Of a DNA stretch of 64,000 nucleotides, positions 1 to 64,000 are shown piece after piece (positions within the stretch are counted from its first letter, which is position 1; each line of letters begins with the position of its first letter). The stretch covers positions 644,098 to 708,097 of the forward strand of contig CAVPXV010000006.1 of NCBI GenBank assembly GCA_963709845.1. The letters are read 5' to 3'. The position numbers and the translations under genes were made by a program. Source of the stretch: an uncultured Thermoleophilia bacterium (GTDB taxonomy: Bacteria; Actinomycetota; Thermoleophilia; UBA2241). Under the pieces are notes generated by a model, which ran no database searches, had not been told where the DNA came from, and worked only from the letters and a program-made list of their open reading frames with translations.

Positions 1-70
1 AGATCTCGCCAGGTTCGAGGCGCAGGCGCGCGAGCTTGGCCACGTAGCGGACGTCCTCTTCACCGATCAT
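1..70 (-). CDS. gatC: GatC (aspartyl/glutamyl-tRNA amidotransferase subunit C); only the N-terminal 23 codons are present and the gene runs off the window start
   Basis: Minus-strand ATG at 70..68 preceded by GGAGG. Translation MIGEEDVRYVAKLARLRLEPGEI matches the GatC N-terminal signature. Confidence 0.5.
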   Translation of the reverse strand, partial: MIGEEDVRYVAKLARLRLEPGEI

Positions 71-145
71 GGAGCATTCCTCCTGCAACAGGCCGCAAAA
101 AAGCGGAGGGCTATCCTACTCCTGCGCGAGAGACGGGACAAGAAA

Positions 146-180
146 GCGGGCCCGCCGGCAGGCACGGCCGGCGGGCCCGC
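146..180. terminator. GC-rich hairpin (13-bp perfect stem gcgggcccgccgg/ccggcgggcccgc, 9-nt loop) 16 nt downstream of the cspA stop
   Basis: Inverted repeat read directly in the sequence. There is no U-tract, which is common in high-GC genomes. Confidence 0.4.
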
Positions 181-195
181 TCGCGTACAGCAGCG

Positions 196-399
196 TCAGA
201 CGATCGGCCGCACCGTGGAGGCCTGGAGCCCTTTGTCGCCCTGGGTGATCTCGAACTCCACGCGCTGCCCCTGGACGAGCGTCTTGTACCCGTCCATCGT
301 GATCTCGGAGTAGTGCACGAACAGGTCGTCACCGTCCTCCCGTTCGATGAAGCCATACCCCTTCTCGTTGCTGAACCACTTCACGGTCCCCTGCGCCAA
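196..399 (-). CDS. cspA: Cold-shock protein, CspA family, 67 aa
   Basis: The tracked ORF 196..492 contains [31 protein letters not shown] shortened the start to TTG at 399..397, which has GGAGGAG 6 nt upstream and gives the canonical 67-aa size. Confidence 0.9.
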
Positions 400-480
400 G
401 ACATCTCCTCCTACGATGAAACCACGTGCTGGCCCAAAAGGCCGTCGGAGCCCCCCATGCGGCGCCGCACACACGCGGCG

Positions 481-508
481 AGAGTACACCACCGTCGATA
501 CTCTGTAA
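481..508 (-). promoter_or_regulatory. Candidate sigma70-like promoter for cspA: -35 TTACAG, 16-nt spacer, -10 TACTCT; implies a roughly 75-nt 5'UTR
   Basis: Hexamers read on the minus strand upstream of cspA. A long leader is typical for csp genes. Confidence 0.25.
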
Positions 509-579
509 ATGAGGCTGGCGCCGTGCGAGGGACACGCCCGCGTGGCGCCGTCCCGCGTGCCGAACGGCGGCCGGTGGGC

Positions 580-1197
580 CTACCGCCCGCCGCCCGAGAG
601 GCCGCCTTGAAGGATCTCCTCCCACAGCGCGAACAGCTCCTCGAGATCGACGCCGTCCGGATCGAGGAGCCTCTGGACGGCGAGGCCGTCGGTCATCGCC
701 ACCATGAGGGAGGCGAGGCCGTGGAGGCGCCCGGAGGAGGCCGCGTCGCCGGCGGTGTCCATCGCCGCCGCGTAGAGGTCCCGGTACCACTCGTAGAGCC
801 GTGCTACCCGTTCGCGCAGCTCGTCGTCGGGCAGCACGTGCGGGAAGAGGGCGAAGAAGTCGCGGAAGCCGTCGCGGTCGTCCACCAGCTTGCGGTCGCT
901 GGCCACGAGACTGTGGACGCGGGCGCCGCCGGAGGGGAGCGACCGGGTCTCCTCCACGGCGGCGACGCTCTGATCGTGCGCCAGGGAGTCGACCACGGCG
1001 GCCAGGAACGCCGCTTTGCTGCCGAAGTAGTAGCGCACCGAGTCACGGTAGGCGCCGGCCTCGGCGGCGACCGCCTCGACGGTCAGCGCCTCATACCCTC
1101 CGCGCGCCAGCAGCCTGCGCGCGGCGGCCACGAGGCGCCGCGCCGTCGGCGAGAGCTGCGCCGCGGGGTCCGCCGGTCTGTCGCCGTCCTGTGCCAT
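580..1197 (-). CDS. TetR/AcrR-family transcriptional regulator
   Basis: Within tracked ORF 580..1545, ATG at 1197 with GGAGGAG upstream. N-terminal HTH (LTVEAVAAEAGAYRDSVRYYFGSKAAFLAAV) is the TetR signature. Confidence 0.8.
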   Translation of the reverse strand: MAQDGDRPADPAAQLSPTARRLVAAARRLLARGGYEALTVEAVAAEAGAYRDSVRYYFGSKAAFLAAVVDSLAHDQSVAAVEETRSLPSGGARVHSLVASDRKLVDDRDGFRDFFALFPHVLPDDELRERVARLYEWYRDLYAAAMDTAGDAASSGRLHGLASLMVAMTDGLAVQRLLDPDGVDLEELFALWEEILQGGLSGGGR

Positions 1198-1471
1198 GAG
1201 CTCCTCCGTGCGCGACACCCTACCACCAGCGGCGCGCCGCAGTCGCGCAGACTGCACGTTGCCAACCTGCGATATTCGCGGTAGAGTCGGCGCAGTTCTC
1301 GGTCGGTTGTACGAACTATACCGCAAACAGGCGATAACGTGAGGTCCCGACCAGGAAGGCTGGAGGTACGAATGGACGAGGGCTTGAGGCAAGCGGCGCT
1401 GCGAGAATCGGCCAAAGCGCTCGCACTGATGGCGAAATCCGTGCTCACGCCGGAGGAGCAGGCGAGTCGTC

Positions 1472-2764
1472 GTGAGCGACTGCGTCACGAACTTCGACGA
1501 ATACGTCAACCCCGGGATCCTCGAGTACCGCAAGTGCGTGTCCACCGACTACACGGCGGTGGAGTGGTCCGACGGCGGGTCCATCTACCGCGACGTGCAC
1601 GGCAAGGAGTACATCGACTGTCTCGGCGGCTTCGGCATCTACATGCTCGGCCACCGGCACCCTACCGTGGTCAAGGCAGTGCGCGACCAGCTGGAGCATC
1701 AGGCCCTACACTCCCAGGAGCTCCTCGATCCCATGCGCGGGCACCTCGCGCACCTGCTCGCGACGGTCACGCCCGGCGACCTCAAGTACTCGTTCTTCTG
1801 CAACTCGGGCACGGAGGCCACCGAAGGCGCCCTCAAGCTCGCCAAGCTCTACGCGTGGCGCCGAAAGAAGGACCACAACAAGGGCATCATCAGCACCACC
1901 AAGGCCTTTCACGGGAAGTCGATCGGGAGCCTGAGCGTGAGCGGCAAGGCCGAGTTCCGGGAGCCGTTCTACCCTCTCGTCCCCGGCGTCCGCTTCGTGC
2001 CCTACGGCGACGCCGACGCGCTCGACAAGGAGCTCTCCGTGTGCGACGCCGTGGGCTTCGACATCGCCGCGTTCATCGCCGAGCCCATCCAGGGCGAGGC
2101 CGGCGCCATCGTGCCGCCGGACGACTACTTCCCCACAGTGCGCGAGGTCTGCGACAAGTGGGGCATCCTGTTCATCGCCGACGAGGTGCAGACCGGCATG
2201 GGCCGCACCGGCAAGCTCTGGGGCATGGACAACTGGGGCGTCGCGCCGGACATCATGACCATGGGCAAGGCCCTCGGCGGGGCGGTCATCCCTATCGGCA
2301 ACTTCATCGCCACGCCGGAGGTGTTCGAGGCCTTCTTCGAGAACCCGTACATCCACTCCACCACCTTCGGCGGCAACCCGATGGCGACGTCGGCCGCCAT
2401 CGGCGCCCTGCACGCCACCCTCGAGGAGGACATCCCCGGCCAGGCCGCCGAGAAGGGCGCCTACCTCAAGGGCAAGCTGCTCGAGCTCGCCGGCGAGTAC
2501 GACGACCTGTTCGACGAGGTGCGTGGGCTCGGGGTGATCATCGGCATGCAGTTCCGCGATCCCGACATCGGCTATGCCGTCAGCCAGGGGCTGTTCAGCC
2601 GGGGGGTCCTCATCGGCGGCACGCTGTTCAACTCCCTCACGCTGCGCATGCAGCCGCCGGCGATCATCACCTACGAGCAGATGGACACGGTGCTCGCGCG
2701 CCTTGCGGCCACGCTGGCGGACGTGCGCGTCCTGGCGAGTCACGGCGAGCTCGTGGCGCACTGA
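1472..2764 (+). CDS. patA: Putrescine aminotransferase-like class-III PLP aminotransferase
   Basis: GTG start at 1472. Strong resemblance to E. coli PatA/YgjG (YVNPGILEYRK, GHRHP, QALHSQELLDP, FFCNSGTEA, PLP-lysine region). Confidence 0.85.
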   Translation: MSDCVTNFDEYVNPGILEYRKCVSTDYTAVEWSDGGSIYRDVHGKEYIDCLGGFGIYMLGHRHPTVVKAVRDQLEHQALHSQELLDPMRGHLAHLLATVTPGDLKYSFFCNSGTEATEGALKLAKLYAWRRKKDHNKGIISTTKAFHGKSIGSLSVSGKAEFREPFYPLVPGVRFVPYGDADALDKELSVCDAVGFDIAAFIAEPIQGEAGAIVPPDDYFPTVREVCDKWGILFIADEVQTGMGRTGKLWGMDNWGVAPDIMTMGKALGGAVIPIGNFIATPEVFEAFFENPYIHSTTFGGNPMATSAAIGALHATLEEDIPGQAAEKGAYLKGKLLELAGEYDDLFDEVRGLGVIIGMQFRDPDIGYAVSQGLFSRGVLIGGTLFNSLTLRMQPPAIITYEQMDTVLARLAATLADVRVLASHGELVAH

Positions 2765-2765
2765 G

Positions 2766-2810
2766 CGCACGAAGGGCCGGCGCGCCGGTGGCGCCCCGGC
2801 CCTTCGTGCG
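2766..2810. terminator. Bidirectional terminator-like hairpin between convergent patA and the 2859 gene (15-bp perfect arms cgcacgaagggccgg/ccggcccttcgtgcg)
   Basis: Perfect inverted repeat starting 2 nt after the patA stop. Confidence 0.45.
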
Positions 2811-2858
2811 CCTATTCCTGCGCTCAAGCGGCCGGCGCTGCGCCGGGCCGCCCGCCGA

Positions 2859-3665
2859 TCACCAGTCCGAGAAGCCGGTGTTGTACCAGATCTTCTTGGT
2901 GCCCTTCTTGGCACGCTTCTCCCAGCCCTTGGTCTTGGGCTCCTGGTCGATGCGCGCCCGCACCGCGTCGGCCACCTGGCGGATCTTGGCCTTCTGCCCC
3001 TCGTCGAGGGCCGCCACGGTGCCGACATGGTCCTTGACGCGGTCGAGGTTCGTGGTGGCCGTGTACCAGAAGCCCCAATCGTCGGCGAGCCGCCGGGCGA
3101 CGTACCCCACGTTGACCTTCTTGGTGTCGTCCTCACCGAAGTCGGCGACGGTGAACAGGTACTCGATGTCCTTGAGGTCCTTGTCGTTGATCTCCCAGAT
3201 CTGCAGCTTCTGCAGCAGGATGTCGGCCAGCGACACGCTCCACGGATCCAGTTCCAGACGGCCCGCGTAGTCGATCTCATGGCAGTAGTCGAGCTTGTCG
3301 ATGAACACGTCGATCATCGGCACCGCTCCGCCGAAGTAGATGTGGCGGGTGGTGCCCGTCATCGCCATGGTCTGCGCGTCGCTCTCGTAGCCGACCGCTG
3401 CCATGAACTTCACGAGATACTTGCGTGTCTTGCCGTAGGTCGCGTAGTCGATGTCAGTGAAGTAGCGGTCACCCAGGCGCTCGAGCTTCGCGTACAGGTC
3501 GATCTGCTCCGGGAAGTAGTAGTGGAGTGCCAGCGGTCCCATGACGCGCATGACGATGCCCTGCTGCTGCGCCGCCTCAGCGATCCGCTTGCCCTCCTCG
3601 AGGAAGACTTCTGGCTTGGGGTAGCGGTCGAGCGGAATGTCCTTCGGCAGGATGAACTGTCCCAT
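2859..3665 (-). CDS. Hypothetical protein, 268 aa, with a Lys-rich C-terminal tail; no family recognised
   Basis: Long ORF with coherent coding and atypical composition (K/I/Y/D/F-rich, lower GC3) relative to its neighbours. Co-oriented with the upstream phosphoesterase gene. Confidence 0.6.
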   Translation of the reverse strand: MGQFILPKDIPLDRYPKPEVFLEEGKRIAEAAQQQGIVMRVMGPLALHYYFPEQIDLYAKLERLGDRYFTDIDYATYGKTRKYLVKFMAAVGYESDAQTMAMTGTTRHIYFGGAVPMIDVFIDKLDYCHEIDYAGRLELDPWSVSLADILLQKLQIWEINDKDLKDIEYLFTVADFGEDDTKKVNVGYVARRLADDWGFWYTATTNLDRVKDHVGTVAALDEGQKAKIRQVADAVRARIDQEPKTKGWEKRAKKGTKKIWYNTGFSDW

Positions 3666-3726
3666 AAGAACCTATCGCCCCCTTCCGGGTTCGGCGTCGT
3701 CAACAAACCGGCAGTCTACGCGTCGA

Positions 3727-4665
3727 TCAACCGGACGTGAAGACGTAGTCCTTGACCTTCTTCTTGTCGAGCATCACGATGACGCCCTTGAGGATGCCCT
3801 CGGAGTACTCGCTGCCCGGGTTGATGAGCAGCGTACGGCCGGCCTTCTGGGCGCCGCGCGACTCGTGGATGTGGCCGAACAGGCCGAGCAAGGGCTGGTT
3901 CTCCTCGATGAGCTTCTTGGCGCCCAGGCTGCCCGCGTGGATCTTCTCCTCCGCCGACATGGTGAGCGTCTCGTCGAGCTTGGGGCAGAGGTCGAGCGAG
4001 TAGCCGTGCGGCGGCACGTGGAAGTTGTAGATCGCCGTCTCCTGGTTGCGGATCGGCGTCACGAGCTCGCGCAGCTTCTTCTCGAGGTCTTCCTCGCTCA
4101 TCTCCCGCGGCGTGTTCCACGGCGTCGGGTTGGAATACGACGACGTCGCCATCTCGTGGCCGTCGATGTCGACGATGCGGCTGTCGCAGGGATGGATGAG
4201 CTTGGCGTTGTCGATCATGTCGTCGATGACGAACCAGTCGTCGTTGCCCGGGCACATGTACATCTGGAAGGGCTTGCCCTCGAGGCGCTCGTCGGCGAGG
4301 TCGAGCCACTCCTGGACGCGCTGGAAGACGAGGCTCTTGAACAGCGCGTCGATCTTGCCCGGGTCGGAGCGCGTGTCCTCGAACTCCTCACGCGTCTGAT
4401 GTTCCCAGTAGTAGCCGGCGTTCTCGATGATCTTCTTGATGGCCGCGAGCTCTTCCTGGCCGTTGACGTCGCGGTGCTGCCCCATGAGGGTGCACTCCCA
4501 CGACTCGTTGCCCTTGGCCACGAGCGGCACAAGGACCTTCCCCGTGAGGTCGCCGAGGAGGACGGCGACGTCGATGCCGTAGATCGGAAGCGCGTTGAGG
4601 AACTTCCGGTAGCAGACGTTCGACCCGTGGATATCGGTGACGAAAAACAGTTTGATCATCTGCAC
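3727..4665 (-). CDS. Calcineurin-like metallophosphoesterase
   Basis: Motifs FVTDIHG, LLGDLTGK, CPGNDD and LFGHIHE match the metallophosphoesterase signature blocks I-V. Composition is atypical, like the 2859 gene. Confidence 0.8.
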   Translation of the reverse strand: MQMIKLFFVTDIHGSNVCYRKFLNALPIYGIDVAVLLGDLTGKVLVPLVAKGNESWECTLMGQHRDVNGQEELAAIKKIIENAGYYWEHQTREEFEDTRSDPGKIDALFKSLVFQRVQEWLDLADERLEGKPFQMYMCPGNDDWFVIDDMIDNAKLIHPCDSRIVDIDGHEMATSSYSNPTPWNTPREMSEEDLEKKLRELVTPIRNQETAIYNFHVPPHGYSLDLCPKLDETLTMSAEEKIHAGSLGAKKLIEENQPLLGLFGHIHESRGAQKAGRTLLINPGSEYSEGILKGVIVMLDKKKVKDYVFTSG

Positions 4666-4726
4666 ACTCCAGAGACAAGTGAGGGGCGGGAGCGGGCTTG
4701 CTCCCGCCCCTCACGGTACTGCCAGA

Positions 4727-6346
4727 TCACTCAGGCGGCAACTCGCCGTAGGTGAGCGAGACGTCGACGCCCACCGTCTTGCTGCGCGACTTCCAGAAGA
4801 AGTACCAGAGGATGCCGAGCACCCACGCGGTCACCAGGATGACGTTCCCCGCGAAGGTGAACTGCTTCGCCGCGGCGTTGAAGACGAAGTAGTAGAGCAG
4901 GATGCCGAGGTAGACGAAGCTGACGAGCGCGCCCCAGACCACCACCGGCAGGCCGAGGAACTTCCAGGTCTTGTACGGCGACGACTCCCAGACGCCCTTG
5001 GCCCGTCTCACGTAGGGGAACAGCAGGGCGGCGATGGCGGTCGGGATGAAGACCGACGTCACCTGGAAGCCCGTCACGATGATGTTCTGCATCTGGTTGC
5101 TGAGAAGCGTGTAGTAGAGGATCAGCAGGCCTTCGCCGAGGACGAAGCAGACGATGTAGTTCTTCACCGGGCTCGCCCAGCGCGGGTTGATGTCCGTGAA
5201 CCACTTGGGACCCATGCGGTCCATGCCCCAGGCGAACAGGATGCGCGGGAAGGCGAGGTACGAGAGCGCGACCCACCACACGGTGAACGCCACGTACGAG
5301 AAGCCCATGTAGCCGGCCGCCAGCTTCGTGTACCAGGCCTTGGTGCCGATCGTGTAGACGGCCAGGTCGATGAAGTTGGTGCCGAACGGCATGTTGAAGC
5401 CGTTGATCGGGCCGTTCTGGTCGTTCCAGGCGGAGGCGTTCAGGAACTGGTAGCCGACCGTCTTGTTGAGCACGATGGCGATCCAGATCATGAACACGAA
5501 GGGCGCGGCGATGGCGAAGAAGTTGGACCAGATGATGGTCTTGTCGGGGCGCTTGACCTCGCCGCCGATGAACGAGATCGAGTAGGCGTAGGCGAACAGC
5601 CACGACATGGCGACCATGCAGCCCAGGGTCGCGCCCCAGCTCCAGGTACTCGGCATCGCCTGCCCCGCCGCCGCGCCCACCTTGGCGATGAACGGCTGGT
5701 AGGTCGGCGAGTGCGAGGCTACCGCCGCCGCGTCCCACTTGGCGACGAAGTTGGCGCGCGAGGAGAACGTCAGCACCAGGGCGATGACGATGCAGCCGCC
5801 GATGCCGAAGAACATCACGATCTTCTGCGTGAGGGCGAAGATCCTGATGCCGAACACCACGAACGCGAAGCCGATGATGTTGAACAGGGTCGCCAGCGCG
5901 AACGTGATCCAGGCGCTGCTGACCACCCAGGTGGCGGCGCTTGTCCAGCCCAGGTAGTTGAACGTGATCGTCAGCCCCGGGTCGACCGCCAGCGGCGTCA
6001 AGACGTAGATCCACATCAGCCAGATCATCGCGTCGCCGAAGCTCTGGGCGATCCCGAAGATCGGGTGCACGATGCGCGAGTTGTAGATGTACTCGCCGCC
6101 GGACCGCGGCATCGATCCGCCGAGCACGCCCCAGACGATGGGGAAGCCGAAGCCGGCGAGCGCGAACGAGATGAGAGCGGCGATGATCAGGTTGCCGCCG
6201 AGGAACACGCCGAGACCGAACGTGATGGCGAACCAGATGCTCGGCGTGAGCCCCTGGTTCATGAAGCCGACGGCGAAGGCGTCGGTCATCGAAAGACCGC
6301 GGACGAGGCCGCTCGCCTTGCGGGCGAAGGCTAGTTCTTCTGCCAC
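4727..6346 (-). CDS. APC-family amino acid/polyamine permease
   Basis: Tracked ORF 4727..6394. I chose GTG at 6346 (GGGGGG 7 nt upstream), making VAEELAFARKASGLV the start. About 12 TM segments and APC-like motifs are present. Confidence 0.85.
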   Translation of the reverse strand: MAEELAFARKASGLVRGLSMTDAFAVGFMNQGLTPSIWFAITFGLGVFLGGNLIIAALISFALAGFGFPIVWGVLGGSMPRSGGEYIYNSRIVHPIFGIAQSFGDAMIWLMWIYVLTPLAVDPGLTITFNYLGWTSAATWVVSSAWITFALATLFNIIGFAFVVFGIRIFALTQKIVMFFGIGGCIVIALVLTFSSRANFVAKWDAAAVASHSPTYQPFIAKVGAAAGQAMPSTWSWGATLGCMVAMSWLFAYAYSISFIGGEVKRPDKTIIWSNFFAIAAPFVFMIWIAIVLNKTVGYQFLNASAWNDQNGPINGFNMPFGTNFIDLAVYTIGTKAWYTKLAAGYMGFSYVAFTVWWVALSYLAFPRILFAWGMDRMGPKWFTDINPRWASPVKNYIVCFVLGEGLLILYYTLLSNQMQNIIVTGFQVTSVFIPTAIAALLFPYVRRAKGVWESSPYKTWKFLGLPVVVWGALVSFVYLGILLYYFVFNAAAKQFTFAGNVILVTAWVLGILWYFFWKSRSKTVGVDVSLTYGELPPE

Positions 6347-6442
6347 ATTGTCCCCCCTTGCTTGCACACGTCCCGCCGGGCAGACCCCAGCCACCGCCGA
6401 TCCGTGCCTAGATACGTCGAAGATCCGGAAAGCACCGCGTCT

Positions 6443-6934
6443 CTAGCCGATCGTCCCCCCTTCCTCAGCGGCCTCAGCCGGAACGTGCCACTGATACACG
6501 TCCTTGAGCTTCCACGGCACCATCGCGGTCTTGGTACGAGTGACGCCCGGAACCTTGCCTATCACTTCGTTGACGAACCGGAGCAGCTCCTCGGTGTCGC
6601 GGGCGACGACCTGCACGCTGAGGTCGCCCTCGCCGACGGATCCGGCGACGTAGCTGATGGTCGGGAACTCGACGAGCTGCGCGGCCACGTCCTGGAGCTT
6701 GCCGGGCGCGACGTCGACCAGCACGTCGCCGATCACGGCGAAGCCGACGGCCTGGGGATTCACGATGGCGCTGACGCGGATCACGCCGGTGCGGATGAGC
6801 CGCTCGATGCGGTAGCGCACGGCGCGCTCGGACACGTGCCCGATGCGGCGTGTGATCTCGGCCGACGAGATGCGGCCGTCTTCCAGCAGGAGTGACACGA
6901 TCTCGCGATCGATCGCGTCGAGGCTGAATGGCAC
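6443..6934 (-). CDS. Lrp/AsnC-family transcriptional regulator
   Basis: GTG at 6934 with AGGGGGG upstream. HTH (IDREIVSLLLEDGRISSAEITRRIGHVSERAVRYRIERL) plus a RAM domain. Confidence 0.85.
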   Translation of the reverse strand: MPFSLDAIDREIVSLLLEDGRISSAEITRRIGHVSERAVRYRIERLIRTGVIRVSAIVNPQAVGFAVIGDVLVDVAPGKLQDVAAQLVEFPTISYVAGSVGEGDLSVQVVARDTEELLRFVNEVIGKVPGVTRTKTAMVPWKLKDVYQWHVPAEAAEEGGTIG

Positions 6935-7019
6935 CAAGACCCCCCTGGTCAGCGTCCATTCTGTCGCGCTATTTCGACACCCGGCGTCGGAAAATGTCAA
7001 GACGGAGGTCAGCTTTGTG

Positions 7020-7058
7020 GGAATCGGCAATCTACGGATTTCGCAAATTGCCGATTCC
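7020..7058. repeat. 12-bp perfect inverted repeat GGAATCGGCAAT-N15-ATTGCCGATTCC between the nuoF-like stop and the lrp start
   Basis: Read directly. It is relatively AT-rich for this genome. It could be an operon terminator or an Lrp operator. Confidence 0.4.
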
Positions 7059-7168
7059 TACAATCTGATGCCTGGACCTGTCGCGCCGCGACGGGCGTCG
7101 CGGCGGCGTCGGGAAAGCGTCGCAGGACCGAGCCCCGGCCCGCGCTCGCTGCGCGTGGGGGCCCGCCC

Positions 7169-9061
7169 TCAGACCGTCGCCTGGGCCTCCACGGCGGCGG
7201 CGATCTCCTCCGGCCCGCTCACGACCTTGACGGCATCGAACTTGCACGCGGCCCGGCAGGCGTCGCACTTGATGCAGAGCGACTGGTCGATGGCGTACGC
7301 CTGCTTCTTCTCGCCGCGCGCGGCGGCGACCGGACAGCGCTTGGCGCAGAGCGTGCAGCCGGTGCACGCCTCGGCGTCGACGACGTAGGCGATGAGCGCC
7401 TCGCAGCTGAGCGCCGGGCAGCGCTTCTCGCGGATGTGCGCCTCGTACTCGGCGCGGAAGTACCTGACGGTCGTGAGCACCGGGTTGGGTGCCGTCTGGC
7501 CGAGGCCGCAGAGGCTCGTCTTCTTGATGGAAAGCGCGAGGGTCTCCAGGGTCTCGATGTCTCCCTCACGGCCCCGCCCCTCGGTGATGCGCGTGAGGAT
7601 CTCGAGCATGCGCTTGGTGCCGAGGCGGCAGGGGACGCACTTGCCGCAGCTCTCGTTCTGGGTGAACTGCTGAAAGTACCTGGCCAGGTCGACCATGCAG
7701 GTCGTGTCATCGGCGACGACCATGCCTCCGGAGCCCATGATCGCGCCGGTCGCGGCCAGGCTCTCGTAGTCGACCGGCGTGTCGAGCAGGTCGGCCGGCA
7801 CGCAGCCGCCGGAGGGGCCACCGAGCTGGACGGCCTTGAAGGCGCGCCCGTCCTTGATGCCGCCGCCGACATCGAAGATCACGTGCCGCAGGGTAGAGCC
7901 CATGGGCACTTCGGCCAGGCCGCCGTTGACCACCTTGCCGGCGAGGCTGAAGGCCTTCGTGCCCTTGCAGGTCTCGCTGCCGATGGCGGCGTACTCCTGC
8001 GCGCCGTGGGCGATGATCCACGGCACGCTGGCGTAGGTCTCGACGTTGTTGATGTTCGTGGGCTTGCCCCAGAGCCCGGCCACGGCCGGGAACGGCGGGC
8101 GTTTACGCGGCATGCCGCGCTCGCCCATGATCGAGGCGATGAGCGCCGTCTCCTCGCCGCAGACGAAGGCGCCGGCGCCTTCCTTGATCTTCAGCGTGAA
8201 GTCCCAGCCGCTCCCGAAGATGTCGGCGCCGAGGAAGCCCCGCTCCTGAGCGGCCGCGATCGCCAGGCGCAGCCGCTTGACGGCCAGCGGATACTCGGCG
8301 CGCACATAGATGAACCCTTCGTGCGCGCCGATCCCGTAGGAGGCGATGAGCATGCCCTCGAGGACGGCGTGCGGGTCGCCGTCCATGATGGACGCGTCCA
8401 TGAAAGCGCCGGGGTCGCCCTCATCGCCGTTGCAGATGACGTACTTCACGTCGCCCGGCGAGGAGCGCGCGAACCGCCACTTGGTGCCGGTGGGGAAGCC
8501 CGCGCCGCCACGGCCGCGCAGCCCCGAGTCGAACACCTCCTCGACGACGGCATCCGGGGTCATCGTCGTGAGCGCCTTGCGCGCGGCCTCGTAGCCGCCG
8601 CGCGCCAGGTATTCCTCGATGCGCTCGGGATCGATGACGCCGACGTCGCGCAAGGCGATGCGCGTCTGCTGCGCGTAGAACGGGATGTCGTGCGCGCAGG
8701 TGACGTGCTCCCCGCTCGCGGGATCCACGTACAACAGCTTGTCCACCACGCTGCCGCCGGCGAGGTGCTCCTCGACGACCTGCCTGACGTCCTTGACCTT
8801 GAGCCGCGGGTAGTAGACGTCGCCCTCGGCGACGACCGCCAGCGGCCCCTGCGAGCAGAGCCCGTGACAGCCGATGATCGCGACCTCGAACTCGTCCTCG
8901 AGCCCCGCCGCCTCGATCTCCGCTACGAAGGCGTCGCGCACCTTCATGGAGCCGGCGAACACGCAGGCGGTGCCGGCGCACACCGACACGCGGCGCCTGC
9001 CGTCGCCGGTCGCCGCGACCCCGACCTTGACGCCGCCGGGCGCCGGGAGGACGTCAGCCAT
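7169..9061 (-). CDS. NuoF-family NAD(P)H-binding flavo-FeS subunit with an N-terminal thioredoxin-like [2Fe-2S] domain and a C-terminal 2x[4Fe-4S] ferredoxin domain (HndC/HydB/FdhB-like diaphorase)
   Basis: ATG at 9061 (GGAGGAGGG upstream), overlapping the nuoE-like gene by 8 nt. Glycine-rich FMN/NADH motifs, CGKCVPCR, and C-terminal CTGCTLCAKRCP and CIKCDACRAAC. Confidence 0.9.
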   Translation of the reverse strand: MADVLPAPGGVKVGVAATGDGRRRVSVCAGTACVFAGSMKVRDAFVAEIEAAGLEDEFEVAIIGCHGLCSQGPLAVVAEGDVYYPRLKVKDVRQVVEEHLAGGSVVDKLLYVDPASGEHVTCAHDIPFYAQQTRIALRDVGVIDPERIEEYLARGGYEAARKALTTMTPDAVVEEVFDSGLRGRGGAGFPTGTKWRFARSSPGDVKYVICNGDEGDPGAFMDASIMDGDPHAVLEGMLIASYGIGAHEGFIYVRAEYPLAVKRLRLAIAAAQERGFLGADIFGSGWDFTLKIKEGAGAFVCGEETALIASIMGERGMPRKRPPFPAVAGLWGKPTNINNVETYASVPWIIAHGAQEYAAIGSETCKGTKAFSLAGKVVNGGLAEVPMGSTLRHVIFDVGGGIKDGRAFKAVQLGGPSGGCVPADLLDTPVDYESLAATGAIMGSGGMVVADDTTCMVDLARYFQQFTQNESCGKCVPCRLGTKRMLEILTRITEGRGREGDIETLETLALSIKKTSLCGLGQTAPNPVLTTVRYFRAEYEAHIREKRCPALSCEALIAYVVDAEACTGCTLCAKRCPVAAARGEKKQAYAIDQSLCIKCDACRAACKFDAVKVVSGPEEIAAAVEAQATV

Positions 9062-9629
9062 CGTCGCCCTCCTCCGCCCCGGCGGCGGCGGAGCCGGCAT
9101 AGTGCTCCTCCAAGCCGAGTTCCTTGACCAGCGCGCGGATGACCTTGCGCGTGTGGTCGGCGCTCAGGTTGCCGTAGGTCTCGTCGTCGATGCGCATCAC
9201 CGGCGCCTGCGAGCAGGCCCCCATGCAGGCGACGGAGTCGAGGCTGAACTCCATGTCCGCCGTGGACTCGCCGTCGGCGACGCGCAGCTCCTGCGCGAAG
9301 GCCTCAGTGATGCGCGCCGCGCCGGCGACGTGGCAGGCGGTGCCGTGGCACACGAAGATCTTGTGGCGCCCGCTGGGGACGGTGGAGAACTGTGCGTAGA
9401 AGGTGATGATGCCGTAGATGCGCGAGGCCGGCACGCCGCTGAGACGGGCGATCTCGTCCACCGCCGCCTCCGGCACGTAGCCGAACTCGTTCTGGGTGCG
9501 TTGCAGCAGCGCGATCAGGTTGCCGTGGGGGTCGCCCTCTTCGACGATGACGGCGACCTGGTCGAGATCGCAGCCGTCGGCGTGCGCGTCGGCCTCCGCC
9601 GAATCAGTACGGACTAGTCGCCTGGGCAT
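9054..9629 (-). CDS. NuoE/HoxE-family [2Fe-2S] subunit
   Basis: ATG at 9629. Motifs ALLQRTQNEFGYVP, CHGTACHVAG and CMGACSQAP give the four Cys of the NuoE-type cluster. Confidence 0.85.
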   Translation of the reverse strand: MPRRLVRTDSAEADAHADGCDLDQVAVIVEEGDPHGNLIALLQRTQNEFGYVPEAAVDEIARLSGVPASRIYGIITFYAQFSTVPSGRHKIFVCHGTACHVAGAARITEAFAQELRVADGESTADMEFSLDSVACMGACSQAPVMRIDDETYGNLSADHTRKVIRALVKELGLEEHYAGSAAAGAEEGDDG

Positions 9630-9779
9630 CTCATCAACTCCGCGTCCACCTTGCACGTCCGTCGGGCGGCCGTGCCCGTGCGGGGCGGCCGCCCTCCTCT
9701 CATCTGTCTCTGCCTATTGAACCACGTCGTGCGCGCCGGTGCGCCCGGCGCCTCGCCCGCCCCGGACGCAGGCGGGCGC

Positions 9780-9797
9780 GCTGACGCGCGCGTCAGC
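9780..9797. repeat. 18-bp perfect palindrome GCTGACGCGCGCGTCAGC overlapping the folD stop codon, in the 163-bp folD to nuoE-like spacer
   Basis: Read directly. A second hairpin gcgccgg-tgcgc-ccggcgc lies at about 9731-9749. Confidence 0.35.
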
Positions 9798-10650
9798 TCG
9801 TGCCGGTCTGCGCCTTGCAGGCGACGAGGGCGTTCTTGAGCAGCATGACGTTGGTCACCGGGCCGACCCCGCCGGGCACGGGCGTCGCGCGGCCGGCGAC
9901 CACGAGCACGCCGTCCCACTCGAGGCTGCCCACCTGCTTGCCGTCCGCGCCGCGCATGGTGGTGACGTCGATGACCACGGCGCCCGGCTTTACCATGTCC
10001 TTCTTGATGAGGTCGCGCACCGGCGCCGCACTGATGAGCACGTCGGCCTCGCGGCAGGCGGCGGGCACGTCCTTGCTGAACACGTGCACGACGTGGACCG
10101 AGGCGTTGCGGTTGAGGCACAGCAGCGCGACCGGCTTCCCGACGATATTGGAGTGGTTCACGATGGTGACGTCGAGGCCCTGCAGCTCGATGCCCTCGCG
10201 GTCGAGGATCTCGATACAGGCCGAGGGCGTCGCCGGAGCGAAGAGCTGGTCGCCGAGCAGCACGTGGCCGATGTTGGCCGGGTTCACGCAGTCGAGGTCC
10301 TTCTCGGCCGCGATGGCGTTGAACACGGTGTTCTGCTCGATCTCCGCGGCCATCGGCATGAGCGCCAGGATGCCGTGTACATGGGCGTCCGCGTTGAGCT
10401 CGCCGATGAGACCGAGGATCTCGGCCTCGGAGGTGCCCGCCGGGAGCGTGTGGTCGTAGTAGTTGAAGCCGACGGTGCCGGTGTTCTTCTCGATCTGGCC
10501 GCGGTAGAAAGACGCACCGCCGTCGTCGCCCACCAGGATGGTGGCGACGCCCGGCTTGACTCCGCAGGTCGCGAGCTTCGCGACTTCCGCCTTGATCTCC
10601 TCGCGGATCTGCTCCGCGATCGCTTTGCCGTCGATGATCTCTGCTGACAT
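9793..10650 (-). CDS. folD: Bifunctional 5,10-methylene-THF dehydrogenase / methenyl-THF cyclohydrolase
   Basis: ATG at 10650 (MSAEIIDGKAIAEQIREEI...). FolD signature throughout, within tracked ORF 9793..10848. Confidence 0.9.
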   Translation of the reverse strand: MSAEIIDGKAIAEQIREEIKAEVAKLATCGVKPGVATILVGDDGGASFYRGQIEKNTGTVGFNYYDHTLPAGTSEAEILGLIGELNADAHVHGILALMPMAAEIEQNTVFNAIAAEKDLDCVNPANIGHVLLGDQLFAPATPSACIEILDREGIELQGLDVTIVNHSNIVGKPVALLCLNRNASVHVVHVFSKDVPAACREADVLISAAPVRDLIKKDMVKPGAVVIDVTTMRGADGKQVGSLEWDGVLVVAGRATPVPGGVGPVTNVMLLKNALVACKAQTGTS

Positions 10651-10684
10651 GGCGTGCCTCTCGAAGGTCGTCGGGGGATGATGG

Positions 10685-11326
10685 TCAGAGCCTGGAGTGC
10701 GTGATCGCGAGCACCTCGGCGCGCAGGGCCGCCGCTTCGGCCTGGATCTGCTCGATGCGTGCGCCGGCGGCCGCCGTGTAGTCGCAGTCTTCGATGGAGC
10801 CGAGGTTGATCTTGACGTTGAGCGCGGCGCCGACGACGGCGGCTTCACCGAGCACGGCGCCGATGCCGGCGTCGGTGACCGCCTGCGGATTGCCGAGGCC
10901 GGCCGCGGTCATGGAGAGGCGGCACACCTCGAGCGCCACCTCGCAGATCTCGAGCGGGACGTTGGCGGCGACGACAAGGCCGGCCTGCACGGCCGCCTTG
11001 CGCGCCGCCTTCTCCGCGTCCGTCTCCTTGGGCATCTTGTAGGCCTCGATGACGCCGTTGTAGGCCGTGGTGTCCTCCTGGAGCAGCGTCTCGAGACGCA
11101 CGCGCGCGGCCTCGGACTGCTCGAGGACGGCGCTCATCTCGGCGTCGACGTCGGCGAACTTCTCGCGGCCGCAGGTGAGGTTGCAGACCATGCTCACGAG
11201 GGCCGCGCCCAGGGCGCCGACACAAGCCGAGACGCTGCCGCCGCCGGGCGCGGGCTTCTTGGAGGCGGCGTCGTCGAGGTAGACCCGCAGGGCTTCTGTG
11301 GTGTAGGTGACTGGGGCGTCGCTCAC
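10685..11326 (-). CDS. fchA: Methenyl-THF cyclohydrolase / formiminotransferase-cyclodeaminase-like (FchA) protein
   Basis: GTG at 11326 with GGGAGG 7 nt upstream. KPAPGGGSVSA and an all-helical cyclodeaminase-like domain. Confidence 0.75.
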   Translation of the reverse strand: MSDAPVTYTTEALRVYLDDAASKKPAPGGGSVSACVGALGAALVSMVCNLTCGREKFADVDAEMSAVLEQSEAARVRLETLLQEDTTAYNGVIEAYKMPKETDAEKAARKAAVQAGLVVAANVPLEICEVALEVCRLSMTAAGLGNPQAVTDAGIGAVLGEAAVVGAALNVKINLGSIEDCDYTAAAGARIEQIQAEAAALRAEVLAITHSRL

Positions 11327-11422
11327 CGGTGTCCTCCCGGAGGTGAAGGGGTGGGGCTGACGCGGCGCCGAGGGGCGGGCCGGCCGCAGCCGGGGCCCGC
11401 CCCGCACACCGCGTATCCGTTC

Positions 11423-13153
11423 CTAGAACAGGCCGATGATGCGGCCGGTCTCGACGTCGATGTCGACGTCCACCGCCGCCGGCCGCTTGGCCAGGCCGGG
11501 CATGGTGCGCATCTCGCCGAGCAGGGGGTAGAGGTACCCGGCGCCGGTGGCCGGACGGATGTCGCGGATCGGCACGCGGAAGCCGCGCGGCCGGCCCTTG
11601 AGCGCCGGGTCGTGGCTCAGGGAGAGGTGCGTCTTGGCCATGCAGAGCGGCAGCTTGTCGAGGCCCTGCTCGGTGAACTTCTTGATCTTGGCCTCGGCTT
11701 CGGGCAGGTAGTCGACGCCGTCGGCGCCGTATACCTTGGTGGCGATGGTCTCGATCTTCTCCTTGATGGAGGCGTCCAGCGAGTAGAGGAACTCGAACTT
11801 GCCGCCCTTGTCGGCGGCCGCCTTGACGACCTCGGCGGCTTCCTGACCGCCGTCGCCGCCCAGGGCGTGGACGTTGATCGGCACGGCGTCCTCGGCTCCG
11901 GCGGCGATGGCCTCACCGCGCACGATCTCGACCTCGCCGTCGCGGTCGAAGGCGAAGCGGTTGATGGTCACGACGACGGGCAGGCCGAAGAGCTTCATGT
12001 TCTCGATCTGCTTGGCGAGGTTCTCGCAGCCCTTGGTGAGCGCCTCGTTGTTCTCCGCCTTGAGCAGCTCCGGATCGACCGGCAGGCCGCCGTGCATCTT
12101 GAGGGCGCGCATCGTGCAGGTGATGACGACGGCGCTCGGCGTGAAGCCGCCGTAGCGGCAGATGATGTCCATGAACTTCTCGGAGCCGAGGTCGGCGGCG
12201 AAGCCGCTCTCGGTGACGACGTAGTCGCTGAGCTTCATGGCGACCTTGTCGGCGATGATCGAGTTGTTGCCCTGGGCGATGTTCGCGAACGGACCGGCGT
12301 GGATCAGGCTGGCGTTGCCTTCGAGGGTCTGCATCAGGTTCGGCTTGATGGCGTCCTTGAGGAGCACCGTCATGGCGCCGCCGGCGCCGATGGCGTCCGC
12401 CGTCAGCGGCTCGCCGCTCGCGTTGTAGCCGAAGGTGATACGGCCGAGGCGCTCGCGCAGGTCCTTGAGCGACGTGGCGAGACCGAGGATGGCCATGACC
12501 TCGCTGGCGACGGTGATGTCGTAGCCGGTCTGGCGCGGGATGCCGTTGAGCTTGCCGCCGAGACCGTTGACGATCTCGCGCATGGCGCGGTCGTTGAGGT
12601 CGACGCAGCGCCGCCACGAGATCGTGAGCGGGTCGATCTGCAACTCGTTCCCGTGCATCAGATGGCTGTCGATCATCGCCGCAAGCAGGTTGTTGGCGGT
12701 ACCGACGGCGTGGATGTCGCCGGTGAAGTGCAGGTTGAGGTCCTCCATCGGGAGGAGCTGGGAGTAGCCGCCGCCGGCGGCTCCGCCCTTGATGCCGAAG
12801 ACCGGCCCCAGCGAGGGCTCCCGCAGCGCGAGCATGGTGTCGATGCCGATCGCGTTCATGGACTCGGAGAGGCCGACCGCCGTGACCGTCTTGCCTTCGC
12901 CGAGCGGAGTAGGCGTGATCGCCGTGACGTTGATGATCTTGCCGTCCGGCTTGTCCTGGAGCCGTTTGAGGACGGCCATGTAGTCGATCTTGGCCTTGTA
13001 GCGGCCGTAGAGTTCCAGCTCCTCATCCAGGATGCCGGCCTTGGCGGCGATCTCCTGGATGGGCTTCATGGTGGCTGCCTGGGCGATCTCGATATCGCTC
13101 GGCACCGGGGATTTACGAACGATCGAACTCAACGCGTCCTCCTTTGTCCACAC
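11423..13153 (-). CDS. fhs: Formate--tetrahydrofolate ligase
   Basis: Full-length Fhs signature (PTPLGEGKTVTAVGL, P-loop, ...). GTG at 13153 is the first in-frame start after the promoter. Start is uncertain; an alternative GTG lies 16 codons in. Confidence 0.9.
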   Translation of the reverse strand: MWTKEDALSSIVRKSPVPSDIEIAQAATMKPIQEIAAKAGILDEELELYGRYKAKIDYMAVLKRLQDKPDGKIINVTAITPTPLGEGKTVTAVGLSESMNAIGIDTMLALREPSLGPVFGIKGGAAGGGYSQLLPMEDLNLHFTGDIHAVGTANNLLAAMIDSHLMHGNELQIDPLTISWRRCVDLNDRAMREIVNGLGGKLNGIPRQTGYDITVASEVMAILGLATSLKDLRERLGRITFGYNASGEPLTADAIGAGGAMTVLLKDAIKPNLMQTLEGNASLIHAGPFANIAQGNNSIIADKVAMKLSDYVVTESGFAADLGSEKFMDIICRYGGFTPSAVVITCTMRALKMHGGLPVDPELLKAENNEALTKGCENLAKQIENMKLFGLPVVVTINRFAFDRDGEVEIVRGEAIAAGAEDAVPINVHALGGDGGQEAAEVVKAAADKGGKFEFLYSLDASIKEKIETIATKVYGADGVDYLPEAEAKIKKFTEQGLDKLPLCMAKTHLSLSHDPALKGRPRGFRVPIRDIRPATGAGYLYPLLGEMRTMPGLAKRPAAVDVDIDVETGRIIGLF

Positions 13154-13219
13154 TTCCGCGCGTTTCGCTGTGTGAGGAGACCCGCGCCGGGAGGCGCGAA
13201 GAGGGGCTCCTTGCGACGG

Positions 13220-13249
13220 ATTCTACAGGCGCGTCTTCGAGAGGGTCAA
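13220..13249 (-). promoter_or_regulatory. Strong sigma70-type promoter for the fhs operon: -35 TTGACC, 18-nt spacer, -10 TAGAAT
   Basis: Hexamers read on the minus strand about 60 nt upstream of the fhs start. The leader contains AAGGAG and a CUCCU anti-SD-like pairing segment. Confidence 0.45.
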
Positions 13250-13381
13250 TTTGGCCGTGAGGGCTGCCGCGGGCCGGGGAGTGCGGGGTCGAGAAGGCGG
13301 CCGTCTCGGCCGCGGGGGCAGGGCGCGGCGCGGCGGGTGTGGAGCGCCAGACGCCCGCCGACGTCGCCCCGCCGAGCGCGA

Positions 13382-15043
13382 TCAGAGCGCGCTGAAACGC
13401 GTGCGCGCGGCCGACTGGGCGGCTTCGTAGACGACCTTGACGGGCCGCCCCACGGCCGCTGCGACGCGGCGCACGTCCTCGTACTCCGGGGAGACGGTGA
13501 CGAGGCGTCCGTCGACGTAGCTGAGCCGGACGCCCACCTTGAGCTTGCCGATGGTGACCGTCTCACGACGCTCTTCCGCGTACATGCGTCCCACAGGGAG
13601 CACGCGCACGCCGAAGGTCGACGTCTCGCCGAAGAGGACGTCGGCGAGCCGGCGGTGGTCGGCGTCCTTGGCGAGCACGTGGAGGACGACGCCCAGCCGC
13701 CCCTTCTTCATCATCGCCGGGCTCATCCACACATCCACAGCTCCGGCCTCACGCAGCGCGTCGGCAGCGTGCGCCAGCAGCTCCGGCGTGCTGTCGTCGA
13801 TGTTGGTCTCGAGCAGCACGTGGTCGAGCGTGACCGGTCCCTTCGGCGCCGCGGTCTCGCCGGCCGGCGCAGGCACCACCGGCGGGGCGTCAACGGCGCC
13901 GTCCTCCGGCTCAGATCCGGCTTCGCGGGCCTCGGGCTCCGCGACGTCGTCGGGCCCACCCGTATCGAGTACGTCCGGCGCCGCCGGTCCTGCGGGCGCC
14001 GGCGCTTCCCCGGCGGCCACTTCCGTCTCGTCCGGCTGGGCCTCGCCGTCGTCGGGCCCACCCGTATCGAGTGCGTCCGGCGCCGCCGATCCTGCGGGCG
14101 CCGGCGCTTCCCCGGCGGCCGCACCCGTCTGCGCCAGCCCGGCCTCGTCGCCGGCGGCCACGCCTGCCTTCGCCGCCTCGTCGCTGTCTCGTTCCGAGCG
14201 GCGCACCCCCGCGGCTACACCGAACGGCGTGCGCCGCGCGATCTCGCTCCTCGCGTCGCCGCCGGATTCATCCTGTTTCTCGACCATCGTGTCCTCCCTC
14301 TCCGGCGCCGGCTCGATGAGCATCGCGCGGAGCACGTTGGGCCGGCCGGGGACCTCGCGGGTGCCGGCCCCGAGGCCGACAGCCGCGACGGCCCCGGCGG
14401 GCGCCGGGCCAAAGTCGACGGCGAACGACGCGAGCAGCGCCGCGCCGGTGGGCGTGGTGAGCTCGCCGAGTATCGGGCCCCCGTCGGGGACGGAAGCCGT
14501 GGGCACACCTTCGAGCAGCACGGCCACGGCCGGCGCGGGCACCGGCAGCTCGCCGTGCGCAGTCTCGACGGTGCCGTTGCCGAGCGCGGGCGGCGAGGCC
14601 ACCACGCGCTCGGGGCCGAGGTGGTGCAGCAACGCGACGGCGCTGATGAGGTCGACCGCCGTGTCGATGCCGCTGAGTTCGTGCAGGTGGACCACGTCCT
14701 CCCCGTGCACCTGACGCTCGGCGGCGGCCATGCGCTCGGCCAGCTTGGCCACATCGTCGGCCACCGCCTGGTCCAGTCTCGAGGCGTACATCGACATGAT
14801 GAGCTCGTCGAACGTGGCGAAGCCGGGTCCCTCCGGCACGCGGAACGCGAGGGCGTCGACGTCGCCGCGCCTCACAGCGCGCAGCGAGACGAGCCGCTTG
14901 TCGATGCCGGCCGCCCTCAGCGCCGGCCGCACGACCTCGTCGAGCGGCCCGGGCTCGTCGCCGGTCGCGCCGGCGACGCCGAGCAGCGCTGCTACGAGCA
15001 TGTCTCCGCTGATGCCGTTGGCGCAGTCCAGATACAGGATCAT
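13382..15043 (-). CDS. larC: LarC-family (DUF111) nickel insertion protein with a roughly 110-aa low-complexity acidic Pro/Ala-rich insertion
   Basis: N-terminal MILYLDCANGISGDM is the LarC signature. A conserved C-terminal domain is present. 553 aa, against about 420 typical. Confidence 0.8.
   Translation of the reverse strand: MILYLDCANGISGDMLVAALLGVAGATGDEPGPLDEVVRPALRAAGIDKRLVSLRAVRRGDVDALAFRVPEGPGFATFDELIMSMYASRLDQAVADDVAKLAERMAAAERQVHGEDVVHLHELSGIDTAVDLISAVALLHHLGPERVVASPPALGNGTVETAHGELPVPAPAVAVLLEGVPTASVPDGGPILGELTTPTGAALLASFAVDFGPAPAGAVAAVGLGAGTREVPGRPNVLRAMLIEPAPEREDTMVEKQDESGGDARSEIARRTPFGVAAGVRRSERDSDEAAKAGVAAGDEAGLAQTGAAAGEAPAPAGSAAPDALDTGGPDDGEAQPDETEVAAGEAPAPAGPAAPDVLDTGGPDDVAEPEAREAGSEPEDGAVDAPPVVPAPAGETAAPKGPVTLDHVLLETNIDDSTPELLAHAADALREAGAVDVWMSPAMMKKGRLGVVLHVLAKDADHRRLADVLFGETSTFGVRVLPVGRMYAEERRETVTIGKLKVGVRLSYVDGRLVTVSPEYEDVRRVAAAVGRPVKVVYEAAQSAARTRFSAL
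13945..14120. repeat. Tandem direct repeat, 2 near-identical units of 102 bp, inside larC encoding AAGEAPAPAG(S/P)AAPD(A/V)LDTGGPDD...
   Basis: Units at about 13945-14028 and 14047-14120 differ by a few bases. They are in-frame (34 aa each). Confidence 0.7.
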
Positions 15044-15123
15044 CGCCGTAACTCTACCCTTTGCGGCCGGGGGCGGGGCCGGACAGTCCGATTCCGGTCA
15101 TCGGCAGGTTCGGCCCGCTCCTG

Positions 15124-15129
15124 TAGAAT
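15124..15129 (+). promoter_or_regulatory. TAGAAT -10 box 6 nt upstream of the GT4 ATG, suggesting a leaderless transcript
   Basis: ctgTAGAATgccgccATG. No SD is present. The same TAGAAT -10 is used by the fhs promoter. Confidence 0.3.
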
Positions 15130-15135
15130 GCCGCC

Positions 15136-16161
15136 ATGCGCATCGCCCAACTGGCTCCCCCATGGATCACGGTCCCACCGGCCGGCTACGGCGGCACCGA
15201 GTGGGTCGTGCAGCAGCTCTGCGACGGGCTCACGGCGCGCGGCCACGAGGTCGTGCTCTACGCCTCCGGCGACTCGCGCACAGCGGCCGAGCTGCACGCC
15301 CTCTTCCCCGTTCAGATGCCCGAGGTGCTCGGCCAGACGAGCTACGACGCGCGGCACACCTCGTTCGCCTTCTCCGCCATAGAGGGCGGCGGGTTCGACC
15401 TCGTGCACGACCACTCCGGCTTCATCGCCGTCGCCTTCGCGCGCTACCTTGCGACGCCGGTGGTGCACACCGTGCACTGCGCCTTCGACGCGGCCGCCTA
15501 CGGCTTCTACGAGCAGTTCCGCGACGCCGTCCCGTACATCGGCATCAGCGCGTACCAGCAGTCGATGGCGCCGGCCGGCATGGACTGGGCCGGCCTCGCC
15601 TACAACGCCATCGCCGTGGAGCAGTGGCCCTACACGCCGCGGAAGGACGACTACCTGCTGGCCTTCGGACGCGTGTGCGAGGCCAAGGGCTTCCACCTCT
15701 CCATCGAGGCCGCCAAACGCACCGGCCACCGCCTGATCATGGCCGGCGTGCTCCAGGAGCCATATCGCCCTTACTACGAGGAGCAGGTGGCGCCGCACAT
15801 CGACGGCGACCAGATCGTGTACGAGGGCGAGGTGAGCGACGAGCGCAAGCGCGAGCTGTTCGCGCACGCCAAGGCGTTCGTCTTCCCCATCACCTGGCCG
15901 GAACCCTTCGGCCTCGTGATGATCGAGGCGATGGCCACCGGGACGCCCGTCGTGGCGCTGCGCCAGGGCTCGGTGCCGGAGGTCGTCGACCAGGGCAGGA
16001 CCGGGTTCGTGTGCGACACCTTCGACGAGTTCGTGGCGGCCGTTGGCCGGGTCGGCGAGATCGACCCGGCCGTCTGCCGCCGCACGGTGGAGGAACGCTT
16101 CACCGTCGCGCGCATGGTCGCCGAGTACGAGGCGATCTACCGGCGCGTGCTGAGCCGGTGA
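15136..16161 (+). CDS. GT4-family glycosyltransferase (group 1)
   Basis: N-terminal GT-B domain plus the C-terminal motif EPFGLVMIEAMATGTPVVA typical of GT4. Confidence 0.8.
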   Translation: MRIAQLAPPWITVPPAGYGGTEWVVQQLCDGLTARGHEVVLYASGDSRTAAELHALFPVQMPEVLGQTSYDARHTSFAFSAIEGGGFDLVHDHSGFIAVAFARYLATPVVHTVHCAFDAAAYGFYEQFRDAVPYIGISAYQQSMAPAGMDWAGLAYNAIAVEQWPYTPRKDDYLLAFGRVCEAKGFHLSIEAAKRTGHRLIMAGVLQEPYRPYYEEQVAPHIDGDQIVYEGEVSDERKRELFAHAKAFVFPITWPEPFGLVMIEAMATGTPVVALRQGSVPEVVDQGRTGFVCDTFDEFVAAVGRVGEIDPAVCRRTVEERFTVARMVAEYEAIYRRVLSR

Positions 16162-17237
16162 ACGCCGGCGGCGGGCGGCGCGAGCCGTCCGGCCTGACGC
16201 GGTACCTGGCGGACCCGGCCCACGAGGCGCGTCCGACACCCCTCCTCCTCTGCGGCGACGCCGCGCGGACGCTGGTGGAGTTCCCCGCGGCGTCCGTCGA
16301 CTGCTGTCTCACCAGCCCGCCCTACTTCGGGCACCGACGCTACGCCGCCGGCGGCATCGGCGCCGAGGGCCGCTGGCAGGACTACGTGGCGGCCCTCGGC
16401 ACCGTATCCAGCGAGCTGCGCCGCGTACTCAAGCCGACCGGCTCGTTCTGGCTCAATCTCGGCGACACGTACCGCGGCAAGCGCCAGCTCGGCATCCCGT
16501 GGCGGGTCGCCTTCCATCTCGTCGACGAGCAGGGGTGGACGCTGCGCAACAGCGTGGTGTGGCACAAGGTCAAGGGGGGACCCGACACGAGCCGCGACCG
16601 CCTGCGCAACGTGCACGAGCTGCTCTTCCACTTCGTCCTGCAGCCGCGCGGCTACCACTACGACGCCGACGCGGTGCGCCACGCGCCGCGCGCGGCACGC
16701 GTGGAGGGCGGCGCCGTGATCTCGGCGACCGGCGTGCGTGGCGTGCGCTACCGCCGGCAGATCGAGCTCTCGACGGCGCTGACGGCGGACGAGAGGGCGG
16801 CAGCGGCAGCGGCGCTCGACGGGATGCTCGCCGAGCTCGGCGCCGGACGCTTCGACGACTTCCGCATGGTCATCCGCGGCCGTCAGCGCGCCACGCACTC
16901 AGACCAGACGGCCGTCTCGGGCCGGGCGCGCGAGCTCGACGAGCGCGGTTTCTACTTCCTGCGCTACCACCCGCGCGGCGCCAAGCCCGGCGACGTCTGG
17001 GACATCCTCCCCGAGGACACGCAGGGCCGGGACGCCCACTTCGCGCCCTTCCCGGCCGACCTCTGCCGCGTCCCCATCCTCGCCACCTGCCCGCCGGGAG
17101 GCGTCGTGCTGGACCCGTTCTGCGGCACCGGCACGGCGCTCCTCGTGGCCCGCGAGCTCGGGCGCCGCGCTATCGGCATCGACATCTCTGAGGAGTACCT
17201 CGCGCTGGCGCGGCGCCGCTGGAGCGAGGGCGACTGA
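16158..17237 (+). CDS. Beta-class N4-cytosine/N6-adenine DNA methyltransferase (SPPY motif IV, C-terminal FxGxG motif I), apparently orphan
   Basis: GTG at 16158 overlaps the GT4 stop (GTGA). Motifs DCCLTSPPYF and VVLDPFCGTGTALLVARELGRRAIGID. Lies inside the spurious tracked 835-aa ORF 14730..17237. Confidence 0.85.
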   Translation: MNAGGGRREPSGLTRYLADPAHEARPTPLLLCGDAARTLVEFPAASVDCCLTSPPYFGHRRYAAGGIGAEGRWQDYVAALGTVSSELRRVLKPTGSFWLNLGDTYRGKRQLGIPWRVAFHLVDEQGWTLRNSVVWHKVKGGPDTSRDRLRNVHELLFHFVLQPRGYHYDADAVRHAPRAARVEGGAVISATGVRGVRYRRQIELSTALTADERAAAAAALDGMLAELGAGRFDDFRMVIRGRQRATHSDQTAVSGRARELDERGFYFLRYHPRGAKPGDVWDILPEDTQGRDAHFAPFPADLCRVPILATCPPGGVVLDPFCGTGTALLVARELGRRAIGIDISEEYLALARRRWSEGD

Positions 17238-17329
17238 CGCGCCCGCTTCGCGCCCGCCGCGGGCTGTACTAGGATGTCCGGCGAGCCGCCGCCGACGTCG
17301 CGGCGGATGAGCCACCGACCGGGGGACTC

Positions 17330-18037
17330 ATGGCCGAAGCCAACGCCAACGCGGAGATCGCCAAACACCTCACCGAGCACGGCGGGAGCGAGCACGGCGA
17401 GGGCGCGGCCGCCGGCCCTTCGCGCCGCCGCGTCGAGACCATCGAGATCCTCGAAGCCATCCTCTTGGCCATGGTCGCGATCGTGACCGCCTGGAGCGGC
17501 TACCAGGCGGCGAAGTGGGACGGCGTGAGCGCCAAGGACTACGCGACCTCGTCACGTCTGCGCGCGGAGGGCAACGACCGGCAGCTGTCGAGCAACCAGC
17601 TGCTCATCTACAACTCCGGGACGCTCACCGCCTGGCTGCAGGCGGAAGCCGTCGGCCAGACGAAGCTCGCGGCTCTCCTCGCGAACCGCTTCACCGCCAA
17701 CTACCGCGTCGCCTTCGACGCCTGGCTGAAGACCGACCCCGTGAACAACCCGAAGGCGCCGGCCGGGCCGCGCTTCATGCCGCAGTACAAGGATCCGCTC
17801 GCCGCCCAGGCGACTGAGCTCAACACTCAGGCGACCGATGCGTTCAGCGCCGGCGTGGAGTCGCGCGACCGTGCCGAGCACTACGTGCGCGTCACGATCC
17901 TGCTCGCCGCCGTGCTGTTCCTCATCGCCCTCGGGCAGCGCTTCACGATCCGCGGCGTGCGCCGGGCGCTGCTCGGGGTCGCCGGCGCGTTCCTCGTGTA
18001 CACCGTGATACTGCTGCTCACGTATCCGCGCGCCTGA
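17330..18037 (+). CDS. Hypothetical membrane protein (DUF4337-like; charged N-terminal region plus 2 C-terminal TM helices)
   Basis: GGGGGA RBS. Two predicted TM helices (ILEAILLAMVAIVTAW and LLAAVLFLIALG). Confidence 0.55.
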   Translation: MAEANANAEIAKHLTEHGGSEHGEGAAAGPSRRRVETIEILEAILLAMVAIVTAWSGYQAAKWDGVSAKDYATSSRLRAEGNDRQLSSNQLLIYNSGTLTAWLQAEAVGQTKLAALLANRFTANYRVAFDAWLKTDPVNNPKAPAGPRFMPQYKDPLAAQATELNTQATDAFSAGVESRDRAEHYVRVTILLAAVLFLIALGQRFTIRGVRRALLGVAGAFLVYTVILLLTYPRA

Positions 18038-18076
18038 GGCGGCCGGCCGGGCGCGAGCCCTCGACGGCGCAGCCGC

Positions 18077-18336
18077 TCACGCCGGCCAAGCGCCGCGCGC
18101 GGCCGCAAGCCAGCCGCGCACCTCGTCCGCCGAGGGCACGCGGCCGCGGCACACGACCTTGCCGGCGATCGCCAGGCCTGGCGCGCGCCAGACGCCGCGG
18201 CCGACCATGCTGGCGGGGTCCTCGATCCTGTAGATCGTCCGCCGTGACCGGCGCCCAGCTCCTCCAGCGCGGTCTGGAGCGCCGCGGCGAGCGCCACCGT
18301 CTTCTCATCGCCCTTGCCGGACACTTCGATAATCAA
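18077..18336 (-). pseudogene. Degenerate thioredoxin-fold protein of the redox-active disulfide protein 2 family; CxxC replaced by GKGDEK, and a frameshift splits the N- and C-terminal halves
   Basis: TTG start with GGAGAGGA RBS. N-terminal MIIEVSGKGDEKTVALAAALQTALEELG in one frame. C-terminal TIYRIEDPASMVGRGVWRAPGLAIAGKVVCRGRVPSADEVRGWL in another frame, matching the family pattern D.I...GV..PA..I.GK.V..GR.PS..E. Confidence 0.5.
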
Positions 18337-18449
18337 GGCTGATCCTCTCCGGCCGGGTCGCCCTGCGGGGACCGCGGCCGTCGCGCATGGTCTCGCGGGG
18401 ATGGTAGCCGCAGTCCGCGGCCGGGACCCTGACCTTGGTCAAGCGCCGT

Positions 18450-18470
18450 CGCCGGCGCTGCGCGCCGGCG
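18450..18470. terminator. Short GC hairpin (cgccggcgc-tgc-gcgccggcg) immediately downstream of the otsA stop
   Basis: Inverted repeat read directly. Confidence 0.3.
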
Positions 18471-18474
18471 CCGG

Positions 18475-20001
18475 TCAGCGTCCGCCGGCCAGCTTGTCGG
18501 CGATGTCGGCGAACTGCGTCGTCACCCACTTCTCGACGCTGTTGCCCTCGACGACGTCGCAGAGCGCCCGGGCGCGCGCGCGCCGTTCTTCCGCGGGCAT
18601 CGTGAGCGCCCGGTACACGGCGTCGGCCTGTTCGTCGATGTCGAAGGGGTTGACGCCGATGGCGAAGGCCCCGAGCTCCTCCGAGGCGCCGGTGTTCTCC
18701 GATAGCACCAGCACGCCATCGCGCGCGTTGAGCACCGGTCCCTCCTTGGCCACCAGGTTCATCCCGTCGAAGATGGCGTTGACCATGAGCGCGTCGTAGT
18801 GGCGGTAGGCGGCCAGGGTCTGGGGGAAGTTGTCCTGCACGCGCAGGTCGATGGGCATCCAGTCGGTGTTGCCGTGCCTGGTGTTGATCTGCTCGACGGT
18901 GCGCATCACGCGCTCCCGGTACACGACGTACTCCTCCACGTCCTCACGCGACGGCTGCAGCAGGGCGAGGAAGGTGATGCGGTCCTTGAACTCGGGGTGC
19001 AGATCGAGGAAGCGGTCGAAGGCGAGGAAGCCGCGGATGATGTTCTTGCTGAGGTCGAGGCGGTCGACGCGCACGAGCAGGTACTCGCGGCGGCGCTCGA
19101 GCAGGTCGCGCTCCTCGGCCGCCACCCGCTGCGCCGTGGCGGCCTTGCGCAGCGCTTGCGGGTCGATGCTCACCGGGTAGGCGCGCACCCACACTTCGCG
19201 GCCGCCGACGTCGACGGTGAGGCGTGCGGGATCGACCGGCAGGTCGAGGAGGTCCACGCAGCCCTGCAGGAAGTTGCGCGCGTAGTGGAGCGTGTGGAAG
19301 GCGACGATGTCGTTGCCGAGCAGCCCCTCAAACACGGCCGCACGGATGTCGCGCGGGAGCACGAGCCAGGCGTCGCTCTGGGCCCACGGGATGTGCACGA
19401 ACTGCTGCAGGAAGGCGCCGGGCAGGGCGGCGCGCACGAGGCGCGCGACGCCGTACAGATGGTAGTCGTGCAGCATCACGAGGGCGCCGGGACCGGCGGC
19501 CGCGCCGGCCGCCCCACCGGCGCCCGCCTCGTCGACGATGGCCCCGGCGAACAGCCGCTGCACCGGGACGTAGCCGTTCTCCCAGGCGTCGACCTCGTTG
19601 GCGGAGATGTCGGGGTGCCTGCCGAGGTCCCACAGGTAATGCTGGATGAACCACAACATGGGGTTGGCGACGATGTTGTAGTACTTGTGGTACGTCTCCG
19701 GCGCCACCGGCACGTAGCGGACGCGGTAAGTGGCGCCATCGAGCTCTACGTCGAGCGAGCGGCCCTCGGCGGCCAGTCGCGCCTCCTCGTCGCCGAGGGC
19801 CGTGGCCACCCACGTGCCCTGATGCTGGCGCAGGACCTCGCTGAGCACGGTCACGAGCCCGCCCGGCCCGCGCGTGACCACCGGCTCCCCGGAGGGGTCG
19901 CTGTGGAACGAGACCGGGCCGCGGTTGGCGGCCACGACGAGACGTCGCGCGGCGAGATCCGCTGGCTGCACGCAGCCCCCCAGTCCGTGTGCCGCGGCCA
20001 C
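18475..20001 (-). CDS. otsA: Alpha,alpha-trehalose-phosphate synthase (GT20)
   Basis: Full-length OtsA signature. GTG start at 20001; an alternative GTG 10 codons in has GGGGG 4-5 nt upstream. Confidence 0.9.
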   Translation of the reverse strand: MAAAHGLGGCVQPADLAARRLVVAANRGPVSFHSDPSGEPVVTRGPGGLVTVLSEVLRQHQGTWVATALGDEEARLAAEGRSLDVELDGATYRVRYVPVAPETYHKYYNIVANPMLWFIQHYLWDLGRHPDISANEVDAWENGYVPVQRLFAGAIVDEAGAGGAAGAAAGPGALVMLHDYHLYGVARLVRAALPGAFLQQFVHIPWAQSDAWLVLPRDIRAAVFEGLLGNDIVAFHTLHYARNFLQGCVDLLDLPVDPARLTVDVGGREVWVRAYPVSIDPQALRKAATAQRVAAEERDLLERRREYLLVRVDRLDLSKNIIRGFLAFDRFLDLHPEFKDRITFLALLQPSREDVEEYVVYRERVMRTVEQINTRHGNTDWMPIDLRVQDNFPQTLAAYRHYDALMVNAIFDGMNLVAKEGPVLNARDGVLVLSENTGASEELGAFAIGVNPFDIDEQADAVYRALTMPAEERRARARALCDVVEGNSVEKWVTTQFADIADKLAGGR

Positions 20002-20033
20002 AGGCGGGGCCTGCCGGCCCCCGCGGCCCTTGC

Positions 20034-21287
20034 CTAGGACCCTATCTTACCCGCGAGCAGGTCGGAGAAGAGTTGCAGGTCGTCGCGCAGCAGGCGCGGC
20101 GTGAGGAACTCGCGGCGCACGCGCTCCTTGCCGAGCAGCGCCATGCGCCGGTGCTTCTCGGGGTCGGCGAGCACCTGCAGGCAGCGCGCGGCGCAGGCGG
20201 CGGCCGAGTCCACCAGGTAGCCGGTCACGCCGTCCTCGATCTGCAAGGGGATGCCGCCGACGTCGCCGCCGATCGTCGGGCGCGCCTTCCACAGCGCTTC
20301 CGTGACGGTGAGCCCGAAGCCCTCCCGCGTCGACTTCTGGACGATCACGTCGGCGTGGCTCTGGAAGGCGTTGATCTCCACCGAGCCCACGTTGTCGATG
20401 TTGGAGAGCACGAACACGTCCGGGTCCTCGCCCACGTAGTCGATGACCTTTCCCAGGTACTCCCAGCCCTCGGGGTCGTCGCTGGCCATCGAGCCGACGA
20501 GGGCGAGCTGCAGCCCGGGGTGCGTCTGCTTGACCGTGCGATAGACGTCGACGACGCCCAGCGGGTCCTTCCACGGGTCGAAACGCGACACCTGCAGGAG
20601 CAGCGGGCGCTCCACGTCGATGCCGAACTGACGCACGATGTAGGCGGCGTCCTCGGGGGAGAGCTTCATGTTCTTGGGCGCCAGCGGGTCGATAGTGGGG
20701 GCGATCGCCCGCACCGGCACCGTGAGGCCTTCGGGCACGTAGTCCTCGAGCGTGTACACGGCCGCGTCGTAGCCGTTGATGGACGGCAGGAGGTAGTCGT
20801 AGAGGCCGCGGTCCGGCGTCGACGTGTCGATGTGGCAGCGCCAGATCCACCGCGTCGAGCGGTCCTGGCTGAGCGTGACGTAGTCGCGGATGGCGAGCGG
20901 CTGCGGGTCGTGGATGACGACGAAGTCGTACTGGTGCACGAGCGCGGCGGCGTTGCTGCGACAGACCTCCTCGTAGAGCTTCTGCGCCTCCGGCGGGAAG
21001 TCCACCTGATGGCCCTGGAGCCCATTGTGGAAGCTCTTCGTGACGTTGAAGAACTCGGGCGGTGCGGTGATGATCTGCCAGTCCGCCTCGAGGCCGGCGT
21101 CGGTCGTCAGTGGCACGAGGGTGTAGAGGATCTCGGCCACACCGCCGCCGAAAGCAGTCGCGTTGACGTGCAGCACGCGGCGGCCGCGCAGGCCCTCGGC
21201 GAGCCTGTCGATGTCGGCCATCAGCTCCCGGGGCACGATCGAGCGGTAGTCGGCGAGCGCCTTGTGCCCGACGTTGACGTGGTGCAT
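20034..21287 (-). CDS. treT: Trehalose glycosyltransferring synthase TreT (GT4; NDP-glucose + glucose to trehalose)
   Basis: ATG at 21287 with GGAGG. Close match to archaeal and Rubrobacter TreT blocks (HVNATAFGGGVAEIL, FFNVTKSFHNGLQG, WIWRCHIDTS, QVSRFDPWKD, MASDDPEGW, REGFGLTVTEALWK). Confidence 0.85.
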   Translation of the reverse strand: MHHVNVGHKALADYRSIVPRELMADIDRLAEGLRGRRVLHVNATAFGGGVAEILYTLVPLTTDAGLEADWQIITAPPEFFNVTKSFHNGLQGHQVDFPPEAQKLYEEVCRSNAAALVHQYDFVVIHDPQPLAIRDYVTLSQDRSTRWIWRCHIDTSTPDRGLYDYLLPSINGYDAAVYTLEDYVPEGLTVPVRAIAPTIDPLAPKNMKLSPEDAAYIVRQFGIDVERPLLLQVSRFDPWKDPLGVVDVYRTVKQTHPGLQLALVGSMASDDPEGWEYLGKVIDYVGEDPDVFVLSNIDNVGSVEINAFQSHADVIVQKSTREGFGLTVTEALWKARPTIGGDVGGIPLQIEDGVTGYLVDSAAACAARCLQVLADPEKHRRMALLGKERVRREFLTPRLLRDDLQLFSDLLAGKIGS

Positions 21288-21390
21288 TGGACCTCCGTGA
21301 AAGGGCCACGGGCGGCCGCCGGCCGCCCGCTCGGTTCCTGCGAATCCCGGTAGTACATCACACCGGCGGGCGGTGGGCTAAACTCGGGGC

Positions 21391-22128
21391 GTGAACGCCG
21401 CCGCCCCACCGCCTCCGCAAGCCCTGACCATCGCCTCCGACGGCCTCGCCCTGGCCGGCCGTCTCTTCCGCCCGGCCGGCGCGCCGCGCGGCGCCCTGCT
21501 CGTGTGCCACGGCGCCGGCAGCCGCAAGGAGAACCACGAGATCATGGGTGAGCAGGCGGCGGCGGCCGGCCTCGCCGCGCTCACCTTCGACGTGCGCGGC
21601 CACGGCGAAAGCGAGGGCGTGCTCGGACCGGACGGCTGGCACGACGCCGTCGCCGCCGGCGAGGCGCTCCTGGCGGCCAGCGGCGCGCCCTTGCTGGCGG
21701 CGCGCGGCGCCAGCATGGGCGGCTGCTTCCTGCTCCAGGCCGCCCAGCGCCGCCCTGACCTCTTCCGCGCCCTGGTGCTGCTGTGCCCGGCCGACGGCGC
21801 CTCGCTCCTGGCCGGGCTGGACGAGCTGGAGCGCCCCTCGGCTGCCGGCGCCGTCCCCGAGTATGCGGGCCGCATCGATGCGGCCGCGCTGCGGCCCTAC
21901 CTGCGCGGCCTCGACCTCGTGCGGGCGGCGCGCGGCCTGCCGCGCGTGCTGCTGGCGCACGCGCGCGACGACGAGGCGGTGCCCTTCGCGCACAGCCTGC
22001 GACTGGCCGCCGTGCTCGCCGCCCCCTTGCGCCTCATCTGGCTGGCGTCCGGCGGCCACCACGGGCCGGGGCGCTCGGCCGCGGTGGCGAAGGCGACGAT
22101 CGAATGGGCGTTGCAGCAGGGAGGCTGA
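21391..22128 (+). CDS. Alpha/beta-fold hydrolase (dienelactone hydrolase-like)
   Basis: GTG start. HGAGS, GASMGG nucleophile elbow, and a C-terminal His region. Confidence 0.75.
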   Translation: MNAAAPPPPQALTIASDGLALAGRLFRPAGAPRGALLVCHGAGSRKENHEIMGEQAAAAGLAALTFDVRGHGESEGVLGPDGWHDAVAAGEALLAASGAPLLAARGASMGGCFLLQAAQRRPDLFRALVLLCPADGASLLAGLDELERPSAAGAVPEYAGRIDAAALRPYLRGLDLVRAARGLPRVLLAHARDDEAVPFAHSLRLAAVLAAPLRLIWLASGGHHGPGRSAAVAKATIEWALQQGG

Positions 22129-22163
22129 GCGCGCCGCGAGGCACGGGGTGCCGCTGCCTGGCT

Positions 22164-22646
22164 TCAGTCGGCGAGGCCCAGGTGCCGCAGGCGCGTGCGC
22201 ATGGCCGCGCGGCTGACGTCGAAGCGGTCGGCGAGCCTCTCCGCGTCGGGACCGTTGGCGAGCACGGCTTCGCGCACGCGCTCCTCGGGCATGAGCAGCT
22301 CGGCGGCGAAGGCGTCGGCCTCTCGCTCCTGGACGCGGCCCGCCTCGGTGACCAGGCCACCCCGCTCGGGCCGCCGCAGGCCCGGGTGCAAGACGAAGTG
22401 GCCGATCTCGTGGGCGATCGTGAAGCGGCGGCGGCGCTCCCCGCCGCTGCCTTCCAGCACGATCGCGTAGGAGTCGCCGAGCGGCTCCAGCGCGGCCTCG
22501 CTGCTGAACGGCGCGTGCGTGCGCCGCACCAGGTCGAGGTTGAGAGCGCTGACCACGGCGCGCAGGTCCACCGGCTCGCGAGAGACACCGGCGGCCTGGA
22601 GCAGGCGTTCAGCCTGACGGCGGATGTGTGCGACGGATCGGCTCAT
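22164..22646 (-). CDS. ImmA/IrrE-family zinc metallopeptidase (HEIGH motif)
   Basis: ATG at 22646. FTIAHEIGHFVLH is the HExxH core of the ImmA/IrrE family. Only 76 nt downstream of feoB on the same strand. Confidence 0.75.
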   Translation of the reverse strand: MSRSVAHIRRQAERLLQAAGVSREPVDLRAVVSALNLDLVRRTHAPFSSEAALEPLGDSYAIVLEGSGGERRRRFTIAHEIGHFVLHPGLRRPERGGLVTEAGRVQEREADAFAAELLMPEERVREAVLANGPDAERLADRFDVSRAAMRTRLRHLGLAD

Positions 22647-22722
22647 GCGCAAGGCCCCTTGCCGGACGGCATTGTACCACCGTCGCCGGACGAGCCCGCC
22701 GTCGGCGGCGTACAAGCGCTGG

Positions 22723-24747
22723 TCAGGTGCCGAGAAACGGCAGGAGGCGCGCCACCACGCCGCCGACCGCCAGCGCCAGGGCGATCGTGCCGGCGCTGAT
22801 GTAGACCGTCCGCTTCCATCCCACCACGCGCACGAGCACGGTGATCGTCGCCAGGCAGGGGATGTAGATCGCGTTCACGATCGCGTAGGTGACGATCTGC
22901 GAGGTCGTCATGATGCTCGAGATGCTCACGACGGCGCCGCCCGCCTGCACCGCCGCGAACACCAGGAGCAGCTGCAGAGCCATCTCCTTGCGCAGCACGG
23001 CGAAGATGAGCGTGAGACCCGCGACCGCCGGCAGCAGCAGCCAGCCTTGCACCACGGGCGCAAGGATGGGCTCCAGCTTCCACACGAGGCCGGTCTCGTA
23101 CAGGGTGCCGAGGGCCATGCTGCCCAGCACGATGATGGGGGCGGCGTCCCAGATGAACTCGCGGAAGCGCCGCCAGGTCTTGCGCAGCACCTGCCGCGCC
23201 AGCGGCCGGCGGAAGGGGAACATCTCCATCACCAGCGCGCCCTCGTCGCCGGGCAGCAGGCGGTTGAGCGCAAGACCGGCCGCCACGATGACCACGAGAA
23301 GGACGGCGTAGGTGAGCAGCGCGTACTGCCAGCCGGCGACGCCGGCGACGGCGCCGATGATCACGGCGGTGCGCGCGCTGCAGGGCGTGAGCGTCGCGAG
23401 CACCGAGGCGATGAAGCGCTCCCGCGGCTCCGCGAGCGTGCGCGCCGCGATCACCGCCGGCACGTTGCAGCCGCCGGCGGCGATGAGCGGCATGATGGCC
23501 CGCCCGTGCAGCCCGAAGCGGTGCATGACGCGGTCGCTGAGGAAGGCGGCGGCGTTCATGTACCCGGAGTCCTCGATCACCGCCAGGATGAGGTAGAAGG
23601 TGAGGATGTAGGGGATGCCGACCGCCAGCGTGGCGAGGATGCCGCCGTCGACCCCCCAGAGCACGATGCGGCCGGCGGCGCCGGTGCCGAGCAAGGCGTG
23701 CACCGCGCTGATCACTGCCGGGCTGATCCAGGCGGTCCACGCACCCGTGAGCAGGCGCGCGAGCACGTCGCCGACCACGAAGAGCGTGGTGAACATCGCG
23801 GCGATCACGCCGAGCATGATGGGGATCCCCGTACGCGGCGAGGTCGTGAGGCGCCAGAGCGTGTCGGCGCCGGCCTTGGGCGGCGCCTGTGCCGTCGCCG
23901 CGAGCCGGCGCGCCTCCGCGTGGCGCGCCTTGGCGATCTCCAGGGCGAAGCCGTCGTCGGCCGCCGAGAGCGTGCCGTCCTCGAGCAGGCCCAGGGCCGA
24001 GGCGATGCGCGCGTCGCCTTCGAGCACGGCGACCGCCGCGCCGCGCGGCGAGAGGCCCCCGGGCACTTCCGCGCCGGCGGCCGCGCGCGCCGAGATGACG
24101 GCGGTGAGCGCGCGCAGCCGCTCCTCGACGGCAGGCGGCAGCGGGGTGCCGCCGGCTTCACTGCGAAGGCCGGGTGCCTGCCCGATGGCGGCCACCTCGA
24201 GCGCCGCGACCTGGATCTCGGGCAGGCCCTCGCCGCGCGGCGCGACCGTGAGCACGACGGGCGCGCCGAGCTCGTCGCCCAGGCGGCGCGGGTCCGGCTC
24301 GCGCTGGCGGCGGCGGGCCTCGTCGGAGAGGTTCACGGCCACCACGACGCCGTAGCCCAGGTCGCGCAGCTGCAGGGGGAGGTACAGGCTGCGCGCCAGG
24401 TTGGTCGCGTCGGCGACGGCCACGACGACGTCCGGCCGTCGCTCCAGGAGCGCGTCGCGCGCCGCGAGGTGGTCGCCCTCGTGCCCCTCCAGCGCGTAGC
24501 TGCCGGGGAGGTCGACCACCTCCACCCGGCGCTCCCCCCACTGGGTACAGAGGCTCGCCGCGGCTACGCTGACGCCGGCGTAGTTGGCGGTCTCGGCGGC
24601 GGCGCCGGTGAGCGCGTTGTACAGGGAGGTCTTGCCGACGTTTGGGTTGCCGGCGACGCATACGACGAGCGCGGCGGCTTGGTGGTGCCGCGCGTCTCCC
24701 GCTCGCCTCGCGGCGGCCCGCCGGCGGGCGCCGAGGACCGTCGCCAT
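22723..24747 (-). CDS. feoB: Ferrous iron transporter FeoB (N-terminal GTPase plus membrane domain)
   Basis: ATG at 24747, 4 nt after the dtxR-like stop. Motifs GNPNVGKTSL and D-x-x-G, plus a polytopic C-terminal domain. Confidence 0.9.
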   Translation of the reverse strand: MATVLGARRRAAARRAGDARHHQAAALVVCVAGNPNVGKTSLYNALTGAAAETANYAGVSVAAASLCTQWGERRVEVVDLPGSYALEGHEGDHLAARDALLERRPDVVVAVADATNLARSLYLPLQLRDLGYGVVVAVNLSDEARRRQREPDPRRLGDELGAPVVLTVAPRGEGLPEIQVAALEVAAIGQAPGLRSEAGGTPLPPAVEERLRALTAVISARAAAGAEVPGGLSPRGAAVAVLEGDARIASALGLLEDGTLSAADDGFALEIAKARHAEARRLAATAQAPPKAGADTLWRLTTSPRTGIPIMLGVIAAMFTTLFVVGDVLARLLTGAWTAWISPAVISAVHALLGTGAAGRIVLWGVDGGILATLAVGIPYILTFYLILAVIEDSGYMNAAAFLSDRVMHRFGLHGRAIMPLIAAGGCNVPAVIAARTLAEPRERFIASVLATLTPCSARTAVIIGAVAGVAGWQYALLTYAVLLVVIVAAGLALNRLLPGDEGALVMEMFPFRRPLARQVLRKTWRRFREFIWDAAPIIVLGSMALGTLYETGLVWKLEPILAPVVQGWLLLPAVAGLTLIFAVLRKEMALQLLLVFAAVQAGGAVVSISSIMTTSQIVTYAIVNAIYIPCLATITVLVRVVGWKRTVYISAGTIALALAVGGVVARLLPFLGT

Positions 24748-24751
24748 CCGC

Positions 24752-25408
24752 TCAGCCTCTGACGAGGATCTTGTCGGCCACCTCGCGCCCGATGGCGTAC
24801 TGCGATCCGGCGACGCGCACCAGCAGCGGGCCACCGAACGGCGCCACGCTCTCGACCTCGACGGGGGTGTCGGGCAGCAGGCCGAGCGAGGAGAGGTAGC
24901 GCAGGAACTCGCCGCTCTCCTCGGCGATGCAGCCGATCACCCCGGCCTCGCCGACGGCAAAGCCGGACAGCGGCTTGAGATCCTCCTCGTCGAGCGTCCC
25001 GTCTTCCTCAGGGATGACGTGGCCGTGGGGACAGGTACGCGGCGCGCCAAGCTGCTCGGCGAGGCGCGCTTCGACCTCCGGGCTGAGCACGTGTTCGAAC
25101 TTGCAGGCCTCGTCGTGGACGGAGTCCCACGGCATGCCGAGGTAGTCCACCAGGAAGCGTTCGCTGAGACGGTGACGCCGCACCAGGCGGGCGCCCTCGA
25201 GGTCGCCCTCGGGCGTGAGCGCGATGCCGCCTTCACCCGGCGGCTCCACCAGTCCGGTGGCCCGGAGGCGGCCGAGCATCTCGGACACCGAAGGCGGGGC
25301 CACGCCGAGCTCGTCGGCCAGTCGTCTGCCGGTCACCGGCCCCCCGGCGCGCTGCAGCTTGAAGATCGCCTCGAGGTACTCCTCGGCGCTCTCTGTGCGT
25401 TTGCTCAC
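24752..25408 (-). CDS. DtxR/IdeR-family metal-dependent repressor with a C-terminal FeoA/SH3-like domain
   Basis: GTG at 25408 with GGAGG 4 nt upstream. HTH, metal-binding region, and C-terminal GEAGVIGCIAE...LLVRVAGSQYAIG. Confidence 0.85.
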   Translation of the reverse strand: MSKRTESAEEYLEAIFKLQRAGGPVTGRRLADELGVAPPSVSEMLGRLRATGLVEPPGEGGIALTPEGDLEGARLVRRHRLSERFLVDYLGMPWDSVHDEACKFEHVLSPEVEARLAEQLGAPRTCPHGHVIPEEDGTLDEEDLKPLSGFAVGEAGVIGCIAEESGEFLRYLSSLGLLPDTPVEVESVAPFGGPLLVRVAGSQYAIGREVADKILVRG

Positions 25409-25639
25409 GACCGCCTCCGGTCTGCTCGTCGGGTCCGCCGGCGCACCAGTCTCAAGGTGGGCGCATCGCGTGTCCCGTTAGGATACCCTAATCATCGGCT
25501 TGAGGGAATCCTGACTATGGTCAAGAGACCTCCCTACCGGAGCGGGCGGCGCGAGCCGTCCCCCTCGGCGGCGCGGAGGGCCACTCCAAACGACGCACGA
25601 CCGTGCGGCGCCGCGAGCGAGGCTGCGAGGGGAGGGGTC

Positions 25640-25715
25640 TGGAGCGGATGACGGGACTCGAACCCGCGATCTTCAGCTTGGGAAGCTGACGTGTTACCAG
25701 CTACACTACATCCGC
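25640..25715 (-). tRNA. tRNA-Gly (anticodon CCC), CCA encoded
   Basis: Manually folded: acceptor GCGGATG/CATCCGC, perfect D-stem GTGT/ACAC, anticodon stem TCAGC/GCTGA with loop TTCCCAA, T-arm GCGGG-TTCGAGT-CCCGT, discriminator U, CCA. Confidence 0.9.
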
Positions 25716-25770
25716 TCGCCGCCGTAGTTCACCACACCGGCAGCCCGCCCGCAACTGCCGCCCCCGCGCG

Positions 25771-26586
25771 CTATTCCGCGAGGTCCGAGAGGCGCACGCA
25801 GGCCAGGAAGGCGCGGTAGACCGCCTCGTAGTCCGCGCCGGCCAGTTCGAGCGTGCGCCCGTCGAGCCGCCGCGCGCCGGGGCAGGCGGAGGCGCGGTCG
25901 CAGAACTCGGCGCGTGTGAACGTGAGCCGCAGCGGCTGGCCATTCCACATGAGCGGCGCCACGGCGGCCGCGCCGCGGACGGCGCGCTCCACGTCGGCGC
26001 GCATGCGCTCGCGCGCCGCCTCCGCGGGCGAAAGCTCGGCGCACAGGCGCATGACGCCGCGCTTGACGACCGTCGTCACCACCCCCGGGACCAGCGCGGC
26101 GGCCTCGGCCGCGATCTTGTCGTCCCCCGAGACGTACACGGCCGGTACGCCGAAGTGCCCCGCCAGCAGCGCGCCGAGGCCGAACTCGCCGACCTCGACG
26201 TCCCCGAAGCTCGCCGCGAACACCTTGTAGTTCCACGTGTGCTCGAGCACCGCCGCGGCGGTACCGGCGCGCGCGTGGTAGCCCACGAAGAGCGCGCCGT
26301 GGTAGCCGGGCCCGATGCCCTGCATCATGCTGTGCGGCGCGTCCGTACCGCTCACCAGGGTCACGCCTGCGGGCAGACCCGCGGCATCGAGGTTGCGGCC
26401 GTCGTCGTGCGCGTCGCAGACGACGACCTCACCAGCCCCGGCGGCGAAGCAACCCGCGAGGACGGCGTCCAGGTCCGCCCGCATGTGTACGCGCGCCCGG
26501 GCGGCCGCGGGCCCGTCGCGGTCGGCGTCGCGCTCGGCGACGACTCCGCAGATGCCCTCGAGATCGACGGCGATGAAGAGTTTCAC
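25771..26586 (-). CDS. M55-family D-aminopeptidase (DppA-like)
   Basis: GTG at 26586 with GGGAGGGAGG. N-terminal VKLFIAVDLEGICGV is the M55 hallmark. Confidence 0.8.
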   Translation of the reverse strand: MKLFIAVDLEGICGVVAERDADRDGPAAARARVHMRADLDAVLAGCFAAGAGEVVVCDAHDDGRNLDAAGLPAGVTLVSGTDAPHSMMQGIGPGYHGALFVGYHARAGTAAAVLEHTWNYKVFAASFGDVEVGEFGLGALLAGHFGVPAVYVSGDDKIAAEAAALVPGVVTTVVKRGVMRLCAELSPAEAARERMRADVERAVRGAAAVAPLMWNGQPLRLTFTRAEFCDRASACPGARRLDGRTLELAGADYEAVYRAFLACVRLSDLAE

Positions 26587-26611
26587 GGGCGCCTCCCTCC
26601 CCCGCCGCGCC

Positions 26612-27685
26612 TCAGGCGCGCGGCGGCTCGGTGCTGGTGGGCCACGCCTCGCCGACGCGGCGCGCGAGGGCGGCCACGAGGAGCGCCGCGTCCTCGAAGT
26701 CGTCCACCTTGGCCACCTCGAACGGCGAGTGCATGTAGCGCATCGGCAGGCTCAGCGAAAGCGTCGCGGCGCCACTCGCGGCCATCAGTTCGTCGGCGTC
26801 GGTCTGCATGTCCGCCGGCGCCGCTTTCACCTGCACGGCGATGCCCTCGGCGGCGGCCACCTCCCGGGCGAGGGCGAAGAGGCGCTCGTTGCTGCCGGCC
26901 CCGCGCCCCAGCACCGGGCCCCCACCCATGACGACCTCCCCCGCCAGCCGCTTGGCGTCGGCGGCGGGGGTGTCGCTGCAGAAGTCGCCGTCCATGACGA
27001 TGATCACGTCGGCCGCGAGCCGGCGCGCCAGCGCCTTCGCGCCCATGCCCGTGGTCTCCTCGTGCACCGTGCTCATGCCTGTGAGCACGGCCGCGCCCGG
27101 GCGCGCGGCGTAGTGCTCGAGCGCCCGCACCACCGCGTACACGCCGCCGCGGTCGTCGAGCGCCAGCGAGGCGACGACGCCCGCGGCCAGCTCGATGAAC
27201 TCGGGCGCGAACGTGACCGGGTCGCCGACGGCGATCCGCTCGAGCGCGGCCTCGCGACTCGACGCACCCACGTCCAGGAACTGCTCGTGCAGCGGTGGCA
27301 CGGTGTTGCGCTCAGCTTCCGCCAGGATGTGCGTCGGCTTGCGGCCGCCGACGGCCGCGACCGGACCAGAGGCGCCGTGAATGGCGAACCGGCGGCCCGG
27401 CACGAGCAGAGGCGCGAGCCCCCCGACCCGTTCCACGGAGACGAAGCCGTGCTCGTCCACCCCGGTGACGATCAGACCGATCTGGTCGACGTGGGCGACC
27501 ACCGCGATCCTCGTGCCGCCGCCGGGACCGAGGTCGAGCCACAGGTTGCCGAGGGGGTCGCCATGGGCCTCGCCGAGCTCCGCCAGCCGCTCGCGCACGA
27601 CGCGCTGCGCCGGGCCTTCGAAGCCCGTAGGCCCGGGCGCGAGGCACAGCGCCCGCAGCAGTCCGAGGTCAGCGCTCACCGTCAT
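26612..27685 (-). CDS. M42-family aminopeptidase (FrvX/glutamyl aminopeptidase-like)
   Basis: ATG at 27685 with GGGGAGG. Has the HVDQIG, DDRGG and EETTGMG metal-binding blocks of M42. Confidence 0.8.
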   Translation of the reverse strand: MTVSADLGLLRALCLAPGPTGFEGPAQRVVRERLAELGEAHGDPLGNLWLDLGPGGGTRIAVVAHVDQIGLIVTGVDEHGFVSVERVGGLAPLLVPGRRFAIHGASGPVAAVGGRKPTHILAEAERNTVPPLHEQFLDVGASSREAALERIAVGDPVTFAPEFIELAAGVVASLALDDRGGVYAVVRALEHYAARPGAAVLTGMSTVHEETTGMGAKALARRLAADVIIVMDGDFCSDTPAADAKRLAGEVVMGGGPVLGRGAGSNERLFALAREVAAAEGIAVQVKAAPADMQTDADELMAASGAATLSLSLPMRYMHSPFEVAKVDDFEDAALLVAALARRVGEAWPTSTEPPRA

Positions 27686-27824
27686 ACCTCCCCACGAGGG
27701 TCCTGCGCGATAGTACAACACGACAGAACGCTCGTGAGTTTGCCGCCGGAGTGAGGAGGTATCAATCAGTACGTACTGCACCAGGGCGAGGGTGCGCAAA
27801 CGCCACACGACGCAGGGGGTCGTG

Positions 27825-28247
27825 ATGGAACAGGAGTTGCAACCCAAATGGCTGCGCAGCCGCAAGGGTGCGCCGTTCACCGGCATCGGCTCGCTCGAGG
27901 CGGACATCCTGGCGGTCGTGTGGGAGCACGACAAGACCACCGTGCGCCAGGTCTACGAGACGCTGCGCGAGCGGCGCAAGATCGCCTACACGACGGTGAT
28001 GACCGTCATGAACAACCTGGTCAAGAAGCACCTGCTGACGCAGGACAAGCGCAAGACGGCCTACGTGTACGCCCCGGCCATCCCCGGCCGCGAGGTCGCC
28101 GAGACGGTGCTGGACAGCGTCGTCGACCATCTGCTGCGCGGGCAGTACAACGTCGCCGTCTCCCAGCTGCTCCATCTGGACAAGGACCTCACGCCGGAGC
28201 AGATGGAGGAACTCCGCGCCTGGGCCCGCCAGCGCTTCGGCGCCTGA
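27825..28247 (+). CDS. BlaI/MecI/CopY-family winged-helix repressor
   Basis: ATG at 27825 with GGGGG 6 nt upstream. ADILAVVWEHDKTTVRQVYETL...YTTVMTVMNNLVKKHLL is the family signature. No BlaR1/M56 partner is nearby. Confidence 0.75.
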   Translation: MEQELQPKWLRSRKGAPFTGIGSLEADILAVVWEHDKTTVRQVYETLRERRKIAYTTVMTVMNNLVKKHLLTQDKRKTAYVYAPAIPGREVAETVLDSVVDHLLRGQYNVAVSQLLHLDKDLTPEQMEELRAWARQRFGA

Positions 28248-28289
28248 CGGGTCAGGCGGCCGGCAGCGCGCATGCCCGCGTGTCCGGCT

Positions 28290-30036
28290 TCACATCGCCT
28301 CTGGAGCGCTCACGGCGAGCAGCCCCAAGCCGCTGGCGAGCGTATCCTTCGTGGCCGCGCAGAGGGAGGCGCGAAAGGCCGTCACGTCGGCGTCGTCGCT
28401 GAGTACCCGGCAGTGGCGGTAGAACACGTGGAACTCGGCCGCCAGCTCACCCAGGTAGGCGTGGACCCTGTTCGGCGTGCGCTGGTCGGCCGCGGCGACC
28501 AGCACCTCGGGGAAGCGCGCCAGCGTCACGAGCAGTGAGCGTTCGTGGACCCCGACGGTGACGGCCGGCAGGGTCTCGCCGGCCGGTTCGGCGGCGTCGC
28601 CGGCGAGGTTCCTGAGGATGCTGCAGATGCGCGCGTGCGCGTACTGGACGTAGTACACGGGGTTCTGGTTGCTCCGCTGGACGGCGAGGTCGAGATCGAG
28701 CTCCAGGGTGGTGTCGTGTGAGCGTCCCACGAGCAGAAAGCGAGCCGCGTCCACGCCGATGGCCTCGACGAGGTCGTCCACGGTCACGATATCGCCCTTG
28801 CGTTTGCTCATGCGCTTGGCCTCGCCGCTCTGCAGGAGGTTCACGAGCTGCCCGATGATGAGTTCCAGGCGCTCGGGGTCGTGCGGCGGCAGCGCCGTGA
28901 AGGCCGCCTTCATACGCGGCACGTAGCCGTGGTGGTCGGCTCCCCAGATGTCGATCATGTGGGCGAAGCCGCGGTCCATCTTGTCGCGGTGATAGGCGAT
29001 GTCGCTGAGGAAGTAGGTAGGATCGCCGCTCGAGCGGATGAGGACCCGGTCCTTGTCGTCGCCGTACCGGGTCGTCTTGAGCCAGACGGCGCCGCCCTCC
29101 TCGTAGAGAAGGCTCTCGCTGTCCAGGTCCGAGAGGGTCTTGCCCACCTCGCCGGCGAACCCCCGATGCGCGCCCTCGCCGGCATACAGGCTGCTCTCCG
29201 ATGTCCAGACGTCGAAGGCCACGCGCAAGCGCTCGAGCGTGCCGCGGAACTGGCCGAGGATGGCGTCGCGGCCCCACGCCTTGATCTCGCCCACGACGCC
29301 CGCGGGCAGGCGCGTCACGTCAGGCGCGGCGACTGCCAGCTCCTCCCGGTAGCGCTCGCCCACCTCCGCGATGAGCGCGTCGGCGAGGTCGAGGAGGTAG
29401 TCGCCCTGGTAGCCCTCCTCGGGTACCGGGGTATCCAGGCCGAGCCGTTGACCATAGCGTGCCGCCAGCGACTGCCCGAAGCGCAGCATCTGCGTGCCGT
29501 AGTCGTTTACGTAGAACTCGCGCGTCACCTCATGCCCGACGAAGGCGAAGATGCGGCAGAGCGCGTCGCCGTAGGACGCGTAGCGCGCATGCCCGACGTG
29601 AAGCGGGCCGGTGGGATTGACGCTCACGAACTCCACGTTGACTTTGCGGCGGAGGTGCCCGGGCAACGCCCCGCGCCCGTAGTCGGCACCATCCGCGCGC
29701 ATGCGTTCGAGGGCGCCTCCGTACCAGGCGTCCGTCGAGGAAGAGGTTGAGGAACCCGGGGCCGGCCACTTCGAAGCGCTCGCAGACGGCGGCGCCCTGT
29801 CCGGCCATCCAGCGCTGGCCCAGGGCCTGCGCCAGCTCGCGCGGTGCGCGGCCGGCGCGCTTGGCACAGACCATGGCCGCATTGGTCGTGAGGTCGCCGT
29901 GTTCGGGGCGCCCCGGCACCTCCAGCTCCACGTGCGGCGCCTCGACGGCGGGCGCGCCGGCCTCGGCCAGCAACCCGGCGAGGGCGGCCGACAGCGACGC
30001 CGCCAGGCCGTGAAGGTCGTGGAGATCGTCGCTCAT
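28290..30036 (-). CDS. argS: Arginine--tRNA ligase, interrupted by a +1 frameshift near 29732
   Basis: N-terminal 100 aa in frame a (ORF 29530..30036: ...GPGFLNLFLDG), the remaining 480 aa in frame b (ORF 28290..29882: DAWYGGALER...HVGHARYASYGD...KMSKRKGD...). One extra G in ctcgacGgacgcc restores a continuous ArgS. Confidence 0.85.
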
Positions 30037-30127
30037 GGTCCTCCGCCTGATCGTGACGCCGCCCTCGTGGCCGGCGCAGGAGCCATTGTAGCTGTCGCCG
30101 CGGGCTCACGCGACGGACGGGCCGGCG

Positions 30128-30592
30128 TCAATGGTGGTAGGGCTCGCCGCGCAGGATCTTGCCGGCGCGGAAGAGCTGCTCAAGCAGCACCACCCGCGCG
30201 AGCTGGTGGGGCAGCGTGAGCGATGAGAGCGAGAGGCGCTCGTCCGCCGCGTCCAGCGCCTCGCGGGCGAGCCCGAGGGAGCCGCCCACGACGAAGCCCG
30301 CGCCACCCCGCTCGAAGGCGCGCTGCAGCCAGGCTGCGAAGGCCGCCGTGTCCAAGGCGCGGCCCTCCACCGCCAGGGCCGCCACGACCGGCGACTGCGG
30401 CCACGCCGCCAGCAGGCGCCGGCCCTCCTCGCGCAGCACTTCCGGACCGCCGCGCCCGCGCAGCGCGACCTCCCTGACCTCGCGCACGGTCACGGCGGCG
30501 AGCGGGCGCAGGAGGTCGATGTAGTGGCGCGCGGCGGGCTCGAGGTCGCGGTGCAGCGAACCGACGGTGAGGATCTCGATGCGGGCCGCCAC
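30128..30592 (-). CDS. rlmH: 23S rRNA (pseudouridine1915-N3)-methyltransferase
   Basis: SPOUT fold; MAARIEILTVG...VVGGSLGL is the RlmH signature. Confidence 0.85.
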   Translation of the reverse strand: MAARIEILTVGSLHRDLEPAARHYIDLLRPLAAVTVREVREVALRGRGGPEVLREEGRRLLAAWPQSPVVAALAVEGRALDTAAFAAWLQRAFERGGAGFVVGGSLGLAREALDAADERLSLSSLTLPHQLARVVLLEQLFRAGKILRGEPYHH

Positions 30593-30603
30593 GGCGGCGG
30601 CGC

Positions 30604-31773
30604 TCAGCCGCGCGGCGGCCGCGAGTAGAAGGCGATGCGGCCCTCGCCGCCGGCGCGGGCCGTGTACATGGTCGTCGCCGCCTTGGCGACGAGCTCCTCG
30701 ACGCTCTTGCCGTCGTCCGGGTAGGTGGTGACGCCCGCCGACGCGCTCAACGCCAGCCGCTCGCCGCCGGCCTCCGCGGCAAGCTGCTGGGTAGAGCCCA
30801 GCACGCGCGCCAGCGCCGCGTCGGCCTCCTGCTCCGCCGTCTCCGGCAGCACGAGGAGGAACTCGTCGGCGCCGTAGCGGCAGACGAGGTCGCAGCCGCG
30901 CAGCTGCGCCGTGAGCGCCGCCGCCCAGTGGCAGAGCACCTCGTCCCCGGCGGCGCGCCCGGCCCTCTTGTTGACGGCGCCGAAGCCGTCCAGGTCGAGC
31001 ATCACGAAGGTGACCTTGCGGCCATGACGCTCGGCGCCGGCGAGCTCGAAGGCGGCGCGCTCACGCAGGTGGCGGAAGTTGAACAACCCGGTGAGCGGGT
31101 CGTGGGTCTCGCGCTCTCGGCGTTCACTCGTGAGGCGCAGGTTGTCCAGCGCCACCTCGGCCTGGTCGGCCAGCTGGCCCAGCAGGCGCCGCTGCGCCTC
31201 GGGGTGGAAGCCGTTCTCCTGATACAGGTAGCCGACGTGCTCGCCGCTGTAGCCCTCGAACTGGCAGACCGTGTCGCCGAGGCCCCAGCAGAGCGTCTCC
31301 TTGGTGAGCACGTCCTTGCCCGTGATGCCCTCGAGGACGCCGTCGACGATGCCGCGCTCGAAGTCGCACACCGCTGTGCCGTTCGCCGGCAGATACTCGC
31401 AGCTCAGGCAGTGGCTCAGCTTGACGAGCACGCGCTCCTCGTCGAGCTCCACCTCGAGCTCGCCGAGGTGCATCTGCGTGAACCAGTCCTTGAGGCCCTG
31501 GATCGAGGTGATGCCGAGGCCGCCGCTGAAGCGCTTGCTGGCCAGGTAGACCGCCGGACCGGCGCTGGCGCCGAGGATCTCGGGAAGCACCGTGAACTGC
31601 ATCAGGCGCAGCAGGGAGACCGGCACGCTGGCGTCGCGGGGAGTCTCGGCGAGGATCTGCGCCGGAGTGGGCCAGGCGCGCGCATCCTCGGCGGCGGTGA
31701 GCGCGATGACGTTCTTCAGCGCCCGCGCGAAGACGGCCGCCAAAGCCACCTCTTCCTGGGAGCGAAGCGCCAT
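30604..31773 (-). CDS. GGDEF diguanylate cyclase with an N-terminal Cys-containing sensor domain
   Basis: Start at the second ATG (31773, GAGAGG 7 nt upstream). C-terminal GGDEF domain with RYGADEF. N-terminal LSHCLSCEY...CDFERG...CWGLGDTVCQF. Confidence 0.8.
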   Translation of the reverse strand: MALRSQEEVALAAVFARALKNVIALTAAEDARAWPTPAQILAETPRDASVPVSLLRLMQFTVLPEILGASAGPAVYLASKRFSGGLGITSIQGLKDWFTQMHLGELEVELDEERVLVKLSHCLSCEYLPANGTAVCDFERGIVDGVLEGITGKDVLTKETLCWGLGDTVCQFEGYSGEHVGYLYQENGFHPEAQRRLLGQLADQAEVALDNLRLTSERRERETHDPLTGLFNFRHLRERAAFELAGAERHGRKVTFVMLDLDGFGAVNKRAGRAAGDEVLCHWAAALTAQLRGCDLVCRYGADEFLLVLPETAEQEADAALARVLGSTQQLAAEAGGERLALSASAGVTTYPDDGKSVEELVAKAATTMYTARAGGEGRIAFYSRPPRG

Positions 31774-31948
31774 CCCCATCCTCTCGGCAGGTCCCCCGCA
31801 GGCAGCCTGCCCTTGCCCTCCCGCGCGCCCAGGTGCCCGCCTGGCGCGACCTCTATACTATAGGCCATGAAGGGGACCTCTCTAACCTCTTGAGGCCCAC
31901 ATTCCACTGCCAAGCGTTGTCAGTGCAGTGCACGAGGGAGAGGCCGGG

Positions 31949-32563
31949 ATGACCGCCGAGACGCCCGGGATCGACGACAGCTGCGCGCGCCTGGCGCGCG
32001 CCAAGGACGCCGCGCGGCAGCGCGCCCTGGACGCGCGGGACGCGCTGCCGGACGCGCAGCGCGCCCAGCTCAGCCGCGATGCCTGCTCTCTGGCGGAGTC
32101 GCTGCCGGAGCTCACGGCGGCTTCCACCGTGTTCGTGTTCGCCTCGTTCCGCAGCGAGATCGACACGCGGCCTCTGCTGGACTGGGCCCTCGCGTGCGGC
32201 AAGGCGGTGTGCATGCCGCGCGTCACGGGCCCAAGGTGCATGGAGGCGTTTCGCGTCGTCGACCCCACCATCGACCTCGTGCCCGGCTGCTGGGGCATCC
32301 CCGAGCCGCGGGAGGGCCTCGAACCGGTGCCGCCGTCGCGCATCGACGCCGTCGTCGTCCCCGGCGCCGCGTTCGACCTCGACGGGCAGCGCTGTGGCTA
32401 CGGCGGCGGCTTCTACGACACCTATCTGCCGCAGACCCGGCCGAGCGTCCCGCGCGTGGCGCTGGCCTTCGAGGCGCAGATCGTGGACGACATCCCCTGC
32501 GAGCCGCATGACCTGCCGGTGACGGCCATCGTCACCGAGACGCGGGTCATCCGGCCAGGCTAG
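31949..32563 (+). CDS. 5-formyltetrahydrofolate cyclo-ligase
   Basis: ATG at 31949 with GGGAGAGG. GIPEP...GYGGGFYD is the MTHFS signature. Confidence 0.8.
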   Translation: MTAETPGIDDSCARLARAKDAARQRALDARDALPDAQRAQLSRDACSLAESLPELTAASTVFVFASFRSEIDTRPLLDWALACGKAVCMPRVTGPRCMEAFRVVDPTIDLVPGCWGIPEPREGLEPVPPSRIDAVVVPGAAFDLDGQRCGYGGGFYDTYLPQTRPSVPRVALAFEAQIVDDIPCEPHDLPVTAIVTETRVIRPG

Positions 32564-33149
32564 AGCCGCCTCGAGGGCCGGCGAGCAGCACGCCGGCAAG
32601 GTCGGCGGCCAGCCGCCGGGCTCGCGTCATCAGGTCCGCGTCGGCCGCGGCCGCGCCCGCCTCGTCGGCGTACCCGCCGAGGGCGAACACCCGCGGGTCG
32701 CCGTCGCTGGAGAGCGCGACGTACCGGCGCAGGGCGGCCAGCGTCTCCTCCAGACCCGTCTCGGCGGTCACGGCGATGAGGCCCACGGCGCGGGCCTGGA
32801 GCCACTCTTCGTGCGCGTAGCGGAAGAGGTTGCGGTCGATGAACGCCTTCATCTGCGCGGAGACGTTCTCGTAGTACACCGGCGTCGCGAGGACGAGCCC
32901 GTCGGCGGCGTACACGGCGTCGAGCACCCCGGCCGCGTCGTCACTCAGGTGACAGCTTGTGACGTCGCCGCAGTCGGCGTGCGCGCGGCACGGGGCGATG
33001 TGGCGCTGCGCGAGCGTGATCTTGCGCACGCGCAGGCCGCGGCGCGCGAGTTCCTCGAGCACCGCGTCGACGAGCACGGCTGTGTTGCCGCGCGACCGGG
33101 GGCTCGCCATCAGGGCGACGACGAGAGGTGTCGCTGGGTCGGCCTCCAT
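32547..33149 (-). CDS. Flavodoxin-like NAD(P)H-dependent FMN reductase / iron-sulfur flavoprotein-like protein
   Basis: GAGGAGGG RBS. LVVALMASPRSRGNT flavodoxin-like start and a compact Cys cluster CRAHADCGDVTSC. Overlaps the 5-FCL gene convergently by 17 nt. Confidence 0.7.
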   Translation of the reverse strand: MEADPATPLVVALMASPRSRGNTAVLVDAVLEELARRGLRVRKITLAQRHIAPCRAHADCGDVTSCHLSDDAAGVLDAVYAADGLVLATPVYYENVSAQMKAFIDRNLFRYAHEEWLQARAVGLIAVTAETGLEETLAALRRYVALSSDGDPRVFALGGYADEAGAAAADADLMTRARRLAADLAGVLLAGPRGGSSLAG

Positions 33150-33233
33150 GCTGTCCCTCCTCGCCCGGCCGGCGGCCCGGGCGGGCGCGGTCTTCCGGCG
33201 CAGGCGTGCGCCGGGCGGCCGGCCGCGCCCGGC

Positions 33234-34013
33234 TCAGGTGTGACGCAGGGCCACCTGGATCTCGTCGCGCAGCCTCAACAGAGCCTCGGCGACCACGTCG
33301 GCGTCCTTGTAGAAGCGAGCCGCCGGCATGGGCACCGAGATCGACGCCATGCTGCCGTCGATGTCGCTGATCGCCACGCCGGCCCCGCAGATGCCGGCGT
33401 GGTGCTCTTCGCGGTCGACCGCCACCCCGGTCTGCCGGACCTCCTCGAGCTCGCGCAGCAGATCCTCCTTGGCGATCAGCTTGTGGCTGCCGGGGGCTTC
33501 CATCCTCCTGGGGAGGCGGAGCCTCAGCTCCCCCGCCGGCAGCTGCGCCAGCAGCGCCTTGCCGTTCGCGGTGCAGAAGGCGGGGAATCGCGCTCCGACT
33601 CGCGAGACCACCATCAGGGACCGCTGAGGGGCTGGGTGCTGGGCGATGAAGAGCACCTGCGTGCCGTCAAGCACTCCCAGGTCCACCGTCTCGTTCAGCT
33701 CACGGGAGAGCCTCTCGAGGTACGGCTTTGCGACCGATGGCAGGTCGCGGCGGCTGGACACGGCGAGCTGAAGCACCCCCGCCCCGAGGTGCAGCCGCCC
33801 TGTGGCCGCATCCGTCTGCACGAGCTCCTCGTGCTCCAACGCCGCGCGGATACGGTGCACGGTCGTGCGCGGCAGCTCGGCGCGCGTCACAAGCTCGCTG
33901 AACGTGAGGCCTCCGGAGGAGTCCGCCGCCAGGATCCTGAGGATCTTGGCGGCCCTGGCGAGGACCTGCACGCCGCCGCCCGCGTCCTTCCCGTTGCCTG
34001 CTCGCTCGTTCAC
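33234..34013 (-). CDS. IclR-family transcriptional regulator
   Basis: GTG at 34013 with GGAGG. N-terminal HTH plus the C-terminal IclR effector domain. Confidence 0.85.
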   Translation of the reverse strand: MNERAGNGKDAGGGVQVLARAAKILRILAADSSGGLTFSELVTRAELPRTTVHRIRAALEHEELVQTDAATGRLHLGAGVLQLAVSSRRDLPSVAKPYLERLSRELNETVDLGVLDGTQVLFIAQHPAPQRSLMVVSRVGARFPAFCTANGKALLAQLPAGELRLRLPRRMEAPGSHKLIAKEDLLRELEEVRQTGVAVDREEHHAGICGAGVAISDIDGSMASISVPMPAARFYKDADVVAEALLRLRDEIQVALRHT

Positions 34014-34123
34014 TGTGCCTCCATCACGCGTTCCCGGCCCCGTAGTGACTCCCCCCGCCAGTCGATATGCGAGGCGTCGTCGCGGGGCGCCTTCCGGCAG
34101 CGGTGTCCATGGCGGCGATCCCG

Positions 34124-34169
34124 GACGCGGACGGCAGAGCCGGCGTGCTGGCGCTCTGCCGTCCGCGTC
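34124..34169. terminator. 17-bp perfect-stem hairpin (gacgcggacggcagagc / gctctgccgtccgcgtc) downstream of livM
   Basis: Inverted repeat read directly 24 nt after the livM stop. Confidence 0.45.
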
Positions 34170-34192
34170 TCACGGTCAGGTCTCCCGCCGCC

Positions 34193-35299
34193 TCAGCCGG
34201 CCTCGGGCGCGGGGCCGGCCGGCGCCTCGGGCGCCGCCTCCGCCGGAGCGTCCAGCACGAGGCTGCGCCGTACGGGGAACAAGTGCAGGTCCCAGCGCTC
34301 GACGATCCAGCCCCAGATGCCCCGCGGCGCCTTGGTCGCCATGATCACGGCGATGACGCCCAGGAGCAGGAAGTACGTCGAGCCGTACTGGCTGAGGGTC
34401 TGCTGCAGGGCGAAGAAGATGATCGCCCCGATGAGCGGGCCTTCGATCGAGCCGAAACCGCCGATGACGACGATGAAGATCGCGAAGGCCGTCCAGTTGA
34501 TGCTGAACGACGCCGCCGGCTGGATGAAGAGCAGGTTGAGCGCGACCACCGCGCCCATCGCGCCGCAGCCGAAGGCCGCGACCACGAAGACGATGAGCTT
34601 GGAGCGGAAGACGTTGACGCCGGAGCTCTGCGCCGCCAGGTCGTTGTCGCGGATCGCGGTGAGCGCCAGGCCGCAGCTTGGAGCGCAGCAGGAAGTAGAC
34701 GATGCAGGACGGAGCCGACCGCCACGGCCAGCCCGATCCAGTACGTGCCGGGGATGCGCGTCTCGAACGGGATGCTGGCGGCCGAGATGACGGTCTTGCC
34801 CGAGCCGCCGCCCGTGGCCTGGATGTTGGACACGATGATGCGCACGACCTCCGCGAACACCCAGGTGCCGATGGCGAAGTAGCCGCCCCGAAGCCGGAAC
34901 AGCAGCGGGGCGATCGGCAGCGCGATGAGGGCGGCCAGCGACCGCCGCGCAGGGCACCGCGAGGAACGGATGCACGTGGAGCCGGTCGGCGAAGAACCAC
35001 AACCCGTAGGCGCCGATGCCGATGTAGGCCTGCTGGCCCACGGAGATGAGGCCCGCGAAGCCGCCCAGCAGGTTCCACATCTGGGCCAGGGCGATCAGGC
35101 CGAAGAGGGTGATCAAGGTCCGCGACGTGCCGACCTTGGCCCACAGCGGGACCGTCGCGAGGGTGACGACGACGATCAGGCAGACGACGACCACGTACAG
35201 GTGCATGCGCTGGGAGCGCGCCACGCGGAAGGCCGGCACGCTCGCGCCCCGGCCGGCCCCTGCGCCGTCGCCGGAGACCGGGCTCGCCGGCGAGCTCAT
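34193..35299 (-). CDS. livM: Branched-chain amino acid ABC transporter permease LivM, with two internal frameshifts (about 34935 and 34680)
   Basis: N- and C-terminal portions are in the frame of ORF 34193..35299. The central 85 aa (LAALIALPIAPLLFRLRGGYFAIGTWVFAEVVRIIV...) are in the frame of ORF 34345..34860. The ATG overlaps the livH stop (ATGA). Confidence 0.8.
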   Translation of the reverse strand: MSSPASPVSGDGAGAGRGASVPAFRVARSQRMHLYVVVVCLIVVVTLATVPLWAKVGTSRTLITLFGLIALAQMWNLLGGFAGLISVGQQAYIGIGAYGLWFFADRLHVHPFLAVPCAAVAGRPHRAADRPAAVPASGRLLRHRHLGVRGGRAHHRVQHPGHGRRLGQDRHLGRQHPVRDAHPRHVLDRAGRGGRLRPASSTSCCAPSCGLALTAIRDNDLAAQSSGVNVFRSKLIVFVVAAFGCGAMGAVVALNLLFIQPAASFSINWTAFAIFIVVIGGFGSIEGPLIGAIIFFALQQTLSQYGSTYFLLLGVIAVIMATKAPRGIWGWIVERWDLHLFPVRRSLVLDAPAEAAPEAPAGPAPEAG

Positions 35300-36176
35300 G
35301 CGGTCACCGTCCGGGCGAAGAAGCCGCTGGGCCGCACCGCGAGGACGATCAGGAACACGACATTGCCGCAGAGGATGCCCCAGCCCGTGCCGAACGCCTG
35401 CGCGCCGACGACTTGGGCGACGCCGAGCACCACGCCGCCGAGCAGCGTGCCCCAGATGGAGCCCATCCCGCCCATGATCACGGCCTCGAAGGCGTAGATC
35501 AGGTTGAAGGGGCCGGAGATGGGGTCGAACGTGGTGCGGATGGCCAGGGCGATGCCGCCGATGGCCACGGTGCCCAAGGCCACGGCCATGGCGAGCGCGT
35601 AGACGTGGCGGTTGTTGATGCCCATGAGCTCGGCCGCCTCACGGTCGTCCGACGTCGCCCGGAAGGCCCTGCCAAGCTTGGTGCCGATTGAGGAAGAGCT
35701 GCAGGGCGGCGATGAGCACGATGGCGGCGAGGAACACGAGCAGCGAGTACCAGCCGATGGCGATCTGGTTCGAGATGCGGATGCTCGAGGTCACCATGCT
35801 GCCGGCATACGTGCTGAGGCCGCGCGAGTCGGCCGAGAAGGCAAGCAGGAGTCCGTTCTGGATGATGATCGACAGGCCGAAGGTGACCACGATGGGCCGC
35901 GTGTCGTCCGTGCCCAGCGTGAAGTTGAGCAGGCCTCGCTGGAGCACGTAGCCGATGCCGAACATGAGCACGATCGTGAGCAGGCATCGCCCAGACGAGC
36001 GGGAGGTGCGCCGACTGCACGAGCGCGAGCGCGATGAAGGCCGCGAGGATGCCGAGGTCGCCGTGCGCGAGGTTGACCAGGCGCATGACGCCGAAGACCA
36101 GGGCAAGACCGACGGCGAAGAGTGCGTAGAGCCCGCCCAGGAGGATCCCCTGTAGAACGATGTTGACCCAGTTCAT
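35296..36176 (-). CDS. livH: Branched-chain amino acid ABC transporter permease LivH, with two +1 frameshifts (about 35985 and 35685)
   Basis: Three consecutive frames (ORFs 35499..36176, 35639..36106, 35296..35625) concatenate to a full LivH-like protein. The ATG overlaps the livF stop. Confidence 0.8.
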
Positions 36177-36883
36177 GCGCTCACATCCCGAAGTAGGCTG
36201 CCGTGATGTCGTCGGAACTCAGCTCGCTGGGCACGCCCTGCGAGCGAGATGCGGCCCTCGAGGAAGCAGGCGACGCGGTCGGCGACGCTGAGGACGTGCT
36301 GCACGTCCTGCTCCACGACGAGGATGGTGGTGCCCCGGGCGGGCAGCGACTCCATGGCTTCGTAGATGCGCTTGATGATCACCGGGGCGAGGCCGAGCGA
36401 GACCTCGTCGAGCAGCATGAGGCGGGGATTGGACATGAGCGACCGGCCGATGGCCAGCGCCTGCTGCTCGCCGCCCGAGAGACCTGCCGGCCTGGCGCCT
36501 GGCGAGCGGCTTGAGCAGCGGGAACAGGTCATAGACCGAAGCCGATGTCCCAGTCGCCCTTGCGCCCGCCGTAGGCGCCGATCTGCAGGTTCTCCTCAAC
36601 GGTGAGGCTGGGGAAGACGCGTCGTCCCTCCGGGACCATCGAGATGCCCATGTTGACCCGCTTGTGGGCGCTCACGTGGTCGACCGGCTCGCCCTCGAAG
36701 AGCACCTGGCCCGAGCGCGGCCGCAGACGAGCCGGCTATGGTCTTGAGCATCGTCGACTTGCCGGCGCCGTTGGCGCCGATGACGGCGAAGGTCTGGCCC
36801 TCCTCGATCTTCAACGAGATCGTGAAGAGGGCCTGGAAGTCGCCGTAGAAGACGTCGACCTCCTTCAGCTCGAGGATGCTCAT
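36173..36883 (-). CDS. livF: Branched-chain amino acid ABC transporter ATP-binding protein LivF, with three +1 frameshifts (about 36730, 36540 and 36485)
   Basis: Walker A GANGAGKST in frame 1. SGQVLFEGEPVDHVSAHKRVNMGISMVPEGRRVFPSLTVEENL in a second frame. SVYDLFPLLKPLARRQAG in a third. LSGGEQQ...LLDE back in frame 1. The ATG overlaps the livG stop. Confidence 0.8.
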
Positions 36884-37605
36884 ACCGGCGTGCCCCCCAT
36901 GTAGCAGGCCTGCACCTCGTCGCTGCACATGACTTCCTCCGGGTCGCCCTCGGCGATCTGGCGGCCGAAGTTGATGGCGAAGATGCGATCGACGGTGGCG
37001 AGGAGCGCGTGCACGATGTGCTCGATCCAGACGATCGAGATGCCTTCGGCGTGCAGGTCGCGGATGGTGACGATGAGCTCCTCGACCTCCGCCTCGGTGA
37101 GCCCGCCGGCGATCTCGTCGAGCAACAGCACGGTCGGATCGCCGGCGAGCGCGCGGGCGAGCTCGAGACGCTTGCGGTTCAGGAGCGTCAGCTTGCCCGC
37201 CCGCTGGTTCGCCTTGTCGGCGAGCCTCGTGAGCTCGAGCGTCTCGACGCAGCGCCGGTAGCTGGCGCGTTCGCTGAGGCCGCGCGCGTAGGTAGCGCAC
37301 ACGAGCACGTTCTCGAAGACGCTCATGTCCGAGAACGGCTTCGGGATCTGGAACGTCCGCCCGATGCCCTTGCGGCAGCGGCCCTGCCGCGGCAGGTGCG
37401 TGATGTCCTCGCCGTTGAACAGGACCCGACCGTCGTCGGGCCGATAGACGCCGGTGATGAGGTTGAACAAGGTCGTCTTGCCGGCGCCGTTCGGCCCGAC
37501 GATGCCCAGCGCTTCGCCCTTGGCCAGCCGCACGGAGAGATCGTCGATGACCTGCACGCCACCAAACGATTTCTTGAGGCCCGTGGTCTCGAGCACGGCA
37601 GTCAC
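36880..37605 (-). CDS. livG: Branched-chain amino acid ABC transporter ATP-binding protein LivG (intact)
   Basis: Walker A GPNGAGKTT, ABC signature and Walker B in a single ORF. Confidence 0.85.
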   Translation of the reverse strand: MTAVLETTGLKKSFGGVQVIDDLSVRLAKGEALGIVGPNGAGKTTLFNLITGVYRPDDGRVLFNGEDITHLPRQGRCRKGIGRTFQIPKPFSDMSVFENVLVCATYARGLSERASYRRCVETLELTRLADKANQRAGKLTLLNRKRLELARALAGDPTVLLLDEIAGGLTEAEVEELIVTIRDLHAEGISIVWIEHIVHALLATVDRIFAINFGRQIAEGDPEEVMCSDEVQACYMGGTPV

Positions 37606-37692
37606 GGCGTCCTCCTGGGAGACATCGACGCGAGCCCCTCAGGCGCAGGGGCCGCCTCCGTCACGGTCGGGTCCGTCACATCGCCTCCTGAC

Positions 37693-39124
37693 TCAGTACT
37701 TCATCGGGGCAAGCTTGCCGTTCTCCGGGATGGTGACGTTGTAGGGCGCCGCCGCCGCGTGAGCGGTGTCGACGAGCAGCAGGTCGAACGGGTACTTGGT
37801 GCCCTTGGCCCACATGCCGCCCACGAGCACGGTCTTGCAGACGTTCGGGACCGGGTTCAGCGGCCCGCCCGTCCACGTGATCAAGCCCTGGATCGTGTTG
37901 AGGTTGGTGGCCTTGATCGCGTCGACGATGACTTGCTTGTCGTCGACGTTGGTGGTGCGCTTGAGGGCGTCGACGACGACCTCGAACACGGCGTAGTGCA
38001 GCAGGGGCTGCGTCCACTCCTTGCCGTCTCGAGGCGGTCCAGGCGTCGGCCAGCTGCTGCGTGGTCTGGCCCGTGAGCGACGACTTGAACGGGTGCCAGG
38101 GCGACCACCACACCTCGGTGGTGAGGCCGTAGCCGATGGACCCGATCGCCTCGAGCTCAGCCGGGAACAGGAGGGCCTTGCCGACGGTCGCGGCCACCGG
38201 CTTGAACCCCTGCTGGTAGGACTGCTTCCAGAAGTTCACGAAGTCCGGCGGGATGAAGACGCCGCTGAGGATCTCGCAGCCGGCGGCCTTGAACTTGCTG
38301 ATCTGCGGCGTGTAGTCCTGCGTGCCGTCCTGGAAGCGGCCGCCGTCGACGAACGTGTAGCCGGCCGCCTTGAGCAGGGGCGGCTGGCCGGTCTTGGGGT
38401 CGGCCCAGCCCTTGCCGTCGGCGTCGTTCGGCCACATCTCGCCGACCAGCTTGTTGGTCTGGAGCTGGTCCCACATGCCGGTGAAGACCGCCGTCACGTC
38501 CTCGAGGCCCCAGAAGGCGTGGTACGTCCACTTGAAAGGCACCGGGTGGGCGGGATCCTTCTGGCGGCCGAAGAAGTACGGCTGCCACGGGCAGTCGTTG
38601 GAGACGCAGGGCACACCGAACGACTCAGCCGCGGAGGAGACCGGGTTCACGGTGTCAGGCGTCGAGGCGACCATCATGATGTCGACGCCGTCGTTGTTGA
38701 TGAGGTCGCCGGCGACGGTGGCGGCGCGGCTCGTGTCCGACTGCGAGTCCTTGGTGATGATCTCGATCGGGTGCGTCTGGCCGTCGCCGCACTTGACGCC
38801 GCCCTTGACGGCCGCGTTCCACTGCTGGACGAGGAACTGGTCGGTCTCGCCGAACGCGGCCAGCGGGCCGGTGAGCGGGGTCACGAAGCCGACCTTGATG
38901 GGGCGGCCCGTGGCGGCCGCGCTGCCGCTGGCGCCGCTGGAACTGCTGCTGCTTCCGCAGGCGGCCAGGACGCTGCTGGCGCCGCCGGCGGCTCCGGCCA
39001 CGCCGAACGCGGCGCCGGCCACGCCCGCGACCTTGAGGAAGTCGCGGCGGGTGACGGGCTTCTTGCCGAACCCCCTGTCCTCCGGCTGCGAGGCCTCGTT
39101 GGATGTGCGCTCGTCTGAACTCAT
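37693..39124 (-). CDS. ABC transporter substrate-binding lipoprotein (Liv/amide family) with a Tat signal, and a +1 frameshift near 38028
   Basis: ATG at 39124 with AAGGAGG. TRRDFLKVAGVAGAA...LAAC lipobox. The C-terminal 98 aa (FEVVVDALKRT...PMKY) are in the frame of ORF 37693..37989. Confidence 0.8.
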
Positions 39125-39442
39125 GCCGCCTCCTTGCTTGGTACCGCCAGATGTGCGGCTCGCGCACGACCCGCACCCGTGCAAGAACCCCCCTTGGGTC
39201 CTTTCGGTCTACCAGGCCGGCGGGCGCCCTCCGGCGCCCCGGAGCGACCCGCCGACGACGCGGTCACCCCTGCCTGGATGGAGCCTGTCAGTATGGCGTC
39301 TCCGCACCTCCCGTGGCATCCACCATGCGGACGGTCTTTCCCACGATACGGGCATCATATAGCCGCTCGGTAGCCTGTCAAGCATCGCCGGGGCCGCTCG
39401 GCCGCCACCCGACCGTCCGCCATGCGGACGGTGCGCCCCGCG

Positions 39443-40273
39443 TCACGCCGAGCCCACGAGCTCGGCTGAGAGGTCGAGCCGTTCGACGACCTCGGCCACG
39501 GTCGCCGGCTCCTTCTGCAGCGAGCGGGCGATGCGCACGAGCCGCTCGACGAGCTGCGCGTTGGAGGCGGCCGGCACGCCCTTGTCGAGCGTCAGCGTGT
39601 CCTCCATCCCGGTGCGAGCGTTGCCGCCCATAGCGAGGCCGATGGTCGTCATCGGCAGATTGGCCTTGGCCACGGCGATGACCTGCCAGCTCGTGCCCTC
39701 CGGCAGCTCGCGCACCAGGTACGCGAGCAGCGCGGGGTCGCCCTTCATGCCGCCGCGCACGCCCATCACGAACGAGACCTGAAGCGGCTCGGCGAGCAGT
39801 CCCTTGTGCACGAGGTAGAGCATCATCTCGAGGTGTCCGGTGTCGTAGATCTCGACCTCGGGCTTGACGCCGAGCTCCATCATGCGCGCCGCCAGCTCCA
39901 TCATCTGCTTCGGCGGATTGCGGAACTCGGCGGGGCCGAACGTCATGGTGCACGGGTTGAGCGTAGCCATCGCGGGCTTGGCCTCGACCATCCTCATGCG
40001 GTCCTCGTAGGTGAAGGCAAGGCCGCCGGTGGAGAGCTGCACGATCCCGGGGCACGCGGCGCGCACGGCCTCCACGGTACGTCGCGCGACGTCCAGATCC
40101 ACGGTCATGTTGCCGTCGTCGTCGCGCAAGTGGATGTGGATCACGGCCGCGCCGGCGTCGTAGGACGACTTGGCGGCGGCGGCGATCTCGGCCACCGTGC
40201 CGGGCATCCCTGGGTTGTCCGCCTTGGTCGCCACGGGGCCGGTGAGCGCCGCGGTGATGATGGGGTTGGGCAT
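39443..40273 (-). CDS. BKACE-family (3-keto-5-aminohexanoate cleavage enzyme-like, DUF849) beta-keto acid cleavage enzyme
   Basis: ATG at 40273 with GAGGAGG. MPNPIITAALTGP...IHIHLRD...GLEM TIM-barrel signature. Confidence 0.8.
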   Translation of the reverse strand: MPNPIITAALTGPVATKADNPGMPGTVAEIAAAAKSSYDAGAAVIHIHLRDDDGNMTVDLDVARRTVEAVRAACPGIVQLSTGGLAFTYEDRMRMVEAKPAMATLNPCTMTFGPAEFRNPPKQMMELAARMMELGVKPEVEIYDTGHLEMMLYLVHKGLLAEPLQVSFVMGVRGGMKGDPALLAYLVRELPEGTSWQVIAVAKANLPMTTIGLAMGGNARTGMEDTLTLDKGVPAASNAQLVERLVRIARSLQKEPATVAEVVERLDLSAELVGSA

Positions 40274-40460
40274 GGTGGCCTCCTCGAAGGTGGCTGCGGT
40301 CAGGGAGTCTGATGAAGCGGGCCGGGCGACGCCGCGAGAGGAGAAGCGGCGGCGCCGCGCGCCGGCGGCGCCGCAGAAGGCGCCGCGAGGGCGCGGGCGG
40401 CGGCAGGGGTCACGCTGCCGCCCGCGCCCTGTGCGGCGACGGAGGTCCCGCGACGCTCCA

Positions 40461-40811
40461 TCAGGCGTCGCGAGGTTCCGGGTACGGGATGGCGACCAGC
40501 ATCGAGGCGGGGGAGTTGGTGCGGTTCTCGATCGCGCGCGACTCGTTGGGGGCAAGGTAGCAGGAGTCCCACTTCTTCAGCGTCACCTCGCCCTCGGGTG
40601 TGATCACCGTGACCTCACCCTCGAGCACGAAGTAGACCTTCTCGACGGGCGTGGCGTCCTCGAAGGCGCCGCCCTTGGGCAGGAAGTGAGAGAGGCCCAT
40701 CCAGAAGTTGCGCGTCTTGCTGACCTCGAAGCCCTGCAGGCGGAGTCCGAAACACTCGTGATGCTTGGGCGCCTCGTACGGGGGGGCCTCGTCGTAGCGG
40801 GTGACTTCCAT
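40461..40811 (-). CDS. Cupin-domain protein (116 aa)
   Basis: ATG at 40811 with GGAAGGAG. Small beta-barrel cupin motifs. The start lies 2 nt after the cyclase stop. Confidence 0.7.
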   Translation of the reverse strand: MEVTRYDEAPPYEAPKHHECFGLRLQGFEVSKTRNFWMGLSHFLPKGGAFEDATPVEKVYFVLEGEVTVITPEGEVTLKKWDSCYLAPNESRAIENRTNSPASMLVAIPYPEPRDA

Positions 40812-40813
40812 GC

Positions 40814-41629
40814 TCACTCCTTCCCGGTCGGGATGCGGAACTCGCCCGTGGGGTCGACCATGGCGACCACACGCACGATGGAGCCGTCGCCCTTCTCCCA
40901 GCGGATCGGGAAGGCGGCGATGGTGACCCGCTTGCCCGTGACCTTGTCGATGTCGGCGCCGCAGACGTTCTCGAAGCCCACCATGCCGTTGCCGAGGATC
41001 AGGCGGTGGCAGGGCTCCCAATCCGGGAAGTCGTCCTGGATGGGGTGGCCTTTGACCTCCTCGTACTCCTTGACCACCTTGGGCAGCAGCGGTCCGGGGC
41101 CGTGCATGCCGATGGCCGTCGCCAGGGGGTGGTCGAGCGCCTGCTGGTCGACGCCGACGCCCTTGGCGCCGACCTCGAGGAGGTACTCGACGGCGCTCGG
41201 CACGAGACCGGGCGAGTACGCGAAGTACTTCTGCGAGTCGCTGTAGTACTTGTGCCAGCCGCAGTTGATGATCACGAGGTCGCCCGCCTGGATCTTGGGA
41301 GTCGCGTTCTCGAGGTCCTCACGGGTGATCGGCGCCCAGTCCTCGGTCTTGGGGATGGAGAGCACGACGCCGGGCCCGAAGTACTTGTAGAGCGGCACCT
41401 GATCGGTGAACTCGGTGCCCTCGATCACGTGCGCGGGCGCGTCGGCGTGCGTCGTGCAGTGCATCACGGTGGTGATCTTCTGCGACAGGACGCCAGACTT
41501 GGCGTGGTAGTGCATGCGCTCGATCTTGACGTCCTCGAAGTACGGCCAGAGCGGCGCGTTGTGGCCGAAGGTCGCGCTCAGGTCGTAGAACTCGAGGCCG
41601 GTCCTCGGATCGTTCGGCTGCTGATCCAT
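40814..41629 (-). CDS. Putative cyclase / arylformamidase (kynurenine formamidase-like) family protein
   Basis: HCTTHADAPAH and related blocks of the cyclase family. Confidence 0.8.
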   Translation of the reverse strand: MDQQPNDPRTGLEFYDLSATFGHNAPLWPYFEDVKIERMHYHAKSGVLSQKITTVMHCTTHADAPAHVIEGTEFTDQVPLYKYFGPGVVLSIPKTEDWAPITREDLENATPKIQAGDLVIINCGWHKYYSDSQKYFAYSPGLVPSAVEYLLEVGAKGVGVDQQALDHPLATAIGMHGPGPLLPKVVKEYEEVKGHPIQDDFPDWEPCHRLILGNGMVGFENVCGADIDKVTGKRVTIAAFPIRWEKGDGSIVRVVAMVDPTGEFRIPTGKE

Positions 41630-41670
41630 AGCTCCTCCAGGGGTCGCGGATGGCCGTGGCGTTGTCCGTA

Positions 41671-41692
41671 ATGCGGAACGGGCTTGCCGTAT
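41671..41692. promoter_or_regulatory. Candidate operator ATGCGG-N10-CCGTAT (recurrent motif, site 1) upstream of the cyclase-cupin-BKACE operon
   Basis: GTAATGCGGAACGGGCTTGCCGTATCG read directly. Shares the ATGCGG/CCGCAT arms with the sites at 49843 and 56647. Confidence 0.3.
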
Positions 41693-41725
41693 CGTGGATA
41701 CGCTACTCGCGCCGCGAAGGCGGTG

Positions 41726-42547
41726 TCAATACTCGCCGGCGTTGCCCGGGACCACCGGTACATCGCCGCTGAGGGCGCGCTGGATATCGTCGCAGACGCG
41801 CACGAGCGCCGCCGCCACGCGCTCCTCGTTGCCTTCGAGGCGGGCGGCGGGCATGACCACCGTGACGGCCGCCAGCGAGCCCGCCGCGTCGCGGATCGCG
41901 GCGCCCACGGCGGAGACGCCGATCGTGTGCTCCTGATGGTCGTAGGCGACGCCGGTGACGCGCACCAGGTCGAGCTCCTTGAGAAGGGCTTCGCGGTTGA
42001 CGTTGGTGTGCGTAGTGAGGGGCCGCAGCTGTCGGGGGATCAGGCGCTCCACCTCGGCGCGCGTCAAGGCCGAGAGCAGCGCCTTGCCGCAGGCCGTGCA
42101 GTACAAGGGGAAGCGGTCACCGACCTCGGCGACGACGCGCAACGAGCGCGACGAGACGAACTGGTTGGTGAACAGAGCTTCGTCGCCGTCCAGGACCACC
42201 AGCTCCACCGTCTCGTGCAGCTCGTGGGAGAGTCGCTCCAGGTAGGGCGACGCCTCGTGGCGAAGGTCGCGGCGGCCGGCCGCGGCGATGCCGATGAGAC
42301 CCGCGCCGATGTGCAGTCTGCCGCTCGGCGAGACACGCATGAAGCCCTCACTCACCAGCGTGCCCACGATGCGGTACGCGGTGGAGCGCGGCAAGCGGAC
42401 GCGGTCGGCGATCTCGATCGCGGTGAGTCCTTCCGGCGCGGCGGAGAGCGCGCGCAGCATCTGCGCCGCGCGTTCCAGCACCTGCACACCGTCGCGCCGC
42501 TCCTTCACGCTCCCCTCCCCCACGGTGGCTTGCGATTGCCGTTCCAT
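41726..42547 (-). CDS. IclR-family transcriptional regulator
   Basis: HTH (LTAIEIADRVRLPRSTAYRIVGTL) plus an IclR effector domain. Confidence 0.85.
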   Translation of the reverse strand: MERQSQATVGEGSVKERRDGVQVLERAAQMLRALSAAPEGLTAIEIADRVRLPRSTAYRIVGTLVSEGFMRVSPSGRLHIGAGLIGIAAAGRRDLRHEASPYLERLSHELHETVELVVLDGDEALFTNQFVSSRSLRVVAEVGDRFPLYCTACGKALLSALTRAEVERLIPRQLRPLTTHTNVNREALLKELDLVRVTGVAYDHQEHTIGVSAVGAAIRDAAGSLAAVTVVMPAARLEGNEERVAAALVRVCDDIQRALSGDVPVVPGNAGEY

Positions 42548-42571
42548 ACACGTACGACGAGCGCCGCGGCG

Positions 42572-43513
42572 CTAGGCGCCGCGCTCCTCGTCGGTGAGTA
42601 CATGCACGAGATAGCGCACGAGACGCGCGCGGGACGCGGCCGCTTCCTCCGCGCTCCAGCTCTGGAAGCCGCGACCCGTCTTGAAGCCGAGATCGCCGGC
42701 CGCGACCCGCTCGCGCAGGAGCGGAGACGGCTCACCCGACGCCTCCAGGTGCGGCAGGATGTAGTCGTGGATCGCCAGCGTGAGGTCGAGGCCCACCATG
42801 TCGGCGTTCTCCATCGGCGCCAGTATGGGCAGCCGCAGACCGGGGCCGAAGCGGATGCTCTCGTCCACCGTGGCGGCGTCGGCGATGCCGTGCTCCACGA
42901 TCGAGATGGCCTCACGCCACAGCGCATGCTGCAGGCGGTTCGCGACGAAGCCCGGGACGTCCTTCTTGCAGTCGATCGGATGCTTGCCCACGCGGCGCAG
43001 GATCGCCATCGTCCGCTGCACGACGTCGTCGGACACCTCGGCCGTCCGCACCACCTCCACCAGGGGGATGAGGTAGGGCGGGTTCCAGAAGTGAGTGCCC
43101 ACGATGCGCCGTTTGTGAATCGCCCTGGAGGCGATCTCGGTGATGCTCATCACCGAGGTGTTCGTGCACAGGATGGTCTCGGGCGGGCAGGCGGCGTCGA
43201 GCTCCTGGAACACGTTCTGCTTGAGCTCGAGGTCCTCGAACACGCACTCGACCACGAACGCGGCCCCCGTCGCGGCGGCGCGCAGGTCGGTGGTGGTGCT
43301 GACGCGCCTCACGGCGGGCTCGATGTCGTCCGCCGTGCCCAGCCCGTTCTCGGCCAGGAAGCTCAGGTTGGCGCGCACGGCGCCGGGGGCGCGCTCCAGC
43401 GCCTCGGGGTACACGTCCTGGAGCGTCACGTCGTGCCCGGCGAGGGCGAACACCTGGGCGATGCCGACGCCCATCATGCCCGCGCCGATGACGGCCACGT
43501 GTTCGTTGGCCAC
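42572..43513 (-). CDS. hbd: 3-hydroxyacyl-CoA / 3-hydroxybutyryl-CoA dehydrogenase
   Basis: GTG at 43513 with GAGGAGG 6 nt upstream. VAVIGAGMMGVGIAQV Rossmann motif and a C-terminal dimerisation domain. Confidence 0.85.
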   Translation of the reverse strand: MANEHVAVIGAGMMGVGIAQVFALAGHDVTLQDVYPEALERAPGAVRANLSFLAENGLGTADDIEPAVRRVSTTTDLRAAATGAAFVVECVFEDLELKQNVFQELDAACPPETILCTNTSVMSITEIASRAIHKRRIVGTHFWNPPYLIPLVEVVRTAEVSDDVVQRTMAILRRVGKHPIDCKKDVPGFVANRLQHALWREAISIVEHGIADAATVDESIRFGPGLRLPILAPMENADMVGLDLTLAIHDYILPHLEASGEPSPLLRERVAAGDLGFKTGRGFQSWSAEEAAASRARLVRYLVHVLTDEERGA

Positions 43514-43539
43514 GGTCAGCCTCCTCGAGGTGAAGCGGC

Positions 43540-44334
43540 TCAGCCGGCGGTGCTGCCGCCGTCGACCATCAGGATGTCGCCGGTCACGAAGTCGGAGGCC
43601 GCCGACGCCAGGTAGACGGTCGCGCCGATGAAGTCCTGCGGATCCGCGGCGCGTCCCCACGGGATGCGCTGCATGAAGACCTTGTAGAGCTCGGGATCGT
43701 CGAGGACCTGCTGCGTGAGAGGCGTCCAGAAGATGCACGGGGCGATGGAGTTCACGTTGATGTGGTACTTGGCCCACTCGGTGGCGAGCTGCTTGGTGAG
43801 CAGGTGAACGGCTCCCTTGGCGGTGCCGTATGCAGAGTAGCCGCCGGGATGGCCCAGCTCGCCGCGCACCGAGCCGACGGTGATGACCTTGCCGCCGCCC
43901 TGGGCGATCATGCGCTTGCCGGCGGCCTGACAGACGATGTAGGTGCCCTTGACCAGCGAGTCCATGACCTTCTGCCACTCGTCGATCGGGAACTCCTCGG
44001 CGGCGAAGCGGTTGGCCTGGCCGGCGGCGCTGACGAGGATGTCGACCTTGCCGAACTCGTCGACGGTCTTCTGGACCATGGCCTCGACGCTGTCCGGGTC
44101 GGTGGCGTCGCAGGAGATCGGCAGCACCCTGGTGCCGGCCTCGGCGATGTCGGCCGCCGCGGCCTCCAGGTTCTCCACCCGGCGGCTGGTGACGACGACG
44201 TCGGCGCCGTAGGCGGCGAGGCCCTTTGCGGCGGCGTGGCCGAACGCGCCGGACCCGCCGGTGACGATGGCCGTCTTGCCGCTCAGGTCGAACAGGCCGC
44301 GCATCTTCTCGAGACTCCAGATCTCACGTTCCAT
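43540..44334 (-). CDS. SDR-family oxidoreductase
   Basis: ATG at 44334 with GAGAGGAG. TGGSGAFG...YSAYGTAKGAV has the YxxxK motif. Confidence 0.8.
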   Translation of the reverse strand: MEREIWSLEKMRGLFDLSGKTAIVTGGSGAFGHAAAKGLAAYGADVVVTSRRVENLEAAAADIAEAGTRVLPISCDATDPDSVEAMVQKTVDEFGKVDILVSAAGQANRFAAEEFPIDEWQKVMDSLVKGTYIVCQAAGKRMIAQGGGKVITVGSVRGELGHPGGYSAYGTAKGAVHLLTKQLATEWAKYHINVNSIAPCIFWTPLTQQVLDDPELYKVFMQRIPWGRAADPQDFIGATVYLASAASDFVTGDILMVDGGSTAG

Positions 44335-44542
44335 CGCACTTCTCCTCTCGCATGGGACCGGCGCCGCTGAAAGCGCCCAGCCCGCCCGGCGCACGTCTCG
44401 GGACCCGACGAGGAGGCGTCAGGCCGGAACGGCGACGGCGAGTCACGACGCACAGAGGCGCTCGTCGTGAGGGCTCTCCGGCCGCCCGGGCGGCTGTCCG
44501 CCCACCCCTCCCGAACCGCCGATCGCACGCCCGATAACCGCG

Positions 44543-44571
44543 ATGCGGAACAGCGGTTCCATCATGCGAAC
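44543..44571. promoter_or_regulatory. Direct repeat ATGCGGAAC...ATGCGAAC with an embedded GGAAC-AGCG-GTTCC palindrome (recurrent motif, site 2) in the 245-bp gap upstream of the SDR/hbd operon
   Basis: Read directly; related half-sites to the other ATGCGG sites. Confidence 0.25.
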
Positions 44572-44640
44572 ACTATTGCAGGTGCCCCGGGGCAGGTCAA
44601 GCATCCTCGAGAGGCCCGCGGCGGCGGCCGTGGAGACCCC

Positions 44641-45402
44641 TCAGACGCGAGCCGTGAGACCGCCGTCGACGTAGAGGATCTGGCCGGTCACGAAGCCGGC
44701 CGCGGGCGACGCGAGGAAGAGCACCGGGCCGACCACGTCGGCGGCCTCCGCCCAACGGCCCATGGGGATGCTGGCGCGCAGGGCGGCCGCGAACGCCTCG
44801 TCGGCAAGGACGGCGCGCGTCAGGTCGGTCTCGACGAACGTCGGCGCGACGGCGTTGACGCGGATGCCGAACTCCGCCCACTGCGCCGCCAGCGAGCGCG
44901 TCATCGAGTCGACCGCACCCTTGCTGGCGGAGTACTCCGTCTGGCCGAACGGCGCGCCGTAGCGGCCGCGCACGGAGGACAGATTGACGATAGCGCCGCC
45001 TCCGCGGCGGGCCATGAGCGCGCCGACCGCCTGACAACAGAGGAACGTGCCGGTGGCGTTGACGTCGAGGATGCGCCGCCACTCCGCCGGCGGCAGGGCC
45101 TCGGCGCGCACACGGACGGTGACACCGGCGGCGTTGACGAGGATGTCCACGCCGCCGAGGCCGGCCTCGGCCTCCTCGGCCATGGCGCGCACGGACGCTT
45201 CGTCGGTGACGTCGACGCCCAAGGCGAGAGCGGCACCGCCGGCGCCCTCCAGCTCGCGGGCCAGCGCCGCCGCGCGCGTCGCGTCGGCGTCCGCCACGGC
45301 GACGGCCGCTCCATGCGCCGCCAGGCCGCGCGCCACGGCAGCTCCCAGACCCCCGGCGCCGACGACGATGGCGCGCCGACCGCCGATGTCGAACTCGTTC
45401 AT
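44641..45402 (-). CDS. SDR-family oxidoreductase
   Basis: GGGAGGA RBS. VVGAGGLG...YSASKGAV SDR motifs. Confidence 0.8.
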   Translation of the reverse strand: MNEFDIGGRRAIVVGAGGLGAAVARGLAAHGAAVAVADADATRAAALARELEGAGGAALALGVDVTDEASVRAMAEEAEAGLGGVDILVNAAGVTVRVRAEALPPAEWRRILDVNATGTFLCCQAVGALMARRGGGAIVNLSSVRGRYGAPFGQTEYSASKGAVDSMTRSLAAQWAEFGIRVNAVAPTFVETDLTRAVLADEAFAAALRASIPMGRWAEAADVVGPVLFLASPAAGFVTGQILYVDGGLTARV

Positions 45403-45452
45403 CGCGTCCTCCCTGCGTCCGTGACCGGCGGCCGCGCGCCGGCCAGGCGACC

Positions 45453-46187
45453 TCAGGGGCCAGTCAGCTCGGCCCGGATCTCGTCCCTCGTCCTCAGCAG
45501 CGCCGCCGTCACGTCCCGCTCGCTCTCGGCGAAGCGGGCGGCCGGCATGGGCACGGCGATCGAGGCGGCGCTCCCGTCCACGTCGGTGACCGCCACGGCG
45601 ACGGCGCAGATCCCCTGCCGCAGCTCCTCGCGCTCGTAGCCGAGGCCGGTGGAGCGCACGTCCTCGAGCTCGCGCAGGAGCTCATCGCGCGTCTTGGCAG
45701 CGCCGTCGCGCGAGGGATCCAGCTTCTGCGGCAGGCGCTTGCGGAGCTCCTCGAGGGTCAGCTGCGCGAGCAGGACCTTGCCGCTCGCCATCCTGTAGGC
45801 GGGGAAGCTCGCGCCGACGCGCGCGATCGCCATGAGCTCGCGCCGCGGGGCGGGGTGCTGCGCCAGGAAGATCACCCTCGAGCCGTCCAGCACCGCCAGG
45901 TCGACGGTCTCGTTGAGATCAAGCGAGAGACGCTCGAGATACGGCTCCAGGACGGCGCCGAGGTCGCGACGGCCGAGGACCGCCAGACGCAGGAGGCCGC
46001 GGCCGAGCTCGCGCCGTCCGGTCTCGCCGTCGACGAACACGTATCCCACTTGTTCCAGGGCGGTGCAGATGCGATGCACGGTGGTCTTCGGCAGGCCGGT
46101 CTGAGCGGCGAGCTGGGCGAGGCTTTGGCCGCCGCGGGACTCCGCGAGGGCGGCGAGGATCGCCGCCGCCCTCGTGATCACCTGCAT
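45453..46187 (-). CDS. IclR-family transcriptional regulator
   Basis: ATG at 46187 with GGAAGGGG. HTH (QSLAQLAAQTGLPKTTVHRICTAL) plus an effector domain. This is the C-terminal part of the spurious 669-aa tracked ORF. Confidence 0.8.
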   Translation of the reverse strand: MQVITRAAAILAALAESRGGQSLAQLAAQTGLPKTTVHRICTALEQVGYVFVDGETGRRELGRGLLRLAVLGRRDLGAVLEPYLERLSLDLNETVDLAVLDGSRVIFLAQHPAPRRELMAIARVGASFPAYRMASGKVLLAQLTLEELRKRLPQKLDPSRDGAAKTRDELLRELEDVRSTGLGYEREELRQGICAVAVAVTDVDGSAASIAVPMPAARFAESERDVTAALLRTRDEIRAELTGP

Positions 46188-46324
46188 CCCGCCCCTTCCG
46201 GCTTCGCCCTCGCCCTCTCGCACCATGTCCGGACCCTCCTCGGCCGCAGCCGGTGAGACCGTTTCGGCGGCGGCGAGCCTCGCGTGGCGGACCGGCGCCC
46301 GCCGCGACCGGCCGCCGGGCGCCG

Positions 46325-47159
46325 CTACGCCTTCTCCAGGACCACCGTTCCGGCGTTGACGCTCGCCTCGGCCGTGACCTTCATCCCGGCCGGCCTGTAC
46401 CCGGGCGCCTCGACCCTGATCGTGTACTCCTTGCCCGGCTCGAGGCGGTCGACGAGCGCCTCCCCGAAGACGTCGCCGGTCGCCGCCCCGACGACCGCTC
46501 CGTCGAGCTCCACGGTGAGCGTGGCGCCGGCACCGCACTCGTCGGTGTCGCCGTAGACGACGCGTGCAGGCGACGAAGACCTTGTCCCAGCGGTGGAGGT
46601 TCCTGTAGTACACGCGGGGCTTGGTGCCGAGGCCGTCGCGGTAGCGCTCGAGGCCCTCGTCGGCGACGCGGCGCGCGAACTCCGCGTCGTCGGCCAGCAC
46701 CAGCTTGATGGCATCGGTCGGGCACACCTGGGAGCAGCGCGTCTCGGTCCAGCCGTCGTCGAGGAGGTGGGCACAGCCCGTGCACTTCTGCGCCAGCTGC
46801 TTCTCCTCGTTCCAGTAGATGGCGCCGTAGGGGCAGCTGGCGACGATCTCGCGACGCCCGGCGGCCTTGACGGGGTCGATGATCACGAGGCCGTCGTCAC
46901 GCCTGTAGACGGCGCCGTCGGCGGTGAGGCACGGCGCCTCGTCGCAGTGCATGCAGGGCATCGGCAGGTAGGCGGTCTGCACGATCGGGTACTGGCCGCG
47001 CTCCTTGCGCTTGATGTTCATCCAGCGGTGGCCGTGCCAGGGCTGGGCCGCCGAGTAGGGCGGGAAGTCGTTGTCGACGAACTCGTCCTTGTCGGCCAGG
47101 AAGCAGTCGTTGCAGTCGTGGCAGCGGGCGACGTCGATGATCAGGTGCCACTTCTTCAT
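46325..47159 (-). CDS. Copy 1 of the iron-sulfur beta subunit (3x[4Fe-4S] ferredoxin plus a C-terminal beta-barrel domain) of a pyrogallol-transhydroxylase-like molybdoenzyme, with one frameshift near 46570
   Basis: ATG at 47159 (GGGAGGG) overlapping the alpha-1 stop (ATGA). MKKWHLIIDVARCHDCNDC...CMHCDEAPC...CTGCAHLLDDGWTETRC. C-terminal VVYGDTDECGAGATLTVELDG...TVVLEKA is in a second frame (ORF 46325..46774). Paralog of 59343..60170. Confidence 0.75.
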
Positions 47160-49766
47160 TTGGCCTCGCCCTCCCATTTCTCGACCTGGACCAGACAGGA
47201 GTTGTTGGACATCGCCGTCGAGGTCGGGGTGATGAACCGCTTGTTGGTGAGGATGTTGACGCAGCCGGCGATGTCGGCGGACTCGCCCGGCTCGCCGACC
47301 GGCAGGTAGTCGGCGCAGCGACTCGTAGGAGTGCACCGTGCCGGGGGCCACGCGCTCGGTGAGCTGCGCCGACAGGATGACGGCGCCGCGGTCGTTGAAG
47401 GCGCGGATGAGGTCGCCTTCGGCGATGCCCCGCGCCTCCGCGTCCTTGCTGTTCAGCCGCATGACCCAGTACTAGTGCCCGTCGTCGTGCAGGATGCGGT
47501 GGTCCTTGACCTCGTTGAGCCAGCTCCCTTTGGAGTCGCCCATGGTGTGGAAGCTGAAGCGCGGGTGCGGGCTCACCATCTGCAGCGGGTACCTGTCGTA
47601 GAGATCCGTGGTGTGGTGGCCCTCCCAGCGACGGGATGTACTGCGGGCCCATCGCCGGGCGCTCGGGGTCGACCACGTCGAGCTCGAGGTGCTTGAGCGC
47701 CGTGCTCACGAACTCGATCTTGCCCGACGCCGTCTGCAGACCCTTGAGGCCGACGGTGTCGCCCGGGCGCCGGGCCCCAGTCCGGCGTGTCGCGCTTGCG
47801 GCCCTCGGCGAACCAGCGCATGGCCGGCGTGCTCTTGTGGTCCTCGGGGAAGGGCACGACGAAGTAGCCCTTCTTCTCGAACTCCTCCCAGGTGATGTGC
47901 TTGGGCAGGTCGGTGGCGGCGAAGTAGAGCTTGCACCAGTCGAGCTCGGTGCGGCCGCCGTCGGTGTAGAGGTGGCCGATGCCCATGCGGTCGGCAGACG
48001 GCCGCGAAGATGTCGTAGTCCGACTTGCTCTCGCCGAGCGGCTCGATGCACTTCTTCTGGAAGACGATGACCCGCTGGTTCATCTGGTGGTAGTTGTCGG
48101 GGATGTAGCCCGAGCAGTTGCCGAACTCGCTCATGTCCCAGCGCTCGAAGTTGGTGCAGGCCGGCAGGATGACGTCGGCGAACTTGGCCTCGCCCTCCAT
48201 CCAGATCGACTGGTTGACGACGAAGCTGACCTTGCCCTCCTGGTAGGCCTTCACGTAGCGGTTCGTCTGCTGCATGGTGCCGAAGAACGAACCGCCGTAG
48301 CGCCAGTACATCTCGATGAAGGGATAGCCCGGCGCCGGATACTGGTACTTCTGCATCTGGCTCTCGATCGACGAGCCGCAGAAGCCTTTGCCGCGCCACT
48401 CGAAGCGCTCGTGCATCATCGCCTCAGGGATGCGGAGGCGCGGGATCGCCTGACCCTCGGTGGAGTCGTGCGGGTTCACCGTGATGTGGCGACCCCGACC
48501 CGTGGGGGAACATGCGGTAGGTCCAGCGGTAGGCGGCCGCCGACTTCTCGGGATCGCCGGAGATGCCGCCCTCGGCGTAGCCGGGGAAGATGAAGGACTC
48601 GTCCGCCGGCGCGCCCTGTGAGGTGCCCCAGATGTTGCTGCCCGGCTTGCCGTAGCCCTGCATCGCCGCGAGCGCGATCATCGTGCGGGCCCACTCGTTG
48701 CCCGTGGCCGAGCGGCAGGCGCCGCCCCAGCCGCCGAGGCCGCCGGCGGCGAGCATGGTCTTCTTGGCGCCCCACTCGCGGGCCAGGGCGCGGATCTCGC
48801 CGGGCCGGGACGCCGGACTCGCGCTCCGCCCACTCCGGCGTCTTGGGCACGTTGTCGGTCTTGCCGAGGACGTAGTCCTTCCACTCGTCGAAGCCGTTGG
48901 TCCGCGCCGCGACGTACTCCTTGTCGTACAGGTCCTCGGCCAGCCACGTGTGGGCGATGGCGAGCCCGAAGGCGACGTCGGTGCCGAGCCGCGGCGCGAA
49001 CCACTTGTCGGAGAAGAGCTCGGCCGTGTGGTTGAAGTACGGGTCGACGAACACCATCTTGATGCCGAGCTCTTTCATCCAGTAGCGGCGGCAGGTGCTC
49101 TCGAAGGCCGAGTAGATGCCGCCGCCCGTCGTCTCGGGGTCGGCCGACCAGAACACGATCATCTCGGTGTGCTTGAGCGCGTCCTCCAGCAGGTCCCACT
49201 GCTCGGGGATGCCGAGGCGGTGGCTGTTGCCCCACATGGGGATGCCGCCCCAGTGCCAGCCCTCCCAGCTGTCGGGGTTGTGGGCGCAGTGGCTGAAGCC
49301 CATGAGGTTGAGGAAGCGGTTGTAGGCGCTGTGGCGGTAGCCGATGTTGCCCCACAGATGGTGGGAGCTCTCGGTCGTCATGATGCTGCCGGGCCCGACC
49401 TCGCGATGGCAGCGCTCCACCTCGTCGGCGATGATGTCGAGGGCCGCCTCCCAGCTGATGGGCTCGTAGCCGGAGACGCCGCGGTTGCGGATGTTGCGGG
49501 CGCCCTTGTGGTCGAAGTCGACGCGCTTGAGCGGCGTGAGAATGCGCTTCGGGCGAGTAGACCAACGAGCGCTGGGCCTGTGCGTGCGGCGAAAGCGTCG
49601 TGCGGCGCGGCGGCGTGAACTTGCGGCCCCGCGCCTCGATGACCCAGTCGCCCTTGTCGCCTTCGTCGAGGTCGATGGGGATCATGCGCACGATCTTGCC
49701 GTCCTCGACGTCGACGAACAATGGGCCGCCGGTCGTACAGTTCGTGAGCCTCTCCATGTGACCCAT
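47156..49766 (-). pseudogene. Copy 1 of the large (molybdopterin) subunit of a pyrogallol-phloroglucinol transhydroxylase-like DMSO-reductase-family enzyme, split over at least 7 frames by single-base frameshifts
   Basis: ATG at 49766 with GGAGG-N9, as for copy 2. Segments appear in order across ORFs 48678..49997, 48476..49420, 48424..48756, 47706..48479, 47573..47986, 46897..48399 and 45453..47462. From memory these match the Pelobacter transhydroxylase alpha subunit blocks (TTGGPLFV.V.DGKI, HHLWGNIGYRHS, NPDSWEGWHWGG, AAGGLGGWGGACR, FPGYAEGGISGD, ILPACTNFERWD, CIEP.GES.SDY). Confidence 0.75.
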
Positions 49767-49842
49767 ACTCTCTACCTCCGCTCGCAGCTCGAGGATGGCG
49801 GCCGCGCACGCGATGCGCGCGGGTCTCCCGGTGGTATCCACG

Positions 49843-49863
49843 ATGCGGACGACATGCCCGCAT
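49843..49863. promoter_or_regulatory. Candidate operator ATGCGG-N9-CCGCAT (recurrent motif, site 3) in the divergent alpha-1 / mobAB intergenic region
   Basis: CACGATGCGGACGACATGCCCGCATTTCG read directly. Confidence 0.3.
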
Positions 49864-49969
49864 TTCGGGAATCCTACCGTGGAGGGCGTGGGTGTCAACT
49901 CGCCGACGCCGTTGTCGGCGCCGTCCCCGGCGGCGCGCGGGGCGGCGCTTGGGCTACACTGCCGGAGCC

Positions 49970-51076
49970 GTGTCAAGTGACCAGCCCACAAGCCCACGCC
50001 GCGTCCGCGTCGGCGTCCTGCTCGCCGGCGGGGAGGCGAGGCGCATGGGGCGCGACAAGCGCCTCTTGCGTCTCGCCGGCGCCACGCTGCTCGAGCGCAA
50101 CCTCGCCTTCCTCCGCGACCTGTTCCCGACGGTCGCGCTGTCGCTGCGCGACGCCGACCAGGTCCCCGCCTCGCTGCCGGCCGGCGTCGAGGTCGTGCCC
50201 GACGTGGTGACCGGCTCGCCGCTGGCGGGCCTGGCCTCGGTCCTGGCCCGCTACCAGGAGCCCATCTTCGCGCTCGCCGCAGATCTGGCCTTCAGCGAGC
50301 GCGGCGCGGTCGAGCAGGTGCTGGACGCCTTCCGCGACGTCGACGTCGCGCTGCCGATCGTCGGCGACCACCTCGAGCCGTTGCATGCGGTGTACGGCCC
50401 GGCTTGCGCGGCGCGCATCGAGGAGTTGCTGGAACGGGGCGCGCACAGCATCCTCGACCTGCTCCCCGAGGTGCGCGTGAGGACGGTACGCTTCCCGAGC
50501 GCGGCGCCATTCTTCAACGTGAACACGCCGGACGACTGGCGCGAGGCGCGCCGCCGCGAGCAGGCAGCGGCGCGCGGCGGCCGCCCGGCGGTGCTCGGCG
50601 TCGTCGGCCACCCGGACAGCGGCAAGACGACGCTGATCGAGCGCCTGATCCCCGAGCTCGTCCGTCTCGGCCTCAAGGTCGCGACGGTCAAGAGCGTCGC
50701 GCGCTTCGACATCGACACCCCGGGCAAGGACTCCTGGCGCCACGGCCAGGCCGGAGCGGAGGCGTACGCGGTGGCGTCCGCGAGCAAGCTCGCGTTCGTC
50801 ACCAGCCTGCGCGCCGAGATGGCGCTGGTGCAGCTCGTGGAGCGCTACTTCTCCGAGTACGATATCGTCCTCTGCGAGGGCTACCGGCGCGAGGCGCCGC
50901 ATGTCGTCGAGGTCTTCCGCGCCGCGAGCGAGCATGCGGAGACGCAGGTGCCGCGAGGCGAGCTGCTCGCCCTCGTGACCGATACCGACCTGCCGCACCG
51001 GCACCGCTTCGCGCTCGACGACGCCGCCGGCCTCGCCGCCTTCCTCATCGGCGAACTCGGGCTCGCCCGCGCCTAG
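49970..51076 (+). CDS. mobA: Fused MobA-MobB (molybdenum cofactor guanylyltransferase plus MGD biosynthesis adapter GTPase-like protein)
   Basis: GTG at 49970; the start is uncertain. N-terminal GVLLAGGEARRMG MobA fold. C-terminal VVGHPDSGKTTLIERL P-loop MobB domain highly similar to the stand-alone MobB at 55884. Confidence 0.8.
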   Translation: MSSDQPTSPRRVRVGVLLAGGEARRMGRDKRLLRLAGATLLERNLAFLRDLFPTVALSLRDADQVPASLPAGVEVVPDVVTGSPLAGLASVLARYQEPIFALAADLAFSERGAVEQVLDAFRDVDVALPIVGDHLEPLHAVYGPACAARIEELLERGAHSILDLLPEVRVRTVRFPSAAPFFNVNTPDDWREARRREQAAARGGRPAVLGVVGHPDSGKTTLIERLIPELVRLGLKVATVKSVARFDIDTPGKDSWRHGQAGAEAYAVASASKLAFVTSLRAEMALVQLVERYFSEYDIVLCEGYRREAPHVVEVFRAASEHAETQVPRGELLALVTDTDLPHRHRFALDDAAGLAAFLIGELGLARA

Positions 51077-51227
51077 CGGCAGCACGCACGGCCGGCCGGC
51101 CCCGGCCCGGCGCGCCCCGGGCGTTGACCCGCCGGCCGGCTCTCGCACTATCATGGAAGCAGACCAGAGCACGGGCCGCGTCGCGCCCCGTGACGATCGA
51201 CACCCACGCGAGAGGAGCGCCGAGCCC

Positions 51228-52384
51228 ATGTCCGGAGGAGACCAGAAGCCCGTCACGTCATCGAGTCCCGTGCCCGCGGCGCAGCCCGACCCCGCCGATC
51301 CCGGCGTCTACAGGGGACCGCTGCACCAGACCGCCGCGACGACCGCCACCGACTACTGGAACGACTCCTGCTCCGTCGAGGAGCTGACCTACGCCATCGC
51401 GCGCGGTGCCGTCGGCGCCACCACCAACCCGACGATCGTCGGCGACGTGCTGAAGAAGGAGATGCACCTCTGGCGCGAGCGCATCGCGGCAGATCATCGC
51501 CGAGAACCCGGCCTGGACCGAGGACGAGGTCACCTGGCGCCTCATCGAGGAGATGGCGATACGCGGCGCCGAACTGCTGCTCCCGGTCTTCGCGCGCGAA
51601 GGCGGCATGAAGGGGCGCCTCTCGATCCAGACCGACCCGCGCTTCTACCGCGACGCCGCGCGCATCGCCGCGCAGGCCGTGCGCTTCAGCAGCCTCGCCG
51701 CGAACATGCAGGTCAAGATCCCCGCGACCGGCGCCGGCGTGCAGGCGATCGAGGAGGCGACGGCGGCCGGCGTCAACGATCAACGCCACCGTGTGCTTCA
51801 CCGTGCCGCAGGCGCTCGCCGTGGCCGAGGCGGTGGAGCGTGGGCTGCGGCGCCGCGAGGCGGCCGGCGAGGACGTCGCCGCGATGACGCCGGTGTGCAC
51901 GCTCATGGTCGGCCGCCTCGACGACTGGATGCAGGCGCTGGTCAAGCGCGACGGCGTGGTCGCGACCCCGGGCATCGAGCACTGGGCCGGCGTCGCCTGC
52001 ATGAAGAAGGCCTACGGCATCTTGCGCGAGCGTGGCTACCGCACGCGCCTGCTGGCCGCGGCCTACCGCCACCACCTGCACTGGACCGAGTTCATCGGCG
52101 GCGACGTCGTGCTCACCATCCCCTACGCCTGGCAGCGCCTCTTCAACGAGTCCGACCTCGCGGTCGTGCCGCGCATGGACGAGCCGGTGCCGGCGGCGGT
52201 CGTCGACGAGCTCTACCGCCGCTTCCCCGACTTCCGGCGCGCCTACGACGCGGACGGGATGAGCCCTGAGGAGTTCGACGCCTACGGCGCCACGGCGCGC
52301 ACGCTGCGCGGCTTCATCGCCTCCTACCACGACCTCGTGGCCGTGGTCCGTGACTTCATGCTGCCGAATCCAGACGTAAAGTAG
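51228..52384 (+). CDS. tal: Transaldolase-family protein with two +1 frameshifts (about 51488 and 51779)
   Basis: ATG at 51228. GATTNPTIVGD...WRERI in frame 0. QIIAENPAW...GRLSIQTDPRFY...VKIPATGAGVQAIEE in frame +1. INATVCFTVPQALAVAEAVE...MVGRLDDW in frame +2. Removing a single G at each site gives a continuous protein. Confidence 0.75.
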
Positions 52385-52649
52385 CGTCCCGCGCGGACGG
52401 CCGCGCCGACGCCAGATCCATCATCCATCAGTCGCTCAGCGCGCGCGGCGGCCGGCCGCGTCCCGGCCGCCGCGCGGATTGACGGCTGTGCTACCCTTGC
52501 GCTGTCCGACTCCAAGCCCTCCGCCCTAAGGCGATAGCTACGGGCGCTGGGCCGTACCATGGATAGACCATGGGGCAGCGCGCGAGCGCTGTCGTGGGCC
52601 CGCGGCGGAAACGCCCGGACCTCCCCGTGCTTGGAAAGGAGCAAGGGAC

Positions 52650-53474
52650 ATGAACGCAGGTCCGACCCTGCGCGCTGACGGCGCGCACCCCAAGAAGCCC
52701 AGCCTGCGGCTTGCCGTCGCTCTCGCGCTGCTGCTCGCCGCGCTGGCGATAGTCCTGGCCGCGGGCTGTGGCGGCCAGTCGAGCGGCAGCTCGGGCACCT
52801 CGACCAAGATCACCGTCTTCGGCGCCGCCTCGCTGACCGACGCCTTCACCAAGCTGGGGAGCGACTATACGGCCGCTCATCCGGGCGTGACGGTGGCCTT
52901 CAACTTCGCCGGCAGCCAGGACCTCGTGGCCCAGCTCCAGCAGGGCGCGCCAGCCGACGTGCTGGCCACGGCCGACACCAAGACCATGGACCAGGTCGCG
53001 ACCCTGGTCGGCACGCCGCAGGTCTTCGCGCGCAACAAGCTCGAGATCGCCGTCCCGCCCGGCAACCCGAAGGACATCAAGAGCTTGAAGGATCTTGCCG
53101 ACCCCGGTCTCAAGGTGGTCCTCGCGGCCCCGCAGGTACCGGCCGGGAAGTACGCGCAGGAGATCCTCGGCAAGGCCGGCGTCACCGTGAATCCGGTCTC
53201 GCTCGAGGACAGCGTCAAGGGAGTGGTCACCAAGGTCTCGCTGGGCGAGGCCGACGCCGGCATCGTCTACGTCACCGATATCCAGGCGGCCGGCGGCAAG
53301 CTCGAAGGCGTCGTCATCCCGGACACGCTGAACGTCATCGCCACCTACCCGATCGCCGTCGTGAAGGCGAGCAAGAACGCCCAGGACGCGCAGGCGTTCG
53401 TGGACCTGGTCATGTCCAGCCAGGGCCAGCAGGTGCTGCGCAGCTTCGGCTTCCTGCCGCCGAGCGCGCCATGA
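52650..53474 (+). CDS. modA: Molybdate ABC transporter substrate-binding lipoprotein
   Basis: Signal peptide plus LAAGCGG lipobox. ModA fold motifs (ITVFGAASLTDAF, VLATAD, GIVYVTD). Confidence 0.85.
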   Translation: MNAGPTLRADGAHPKKPSLRLAVALALLLAALAIVLAAGCGGQSSGSSGTSTKITVFGAASLTDAFTKLGSDYTAAHPGVTVAFNFAGSQDLVAQLQQGAPADVLATADTKTMDQVATLVGTPQVFARNKLEIAVPPGNPKDIKSLKDLADPGLKVVLAAPQVPAGKYAQEILGKAGVTVNPVSLEDSVKGVVTKVSLGEADAGIVYVTDIQAAGGKLEGVVIPDTLNVIATYPIAVVKASKNAQDAQAFVDLVMSSQGQQVLRSFGFLPPSAP

Positions 53475-53791
53475 CGCCACACGTCGCTGCGAGCGCCCTT
53501 GACGTGCGCCCGGCAGAGGCTGACCAGTCCGCGGCCGCAAGGCGCGACGGCGTCCAGGCCAGCGAGCGCGCGACCGCGGTGCTCCGTTGCGTCTCGGCGG
53601 AGACGCACGGCCTCACAGTGGTGGAGATCGCGCGCAGCCTCGGCTTGCCGCGTTCCACAACGCACCGCATCGTCGAGGCGCTACGCAGCGAGGGCTTCGT
53701 GCGTAGGGACGCGGCGCGTGGTCATCGGGCAGACCCTTTCGGGACTCGTCTGCATCCGCCGCTCCGCCGAAGAGGGCGAGCCGGTCTGTGA
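53471..53791 (+). pseudogene. Possible remnant of an IclR-family regulator (HTH domain only) in the 525-bp modA-modB spacer
   Basis: ERATAVLRCVSAETHGLTVVEIARSLGLPRSTTHRIVEALRSEGFVRRD aligns with the HTH segments of the three intact IclR genes in this window. No effector domain follows in any frame. Confidence 0.3.
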
Positions 53792-53998
53792 CGTGCGGTC
53801 GCGAACAATCGCGACTTCCGTCCGCTCGCGTGGGCGCCAGGCGGCCGATCCGGTGACCGACCAGGTGACTCCGGGGCCCCCGCCGCGAGGCGGCGGCGCG
53901 GGCAAAGGCCTATCGGTCGTCGCCGGCGACTCCCTCACGAGCGGCCGGGCCGAGGCCACGCCCTGGGCGAGCCCGGCTGAAGACGGCGCGCCGCGACT

Positions 53999-54791
53999 CA
54001 TGCGTCGCGGCAGCGGCGGTGCGCCGTTCGGCTTTGTGCCGCTCGCCGTGGTCGCGTTCGCGTTCCTGACGCTTCCGCTCATCGCCCTCCTCGTCCGTGC
54101 CCCGTGGCGCGACCTGCCCGGCGACCTGACGGCGCCCGGCGTTCTCACCGCCCTGCGTCTCTCGCTCGTGTGCTCGCTGGGAGCGCTCGCTCTCTCGTTG
54201 GTCTTCGGCGTCCCGCTCGCCTGGCTGCTCGCGCGCGTGCCGTTTCGCGGCCGCAACATCGTGCGCGCTCTGGTGCTCCTGCCCATGGTCCTGCCGCCCG
54301 TCGTCGGCGGCGTCGCACTGCTCCTCGCCTTCGGCCGCCACGGCCTCGCCGGGCAGTGGCTCGACAGGGTCTTCGGCGTCACGCTGCCGTTCTCGACCGC
54401 TGGGGCCATGCTCGCCGAGACGTTCGTCGCGATGCCGTTCCTCGTCATCACCGTCGAGGCTGGCATCCGCAGCATGGACCGGCGCTACGAGGACGCCGCC
54501 GCGACGCTTGGCGCCGGCCGCTGGCGCACGTTCCGCCGCGTGACGCTGCCGCTGATCGCACCCGCCCTCGCCGCCGGCGGCGCCCTCTGCTGGGCGCGGG
54601 CCCTCGGAGAGTTCGGTGCGACGATCACCTTCGCCGGCAACCTGCCGGGAACCACGCAGACGATGCCGCTGGCGGTGTACCTCGCCCTGCAGAACAACGC
54701 CGACGCGGCGATCACCCTCAGCCTCGTGATGCTGGCGATCTCGCTGGCGGTCCTGGTGGCGCTGCGCGGCCGCTGGTTCCCTTCGCGATGA
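53999..54791 (+). CDS. modB: Molybdate ABC transporter permease
   Basis: ATG at 53999, inside tracked ORF 53499..54791 whose first 165 codons are non-coding. EAA-loop region ARALGEFGATITFAGN and 5-6 TM segments. Confidence 0.85.
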
Positions 54792-54828
54792 GCGCCCGCG
54801 CGACGAGGCCGGCAGGGGGAGCCCCCCT

Positions 54829-55887
54829 GTGAGCCTCGAGGCGACCATCGGCCTGCGCAAGGGCGCCCTCGACCTTGACGTCGAGCTCGAGGTGTCGAGC
54901 AACGGCGTCGTCGTGCTGCTTGGCCCGAACGCCGCCGGCAAGACGACGCTGCTCCGGGCGCTCGCCGGCCTCGTGCCGCTCGAGCGCGGCCGCGTCGTCC
55001 TCGACGGCGTCGTGCTCGACGACCCGGCGGGCGGCGTGCGCGTCCCCACCGAACGGCGGCCGATCGGCGTCGTCTTCCAGGACTACCTCCTCTTCCCGCA
55101 CCTGTCGGTGCTCGACAACGTGGCCTTCGGGCCTCGGTCGCGCGGCGCCGGGCGCGCCGCCGCGCGGGAGCGCGCCCTCGCGTTGCTCGACCGCGTGGGG
55201 CTGGCCGACTGCGCCGCCGAGAGGCCGCGGGCTCTCTCCGGCGGCCAGGCGCAGCGCGTGGCCCTGGCGCGGGCGCTGGCCACCGACCCTCGCCTCCTGC
55301 TCCTCGACGAGCCGCTCGCGGCCATGGACGCCGGCGCGCGCGCCGAGCTGCGCCGCGGCCTCGGCCGGCACCTCGCCGCGTTTTCCGGGACCTGCCTCGT
55401 GATCACGCACGACCCGATCGAGGCGATGACGCTCGGCGACCAGCTCGTCGTCCTGGAAGCCGGGCGCATCGTGCAGTCCGGGACTCCAAGCGAGCTCTCC
55501 TCGCACCCGCGCTCGCGCTACGTGGCCGACCTTCTCGGCCTGAACCTCTACCGCGGCCGCCCCGAGCAGCGCTCCATCGTGCTCCCGAGCGGCCGGCGCC
55601 TGATCGCCGCCGATCCCGTGCCACAGGGAGGCGAAGTGTTCGCCGTCATCCCTCCGCGGGCGGTCTCCTTGCACCGCACCATGCCTGAAGGCTCGCCGAG
55701 AAACGTCTGGGAGGGAACGGTCGGCGAGCTCGATGTTGCGGGAGATCACGTGCGCGTGCACGTGGGCGGCGACCTGCCGGTCATCGCCGAGGTCACGCCG
55801 GCGGCAGTGGCCGCCCTGCACCTGGGAGAAGGCGGGCCCGTCTTCGTCTCGGTCAAGGCGCTGGAGGTCGAGGTCTACCCCGCATGA
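54829..55887 (+). CDS. modC: Molybdate ABC transporter ATP-binding protein with a C-terminal TOBE domain
   Basis: GTG start. Walker A GPNAAGKTT, LSGGQAQR and Walker B LLLLDEP. C-terminal Mop/TOBE-like 110 aa. Confidence 0.85.
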   Translation: MSLEATIGLRKGALDLDVELEVSSNGVVVLLGPNAAGKTTLLRALAGLVPLERGRVVLDGVVLDDPAGGVRVPTERRPIGVVFQDYLLFPHLSVLDNVAFGPRSRGAGRAAARERALALLDRVGLADCAAERPRALSGGQAQRVALARALATDPRLLLLDEPLAAMDAGARAELRRGLGRHLAAFSGTCLVITHDPIEAMTLGDQLVVLEAGRIVQSGTPSELSSHPRSRYVADLLGLNLYRGRPEQRSIVLPSGRRLIAADPVPQGGEVFAVIPPRAVSLHRTMPEGSPRNVWEGTVGELDVAGDHVRVHVGGDLPVIAEVTPAAVAALHLGEGGPVFVSVKALEVEVYPA

Positions 55888-56516
55888 ACCCTGCGTGGGG
55901 CGCCGGCATTGGGTTTCCCGGCGGGGCACACTCCCGTACCATCTTCGCCATGGACGCCATCGAGCACGCTCGCGGAGGGGCCGACGAGGGGCCGGCCGAG
56001 GCCGGGCCGGCAAGACAGCCGGCCCTCGTGGCCGTCGTCGGCAAGAGCGATTCGGGCAAGACGACTCTGATCGAGAAGGTCGTGCCCGAGCTGGTGAAGC
56101 TCGGCCTGCGCGTCGGGACGGTCAAGCACGACGCGCACAGCTTCGAGATCGACCACCCGGGCAAGGACTCCTGGCGGCACGGCCAAGCCGGCGCCCACGC
56201 CTACGCCATCGCCTCGCCCCAGCGCCTCGCCTTCATCACGCGGCTGGACGGCGAGCTGCCGCTGGTCGACATCGCACGGCGGTTCTTCGCCGGCTTCGAC
56301 CTGGTGGTGGCGGAGGGCTACAAGCGCACGGCACCGCACCGCGTCGAGCTCTTCCGCAGCGGCGCCGGCCACGCCGAGCCCCTCTGCGGCCCCGGCGAGG
56401 CGATCGCGCTCGTCACCGACGCGCCGCTCGCGCACGAGCACCGCTTCGGGCTCGAGGACGCCGCCGGCCTGGCGAGCTTCCTCGCCCTCCGCCTGGACTC
56501 GCTGCGCCAGTACTAG
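55884..56516 (+). CDS. mobB: Stand-alone MobB (MGD biosynthesis adapter protein)
   Basis: The ATG overlaps the modC stop (ATGA). VVGKSDSGKTTLIEKV P-loop. Paralog of the MobB half of 49970..51076. Confidence 0.8.
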   Translation: MNPAWGAGIGFPGGAHSRTIFAMDAIEHARGGADEGPAEAGPARQPALVAVVGKSDSGKTTLIEKVVPELVKLGLRVGTVKHDAHSFEIDHPGKDSWRHGQAGAHAYAIASPQRLAFITRLDGELPLVDIARRFFAGFDLVVAEGYKRTAPHRVELFRSGAGHAEPLCGPGEAIALVTDAPLAHEHRFGLEDAAGLASFLALRLDSLRQY

Positions 56517-56610
56517 CGCGGCCGGGCCCCGTCTGGTCCTGTCTCAGGTCCCCCGCCCCGGCGGATCCCCGCCGCCGCAACGGCCGCGCGCGACTCGCCC
56601 AGCCCTACAC

Positions 56611-56639
56611 TTGACACTACCCGGCGAGGGATGGAGTAT
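56611..56639 (+). promoter_or_regulatory. Candidate promoter for the intact molybdoenzyme operon: -35 TTGACA, 17-nt spacer, -10 GAGTAT
   Basis: Hexamers read directly, about 105 nt upstream of the alpha-2 ATG and immediately followed by the palindromic site at 56647. Confidence 0.3.
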
Positions 56640-56646
56640 GCCCGTA

Positions 56647-56668
56647 ATGCGGTTCAGGTAATCCGCAT
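56647..56668. promoter_or_regulatory. Candidate operator ATGCGG-N10-CCGCAT (recurrent motif, site 4) just downstream of the candidate promoter for alpha-2
   Basis: GTAATGCGGTTCAGGTAATCCGCATCG read directly; perfect 6-bp arms plus GTAAT direct repeats. Confidence 0.35.
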
Positions 56669-56745
56669 CGCGGACAGTACCCCGTGAGCCGCGCTCTGCT
56701 CGAGCCGCGGCCGCCCCAGCCGAGCCAGATGCGGAGGTCAGCAGT

Positions 56746-59343
56746 ATGGCGGAGGACAGAACCAAGTCGGGAGCCAGCGGCGAGAAGACGCTGATCCGGG
56801 ATATCAGCTTCTGCGGCGTGCCGGAGAACGGCTCCAACGCGTCGATGGTGGACGTCAAGGACGGCAAGATCGTCCGCATCCGGCCGATGCACTACGACTG
56901 GAAATACAAGAAGGAAGACCTGAACCCCTGGAAGATGGAAGTGCGGGGCAGCACCTTCGAGCCCAGCATGAAGACCCTCATCCCTCCGTACAGCCTTGCG
57001 TACAAGAAACGCGTGTACTCGCCGGCGCGCATCCGCTACCCGATGATGCGCGTGGACTTCGACCCCGACGGCGAGCGCAACCCGCAGAACCGCGGCGTGA
57101 GCAAGTTCAAGCGCATCTCCTGGGACCGGGCGCTCGACGTCATCACCGGCGAGATGAACCGCATCAAGGAGAAGTACGGTCCCACCGCCCTCCTCTATCA
57201 GTGTGACCAGCACGGCGAGAACAAGGTCGTGCAGGCCTGCCACGGCGCCGGCCGCAAGCTGCTGCGCCAGTGGGGCGGCTTCACGCTGCAGATGCGCCAG
57301 CCCGACAGCTGGGAAGGCTGGTGGTGGGGCAGCAAGCACTTCTGGGGCTGCGAGCCCGTCGGCCAGGGGAAGCAGAGCAACCTGCTCTGGGACATCGCCA
57401 AGAACGCCGAGCTGCTCCTCTTCTGGGGCTGCGACCAGGAGACGACGCCCTGGGGCTGGCAGGGTCAGCTGCCGAGCCGCCTCAGCTACTGGTGGAGCGA
57501 GCTCGGCATCAAGCAGATCTACGTGTGCCCGGACCTCAACTACGCGGCCGCCGTGCACGCCGACCGCTGGATCCCGGTGCTGCCCAACACCGACGCCGCC
57601 CTCTACCTCGCCATCTGCTACCAGTGGTTCAAGGACGGCACCTACGACAAGGAGTACCTCGCCACGCACGCGGTGGGCGTCGAGAAGTTCGAGGCCTACG
57701 TCATGGGCGATGAAGACGGCGTCAAGAAGACGCCGGAGTGGGCGGCGGCGATCTGCGGGGTCCCCTCCCGCACCATCAAGGCCTTGGCCAAGGAGTGGGC
57801 GAGCAAGCGCACCACCGTGGTCATCGGCAACGGCGGGCCCGGCATCCGCGGCCCCTACGCCACCGAGCCGGCGCGCCTGCAGTGCATCTGCCTCGCCATG
57901 CAGGGCCTCGGCAAGCCGGGCGTCAACCAGGCCAAGATGATCGAGTGGGGTCTGTTCGACAAGCCCGACCAGTACGCCCAGCCCAAGCCGCTGCGCGTGC
58001 CGAACCTCCGCAAGGCCTACACCGGCGGCCACCCCGACGAGACCAATCACCCGTCGTTCCTCCCCAAGACGTACGTGCCCAAGGGCATCCTCGAGGGGGA
58101 GTGCGACTGGTGGGGCTGCGAGTCCGAGACCGCCGACCGCGCCAATCAGTTCGTGCACTACAGATACCCCGCCGACGGCTGCTCCAAGATCCACATGGTG
58201 TGGACCGACTCGCCCTCGTGGATCACCTGCTGGAACGGCGGCAACGACTACGTCAGAGCCATGCGCCACCCGGACATCGAGTTCATGTTCGCCCAGCATC
58301 CCTGGCTCGAGAACGACTGCCTGATGGCCGACATCATCCTGCCCGTGAACACCAAGCTCGAAGAGGACGACATCGCCGGCGACATCTTCAGCGGCCAGTA
58401 CAACCTGCTCTACCCGGAGCACAAGTGCATCGAGCCGGTGGGCGAGAGCTACAGCGACTACGAGATCGCCGTCATGATCGCCGAGCGCCTCGGCCTCAAG
58501 GAGGCGTATACCGGCGGCAAGTCCATCCCCGAGCTCATCAGACAAGGCTATGAGACCTCGCGCTGCGACGATCTCATCAGCTGGGAGGAGCTCAACGAGA
58601 AGGGCTACTACGCCGTGCCCACGGCCGATGGCTGGGAAGACGTGCCCGCCGGCTTCTACAACTTCTACAAGGACCCGGAGAAGTACCCGCTCACCACGCC
58701 GACCGGGAAGCTCGAGTTCGAGGCCACGGGTCTGGCCGACAACTTCCCCGACGACCTCGAGCGTCCGCCGGTCCCCAAGTGGGTCGCCCAGGGGATCAGC
58801 CACGAGGAGACCATCGGCACCAAGCGCTCCGAGAAGTATCCGCTGCTCGTGTGCTCCAACCACCCGCGCTGGAGCGTGCACTCCCAGCACGAAGACATCA
58901 CCTGGCTGCGCGAGATCAAGACCTGCAAGGTCACGGGCCCCGACGGCTACCAGTACCACCCCGTGTGGCTGAACCCGGCGGAGGCCGAGAGGCGCGGCAT
59001 CCGCCACGGCGACATCGTGTCGATCTTCAACGAGCGCGGCACCGTGCTCGGCGGTGCCTACGTCACCGAGCGCATCATGCCCGGCGTGGTCTACATCGAC
59101 CACGGCGCCAAGTGGGACCCCATCGTCCCCGGCGAGATCGACCGCGGCGGCGCGATCAACACCATCGTGCCGCGCAACACCACCTCCAAGAACGCCGTCG
59201 GTCACGCCGTGAGCGGCTTCCTCGTCGACATCGAGAAGACCGACATGGAGGAGCTCAAGCGCAAGTATCCGGAGGCCTTCGAGAAGCCGTTCCACCCGTG
59301 TGCCGGCCCCGGCCTCGAAGCCTGCGTCTGGGGGAGGGCGTGA
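56746..59343 (+). CDS. Copy 2 (intact) of the large molybdopterin subunit of a pyrogallol-phloroglucinol transhydroxylase-like DMSO-reductase-family enzyme (865 aa); no N-terminal Cys motif for an FS0 cluster
   Basis: ATG with GGAGG-N9. Single uninterrupted ORF. N-terminus lacks CxxCxxxC. Conserved blocks shared with copy 1 and, from memory, with the Pelobacter AthL alpha subunit (DGKIVRIRPM, SWEGWWWG, CIEPVGESYSDYEI ...). Confidence 0.9.
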   Translation: MAEDRTKSGASGEKTLIRDISFCGVPENGSNASMVDVKDGKIVRIRPMHYDWKYKKEDLNPWKMEVRGSTFEPSMKTLIPPYSLAYKKRVYSPARIRYPMMRVDFDPDGERNPQNRGVSKFKRISWDRALDVITGEMNRIKEKYGPTALLYQCDQHGENKVVQACHGAGRKLLRQWGGFTLQMRQPDSWEGWWWGSKHFWGCEPVGQGKQSNLLWDIAKNAELLLFWGCDQETTPWGWQGQLPSRLSYWWSELGIKQIYVCPDLNYAAAVHADRWIPVLPNTDAALYLAICYQWFKDGTYDKEYLATHAVGVEKFEAYVMGDEDGVKKTPEWAAAICGVPSRTIKALAKEWASKRTTVVIGNGGPGIRGPYATEPARLQCICLAMQGLGKPGVNQAKMIEWGLFDKPDQYAQPKPLRVPNLRKAYTGGHPDETNHPSFLPKTYVPKGILEGECDWWGCESETADRANQFVHYRYPADGCSKIHMVWTDSPSWITCWNGGNDYVRAMRHPDIEFMFAQHPWLENDCLMADIILPVNTKLEEDDIAGDIFSGQYNLLYPEHKCIEPVGESYSDYEIAVMIAERLGLKEAYTGGKSIPELIRQGYETSRCDDLISWEELNEKGYYAVPTADGWEDVPAGFYNFYKDPEKYPLTTPTGKLEFEATGLADNFPDDLERPPVPKWVAQGISHEETIGTKRSEKYPLLVCSNHPRWSVHSQHEDITWLREIKTCKVTGPDGYQYHPVWLNPAEAERRGIRHGDIVSIFNERGTVLGGAYVTERIMPGVVYIDHGAKWDPIVPGEIDRGGAINTIVPRNTTSKNAVGHAVSGFLVDIEKTDMEELKRKYPEAFEKPFHPCAGPGLEACVWGRA

Positions 59344-60170
59344 TGGGCAAGGTCCTCGTCATCGACCTCAACATCTGCAACGGCTGCTACAACTGCCAGG
59401 TGGCCTGCAAGGACGAGCACGTCGGCAACGACTGGTCACCTGTCGCCAGGCCGCAGCCCGACACGGGCCAGTTCTGGAACAAGGTCACCGACCTCGAGCG
59501 CGGCCAGGTGCCCAAGGTCAAGGTCACCTACATGCACAGCATCTGCCAGCACTGCGAGGAGGCGCCCTGCATCCCGGCCTGCAACGTCGACGCCATCTAT
59601 CGGCGCGACGACGGGGCCGTGATCATCGACCCCGACCGGTGCCGTGGCAACCAGCTGTGCCTCGAGGCGTGTCCCTTCGAGGACGTGATCTACTTCAACG
59701 ACTCGCTCAACATCGCCCAGAAGTGCACCTTCTGCGCGCACCTCCTGGACGACGGCTGGAGTGAGCCGCGCTGCGTCGACGCCTGCCCCACGGGCGCCTT
59801 CACGTTCGGCGACGAGGAGGACCCCGCGATGAAGGAGCTCGTCGCCAGGGCGGAGCCGCTCAAGCCCCACCTCGACGTCAAGCCGCGCGTCTTCTACGTC
59901 GGCCTGCCCAAGCCGTTCATCGCCGGCGCCGTGTTCGAGCCAGATACCGACGAGTGCACGGACGACGCCAGAGTCACGGCCACGAAGGTCGGCCACGGCA
60001 AGGTGTACGAGACGTCCACCGACAGCTACGGCGACTTCTGGCTCCGCGACGTGGAGCCCGGCGAGTACACCGTCCTCGTCGAGAAGGACGGCTACCTTTC
60101 GCAGAAGATGGGCCCCGTCGACGCGAGCAAGGACGTCAACGTCGGCGACATCGCCGTCTGGAAGGCGTGA
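59343..60170 (+). CDS. Copy 2 (intact) of the iron-sulfur beta subunit: three Cys4 ferredoxin motifs plus a C-terminal 90-aa beta-barrel (transthyretin/carboxypeptidase-regulatory-like) domain
   Basis: The ATG overlaps the alpha-2 stop (TGATG). CNGCYNCQVAC, CQHCEEAPCIPAC and CTFCAHLLDDGWSEPRCVDACP. C-terminal DECTDDARVTATKVGHGKVYETSTDSYGDFWLRDVEPGEYTVLVEKDGY. Confidence 0.85.
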   Translation: MGKVLVIDLNICNGCYNCQVACKDEHVGNDWSPVARPQPDTGQFWNKVTDLERGQVPKVKVTYMHSICQHCEEAPCIPACNVDAIYRRDDGAVIIDPDRCRGNQLCLEACPFEDVIYFNDSLNIAQKCTFCAHLLDDGWSEPRCVDACPTGAFTFGDEEDPAMKELVARAEPLKPHLDVKPRVFYVGLPKPFIAGAVFEPDTDECTDDARVTATKVGHGKVYETSTDSYGDFWLRDVEPGEYTVLVEKDGYLSQKMGPVDASKDVNVGDIAVWKA

Positions 60171-60208
60171 CGCCGGGCCGTCTGGAGCCTCGCGCCGCGT
60201 GAGAGCCG

Positions 60209-60244
60209 CAGAGAGGGCCGGGCCTTGCGGCCCGGCCCTCTCTG
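60209..60244. terminator. Terminator hairpin after beta-2 (16-bp perfect stem cagagagggccgggcc / ggcccggccctctctg, loop ttgc)
   Basis: Perfect inverted repeat 39 nt after the beta-2 stop. No U-tract. Confidence 0.5.
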
Positions 60245-60350
60245 CATCCGCGGCGCGAAACGCTTGCATTCCGCCGCTCCCGCACTATGATGCTGTGGTG
60301 TTCCACTGTTCGGACGGACGTTCCGTATAATGGAACGACGGGAGGATAAT

Positions 60351-61187
60351 GTGGCAGAGGCTCTGACCTCGGAAGAACTTGAGCGGATCGCGAACGACCT
60401 CCGCCGGCTGGTCGTGGAGACGCTGTGCCGCACACAGGCAGGTCACCCCGGCGGATCGCTGAGCGCCGCCGAGATCGTGACGGCGCTGTTCTTCTCGGTC
60501 ATGCGCGTCGACCCCCGGCGGCCCGACTGGGAGGAGCGCGACCGGTTCGTCCTCTCCAAGGGCCACGCGGCGCCCGTCTACTACGCGGCGCTGACGCGGC
60601 GCGGCTACTTCCCCGAGGAGATGCTGCAGACCTACGACGAGCTCGACTCGCTCCTGCAGGCCCATCCGGACATGCACTGCCCGGGCGTGGACATGAGTTC
60701 CGGCTCTCTGGGACAGGGTCTTTCCGTGGGCCTCGGCATGGCGCTCGGCATGCGCCTCAAGGGCCTCGACGCGCGAGTCTTCGTGCTCCTCGGCGACGGC
60801 GAGCTGCAGGAGGGTCAGATCTGGGAGGCCGCGATGGCCGCGCCCAAGTTCGCGGCCGACCACCTCGTGGCCATCGTCGACGACAACCGCGTCCAGCTCA
60901 TGGGTCACACGGCGGACGTGATGCCGGTGGACCCCATCGCCGACAAGTGGCGGGCGTTCAACTGGCACGTGATCGAGGTCGACGGCCACGACGCGCCGGC
61001 CCTCGTCGCCGCCTGCTCTGCGGCGCAGGCGCAGCGCGGGCGGCCGACGGTGATCATCGCACGCACCGTCAAGGGCAAGGGCGTGTCGTTCATGGAGGAC
61101 ACGCACGAGTGGCACTGCGCCCCGGTGACCGAGGATCTCAAGGAGCAGGCGCTCAGCGAGCTCTGCGCCCCGGAGCCGCGCGCATGA
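60351..61187 (+). CDS. Transketolase, N-terminal (thiamine diphosphate-binding) subunit of a split enzyme
   Basis: GTG at 60351 with GGGAGG 5 nt upstream; the tracked ATG at 60330 has no RBS. GDGELQEG and HPGGSLSAAEI ThDP motifs. Confidence 0.85.
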   Translation: MAEALTSEELERIANDLRRLVVETLCRTQAGHPGGSLSAAEIVTALFFSVMRVDPRRPDWEERDRFVLSKGHAAPVYYAALTRRGYFPEEMLQTYDELDSLLQAHPDMHCPGVDMSSGSLGQGLSVGLGMALGMRLKGLDARVFVLLGDGELQEGQIWEAAMAAPKFAADHLVAIVDDNRVQLMGHTADVMPVDPIADKWRAFNWHVIEVDGHDAPALVAACSAAQAQRGRPTVIIARTVKGKGVSFMEDTHEWHCAPVTEDLKEQALSELCAPEPRA

Positions 61188-62146
61188 CCGCGCTGGTGGC
61201 CATGCGCGACGCCTTCGGCGCGGCGCTCGTCGAGGTAGGGCGGCAGGACCCTCGCGTCGTCGCCGTCGACGCGGACCTCGCCTCCTCCGGCAAGGTGGAC
61301 CAGTTCGCGGCGGCCTTCCCGGAGCGCTTCTTCCAGATGGGCATCGCCGAGCAGAACATGACGGGCGTGGCGGCCGGCCTGGCGGCCATGGGCCTCATCC
61401 CGTTCACGAACTCGTTCGCCGTGTTCGCGACGCTGCGCGTCGCCGACCAGATCCGCGTGTCGATCGCCCAGCCCCGCCTGCCGGTGAAGATCGCCGGCGC
61501 CTACAGCGGCCTGCTCGCCGGCAAGACCGGCAAGACCCATCAGGCCATCGAGGACATCGCCGTCATGCGCGCCCTGCCCAACATGACCGTGGTGGCTCCC
61601 GGGGACGGCGTCGAGGTGCGCAAGGCGATGCAGGCGATCGTCGCCTACGACGGGCCGGTGTACCTGCGCCTGACGCGCGATCCCAGCCCGGTCGTCTTCG
61701 ACGACGCCTACGAGTTCAGGCTCGGTCGCGCCGCGCTGGTGCGCGAGGGCAGGGACGTGACCGTGATCACCACCGGCATCATGCTCGGCCGGGCCGTCGA
61801 GGCGGCCGACGTGCTCGCCGCGGAGGGCGTCTCGGTGCATCTCCTGCACGTGCACACGGTCAAGCCGCTCGACGTGCAAGCGGTCGCCGAGGCGGCCGAG
61901 AAGACGGGCCTCGTCGTCACCGCCGAGGAGCACACCATCATCGGCGGCCTCGGCGGCGCCGTCGCCGAGGCGCTCGCCGAGCATCGGCCGACGCCGATGA
62001 AGCGCGTCGGGGTCGCCGACGTGTACAGCGAATCGGCGCCCGACCAGGACCTGCTGCAGAAGTACGGCCTCACGGCCGGTCATATCGCCCAGGCCGCCCG
62101 CTCCCTCATGGAGCGGCGGGCGGCCCACACTCAGGACCACATCTGA
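61184..62146 (+). CDS. Transketolase, C-terminal (pyrimidine-binding plus C-terminal domain) subunit
   Basis: The ATG overlaps the upstream stop (ATGA). FFQMGIAEQNMTGVAAGLA and the rest of the transketolase C-terminal subunit signature. Confidence 0.85.
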   Translation: MTALVAMRDAFGAALVEVGRQDPRVVAVDADLASSGKVDQFAAAFPERFFQMGIAEQNMTGVAAGLAAMGLIPFTNSFAVFATLRVADQIRVSIAQPRLPVKIAGAYSGLLAGKTGKTHQAIEDIAVMRALPNMTVVAPGDGVEVRKAMQAIVAYDGPVYLRLTRDPSPVVFDDAYEFRLGRAALVREGRDVTVITTGIMLGRAVEAADVLAAEGVSVHLLHVHTVKPLDVQAVAEAAEKTGLVVTAEEHTIIGGLGGAVAEALAEHRPTPMKRVGVADVYSESAPDQDLLQKYGLTAGHIAQAARSLMERRAAHTQDHI

Positions 62147-62155
62147 GGAGGAGCC

Positions 62156-63253
62156 ATGGAGTTGCTGTCCACCAACCTGCCAGACCTCTACTTCGAAGAC
62201 ACGCCCGTCGGGCGCATGTTCAAGGAACTGTGGGAGGCCGACGACGCGGCCATCGACGCGGTGCTCGACGACTTCGGCATCCCCTCGCCGTGCGAGTGGG
62301 CCAAACCGGGAAGCTATCTGCAGACCACGATCCGCGCCCAGGTCGAGCGGCAGCGTCGCCAGAACGACGTCGTGCTCATCCCGGTCGGCTGCACCGAGAA
62401 CCATGGCCGCCAGACGGTGAGCGCCATGGACACACTGTTCGTGAGCCATCTCTGCGAGGCGGTGCGGCGCCGCTCGGTGAAGCACAACGGGCACGGGCCG
62501 GCCATCGCCCTGCCGCCGCTCATGTACGGCGGCCATCCGTACCACCACATCGGCATGCCCGGCACCGTGATGCTGCGCGAGTCGGTCGTCGAGGAGACCC
62601 TGGTCGACGTCATGCTCGGCCTCTGGAACGACGGCTTCCGCAAGATGGTGATCGTCAACAACCACGGTCACCTCTGGATGCTCGAGACGGCCCTGCACAA
62701 GTTCCTCAAGCGCTATCAGGTCCCGGCCGTCGTGCGCGTCATCGACTGGCACGTCTCTGTCAAGGACTTCTTCCGCACCACCGAGCAGGGCGGCTGGTGG
62801 GACACGCCGTTCATCCACGCCGACGAGGCCGAGACCTCACTCGGGCTGCTCCTCTTCCCCGAGATGGTCGACATGGAGCAGGCGGTCGAGACCGAGACCA
62901 AGCAGTACATGCCGCTCGGCCACTTCAACAACTCGGTGGACGGCTACTGCCGCCCGCAGCGCTGGTCGCAGGCGGAAGGGCACTTCGCCATCGAGTTCTT
63001 CGGCACGCCGGAAGGCGTCGTCGGCAAGCCGACGCACGCCGCGGCCTGGAAGGCCAAGCGCCCGGTCGCGGCCTTCTGCAAGTACCTGACGATGATCGTG
63101 GACGACATCCTCGCGACGTTCCCGGCCGGCGCCGTCCCGCCGGTCGAGGAGACCACCTTCCGTACGGCCGCCGAGATGGAGCCGTTCCTGCGCGAGCCGC
63201 TGAGCGAGGGCTGGAAGCCGATCTTCGCCCTGCCCTGGATCGGCCAGCATTGA
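62156..63253 (+). CDS. Creatininase-family (creatinine amidohydrolase-like) metal-dependent hydrolase, extended 365-aa form
   Basis: GAGGAGGAG RBS. VLIPVGCTENHGRQTVSAMDTLFV resembles the creatininase block PVGS.EQHG.HLP..TD. The family call is tentative. Confidence 0.6.
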   Translation: MELLSTNLPDLYFEDTPVGRMFKELWEADDAAIDAVLDDFGIPSPCEWAKPGSYLQTTIRAQVERQRRQNDVVLIPVGCTENHGRQTVSAMDTLFVSHLCEAVRRRSVKHNGHGPAIALPPLMYGGHPYHHIGMPGTVMLRESVVEETLVDVMLGLWNDGFRKMVIVNNHGHLWMLETALHKFLKRYQVPAVVRVIDWHVSVKDFFRTTEQGGWWDTPFIHADEAETSLGLLLFPEMVDMEQAVETETKQYMPLGHFNNSVDGYCRPQRWSQAEGHFAIEFFGTPEGVVGKPTHAAAWKAKRPVAAFCKYLTMIVDDILATFPAGAVPPVEETTFRTAAEMEPFLREPLSEGWKPIFALPWIGQH

Positions 63254-63296
63254 CCGCGGGCGGCGTGACCTGCGGGGCGCGCGGAGCGAGCCCGGC

Positions 63297-64000
63297 GTGA
63301 CCTGGCGCGCGTGCATCGCGACGTCGGCGGCGCCGACCGGCTTCGGCCCGCTGCTGTTCGCCGGGCGGGTGCGCGAGGCGGTCCGGGTCTCGCGCGAGCT
63401 CGGCTTCGAGGGCATCGAGATCGCCATGCGCGCGCCCGAGGAGCTCGAGCGCCGTGAGCTCGACTCCCTGCTCGACGGATCGGGCCTGCGTTTGGCGGCG
63501 CTGGGCAGCGGGCGCGCCTTCCTCCAGGACGGCCTCTCGCTGACCGACCCCGACGAGGCGGGCAGGGCGCGCGCCATCGACCGCATGGTCGAGCTCGCCG
63601 CCTACGCCGCCGCGTTCGAGGCGCCGCTCATCATCGGCCTCGTGCGCGGCAAGGCGCCGGCAGACGGCGACCTCGGCGCCACTCTCGAGCGCTTCGTCGC
63701 GAGCATGAAGGAGTGCGTCGCCCGCACGGCCGCGGCGGGTGGCCGGTACACGGTCGAGGCCATCAACAGATACGAGACGCCGCTGCTTTGCACCGCGGCC
63801 GAGACCGTGGCGGCGGTGGAGCTCATCGGCAGCCCCGCCGTCTCCGTCCTCCTCGACGTCTTCCACATGAACATCGAGGAGGTCTCGCTGGGGGCGGCCA
63901 TCCGCGCCGCCGGCGGGCGCCTCGGCCACTTCCACCTCGTGGACAGCAACCGCCGGGCCGCCGGGATGGGGCACGTCGACTTCGCGGAGGTGACGGCGGC
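63297..64000 (+). CDS. Sugar phosphate isomerase/epimerase (xylose-isomerase-like TIM barrel); 3' end lies beyond the window
   Basis: Not in the ORF track because there is no stop inside the window. GTG at 63297; the start is uncertain. GFEGIEIAM, RYETPLLCTAAETVAAVELIG and VLLDVFHMNIEE are typical AP-endonuclease-2/IolE-like TIM motifs. Confidence 0.6.
   Translation, partial: MTWRACIATSAAPTGFGPLLFAGRVREAVRVSRELGFEGIEIAMRAPEELERRELDSLLDGSGLRLAALGSGRAFLQDGLSLTDPDEAGRARAIDRMVELAAYAAAFEAPLIIGLVRGKAPADGDLGATLERFVASMKECVARTAAAGGRYTVEAINRYETPLLCTAAETVAAVELIGSPAVSVLLDVFHMNIEEVSLGAAIRAAGGRLGHFHLVDSNRRAAGMGHVDFAEVTA

Follow-up and report, generated by a model that had tools for sequence, protein, structure and literature searches.

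Paired IclR-type repressor sites very likely mark the promoters of a putative pyrogallol/phloroglucinol catabolic island in an uncultured Thermoleophilia bacterium

RESULTS AND DISCUSSION

The DNA analysed here, a 64-kb stretch of the genome of an uncultured Thermoleophilia bacterium from soil (referred to below as the window), carries short palindromic sequences upstream of several operons, which raises the question of what these sequences are and which protein, if any, recognizes them. The motif very likely marks paired binding sites for IclR-type repressors at the starts of five or six promoters in an island for pyrogallol/phloroglucinol breakdown.

Anatomy of the two-box unit

The repeating unit is a 17-bp quasi-palindrome with the core CCRYAWNRYGG, the invariant positions CC..A....GG, and the window consensus TGTCCGCAATGCGGACA. 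These boxes are paired at five, and probably six, sites (designated P1 to P6), with a center-to-center distance of 20 to 21 bp. This distance corresponds to two helical turns. Matches to CCGCATNRYGG were found eight times versus 1.41 expected, a count exceeded in 0 of 100 shuffles, and a degenerate two-box pattern gave 10 matches versus 0.11 expected. When each promoter was left out of the position weight matrix (PWM) with which it was scored, the pairs at P1 to P5 reached 26 to 35 bits, above the highest of the maxima from 200 shuffles (mean, 12.1; 95th percentile, 16.9; largest, 24.6). A sixth pair, intergenic and just past a −10 box, was recovered with a PWM built without P6. In the PWM scan of the window, box pairs were not as frequent in coding regions but were essentially limited to promoter regions.

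Promoters and operators

The promoters of P1 to P5 have the form TTGAC(A/C)-N16-18-TAnnnT-like, the proximal box begins at the final base of the −10 hexamer, and the distance from the −35 hexamer to the distal box is 50 to 53 nt in all five. The pair thus placed spans about −7 to +31, which, judged from the predicted hexamers, is the position of a repressor. An independent promoter scan of positions 39000 to 50200 detected only three sigma-70-like sites, all of which abut box pairs (P2, P3, and P5). Under stringent settings the promoter scan missed P1, P4, and P6 on account of their weaker −10 or −35 hexamers. No similarity was found among the promoters in the −35/−10 spacers or in the inter-box spacers, and thus the promoters are not copies of one another.

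The gene contexts originally assigned to four of the sites were correct according to Pfam. P1 (positions 41663 to 41729, minus strand; site 1 of the original prediction) is located upstream of the cyclase-cupin-BKACE genes. Its −35 hexamer, TTGACA (41724 to 41729), overlaps the stop codon of the IclR gene R1, and its −10 hexamer, TAGCGT (41700 to 41705), is followed by the proximal box TATCCACGATACGGCAA (41684 to 41700) and the distal box GTTCCGCATTACGGACA (41663 to 41679), with centers 21 bp apart and a leave-one-out pair score of 35.0. P2 (44535 to 44600, minus strand; site 2) precedes SDR_A, a 3-hydroxyacyl-CoA-dehydrogenase-like gene, and R1, and has the hexamers TTGACC (44595 to 44600) and AATAGT (44572 to 44577), with boxes TGTTCGCATGATGGAAC (proximal, 44556 to 44572) and GTTCCGCATCGCGGTTA (distal, 44535 to 44551) at a center distance of 21 bp (score, 27.9). 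P3 (49835 to 49898, minus strand; site 3) precedes alpha-1, beta-1, the IclR gene R2, and SDR_B, and is divergent from mobA-mobB. TTGACA (49893 to 49898) and TAGGAT (49871 to 49876) are its hexamers, and the centers of its proximal box TTCCCGAAATGCGGGCA (49855 to 49871) and distal box CGTCCGCATCGTGGATA (49835 to 49851) are 20 bp apart (score, 31.8).

P4 (56611 to 56676, plus strand; site 4), upstream of alpha-2 and beta-2, has the TTGACA-N17-GAGTAT promoter that was originally noted there, with the −35 hexamer at 56611 to 56616 and the −10 hexamer at 56634 to 56639; the proximal box TGCCCGTAATGCGGTTC (56639 to 56655) and distal box AATCCGCATCGCGGACA (56660 to 56676) have centers 21 bp apart and a score of 31.1. 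Rather than four sites there are five, and probably six, the additions being the pair at 39317 to 39354 and probably that at 60300 to 60336. The first belongs to P5 (39317 to 39381, minus strand), which is upstream of an operon for a TAT-signal solute-binding protein and an ABC transporter that ends with the IclR gene R3 and an FMN reductase gene. The P5 promoter (TTGACA, 39376 to 39381; TATGAT, 39354 to 39359) was recovered by the independent scan with 11 of 12 matches, and its boxes TGCCCGTATCGTGGGAA (proximal, 39338 to 39354) and CGTCCGCATGGTGGATG (distal, 39317 to 39333), with centers 21 bp apart, scored 26.1.

The transketolase N and C genes, together with a gene of the creatininase family, follow the probable promoter/operator P6 (60264 to 60336, plus strand). 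The boxes GTTCCACTGTTCGGACG (60300 to 60316) and GTTCCGTATAATGGAAC (60320 to 60336), with centers 20 bp apart, start 9 nt past the −10 hexamer TATGAT (60286 to 60291; −35 TTGCAT, 60264 to 60269), a geometry unlike that of P1 to P5. The pair score of 19.4 with the PWM built without P6 is borderline, above the 95th percentile of the shuffle maxima and below the largest, and the pair is probably a sixth operator. The locus L073 is without an intergenic region equivalent to P6. In addition, a single perfect box, CGTCCGCATGGCGGACG (39414 to 39430; 13.3 bits), lies directly 3′ of the BKACE stop codon; its status is uncertain, an auxiliary operator and a terminator-like hairpin both being conceivable. 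Its counterpart is absent from the related genome L001.

Genes under the predicted operators

The P1 operon (39443 to 41629, minus strand; Pfam) encodes a cyclase-family protein (40814 to 41629), a cupin (about 40461 to 40850), and a BKACE protein (39443 to 40555). By family assignment the first and last are a candidate dihydrophloroglucinol cyclohydrolase and a candidate triacetate acetoacetate-lyase (Zhou et al. 2023, PMC10470551). Among proteins of solved structure, isatin hydrolase is closest to the cyclase, as is reported for the cyclohydrolase CsDPGC (PMC10470551). The enzymes of the P2 operon (42572 to 44394, minus strand; Pfam and NCBIfam, with the pathway from PMC10470551) are SDR_A (43540 to 44394) and a dehydrogenase of the 3HCDH family (42572 to about 43560), which are candidates for the phloroglucinol reductase and the 3-hydroxy-5-oxohexanoate dehydrogenase, respectively.

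The P3 operon comprises the transhydroxylase-like alpha-1/beta-1 pair, R2, and SDR_B. Its first gene, for the large subunit alpha-1 (47159 to 49766, minus strand), was delineated from Pfam fragments and tblastn with the L006 ortholog and is split into at least eight frame segments in the window. Alpha-1 is 33% identical to alpha-2 (56746 to 59343), the pyrogallol-hydroxytransferase-like bis-MGD molybdoenzyme of the P4 operon (56746 to 60170, plus strand), which has the Pfam domains AhtL-like_1st, Molybdopterin, and Molydop_binding and whose best solved structure is 4v4c, the pyrogallol hydroxytransferase large subunit (E = 1.5e-139). The accompanying beta-2, which extends to 60170, has Fer4_11 and CarboxypepD_reg-like domains. 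P5 contributes the ABC uptake system and R3 to the predicted regulon, and P6 probably the transketolase genes.

The anaerobic phloroglucinol cluster of Clostridium scatologenes encodes PGR, DPGC, TfD, and TAL; such clusters include an uncharacterised transcriptional regulator, and a molybdenum transhydroxylase is placed upstream of the pathway (Zhou et al. 2023, PMC10470551). Four families are common to that cluster and the island (SDR, "cyclase," 3-hydroxyacyl-CoA-dehydrogenase-like, and BKACE), a match at the family level. The island adds a conserved cupin, the ABC importer, the two transhydroxylase-like enzymes, Mo-cofactor and molybdate genes, and the transketolase genes. In terms of predicted families, the published phloroglucinol pathway is mirrored in the regulated genes, which further include two pyrogallol-transhydroxylase-like molybdoenzymes, and the island presumably functions in phloroglucinol/pyrogallol catabolism. 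This pathway identity was absent from the initial interpretation. The proposal made there, of a shared regulon that joins the BKACE/hbd genes to the molybdoenzyme operons, is supported by the predicted operators.

Conservation in relatives and other phyla

Promoters and boxes are kept in six related Thermoleophilia/Actinomycetota MAGs (L001 to L006), each of which has two to four pairs upstream of orthologous operons, nearly all with a 21-bp center distance. P2 is kept in all six (alignment A2) and P5 in L001 and L003 to L006 (alignment A1); in both alignments the invariant blocks are the −35 and −10 hexamers and the two boxes, and spacers and flanks vary. L001 and L002 have the same promoter and boxes as P1, P3-orthologous pairs precede the alpha-1-like gene in L004 to L006, and in L006 a pair (position 1721) precedes the alpha-2 ortholog, which is 93% identical to alpha-2. 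Promoter-specific box variants are also kept from one genome to the next: proximal CCCGTA goes with the promoters of the alpha and transporter genes, and TCCAC or TTCGC with the core promoters. These variants could reflect more than one regulator or only affinity tuning.

Related pairs are present in four other phyla. Similar pairs adjoin cyclase-cupin-SDR clusters in Chloroflexota, Acidobacteriota, and Proteobacteria, overlapping or following the −10 box in the Chloroflexia locus L022, the alphaproteobacterium L049, Cupriavidus (L046), Acidobacteria (L068, L074, and L075), and Ktedonobacterales (L012). In distant phyla the pairs score modestly, with E = 0.003 to 0.07 at several loci.

IclR regulators of the island

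Three paralogous IclR regulators, all on the minus strand, share one recognition-helix class. R1 (41726 to 42547; 273 amino acids; helix PRSTAYRIV; Pfam HTH_IclR and IclR_C) is encoded by the last gene of the P2 operon, R2 (45453 to 46229, with the start at 46229 or 46190; helix PKTTVHRIC; Pfam) within the P3 operon, and R3 (33234 to 34013; 259 amino acids; helix PRTTVHRIR) toward the end of the P5 operon, the same relative position as its ortholog in L001. A likeness to the regulators PcaU, PobR, and PcaR is that TIGR02431 was among the best NCBIfam matches of R1 to R3, but at 113 to 127 bits versus a cut-off of 285, and thus they are not members of that family. Because all three genes are within regulated operons, negative autoregulation is implied.

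The IclR group 1 operators have the consensus GKTYCRY-W3-4-RYGRAMC, with TGTYCRY-W3-RYGRACA in subgroup (i), and tandem palindromes with centers 18 to 22 nt apart (mostly 19 to 21), attributed to tetramer binding, occur in 94 of 181 IclR orthologous groups (Suvorova and Gelfand 2021, PMC8222616). The window consensus conforms literally to subgroup (i), and the center distance in the island fits the catalogued tandem spacing. A significant pair (E < 0.01) was found at 12 of 23 loci with the IclR helix [RK][ST]T[VAS][HYQ]RI versus 2 of 57 loci without it (Fisher p = 1.5e-6). Pairs also occur in divergent IclR-cyclase intergenic regions, as in L022, and loci with another IclR clade lack these boxes and carry a different tandem box.

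It is conceivable that the boxes are operators for a non-IclR regulator encoded elsewhere in the genome, with the neighboring IclR proteins regulating other things, as the assignment is made from sequence and the view is 64 kb of the genome. However, this seems quite unlikely in light of the family-typical consensus and spacing, the co-occurrence of pairs with a specific IclR clade across phyla, and the exchange of boxes at loci with a different clade. The boxes are most probably bound by one or more of the IclR-family proteins encoded in the island, as was originally predicted. The single regulator of that prediction gives way to three paralogous candidates, of which R1 is the best because its orthologs adjoin cyclase-cupin-SDR genes in many phyla; R2 and R3 may recognize the same boxes as R1 and respond to different effectors.

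Alternative readings of the palindromes

The original prediction was of one inverted repeat, its 6-bp arms ATGCGG and CCGCAT set at a fixed spacing, which could bind one regulator dimer. Exact matches occur at two promoters (49843 to 49863, N9; 56647 to 56668, N10) versus 0.02 expected from shuffles, and ATGCGG-N10-CCGCAT with at most one mismatch gives three matches versus 0.32 expected, including site 1 (41671 to 41692; second arm CCGTAT). Nevertheless, this reading is very improbable. Although all four sites carry the common element as box pairs, the literal palindrome fails at site 2 (44543 to 44571), where the second arm is CCATCA and what was described is a direct repeat. Nor is there a fixed spacing, as N9 and N10 both occur, and a distance of 15 to 16 bp between the centers of half-sites with arms oriented in this way is not one that an HTH dimer normally spans. 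The two arms are the inner halves of two adjacent 17-bp IclR boxes: outward of each arm, conservation runs on into full palindromes (TCCGC-ATN-GCGGA) matching the IclR group 1 consensus, and in relatives the outer half-sites are conserved as well as the inner ones. Site 2 also fits when the sites are re-parsed as pairs of 17-bp quasi-palindromes, and the two-box model accounts for all six sites.

Since the boxes are downstream of the −10 hexamer they would be transcribed, every box is a quasi-palindrome, and the single copy at 39414 to 39430 forms a perfect 7-bp stem right past a stop codon. The palindromes might therefore work as RNA, in 5′-untranslated-region hairpins affecting stability or attenuation or in terminator-like structures, rather than as protein-binding DNA. 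This is less probable still. Among 67 distinct boxes there was no covariation of the arms (255 complementary positions versus 257 ± 8.7 in permutations), two to four arm mismatches are common, and a terminator scan found nothing at these sites. The conserved features are base identity (CC...GG) and the phasing of the boxes, and the pairs are tightly tied to one IclR recognition-helix class. Least credible is chance likeness, or recent duplication of promoter modules without a selected binding function: the ATGCGG hexamer alone is not enriched in the window (48 found versus 51 expected) and the ATGCGG/CCGCAT pattern with two mismatches is at chance level there, but pair scores are far past those of shuffles, the dissimilar spacers show that the promoters are not mutual copies, boxes are kept while flanks have diverged in orthologous promoters of six genomes, and related pairs extend to the four other phyla.

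Relation to known systems and proposed mode of action

The TtgV operator is about 40 bp long and overlaps the promoter, from which TtgV is released by small aromatic effectors. TtgV of Pseudomonas putida is a tetrameric repressor of the IclR family that binds its operator cooperatively (Lu et al. 2010 as cited in PMC8222616). The mode proposed for the island is alike, with a dimer-of-dimers tetramer over the promoter that would be released by an aromatic effector; the operator differs in consisting of two clear palindromes downstream of the −10 box, and the likeness is one of proposed mode. PcaU and PobR are mainly activators, bound at upstream positions. With PcaR, they are IclR regulators of aromatic catabolism (the beta-ketoadipate pathway) and share the motif type found here, GTNCG-N5-6-CGNAC; PcaU and PobR sites have three boxes, a palindrome plus one direct half-site (PMC8222616), whereas the island has four half-sites forming two full palindromes over the predicted transcription start.

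IclR regulators generally control their own gene and one or two adjacent operons (PMC8222616). The regulator genes of the island are likewise beside or inside regulated operons, but here five to six operons and three paralogous regulators are gathered in one island, in an uncultured Thermoleophilia lineage. The main text of PMC8222616 describes no regulon of phloroglucinol and transhydroxylase-like molybdoenzyme genes, and its supplement goes no further than listing PF04199, COG1878, and COG3246 among the families regulated in unnamed groups. For phloroglucinol clusters, PMC10470551 describes neither an operator nor the family of the regulator.

In the proposed mechanism, each box would bind one IclR dimer, and two dimers would form a tetramer that occupies a single DNA face between about −7 and +31. 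The bound tetramer would mask the transcription start and block open-complex formation or promoter escape until a pathway metabolite, with phloroglucinol, pyrogallol, or an early intermediate as likely candidates, binds the C-terminal IclR domain and frees the repressor from the DNA. The box pairs are an uncharacterised further member of a well-known kind of operator. There is good reason to regard the motif as the operator through which a repressor system of the IclR family, itself uncharacterised, controls the pyrogallol/phloroglucinol catabolic island; this system would switch the operons of P1 to P5, and probably that of P6, as one regulon.

Tandem 17-bp boxes underlie the repeated motif

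In the 64-kb window, the exact pattern ATGCGG-N9/10-CCGCAT occurs twice, at 49843-49863 (N9) and 56647-56668 (N10), compared with 0.02 occurrences expected from dinucleotide-preserving shuffles. The original prediction had placed this pattern, as the 6-bp-arm palindrome of a single regulator with fixed spacing, in four promoter regions. However, the site at 41671-41692 departs from it by one mismatch, the site at 44543-44571 lacks the second arm and had itself been described as a direct repeat, and the spacing is N9 at one site and N10 at the others. The model of 6-bp arms was dropped because the pattern with two mismatches allowed (N9 or N10) was at chance level in the window and the hexamer ATGCGG alone was not enriched there (48 observed versus 51 expected).

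When each site was oriented toward its downstream gene, conservation was found to extend outward from each arm. TCCGCAT, with NRYGG after it, is invariant and gives an 11-bp core, CCRYAWNRYGG, within a 17-bp quasi-palindrome, here termed a box. Each site consists of two boxes in tandem with centers 20 or 21 bp apart (21, 21, 20, 21, 21, and 20 bp at the promoter/operator sites designated P1 to P6, respectively). The palindrome first noticed is the inner halves of such a box pair, and this anatomy accounts for a spacer that varies between N9 and N10. A three-element arrangement like that of PcaU, with two inverted elements and one direct element, was rejected once extension to 17-mers revealed two complete palindromes.

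The core sequence CCGCATNRYGG has eight matches in the window versus 1.41 expected, a number exceeded in none of 100 shuffles. Seven of the eight fall within promoter regions, to which the motif is almost entirely restricted in the window. A degenerate two-box pattern matched 10 times versus 0.11 expected. A symmetric position weight matrix built from ten boxes, with the consensus TGTCCGCAATGCGGACA, was tested by leaving out one promoter each time; the left-out pairs scored 26 to 35 bits each and ranked right behind the training pairs. The best pair per shuffled window (n = 200) had a mean score of 12.1, with a 95th percentile of 16.9 and a maximum of 24.6. The motif reported earlier is real, as these excesses indicate; it had been mis-parsed, and its interpretation was largely right.

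The number of sites also grew beyond the four first listed. A fifth pair (39317-39354), missed previously, lies upstream of an operon for a TAT-signal solute-binding protein and an ABC transporter. A probable sixth (60300-60336), found by the matrix without training on it, is located between a strong hairpin and the transketolase genes. It is called probable because its score of 19.4 is above the 95th percentile of the shuffle maxima but below the largest of them. The related locus L073 has no intergenic region equivalent to that of P6, and the loci of close relatives stop short of the transketolase genes. The first 39 kb of the window yielded no box pair.

Four single boxes were also detected. 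The perfect palindrome CGTCCGCATGGCGGACG at 39414-39430 (center, 39422), right after the stop codon of the BKACE gene and about 76 bp upstream of the center of the P5 proximal box, may serve as an auxiliary operator, acting by looping, or form a terminator-like hairpin; it has no counterpart in the related locus L001. The box TGCCCACGATGCGGTAC (13.7 bits) at 42361-42377 (center, 42369) lies within the coding region of the IclR-family gene R1, lacks a partner, and shows no conservation in the R1 genes of six related loci (L001 to L006). The other two, at 63929-63945 (center, 63937) and 35767-35783 (center, 35775), are in coding sequence. None of the four is conserved in relatives, and as operators they are at best tentative and may be chance matches.

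Box pairs coincide with predicted promoters

At all five firm sites, P1 (41663-41729, minus strand), P2 (44535-44600, minus), P3 (49835-49898, minus), P4 (56611-56676, plus), and P5 (39317-39381, minus), the pair is preceded by a TTGAC(A/C)-N16-18-TAnnnT-like promoter. The -35 hexamer is 50 to 53 nt from the distal box in each case, and the proximal 17-mer starts on the final base of the predicted -10 hexamer. An independent scan of 39000-50200 for promoter consensus sequences returned exactly three promoter-like sites versus 0.5 expected, all of which abut pairs (P5, P3, and P2). The hexamers of P1, P4, and P6 (60264-60336, plus) are weaker and fell below the threshold of the stringent scan; they were identified visually and from alignments with orthologs, in which those of P1 and P4 are conserved.

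If transcription starts 6 to 8 nt after the -10 hexamer, the operator would span about -7 to +31 relative to the predicted start, a position typical of repressors rather than activators. The overlap with core promoter or start that characterizes repressor operators was found at P1 to P5 with the predicted promoters.

Genes associated with the box pairs

According to Pfam assignments, P1 precedes genes for a cyclase-family protein, a cupin, and BKACE; P2 precedes genes for an SDR, a 3-hydroxyacyl-CoA-dehydrogenase-like protein, and R1; and P3 precedes genes for alpha-1/beta-1, a transhydroxylase-like molybdoenzyme, together with the IclR-family regulator R2 and a second SDR. P4 precedes genes for a second such enzyme, alpha-2/beta-2; P5 those for an ABC importer, the IclR-family regulator R3, and an FMN reductase; and the probable P6 operon encodes transketolase N and C and a creatininase-family protein. 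The link proposed earlier between the BKACE/hbd pathway genes and the molybdoenzyme operons was borne out, in that they share one operator type at P1 to P4.

SDR (PF13561/PF00106), cyclase (PF04199), 3HCDH-like (PF02737 and PF00725), and BKACE (PF05853) genes are co-located at 39443-45402. In anaerobic phloroglucinol degradation by Clostridium scatologenes, these families correspond to PGR, DPGC, TfD, and TAL, and a molybdenum pyrogallol-phloroglucinol transhydroxylase has been placed upstream of the pathway (PMC10470551). All four enzyme families of the C. scatologenes cluster are thus matched in the island at the family level. The closest solved homolog of the island cyclase is isatin hydrolase, as has likewise been reported for CsDPGC. 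Family content and context point to a phloroglucinol/pyrogallol pathway. The homolog search with the cyclase returned only the names "kynurenine formamidase" and "cyclase family"; for both SDRs, the top hits in PDB searches included gluconate dehydrogenases and FabG but no phloroglucinol reductase; and NCBIfam had no equivalog for the pathway enzymes, with BKACE below all equivalog cutoffs.

Alpha-2 has an AhtL-like first domain (PF21423, PF00384, and PF01568), and its best solved chain is the large subunit of Pelobacter pyrogallol hydroxytransferase (4v4c_A; E = 1.5e-139, versus 3.6e-71 for DMSO reductase). It is a bis-MGD family large subunit closest to the solved transhydroxylase of the Pelobacter acidigallici type, and, as in that enzyme, the gene for the small Fe-S subunit adjoins it: beta-2, with Fer4_11 and CarboxypepD_reg-like domains, is encoded beside alpha-2, and a Fer4_11 domain is encoded downstream of alpha-1. 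Alpha-1 and alpha-2 are only 33% identical and therefore probably differ in substrate.

Compared with its ortholog in L006, alpha-1 (47159-49766, minus) is broken into at least eight reading-frame segments, each 74 to 92% identical to it. The ABC ATPase and permease genes (34193-36900, minus) and the transaldolase gene (51553-52384, plus) are fragmented too; alpha-2 is intact, as are the cyclase, the SDRs, and the IclR genes. The fragmentation reflects either local pseudogenization or indel errors in the assembly. A single stop-free frame at 45453-47462 (minus) covers all of R2 together with the Fer4_11 domain of beta-1 and the C-terminal Molydop_binding domain of alpha-1, so that beta-1 ends without a stop codon in that frame, which could represent a frameshift or a fusion.

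The region between P3 and P4 contains mobA-mobB, transaldolase fragments, modABC, and a second mobB. The mobA-mobB fusion, modABC, and second mobB (49892-56516, plus) lie between the operons of the two molybdoenzymes and are transcribed divergently from P3. The island seems to provide for its own cofactor supply. The P3 box pair also occurs in the shared mobA-mobB/alpha-1 intergenic region of L005 and L006, and thus this pair may control the mobA-mobB/modABC genes as well.

The beta-2 stop codon is followed at 60213-60244 by a strong GC-rich hairpin, gagagggccgggcc-ttgc-ggcccggccctctc, without a T-run, which probably terminates the P4 operon ahead of P6. Beyond it, at 60330-64000 (plus), are the split transketolase (N and C), the creatininase-family protein, and a further open reading frame, preceded by a probable operator of their own. 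L073 has the same transketolase-creatininase trio next to its cluster (2222-5122), and these genes have no obvious role in the published pathway. Just outside the island, a V4R-GGDEF protein is encoded at 30604-31779 (minus) with no box nearby. Small hydrocarbon-like molecules are considered the ligands of V4R domains.

Conservation of the box pairs

A scan of a genome collection with the cyclase protein as the query yielded 80 loci, of which the closest (91 to 96% identity) were from Thermoleophilia/Actinomycetota metagenome-assembled genomes (MAGs); the isolate names of some of these point to permafrost and palsa sites. The six loci L001 to L006 have two to four high-scoring pairs each, with centers nearly always 21 bp apart. 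As had been anticipated for a genuine regulon, the pairs are upstream of orthologous operons (core SDR/IclR, cyclase, transporter, alpha-1-like, and alpha-2-like). Across related loci, the centers are 20 to 21 bp apart in all. In alignments of the transporter and core promoters, the invariant blocks are the -35 and -10 hexamers and the two boxes, and the spacers and flanks are variable.

Similar pairs, overlapping or just after a -10 hexamer, were found beside cyclase-cupin-SDR clusters in five other lineages: a Chloroflexia MAG (L022, with two pairs in a divergent IclR-cyclase region), an alphaproteobacterium (L049), Cupriavidus basilensis (L046), Acidobacteria (L068, L074, and L075), and Ktedonobacterales (L012). 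The cyclase-cupin-SDR triad, represented in the window by a small cupin gene at about 40461-40850 (minus), was present in all 20 loci inspected among L001 to L075, which span six phyla. The word "cupin" does not appear in the paper defining the phloroglucinol pathway (PMC10470551).

Association with one clade of IclR-family regulators

In a study of 1340 IclR-family regulators, the group 1 operator consensus was GKTYCRY-W3-4-RYGRAMC, with TGTYCRY-W3-RYGRACA in subgroup (i), and 94 of 181 orthologous groups had tandem palindromes with centers 18 to 22 nt apart, mostly 19 to 21, a spacing that the authors ascribed to tetramer binding on one DNA face (PMC8222616). The consensus TGTCCGCAATGCGGACA conforms literally to that of subgroup (i), and the 20 to 21 bp between centers in the window fall within the reported range. 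Among 67 boxes, CC at columns 4 and 5 and GG at columns 13 and 14 were present in 60 to 64. The arrangement is a textbook IclR tandem operator, which adds a member rather than a principle.

The island contains three genes with HTH_IclR and IclR_C domains, each inside a regulated operon: R1 (41726-42547; P2 operon), R2 (45453 to about 46229; P3 operon), and R3 (33234-34013; P5 operon). Their recognition helices, PRSTAYRIV, PKTTVHRIC, and PRTTVHRIR, respectively, form one class. None of the three reached an NCBIfam IclR equivalog cutoff; the best models, BhcR and PcaR/PcaU/PobR, gave less than half of the required score. With 126.8 (R1), 114.3 (R2), and 112.7 (R3) bits against a cutoff of 284.75 bits, they are not members of the PcaR/PcaU/PobR subfamily (TIGR02431).

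Co-occurrence was evaluated across the 80 loci with locus-specific backgrounds, a pair being counted at E < 0.01. Pairs were present in 12 of 23 loci with an IclR helix of the form [RK][ST]T[VAS][HYQ]RI versus 2 of 57 loci without one (odds ratio, 30; Fisher P = 1.5e-6). Loci with the IclR helix HKATASRIL had no CCRYAWNRYGG pairs; at least two of them carry a different tandem box, TCTCAYAATATGAGA, after a TTGACA promoter (L028, 6783-6819; L066, upstream of its IclR gene at about 100-270). A second IclR clade with its own operator thus appears to control the same pathway in these loci, and the two observations together tie the boxes of the window to one IclR clade.

The family-typical consensus and this clade-specific co-occurrence support an IclR protein as the candidate regulator, as proposed originally, and both argue against a regulator from another family as the owner of the operators, which we consider improbable. 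It is less probable still that the boxes act at the RNA level as transcribed hairpins. Boxes downstream of a -10 hexamer would indeed be transcribed, but among the 67 distinct boxes arm complementarity was 255, compared to 257 ± 8.7 when right arms were randomly dealt, and there was no arm covariation. This lack of excess argues for selection on the base identity of half-sites, as for a protein dimer, rather than on pairing. Copying of whole promoter modules was excluded: neither the -35 to -10 spacers nor the inter-box spacers resemble one another from promoter to promoter.

R1 is the prime candidate for the regulator, since R1-like genes occur together with the core genes in different phyla. 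Variants of the proximal box are conserved per promoter across genomes (CCCGTA at alpha and transporter promoters, and TCCAC or TTCGC at core promoters) and might reflect a division of labor among the IclR paralogs. However, L003 to L006 keep these variants with only an R1-like IclR gene within about 20 kb, which makes the assignment of separate regulators to the two promoter classes tentative.

In the mechanism that we propose, one IclR dimer would bind each box, and two dimers would form a tetramer across the transcription start that represses the promoter. A trihydroxybenzene or an early pathway intermediate would lift repression, and each IclR paralog would be under negative autoregulation.

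Implications

Phloroglucinol is a funnel intermediate in the anaerobic breakdown of flavonoids and tannins. The enzymes of its pathway were identified only in 2023, and the pathway has been tied to carbon preservation in peat soils; an uncharacterized transcriptional regulator was mentioned for the phloroglucinol clusters (PMC10470551). A literature search found no paper linking an IclR regulator, or any characterized repressor, to phloroglucinol catabolism. Because PF04199, COG1878, and COG3246 appear among the regulated families of unnamed IclR groups in a 2021 catalog (PMC8222616), some of this regulon may have been predicted before without being named. What is new is that a recently discovered pathway of ecological relevance now has a defined operator and a candidate clade of repressors, in a soil lineage that is uncultured.

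A broader reading is offered tentatively, at somewhat below even confidence. The boxes may mark a phylum-spanning, unnamed clade of IclR repressors (helix [RK][ST]T[VA][HYQ]RI) that is devoted to sensing phloroglucinol-type trihydroxybenzenes and extends over Actinomycetota, Chloroflexota, Acidobacteriota, and Proteobacteria. Within the Thermoleophilia lineage of the window, triplication would have given rise to three paralogs, each specialized for its own effector; with a single operator code in common, they would combine signals of the pyrogallol type, of the phloroglucinol type, and from transport across the six operons. If so, the operator and repressor would be a ready-made pair for polyphenol biosensors and a regulatory marker of anaerobic polyphenol turnover in peat and permafrost.

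The operator and the candidate clade would provide parts for phloroglucinol or pyrogallol biosensors. They would also delimit a regulon of pathway enzymes, two molybdoenzymes, an importer, and possibly such unexpected members as the cupin and transketolase genes, and they would supply testable candidates for genes of unknown role.

Follow-up and report, generated by a model that had tools for sequence, protein, structure and literature searches.

Two transhydroxylase-like molybdoenzyme modules in a probable trihydroxybenzene-breakdown island of a Thermoleophilia bacterium

The window, a stretch of 64,000 nucleotides from a soil actinobacterium of the class Thermoleophilia, contains two molybdoenzyme modules, each made up of the genes for a large (α) and a small (β) subunit. 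As an earlier note on this DNA had described, one module is intact (56746-60170) and the other is interrupted (minus strand). The intact module encodes α1 (56746-59343, plus strand; 865 aa) and the ferredoxin-like protein β1 (59343-60170, plus strand; 275 aa), the interrupted one α2 (47156-49766, minus strand) and β2 (46325-47159, minus strand). The translational coupling that the note had reported is present, with an ATGA overlap of the α2 and β2 genes and a TGATG overlap of the α1 and β1 genes; the ribosome-binding site of both modules reads GGAGG-N8-ATG and not, as given before, GGAGG-N9-ATG. Neither α subunit carries a twin-arginine signal or, as noted earlier, an N-terminal CxxCxxxC FS0 motif, and the 28 in-frame codons upstream of α1 are free of cysteine.

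Between the modules, on the plus strand, lie genes for a MobA-MobB fusion for bis-MGD cofactor synthesis (49892-51076), a transaldolase-family protein (51228-52384; split by two single-base insertions, at 51490 and 51778), and modA (52650-53474), modB (approximately 53841-54791), modC (54829-55887) and mobB (55884-56516). The island thus includes molybdate uptake and MGD-cofactor genes, and further an aromatic-acid-type ABC importer. On the minus strand are two branched-chain-type permease genes homologous to BPD_transp_2 (34250-36212), two ATPase genes (36233-37638) and a gene for a Peripla_BP_6 periplasmic binding protein with a match to a twin-arginine signal (37702-39208). Comparison with intact homologues by tblastn located two frameshifts in the second permease gene (35317-36212; near 35683 and 35981), where the GC-frame Viterbi path likewise switches frame. 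Two more are present in the ATPase gene at 36233-36883, that at 36880-37638 being intact, and a tblastn frame change marks one near 38033 in the binding-protein gene. Three IclR-family regulator genes are encoded on the minus strand, at 41726-42547, at 45453-46328 and, at the island edge, at 33234-34169 (Pfam IclR_C and HTH_IclR; adjoined by an FMN_red gene, 32547-33233).

The α2/β2 genes are adjoined by members of the four families of a published phloroglucinol pathway (39.4-45.4 kb), all on the minus strand. Two SDR genes (43540-45402; individually 43540-44394 and 44641-45402) match Pfam adh_short and, in the PDB, generic SDRs only; one of them is a candidate phloroglucinol reductase. The 'Cyclase'-family metal hydrolase (40814-41629; PF04199), a candidate dihydrophloroglucinol cyclohydrolase, has isatin hydrolases as its top PDB matches, and these are likewise the published nearest solved relatives of DPGC (PMC10470551). 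A 3-hydroxyacyl-CoA-dehydrogenase-family enzyme (42572-43501; PF02737 and PF00725) is a candidate (S)-3-hydroxy-5-oxohexanoate dehydrogenase, and a BKACE-family enzyme (39443-40555; PF05853, E 1.4e-90) a candidate triacetate acetoacetate-lyase. As none of these proteins, the BKACE enzyme included, reaches the curated NCBIfam cut-offs, their assignment rests on family and synteny.

Judged by sequence, α2/β2 is a close counterpart of the pyrogallol-phloroglucinol transhydroxylase AthL/BthL of Pelobacter acidigallici. α2 is 60% identical to AthL, retains every pocket residue checked, and contains the blocks MWGN.GYRHS, DSWEGWHWGG and GGLGGWGGACR. An intact α2 orthologue matched 4v4c_A with 1210 bits over residues 1-865 of 867, the next PDB match being TMAO reductase with 263 bits. 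β2 is a BthL-type subunit with three cluster sites, as the note had predicted for both β subunits, and after correction of its single frameshift (near 46561) is 82% identical to the intact orthologue of locus L001. It has Asp at one Cys-ligand position; among BthL-type β subunits, one FS2 ligand position is occupied by D (26 sequences), C (7) or F (4). α2/β2 would use Mo-mediated hydroxyl transfer to convert pyrogallol into its isomer phloroglucinol, from which reduction, opening of the ring and cleavage would then yield acetoacetate and acetyl-CoA.

The α2 gene is disrupted by seven single-base insertions (near 49553, 48798, 48489, 47996, 47764, 47631 and 47318) and an in-frame TAG (47474-47472); together with that in β2, eight insertions and one stop codon are real in the sequence. 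One possible reading, which we consider the less probable one, is true pseudogene formation in α2/β2, the transaldolase gene and several of the transporter genes; the lineage would then have lost pyrogallol isomerisation and uptake and retained only the α1/β1 route. The frameshifts are indeed clustered, with eight in the 3.4 kb of α2/β2, two in the transaldolase gene and about five in transporter genes, and none in approximately 19 kb of other island genes. The synonymous to nonsynonymous ratio of the α2 lineage was 6:6 as compared to 98:16, and omega on the α2 branch was 0.40-0.50 as compared to 0.16-0.24 for most intact orthologues. This clustering and the raised nonsynonymous share are, like the in-frame TAG, compatible with real inactivation. 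However, 15 of the 16 indels are +1 insertions, whereas natural decay is expected to leave mixed indels, and the essential gene argS is broken by an identical +1 shift. The substitution excess only about equals the number of indels, an intact orthologue (L019) likewise has an omega of 0.45, and corrected α2 breaks just one of 196 near-invariant positions, which is the median of intact sequences. Moreover, sporadic single frameshifts occur in the α2-type gene of related nanopore MAGs. The α2/β2 frameshifts most likely arose as an artefact of the assembly or very recently, rather than through long-term decay.

The intact module belongs to the same PgtL/RhL branch, and not to the respiratory reductases, as the earlier note had proposed: 4v4c_A was the best PDB match of both α subunits, and 4v4c_B that of β1 (171 bits; phmmer). 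The close resemblance to AthL claimed for both copies holds for α2 but not for α1, which is 39% identical to AthL and in which the three blocks read CDQHGENKVVQACHG, DSWEGWWWGS and GNGGPGIRGPY. With 36% identity between them, α1 and α2 are ancient paralogues rather than the recent duplicate that the term 'duplicated homolog' implied. A set of 122 α subunits split into two clean families, one of 33 AthL-type sequences including the AthL reference and one of 89 A1-type sequences to which α1 belongs. Given 79% identity inside the latter and 38% to AthL, the sequences define A1-type proteins as a distinct, widespread sister family, strongly conserved (about 80%) across phyla. H144, D174, S175, W176, R359 and Y404 are conserved in both families; α1 thus keeps the His/Asp/Tyr core and the Mo-ligating Ser, the residue whose verification had been advised. 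In the A1-type pocket, by comparison with AthL, Y152 is changed to A or G, R153 to C or P and F468 to S; the loops with W354 and Y560 have been lost.

Database names of A1-type proteins are all generic. Automatic JGI names, among them 'trimethylamine-N-oxide reductase', would make α1/β1 an S- or N-oxide reductase of the BisC/DorA/TorA kind, and bisC_fam is indeed the top NCBIfam match of α1 (327 bits). We regard this as highly improbable: that score lies well under the 1017-bit cut-off, and in phmmer searches of the PDB α1 scored 470 bits against 4v4c_A and 243 against DMSO reductase, so that AthL received about double the score of any DMSO or TMAO reductase. Pfam detects an AhtL-like first domain in α1, its partner is a BthL-like β subunit with a C-terminal barrel, and the genomic context is one of aromatic catabolism.

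β1 departs from the three [4Fe-4S] clusters that had been ascribed to both small subunits. Its 15 invariant cysteines (CxxCxxCxxxC / CxxCx4CxxxC / CxxNxxCxxxCP / CxxCx12CxxxC), followed by a C-terminal CarboxypepD_reg barrel, form four cluster sites and are enough for a predicted fourth, NarH-FS4-like cluster that is missing in BthL. In group III another residue takes the place of the second Cys, as at the FS4 site of NarH. C80, C100 and C106 of the CxxNxxCxxxCP group are present in all 76 A1-type β subunits and absent from BthL-type ones; β2 has no equivalents of them. The Fe-S ligand set of β1, including the distal three-Cys site, is complete and invariant. A motif scan of α1 revealed neither an FS0 cluster nor another Cys motif able to relay electrons from Mo to β1, and a redox role of the module is therefore not assured. 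Unlike the transhydroxylase, α1/β1 could swap electrons with a partner; if so, it would be a hydroxylase or dehydroxylase and not a pure isomerase. The module may carry out Mo-dependent hydroxyl chemistry on another phenolic compound, which probably is bulkier or bears a carboxyl group and would enter the same funnel.

Both modules are linked by a palindromic operator. ATGCGG-N9-CCGCAT (49843-49863) lies in the divergent α2/mobAB promoter region and ATGCGG-N10-CCGCAT (56647-56668) 78 nt upstream of the α1 start; these are the two exact matches in the window, as compared to 0.07 expected. The operator is conserved in 20 loci, is found upstream of the AthL-type gene in seven related loci, and is kept at the same distance upstream of A1-type genes. 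The pairing, called unusual before, is in fact recurrent: a full-length AthL-type gene is located at most 10 kb from the α1-type gene in 29 of 81 related loci, and two such operons per genome had already been noted in Chloroflexi MAGs (PMC3971608). The gene order BKACE-SDR-3HCDH-cyclase-AthL-type-IclR-A1-transporter recurs in Actinomycetota and Chloroflexota, and one Desulfobacteraceae contig carries a tight AthL-β-A1-β operon. A1 loci of Firmicutes, Acidobacteriota and Desulfuromonadales have no phloroglucinol genes within 10 kb, the A1 gene being accompanied there by an IclR gene only and sometimes a transporter. The shared operator, the common catalytic core, the co-location of α1 with phloroglucinol genes and three loci with the pathway in which A1 is the sole α subunit might suggest that α1/β1 is a second, iso-functional pyrogallol-phloroglucinol transhydroxylase. 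This appears unlikely, as the five altered pocket positions are substituted or deleted family-wide and the fourth cluster site is absent from BthL; the coexistence of both types in at least 29 loci, in some within one operon, argues for different jobs.

The flanking genes listed in the earlier note (MobA-MobB fusion, modABC, a second MobB, a split transketolase, a creatininase-family protein, a xylose-isomerase-like TIM barrel and the transaldolase) are all present. Their adjacency in the window would fit a polyol, cyclitol or sugar-derived substrate for both modules, but there is very little chance that this is correct. Transketolase, creatininase and isomerase genes accompany α1 in just 6-8 of 81 related loci, all from close Thermoleophilia relatives, and are displaced and inverted in L024, so this reading fails; nor is the transaldolase a conserved neighbour, as a homologue is found in one locus only (L001). 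Of the suggested catabolism of a polyhydroxylated aromatic or cyclitol, the aromatic part stands, on account of the SDR, cyclase, 3-hydroxyacyl-CoA dehydrogenase and BKACE genes, telling genes (PMC10470551) that lie outside the region previously described. We favour, with reasonable though not high confidence, the view that the 33-60 kb region is an IclR-controlled island for anaerobic trihydroxybenzene breakdown, with α2/β2 as pyrogallol isomeriser, α1/β1 as a sister enzyme, and artefactual or very recent frameshifts.

Among known systems, AthL/BthL (PgtL; PDB 4V4C-4V4E) shares with α2 the end-to-end alignment, the Ser ligand and the catalytic and pocket residues, with β2 the three cluster sites and the C-terminal barrel, and with both the absence of FS0 and of a signal peptide; unlike it, the module is interrupted here, and Asp replaces one Cys ligand in β2. 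With α1/β1 it has in common the fold, domain set and two-subunit operon of overlapping genes, whereas α1 differs in identity and pocket and β1 in its three extra invariant cysteines. DorA, TorA and BisC, the next-best PDB and NCBIfam matches, are like α1 Ser-ligated bis-MGD enzymes devoid of FS0, but they reach half of AthL's score and have neither a β subunit nor the AhtL-like first domain. In its Cys arrangement β1 resembles the four-cluster β subunits with a distal [3Fe-4S] cluster (NarH, EbdB and the type II DMSO-reductase β), the cluster type in β1 being predicted; it is much shorter than these and has the BthL-type barrel, and no gene for a membrane-anchor or haem subunit is located nearby. 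Resorcinol hydroxylase RhL/RhS of Azoarcus/Aromatoleum anaerobium and 3,5-dihydroxybenzoate hydroxylase DbhL/DbhS of Thauera aromatica AR-1 belong to the same RhL/PgtL branch (PMC10100899). By description, these redox-active, water-dependent phenol hydroxylases exemplify the type of chemistry proposed for α1/β1, but they feed the oxidative hydroxyhydroquinone pathway of nitrate reducers and not the phloroglucinol pathway. Finally, the anaerobic phloroglucinol cluster of Clostridium scatologenes (PGR, DPGC, TfD and TAL; PMC10470551) comprises the same four families as the island, with isatin hydrolase and Kce as nearest solved relatives in both; the likeness is at the family level, and the island adds two Mo enzymes, IclR regulators and an ABC importer.

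The large subunits compared comprised 120 ORFs with a minimum length of 700 aa, taken from 81 related loci and the window, together with the frame-corrected alpha2 and, as a reference, AthL, the large subunit of the pyrogallol-phloroglucinol transhydroxylase (AthL/BthL) of Pelobacter acidigallici. These 122 sequences split into two groups: an AthL-type group (n = 33; 32 plus the reference), which includes alpha2, and a group termed A1-type (n = 89), which includes alpha1 and whose members share a mean identity of 79% among themselves and 38% with AthL. Identity to AthL was 60% for alpha2 versus 39% for alpha1, and alpha1 and alpha2 were 36% identical to each other. The close resemblance to AthL that an earlier note on this DNA had ascribed to both copies thus applies to alpha2 only, and the sequence blocks quoted there for both were found solely in alpha2. 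Judged by sequence comparison, alpha1 and alpha2 are members of two families and not products of one duplication.

The best PDB match of alpha1 was AthL (4v4c_A; 470 bits, E 1.5e-139), which scored twice as high as any DMSO/TMAO reductase; its small subunit beta1 matched best BthL (4v4c_B), and an intact orthologue of alpha2 was aligned with 4v4c_A over the full length (1210 bits). The proposed membership in the transhydroxylase family, as opposed to that of the respiratory reductases, was borne out by these matches. Pfam domains of alpha1 are PF21423 (AhtL-like first domain), PF00384 and PF01568, and beta1 ends in a CarboxypepD_reg barrel (PF13620). For the fold of alpha1 the sequence evidence is, in our view, already decisive.

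Two other identities of alpha1 were rejected: (i) S-/N-oxide reductase (BisC, DorA, TorA, DmsA), as the NCBIfam scores lie below every curated cut-off (bisC_fam, 327 versus 1017; dmsA_ynfE, 313 versus 778; TorA, 280 versus 909); (ii) gut catechol dehydroxylase (Dadh, Cldh and others), a clade placed beside acetylene hydratase and at a distance from the transhydroxylase (PMC7028382), as acetylene hydratase (2e7z) gave an E value of 1e-10 versus 1.5e-139 for AthL. No protein of the island passed any NCBIfam model. Ser-ligated MopB enzymes of the RhL/PgtL branch are already recognised as a small family (PMC10100899). In the literature, no paper was found that separates A1-type proteins from AthL or notes their four-cluster small subunit. 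We regard alpha2/beta2 as an additional member of the known transhydroxylase kind, and alpha1/beta1 as a conserved sister family which is set apart from AthL in this comparison.

Ser175 of AthL is taken here to be the Mo ligand, and His144, Asp174 and Tyr404 to be catalytic-core positions (from the 2004 structure paper); Tyr152, Arg153, Trp354, Phe468 and Tyr560 are presumably pocket residues. H144, D174, S175, W176, Y404 and R359 are kept in both families. S175 and H144/D174/Y404 are present in 88 to 89 of 89 A1-type sequences, in all AthL-type sequences and in both window copies, so that the Mo-ligating Ser, which the earlier note had singled out for checking, is kept in alpha1 and alpha2. 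In the A1-type pocket Y152 is replaced by A or G, R153 by C or P and F468 by S, and the W354 and Y560 loops are absent. Accordingly, alpha1 reads A, C, deleted, S and deleted at Y152, R153, W354, F468 and Y560, whereas alpha2 retains all five residues. As had been noted, neither N-terminus contains the CxxCxxxC motif of FS0. The in-frame extension upstream of alpha1 is free of Cys. An RR motif or Tat signal was looked for in both N-termini, and none was found; AthL/BthL itself is a cytoplasmic enzyme that lacks an export signal. A1-specific Cys residues of the large subunit were considered as an FS0 substitute and dismissed; the invariant ones are scattered and form no motif.

The two families also differ in their small subunits. 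Fifteen Cys are invariant in all 76 A1-type small subunits examined, and the pattern of beta1 gives four cluster sites; in place of C80, C100 and C106, BthL and the BthL-type proteins have A, A and I/L, and group III of the A1-type reads CxxNxxCxxxCP. One ligand of another cluster is Asp in 26, Cys in seven and Phe in four of the BthL-type proteins; those of Actinomycetota have Asp (26) or Phe (4) in place of this Cys. In beta2 three cluster sites are found as in BthL, one ligand being Asp. Three [4Fe-4S] clusters and a C-terminal barrel had been claimed for both small subunits: the three sites stand for beta2 and the barrel for beta1, but beta1 has four sites with its 15 Cys. A model for a three-Cys-ligated distal cluster is FS4 of NarH, and by analogy a fourth, three-Cys-ligated distal cluster is predicted in beta1-type subunits. 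The main argument that alpha1/beta1 moves electrons is the strict conservation of the full chain in A1-type proteins versus its degeneration in the non-redox transhydroxylase family; what speaks most against it is the lack of FS0. The A1-type family is probably redox-competent.

In the window (G+C 66-74%) the intact pair was located by tblastn on the plus strand, with alpha1 (865 aa) at 56746-59343 and beta1 (275 aa) at 59343-60170; an exact copy of alpha1 was not found in the contig index. TGATG and ATGA overlaps are present, in line with the translational coupling described earlier, and the spacing before both starts is GGAGG-N8 instead of the reported N9. Pfam assignments gave the following order for the island: FMN_red, IclR, two permeases, two ABC ATPases, Peripla_BP_6, BKACE (39443-40555, minus strand), 'cyclase' (40814-41629, minus strand), IclR, 3-hydroxyacyl-CoA dehydrogenase (3HCDH), two SDRs, IclR, beta2, alpha2, MobA-MobB, transaldolase, modABC, MobB, alpha1, beta1, split transketolase, a creatininase-family protein and a xylose-isomerase-like protein. 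Genes for SDR, cyclase, 3HCDH and BKACE are clustered at 39443-45402 and keep their synteny in 10-20 related loci; this phloroglucinol set supports the previous reading of the island as one of aromatic catabolism. The window BKACE scored 278 against a cut-off of 382 for Kce and 173 against 430 for 3,5-dioxohexanoate transferase; since no curated NCBIfam model was passed, the assignment of the phloroglucinol enzymes rests on family and synteny. Transketolase, creatininase and isomerase, which had been regarded as the informative neighbours, accompany A1 in only 6-8 of 81 loci, are rearranged in locus L024, and were rejected as partners because they are not conserved neighbours.

Elsewhere in the window, genes for NuoF-like, NuoE-like, FolD, formiminotransferase-cyclodeaminase-family and formate-tetrahydrofolate ligase proteins lie in a row at 7169-13222 (minus strand). 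The set resembles a Wood-Ljungdahl methyl branch, here in a member of the Thermoleophilia, and fits an anaerobic lifestyle. Three consecutive ORFs of 270, 327 and 571 aa at 2859-6442 (minus strand) have the lowest G+C of the window (0.63-0.66); none gave a confident Pfam match, and only the 571-aa ORF gave a weak one (AA_permease_2).

A palindrome, ATGCGG-N9/10-CCGCAT, occurs in two exact copies in the window versus 0.07 expected, one at 56647-56668, 78 nt upstream of alpha1, the other at 49843-49863 in the divergent region between alpha2 and mobAB. It was found at equivalent sites in 20 related loci. Two copies with one mismatch are intergenic, one lying ahead of the cyclase-BKACE genes (41671-41692) and one ahead of the importer genes (39422-39443); with two mismatches allowed, eight copies were found versus 5.7 expected, which is not above chance overall. 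The palindrome is a probable IclR operator marking a regulon. Scanning the surroundings of alpha1/beta1 for promoters and terminators gave no useful information.

A1-type proteins are numerous and strongly conserved, with over 4500 matches among database proteins. The best 120 matches are 82-95% identical and stem from Thermoleophilia, other Actinomycetota, Dehalococcoidia, Aminicenantes and others; A1-type loci of Desulfobacteraceae, Geopsychrobacteraceae, Acidobacteriota and gut Oscillospiraceae showed 79-86% identity. The names given to them are all generic. A protein search seeded with a Ruthenibacterium-labelled copy revealed no cultured or named relatives. Neighbours were counted by ORF clustering over the 81 loci. 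A full-length AthL-type gene lies within 10 kb of A1 in 29 of them, so the co-occurrence of both types is not unusual, contrary to what had been thought; in 2013, Chloroflexi MAGs were already described as having two 'pyrogallol transhydroxylase' operons in each genome (PMC3971608). The observation of the earlier note was largely correct, and its interpretation was right on the enzyme family and on aromatic catabolism but wrong on the AthL-like copy, the informative neighbours and the rarity.

An IclR gene is found immediately upstream of A1 in 27 of 81 loci, phloroglucinol-pathway families in 10-20, and an ABC importer in about 20. Many loci of Actinomycetota and Chloroflexota have the order BKACE-SDR-3HCDH-cyclase-AthL-beta-(FMN_red)-IclR-A1-beta-(TatD-like)-importer-IclR; AthL-beta-A1-beta form a tight operon on one Desulfobacteraceae contig, and loci of Firmicutes, Acidobacteriota and Desulfuromonadales have IclR and A1 only, with or without the importer. 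Three loci contain the pathway, A1 and an orphan BthL-type small subunit, without an AthL-type large subunit. The orphan gene, located between cyclase and IclR-A1-beta (L032, 8159-9037; L033, 8190-8861; L045, 7747-8628), may be a deletion remnant or encode a second partner for A1. An FMN_red/flavodoxin-like gene is present between the AthL-type and A1 modules in 11 loci (L042, 8471-9031, and 10 others), and a TatD/amidohydrolase-like gene directly downstream of the A1 small subunit in L081 (17555-18355) and about 10 other loci. For the A1 pathway, the former could supply an electron partner, the latter a decarboxylase or hydrolase. The window has no orthologue of either gene at these positions; its own FMN_red (32547-33233), only 29% identical to the inter-module one, was rejected as such.

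The AthL-type itself comprises two subclades, whose identity to the enzyme of Pelobacter is about 80% and about 60% (L041, 853-3480 and 4647-7424; L037, L042, L043, L054, L061, L064). Some loci hold both together with an A1-type gene, giving three paralogue classes. The 80-83% match between Actinomycetes MAGs and a deltaproteobacterial enzyme suggests horizontal transfer. In an exhaustive search of 1.84 billion representatives, the nearest groups outside the A1-type were uncharacterised proteins 42-49% identical to alpha1. Several (P0133, P0135, P0136, P0138-P0141, P0143, P0145-P0147) carry twin-arginine signals (SRRDFL), often with long Thr/Val-rich linkers, and appear to be exported cousins. 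P0134, 54% identical to alpha1 and without such a signal, heads a cluster with members from Nitrososphaeria archaea.

The second module lies on the minus strand, and its tblastn matches were scattered across all three frames. The JGI metagenome contig L001 has the arrangement of the window, with an alpha1 95% identical and an intact second pair. In the alignment with L001, eight single bases are inserted, of which seven fall in alpha2 (47156-49766) and one in beta2 (46325-47159), and none is deleted, which confirms that one module is intact and the other frameshifted. The frame-corrected alpha2 and beta2 are 87% and 83% identical to L001, and after removal of the inserted bases a TAG (47474-47472) remains in alpha2.

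Frameshifts were called from a GC-frame Viterbi path, which recovers all known shifts, tblastn and the L001 alignment. Further ones were found in the genes for transaldolase (two), binding protein (one), ABC ATPase (two) and permease (two). The importer genes (34250-39208, minus strand) contain about five, the adjacent ATPase gene (36880-37638) being intact, while about 19 kb of other island genes are free of them. This clustering argues for real inactivation, as do the raised omega of the alpha2 window branch (0.40-0.50, versus 0.16-0.24 in most intact orthologues and 0.11-0.23 for alpha1) and its ratio of synonymous to nonsynonymous changes at otherwise invariant codons (6:6 versus 98:16 pooled). 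The transaldolase-family gene (51228-52384, plus strand), between mobAB and modA, is split by a pair of +1 insertions; only L001 has a homologue in the corresponding place, and there a MOT1-type molybdate transporter replaces modABC. Against a genuine pseudogene, 15 of the 16 indels are +1 insertions outside homopolymers, and only one of 196 near-invariant alpha2 residues is changed, which equals the median of intact sequences. Moreover, a similar +1 insertion, CTCGAC[G]GAC near 29735, places the N-terminal domain (ORF 29530-30036) and the catalytic/DALR domains (28290-29882) of argS (28290-30036, minus strand) in different frames; that an essential gene is broken suggests indel errors in the assembly. 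The insertion sites share neither a homopolymer context nor a convincing motif. In nanopore MAGs of relatives, single frameshifts occur sporadically in the AthL-type gene. With about eight indels and roughly as many excess substitutions, the pattern looks like local sequence noise rather than mutation accumulation. We lean towards an artefact or a very recent event as the origin of the alpha2/beta2 frameshifts, and consider a genuine pseudogene a serious but less probable explanation. The sequence as supplied contains clusters of +1 insertions, and one insertion hits an essential gene; pseudogene calls in this assembly should be treated with caution.

AthL/BthL transfers a hydroxyl group from 1,2,3,5-tetrahydroxybenzene to pyrogallol; to our knowledge, the in vivo origin of this co-substrate has never been explained, and structure and mechanism of this Mo family are available for one enzyme only. 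Tentatively, and with considerable doubt, alpha1/beta1 might be an undescribed class of anaerobic, electron-transferring phenol hydroxylase/dehydroxylase beside the transhydroxylase. One possibility is that it would make or recycle 1,2,3,5-tetrahydroxybenzene; another is that it would turn a carboxylated or otherwise substituted polyphenol, e.g. gallate, into an intermediate of the phloroglucinol pathway. If true, this class would be a major unrecognised step of anoxic polyphenol turnover, since it is conserved at roughly 80% over a range that extends from Thermoleophilia to Dehalococcoidia, Desulfobacteraceae, Acidobacteriota and gut Oscillospiraceae. Anaerobic breakdown of trihydroxybenzenes derived from tannins and flavonoids bears both on carbon storage in peat and sediment (the 'enzyme latch' debate) and on the metabolism of polyphenols in the gut. 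Metagenomic 'pyrogallol hydroxytransferase' annotations can now be split into true AthL-type proteins and a sister family, which is both better conserved and more frequent and whose different pocket and complete Fe-S chain lead to predictions on substrate range, the fourth cluster and IclR/operator control.

The characterised phloroglucinol degradation cluster of Clostridium scatologenes, with the enzymes PGR, DPGC, TfD and TAL, encodes members of the SDR, cyclase, 3HCDH and BKACE families (PMC10470551). The window is alike in this four-family composition and in the nearest solved relatives, the cyclase being closest to isatin hydrolase and BKACE to Kce (PMC10470551). Compared with AthL/BthL, alpha2/beta2 is alike in its pocket residues and in the lack of FS0 and of a Tat signal, and its small subunit has three cluster sites with one Asp ligand. 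The alpha1/beta1 pair shares with AthL/BthL the AhtL-like domain, the Ser ligand with His, Asp and Tyr, and the C-terminal barrel, but differs from it in the replaced or deleted pocket residues and in a small subunit with four cluster sites.
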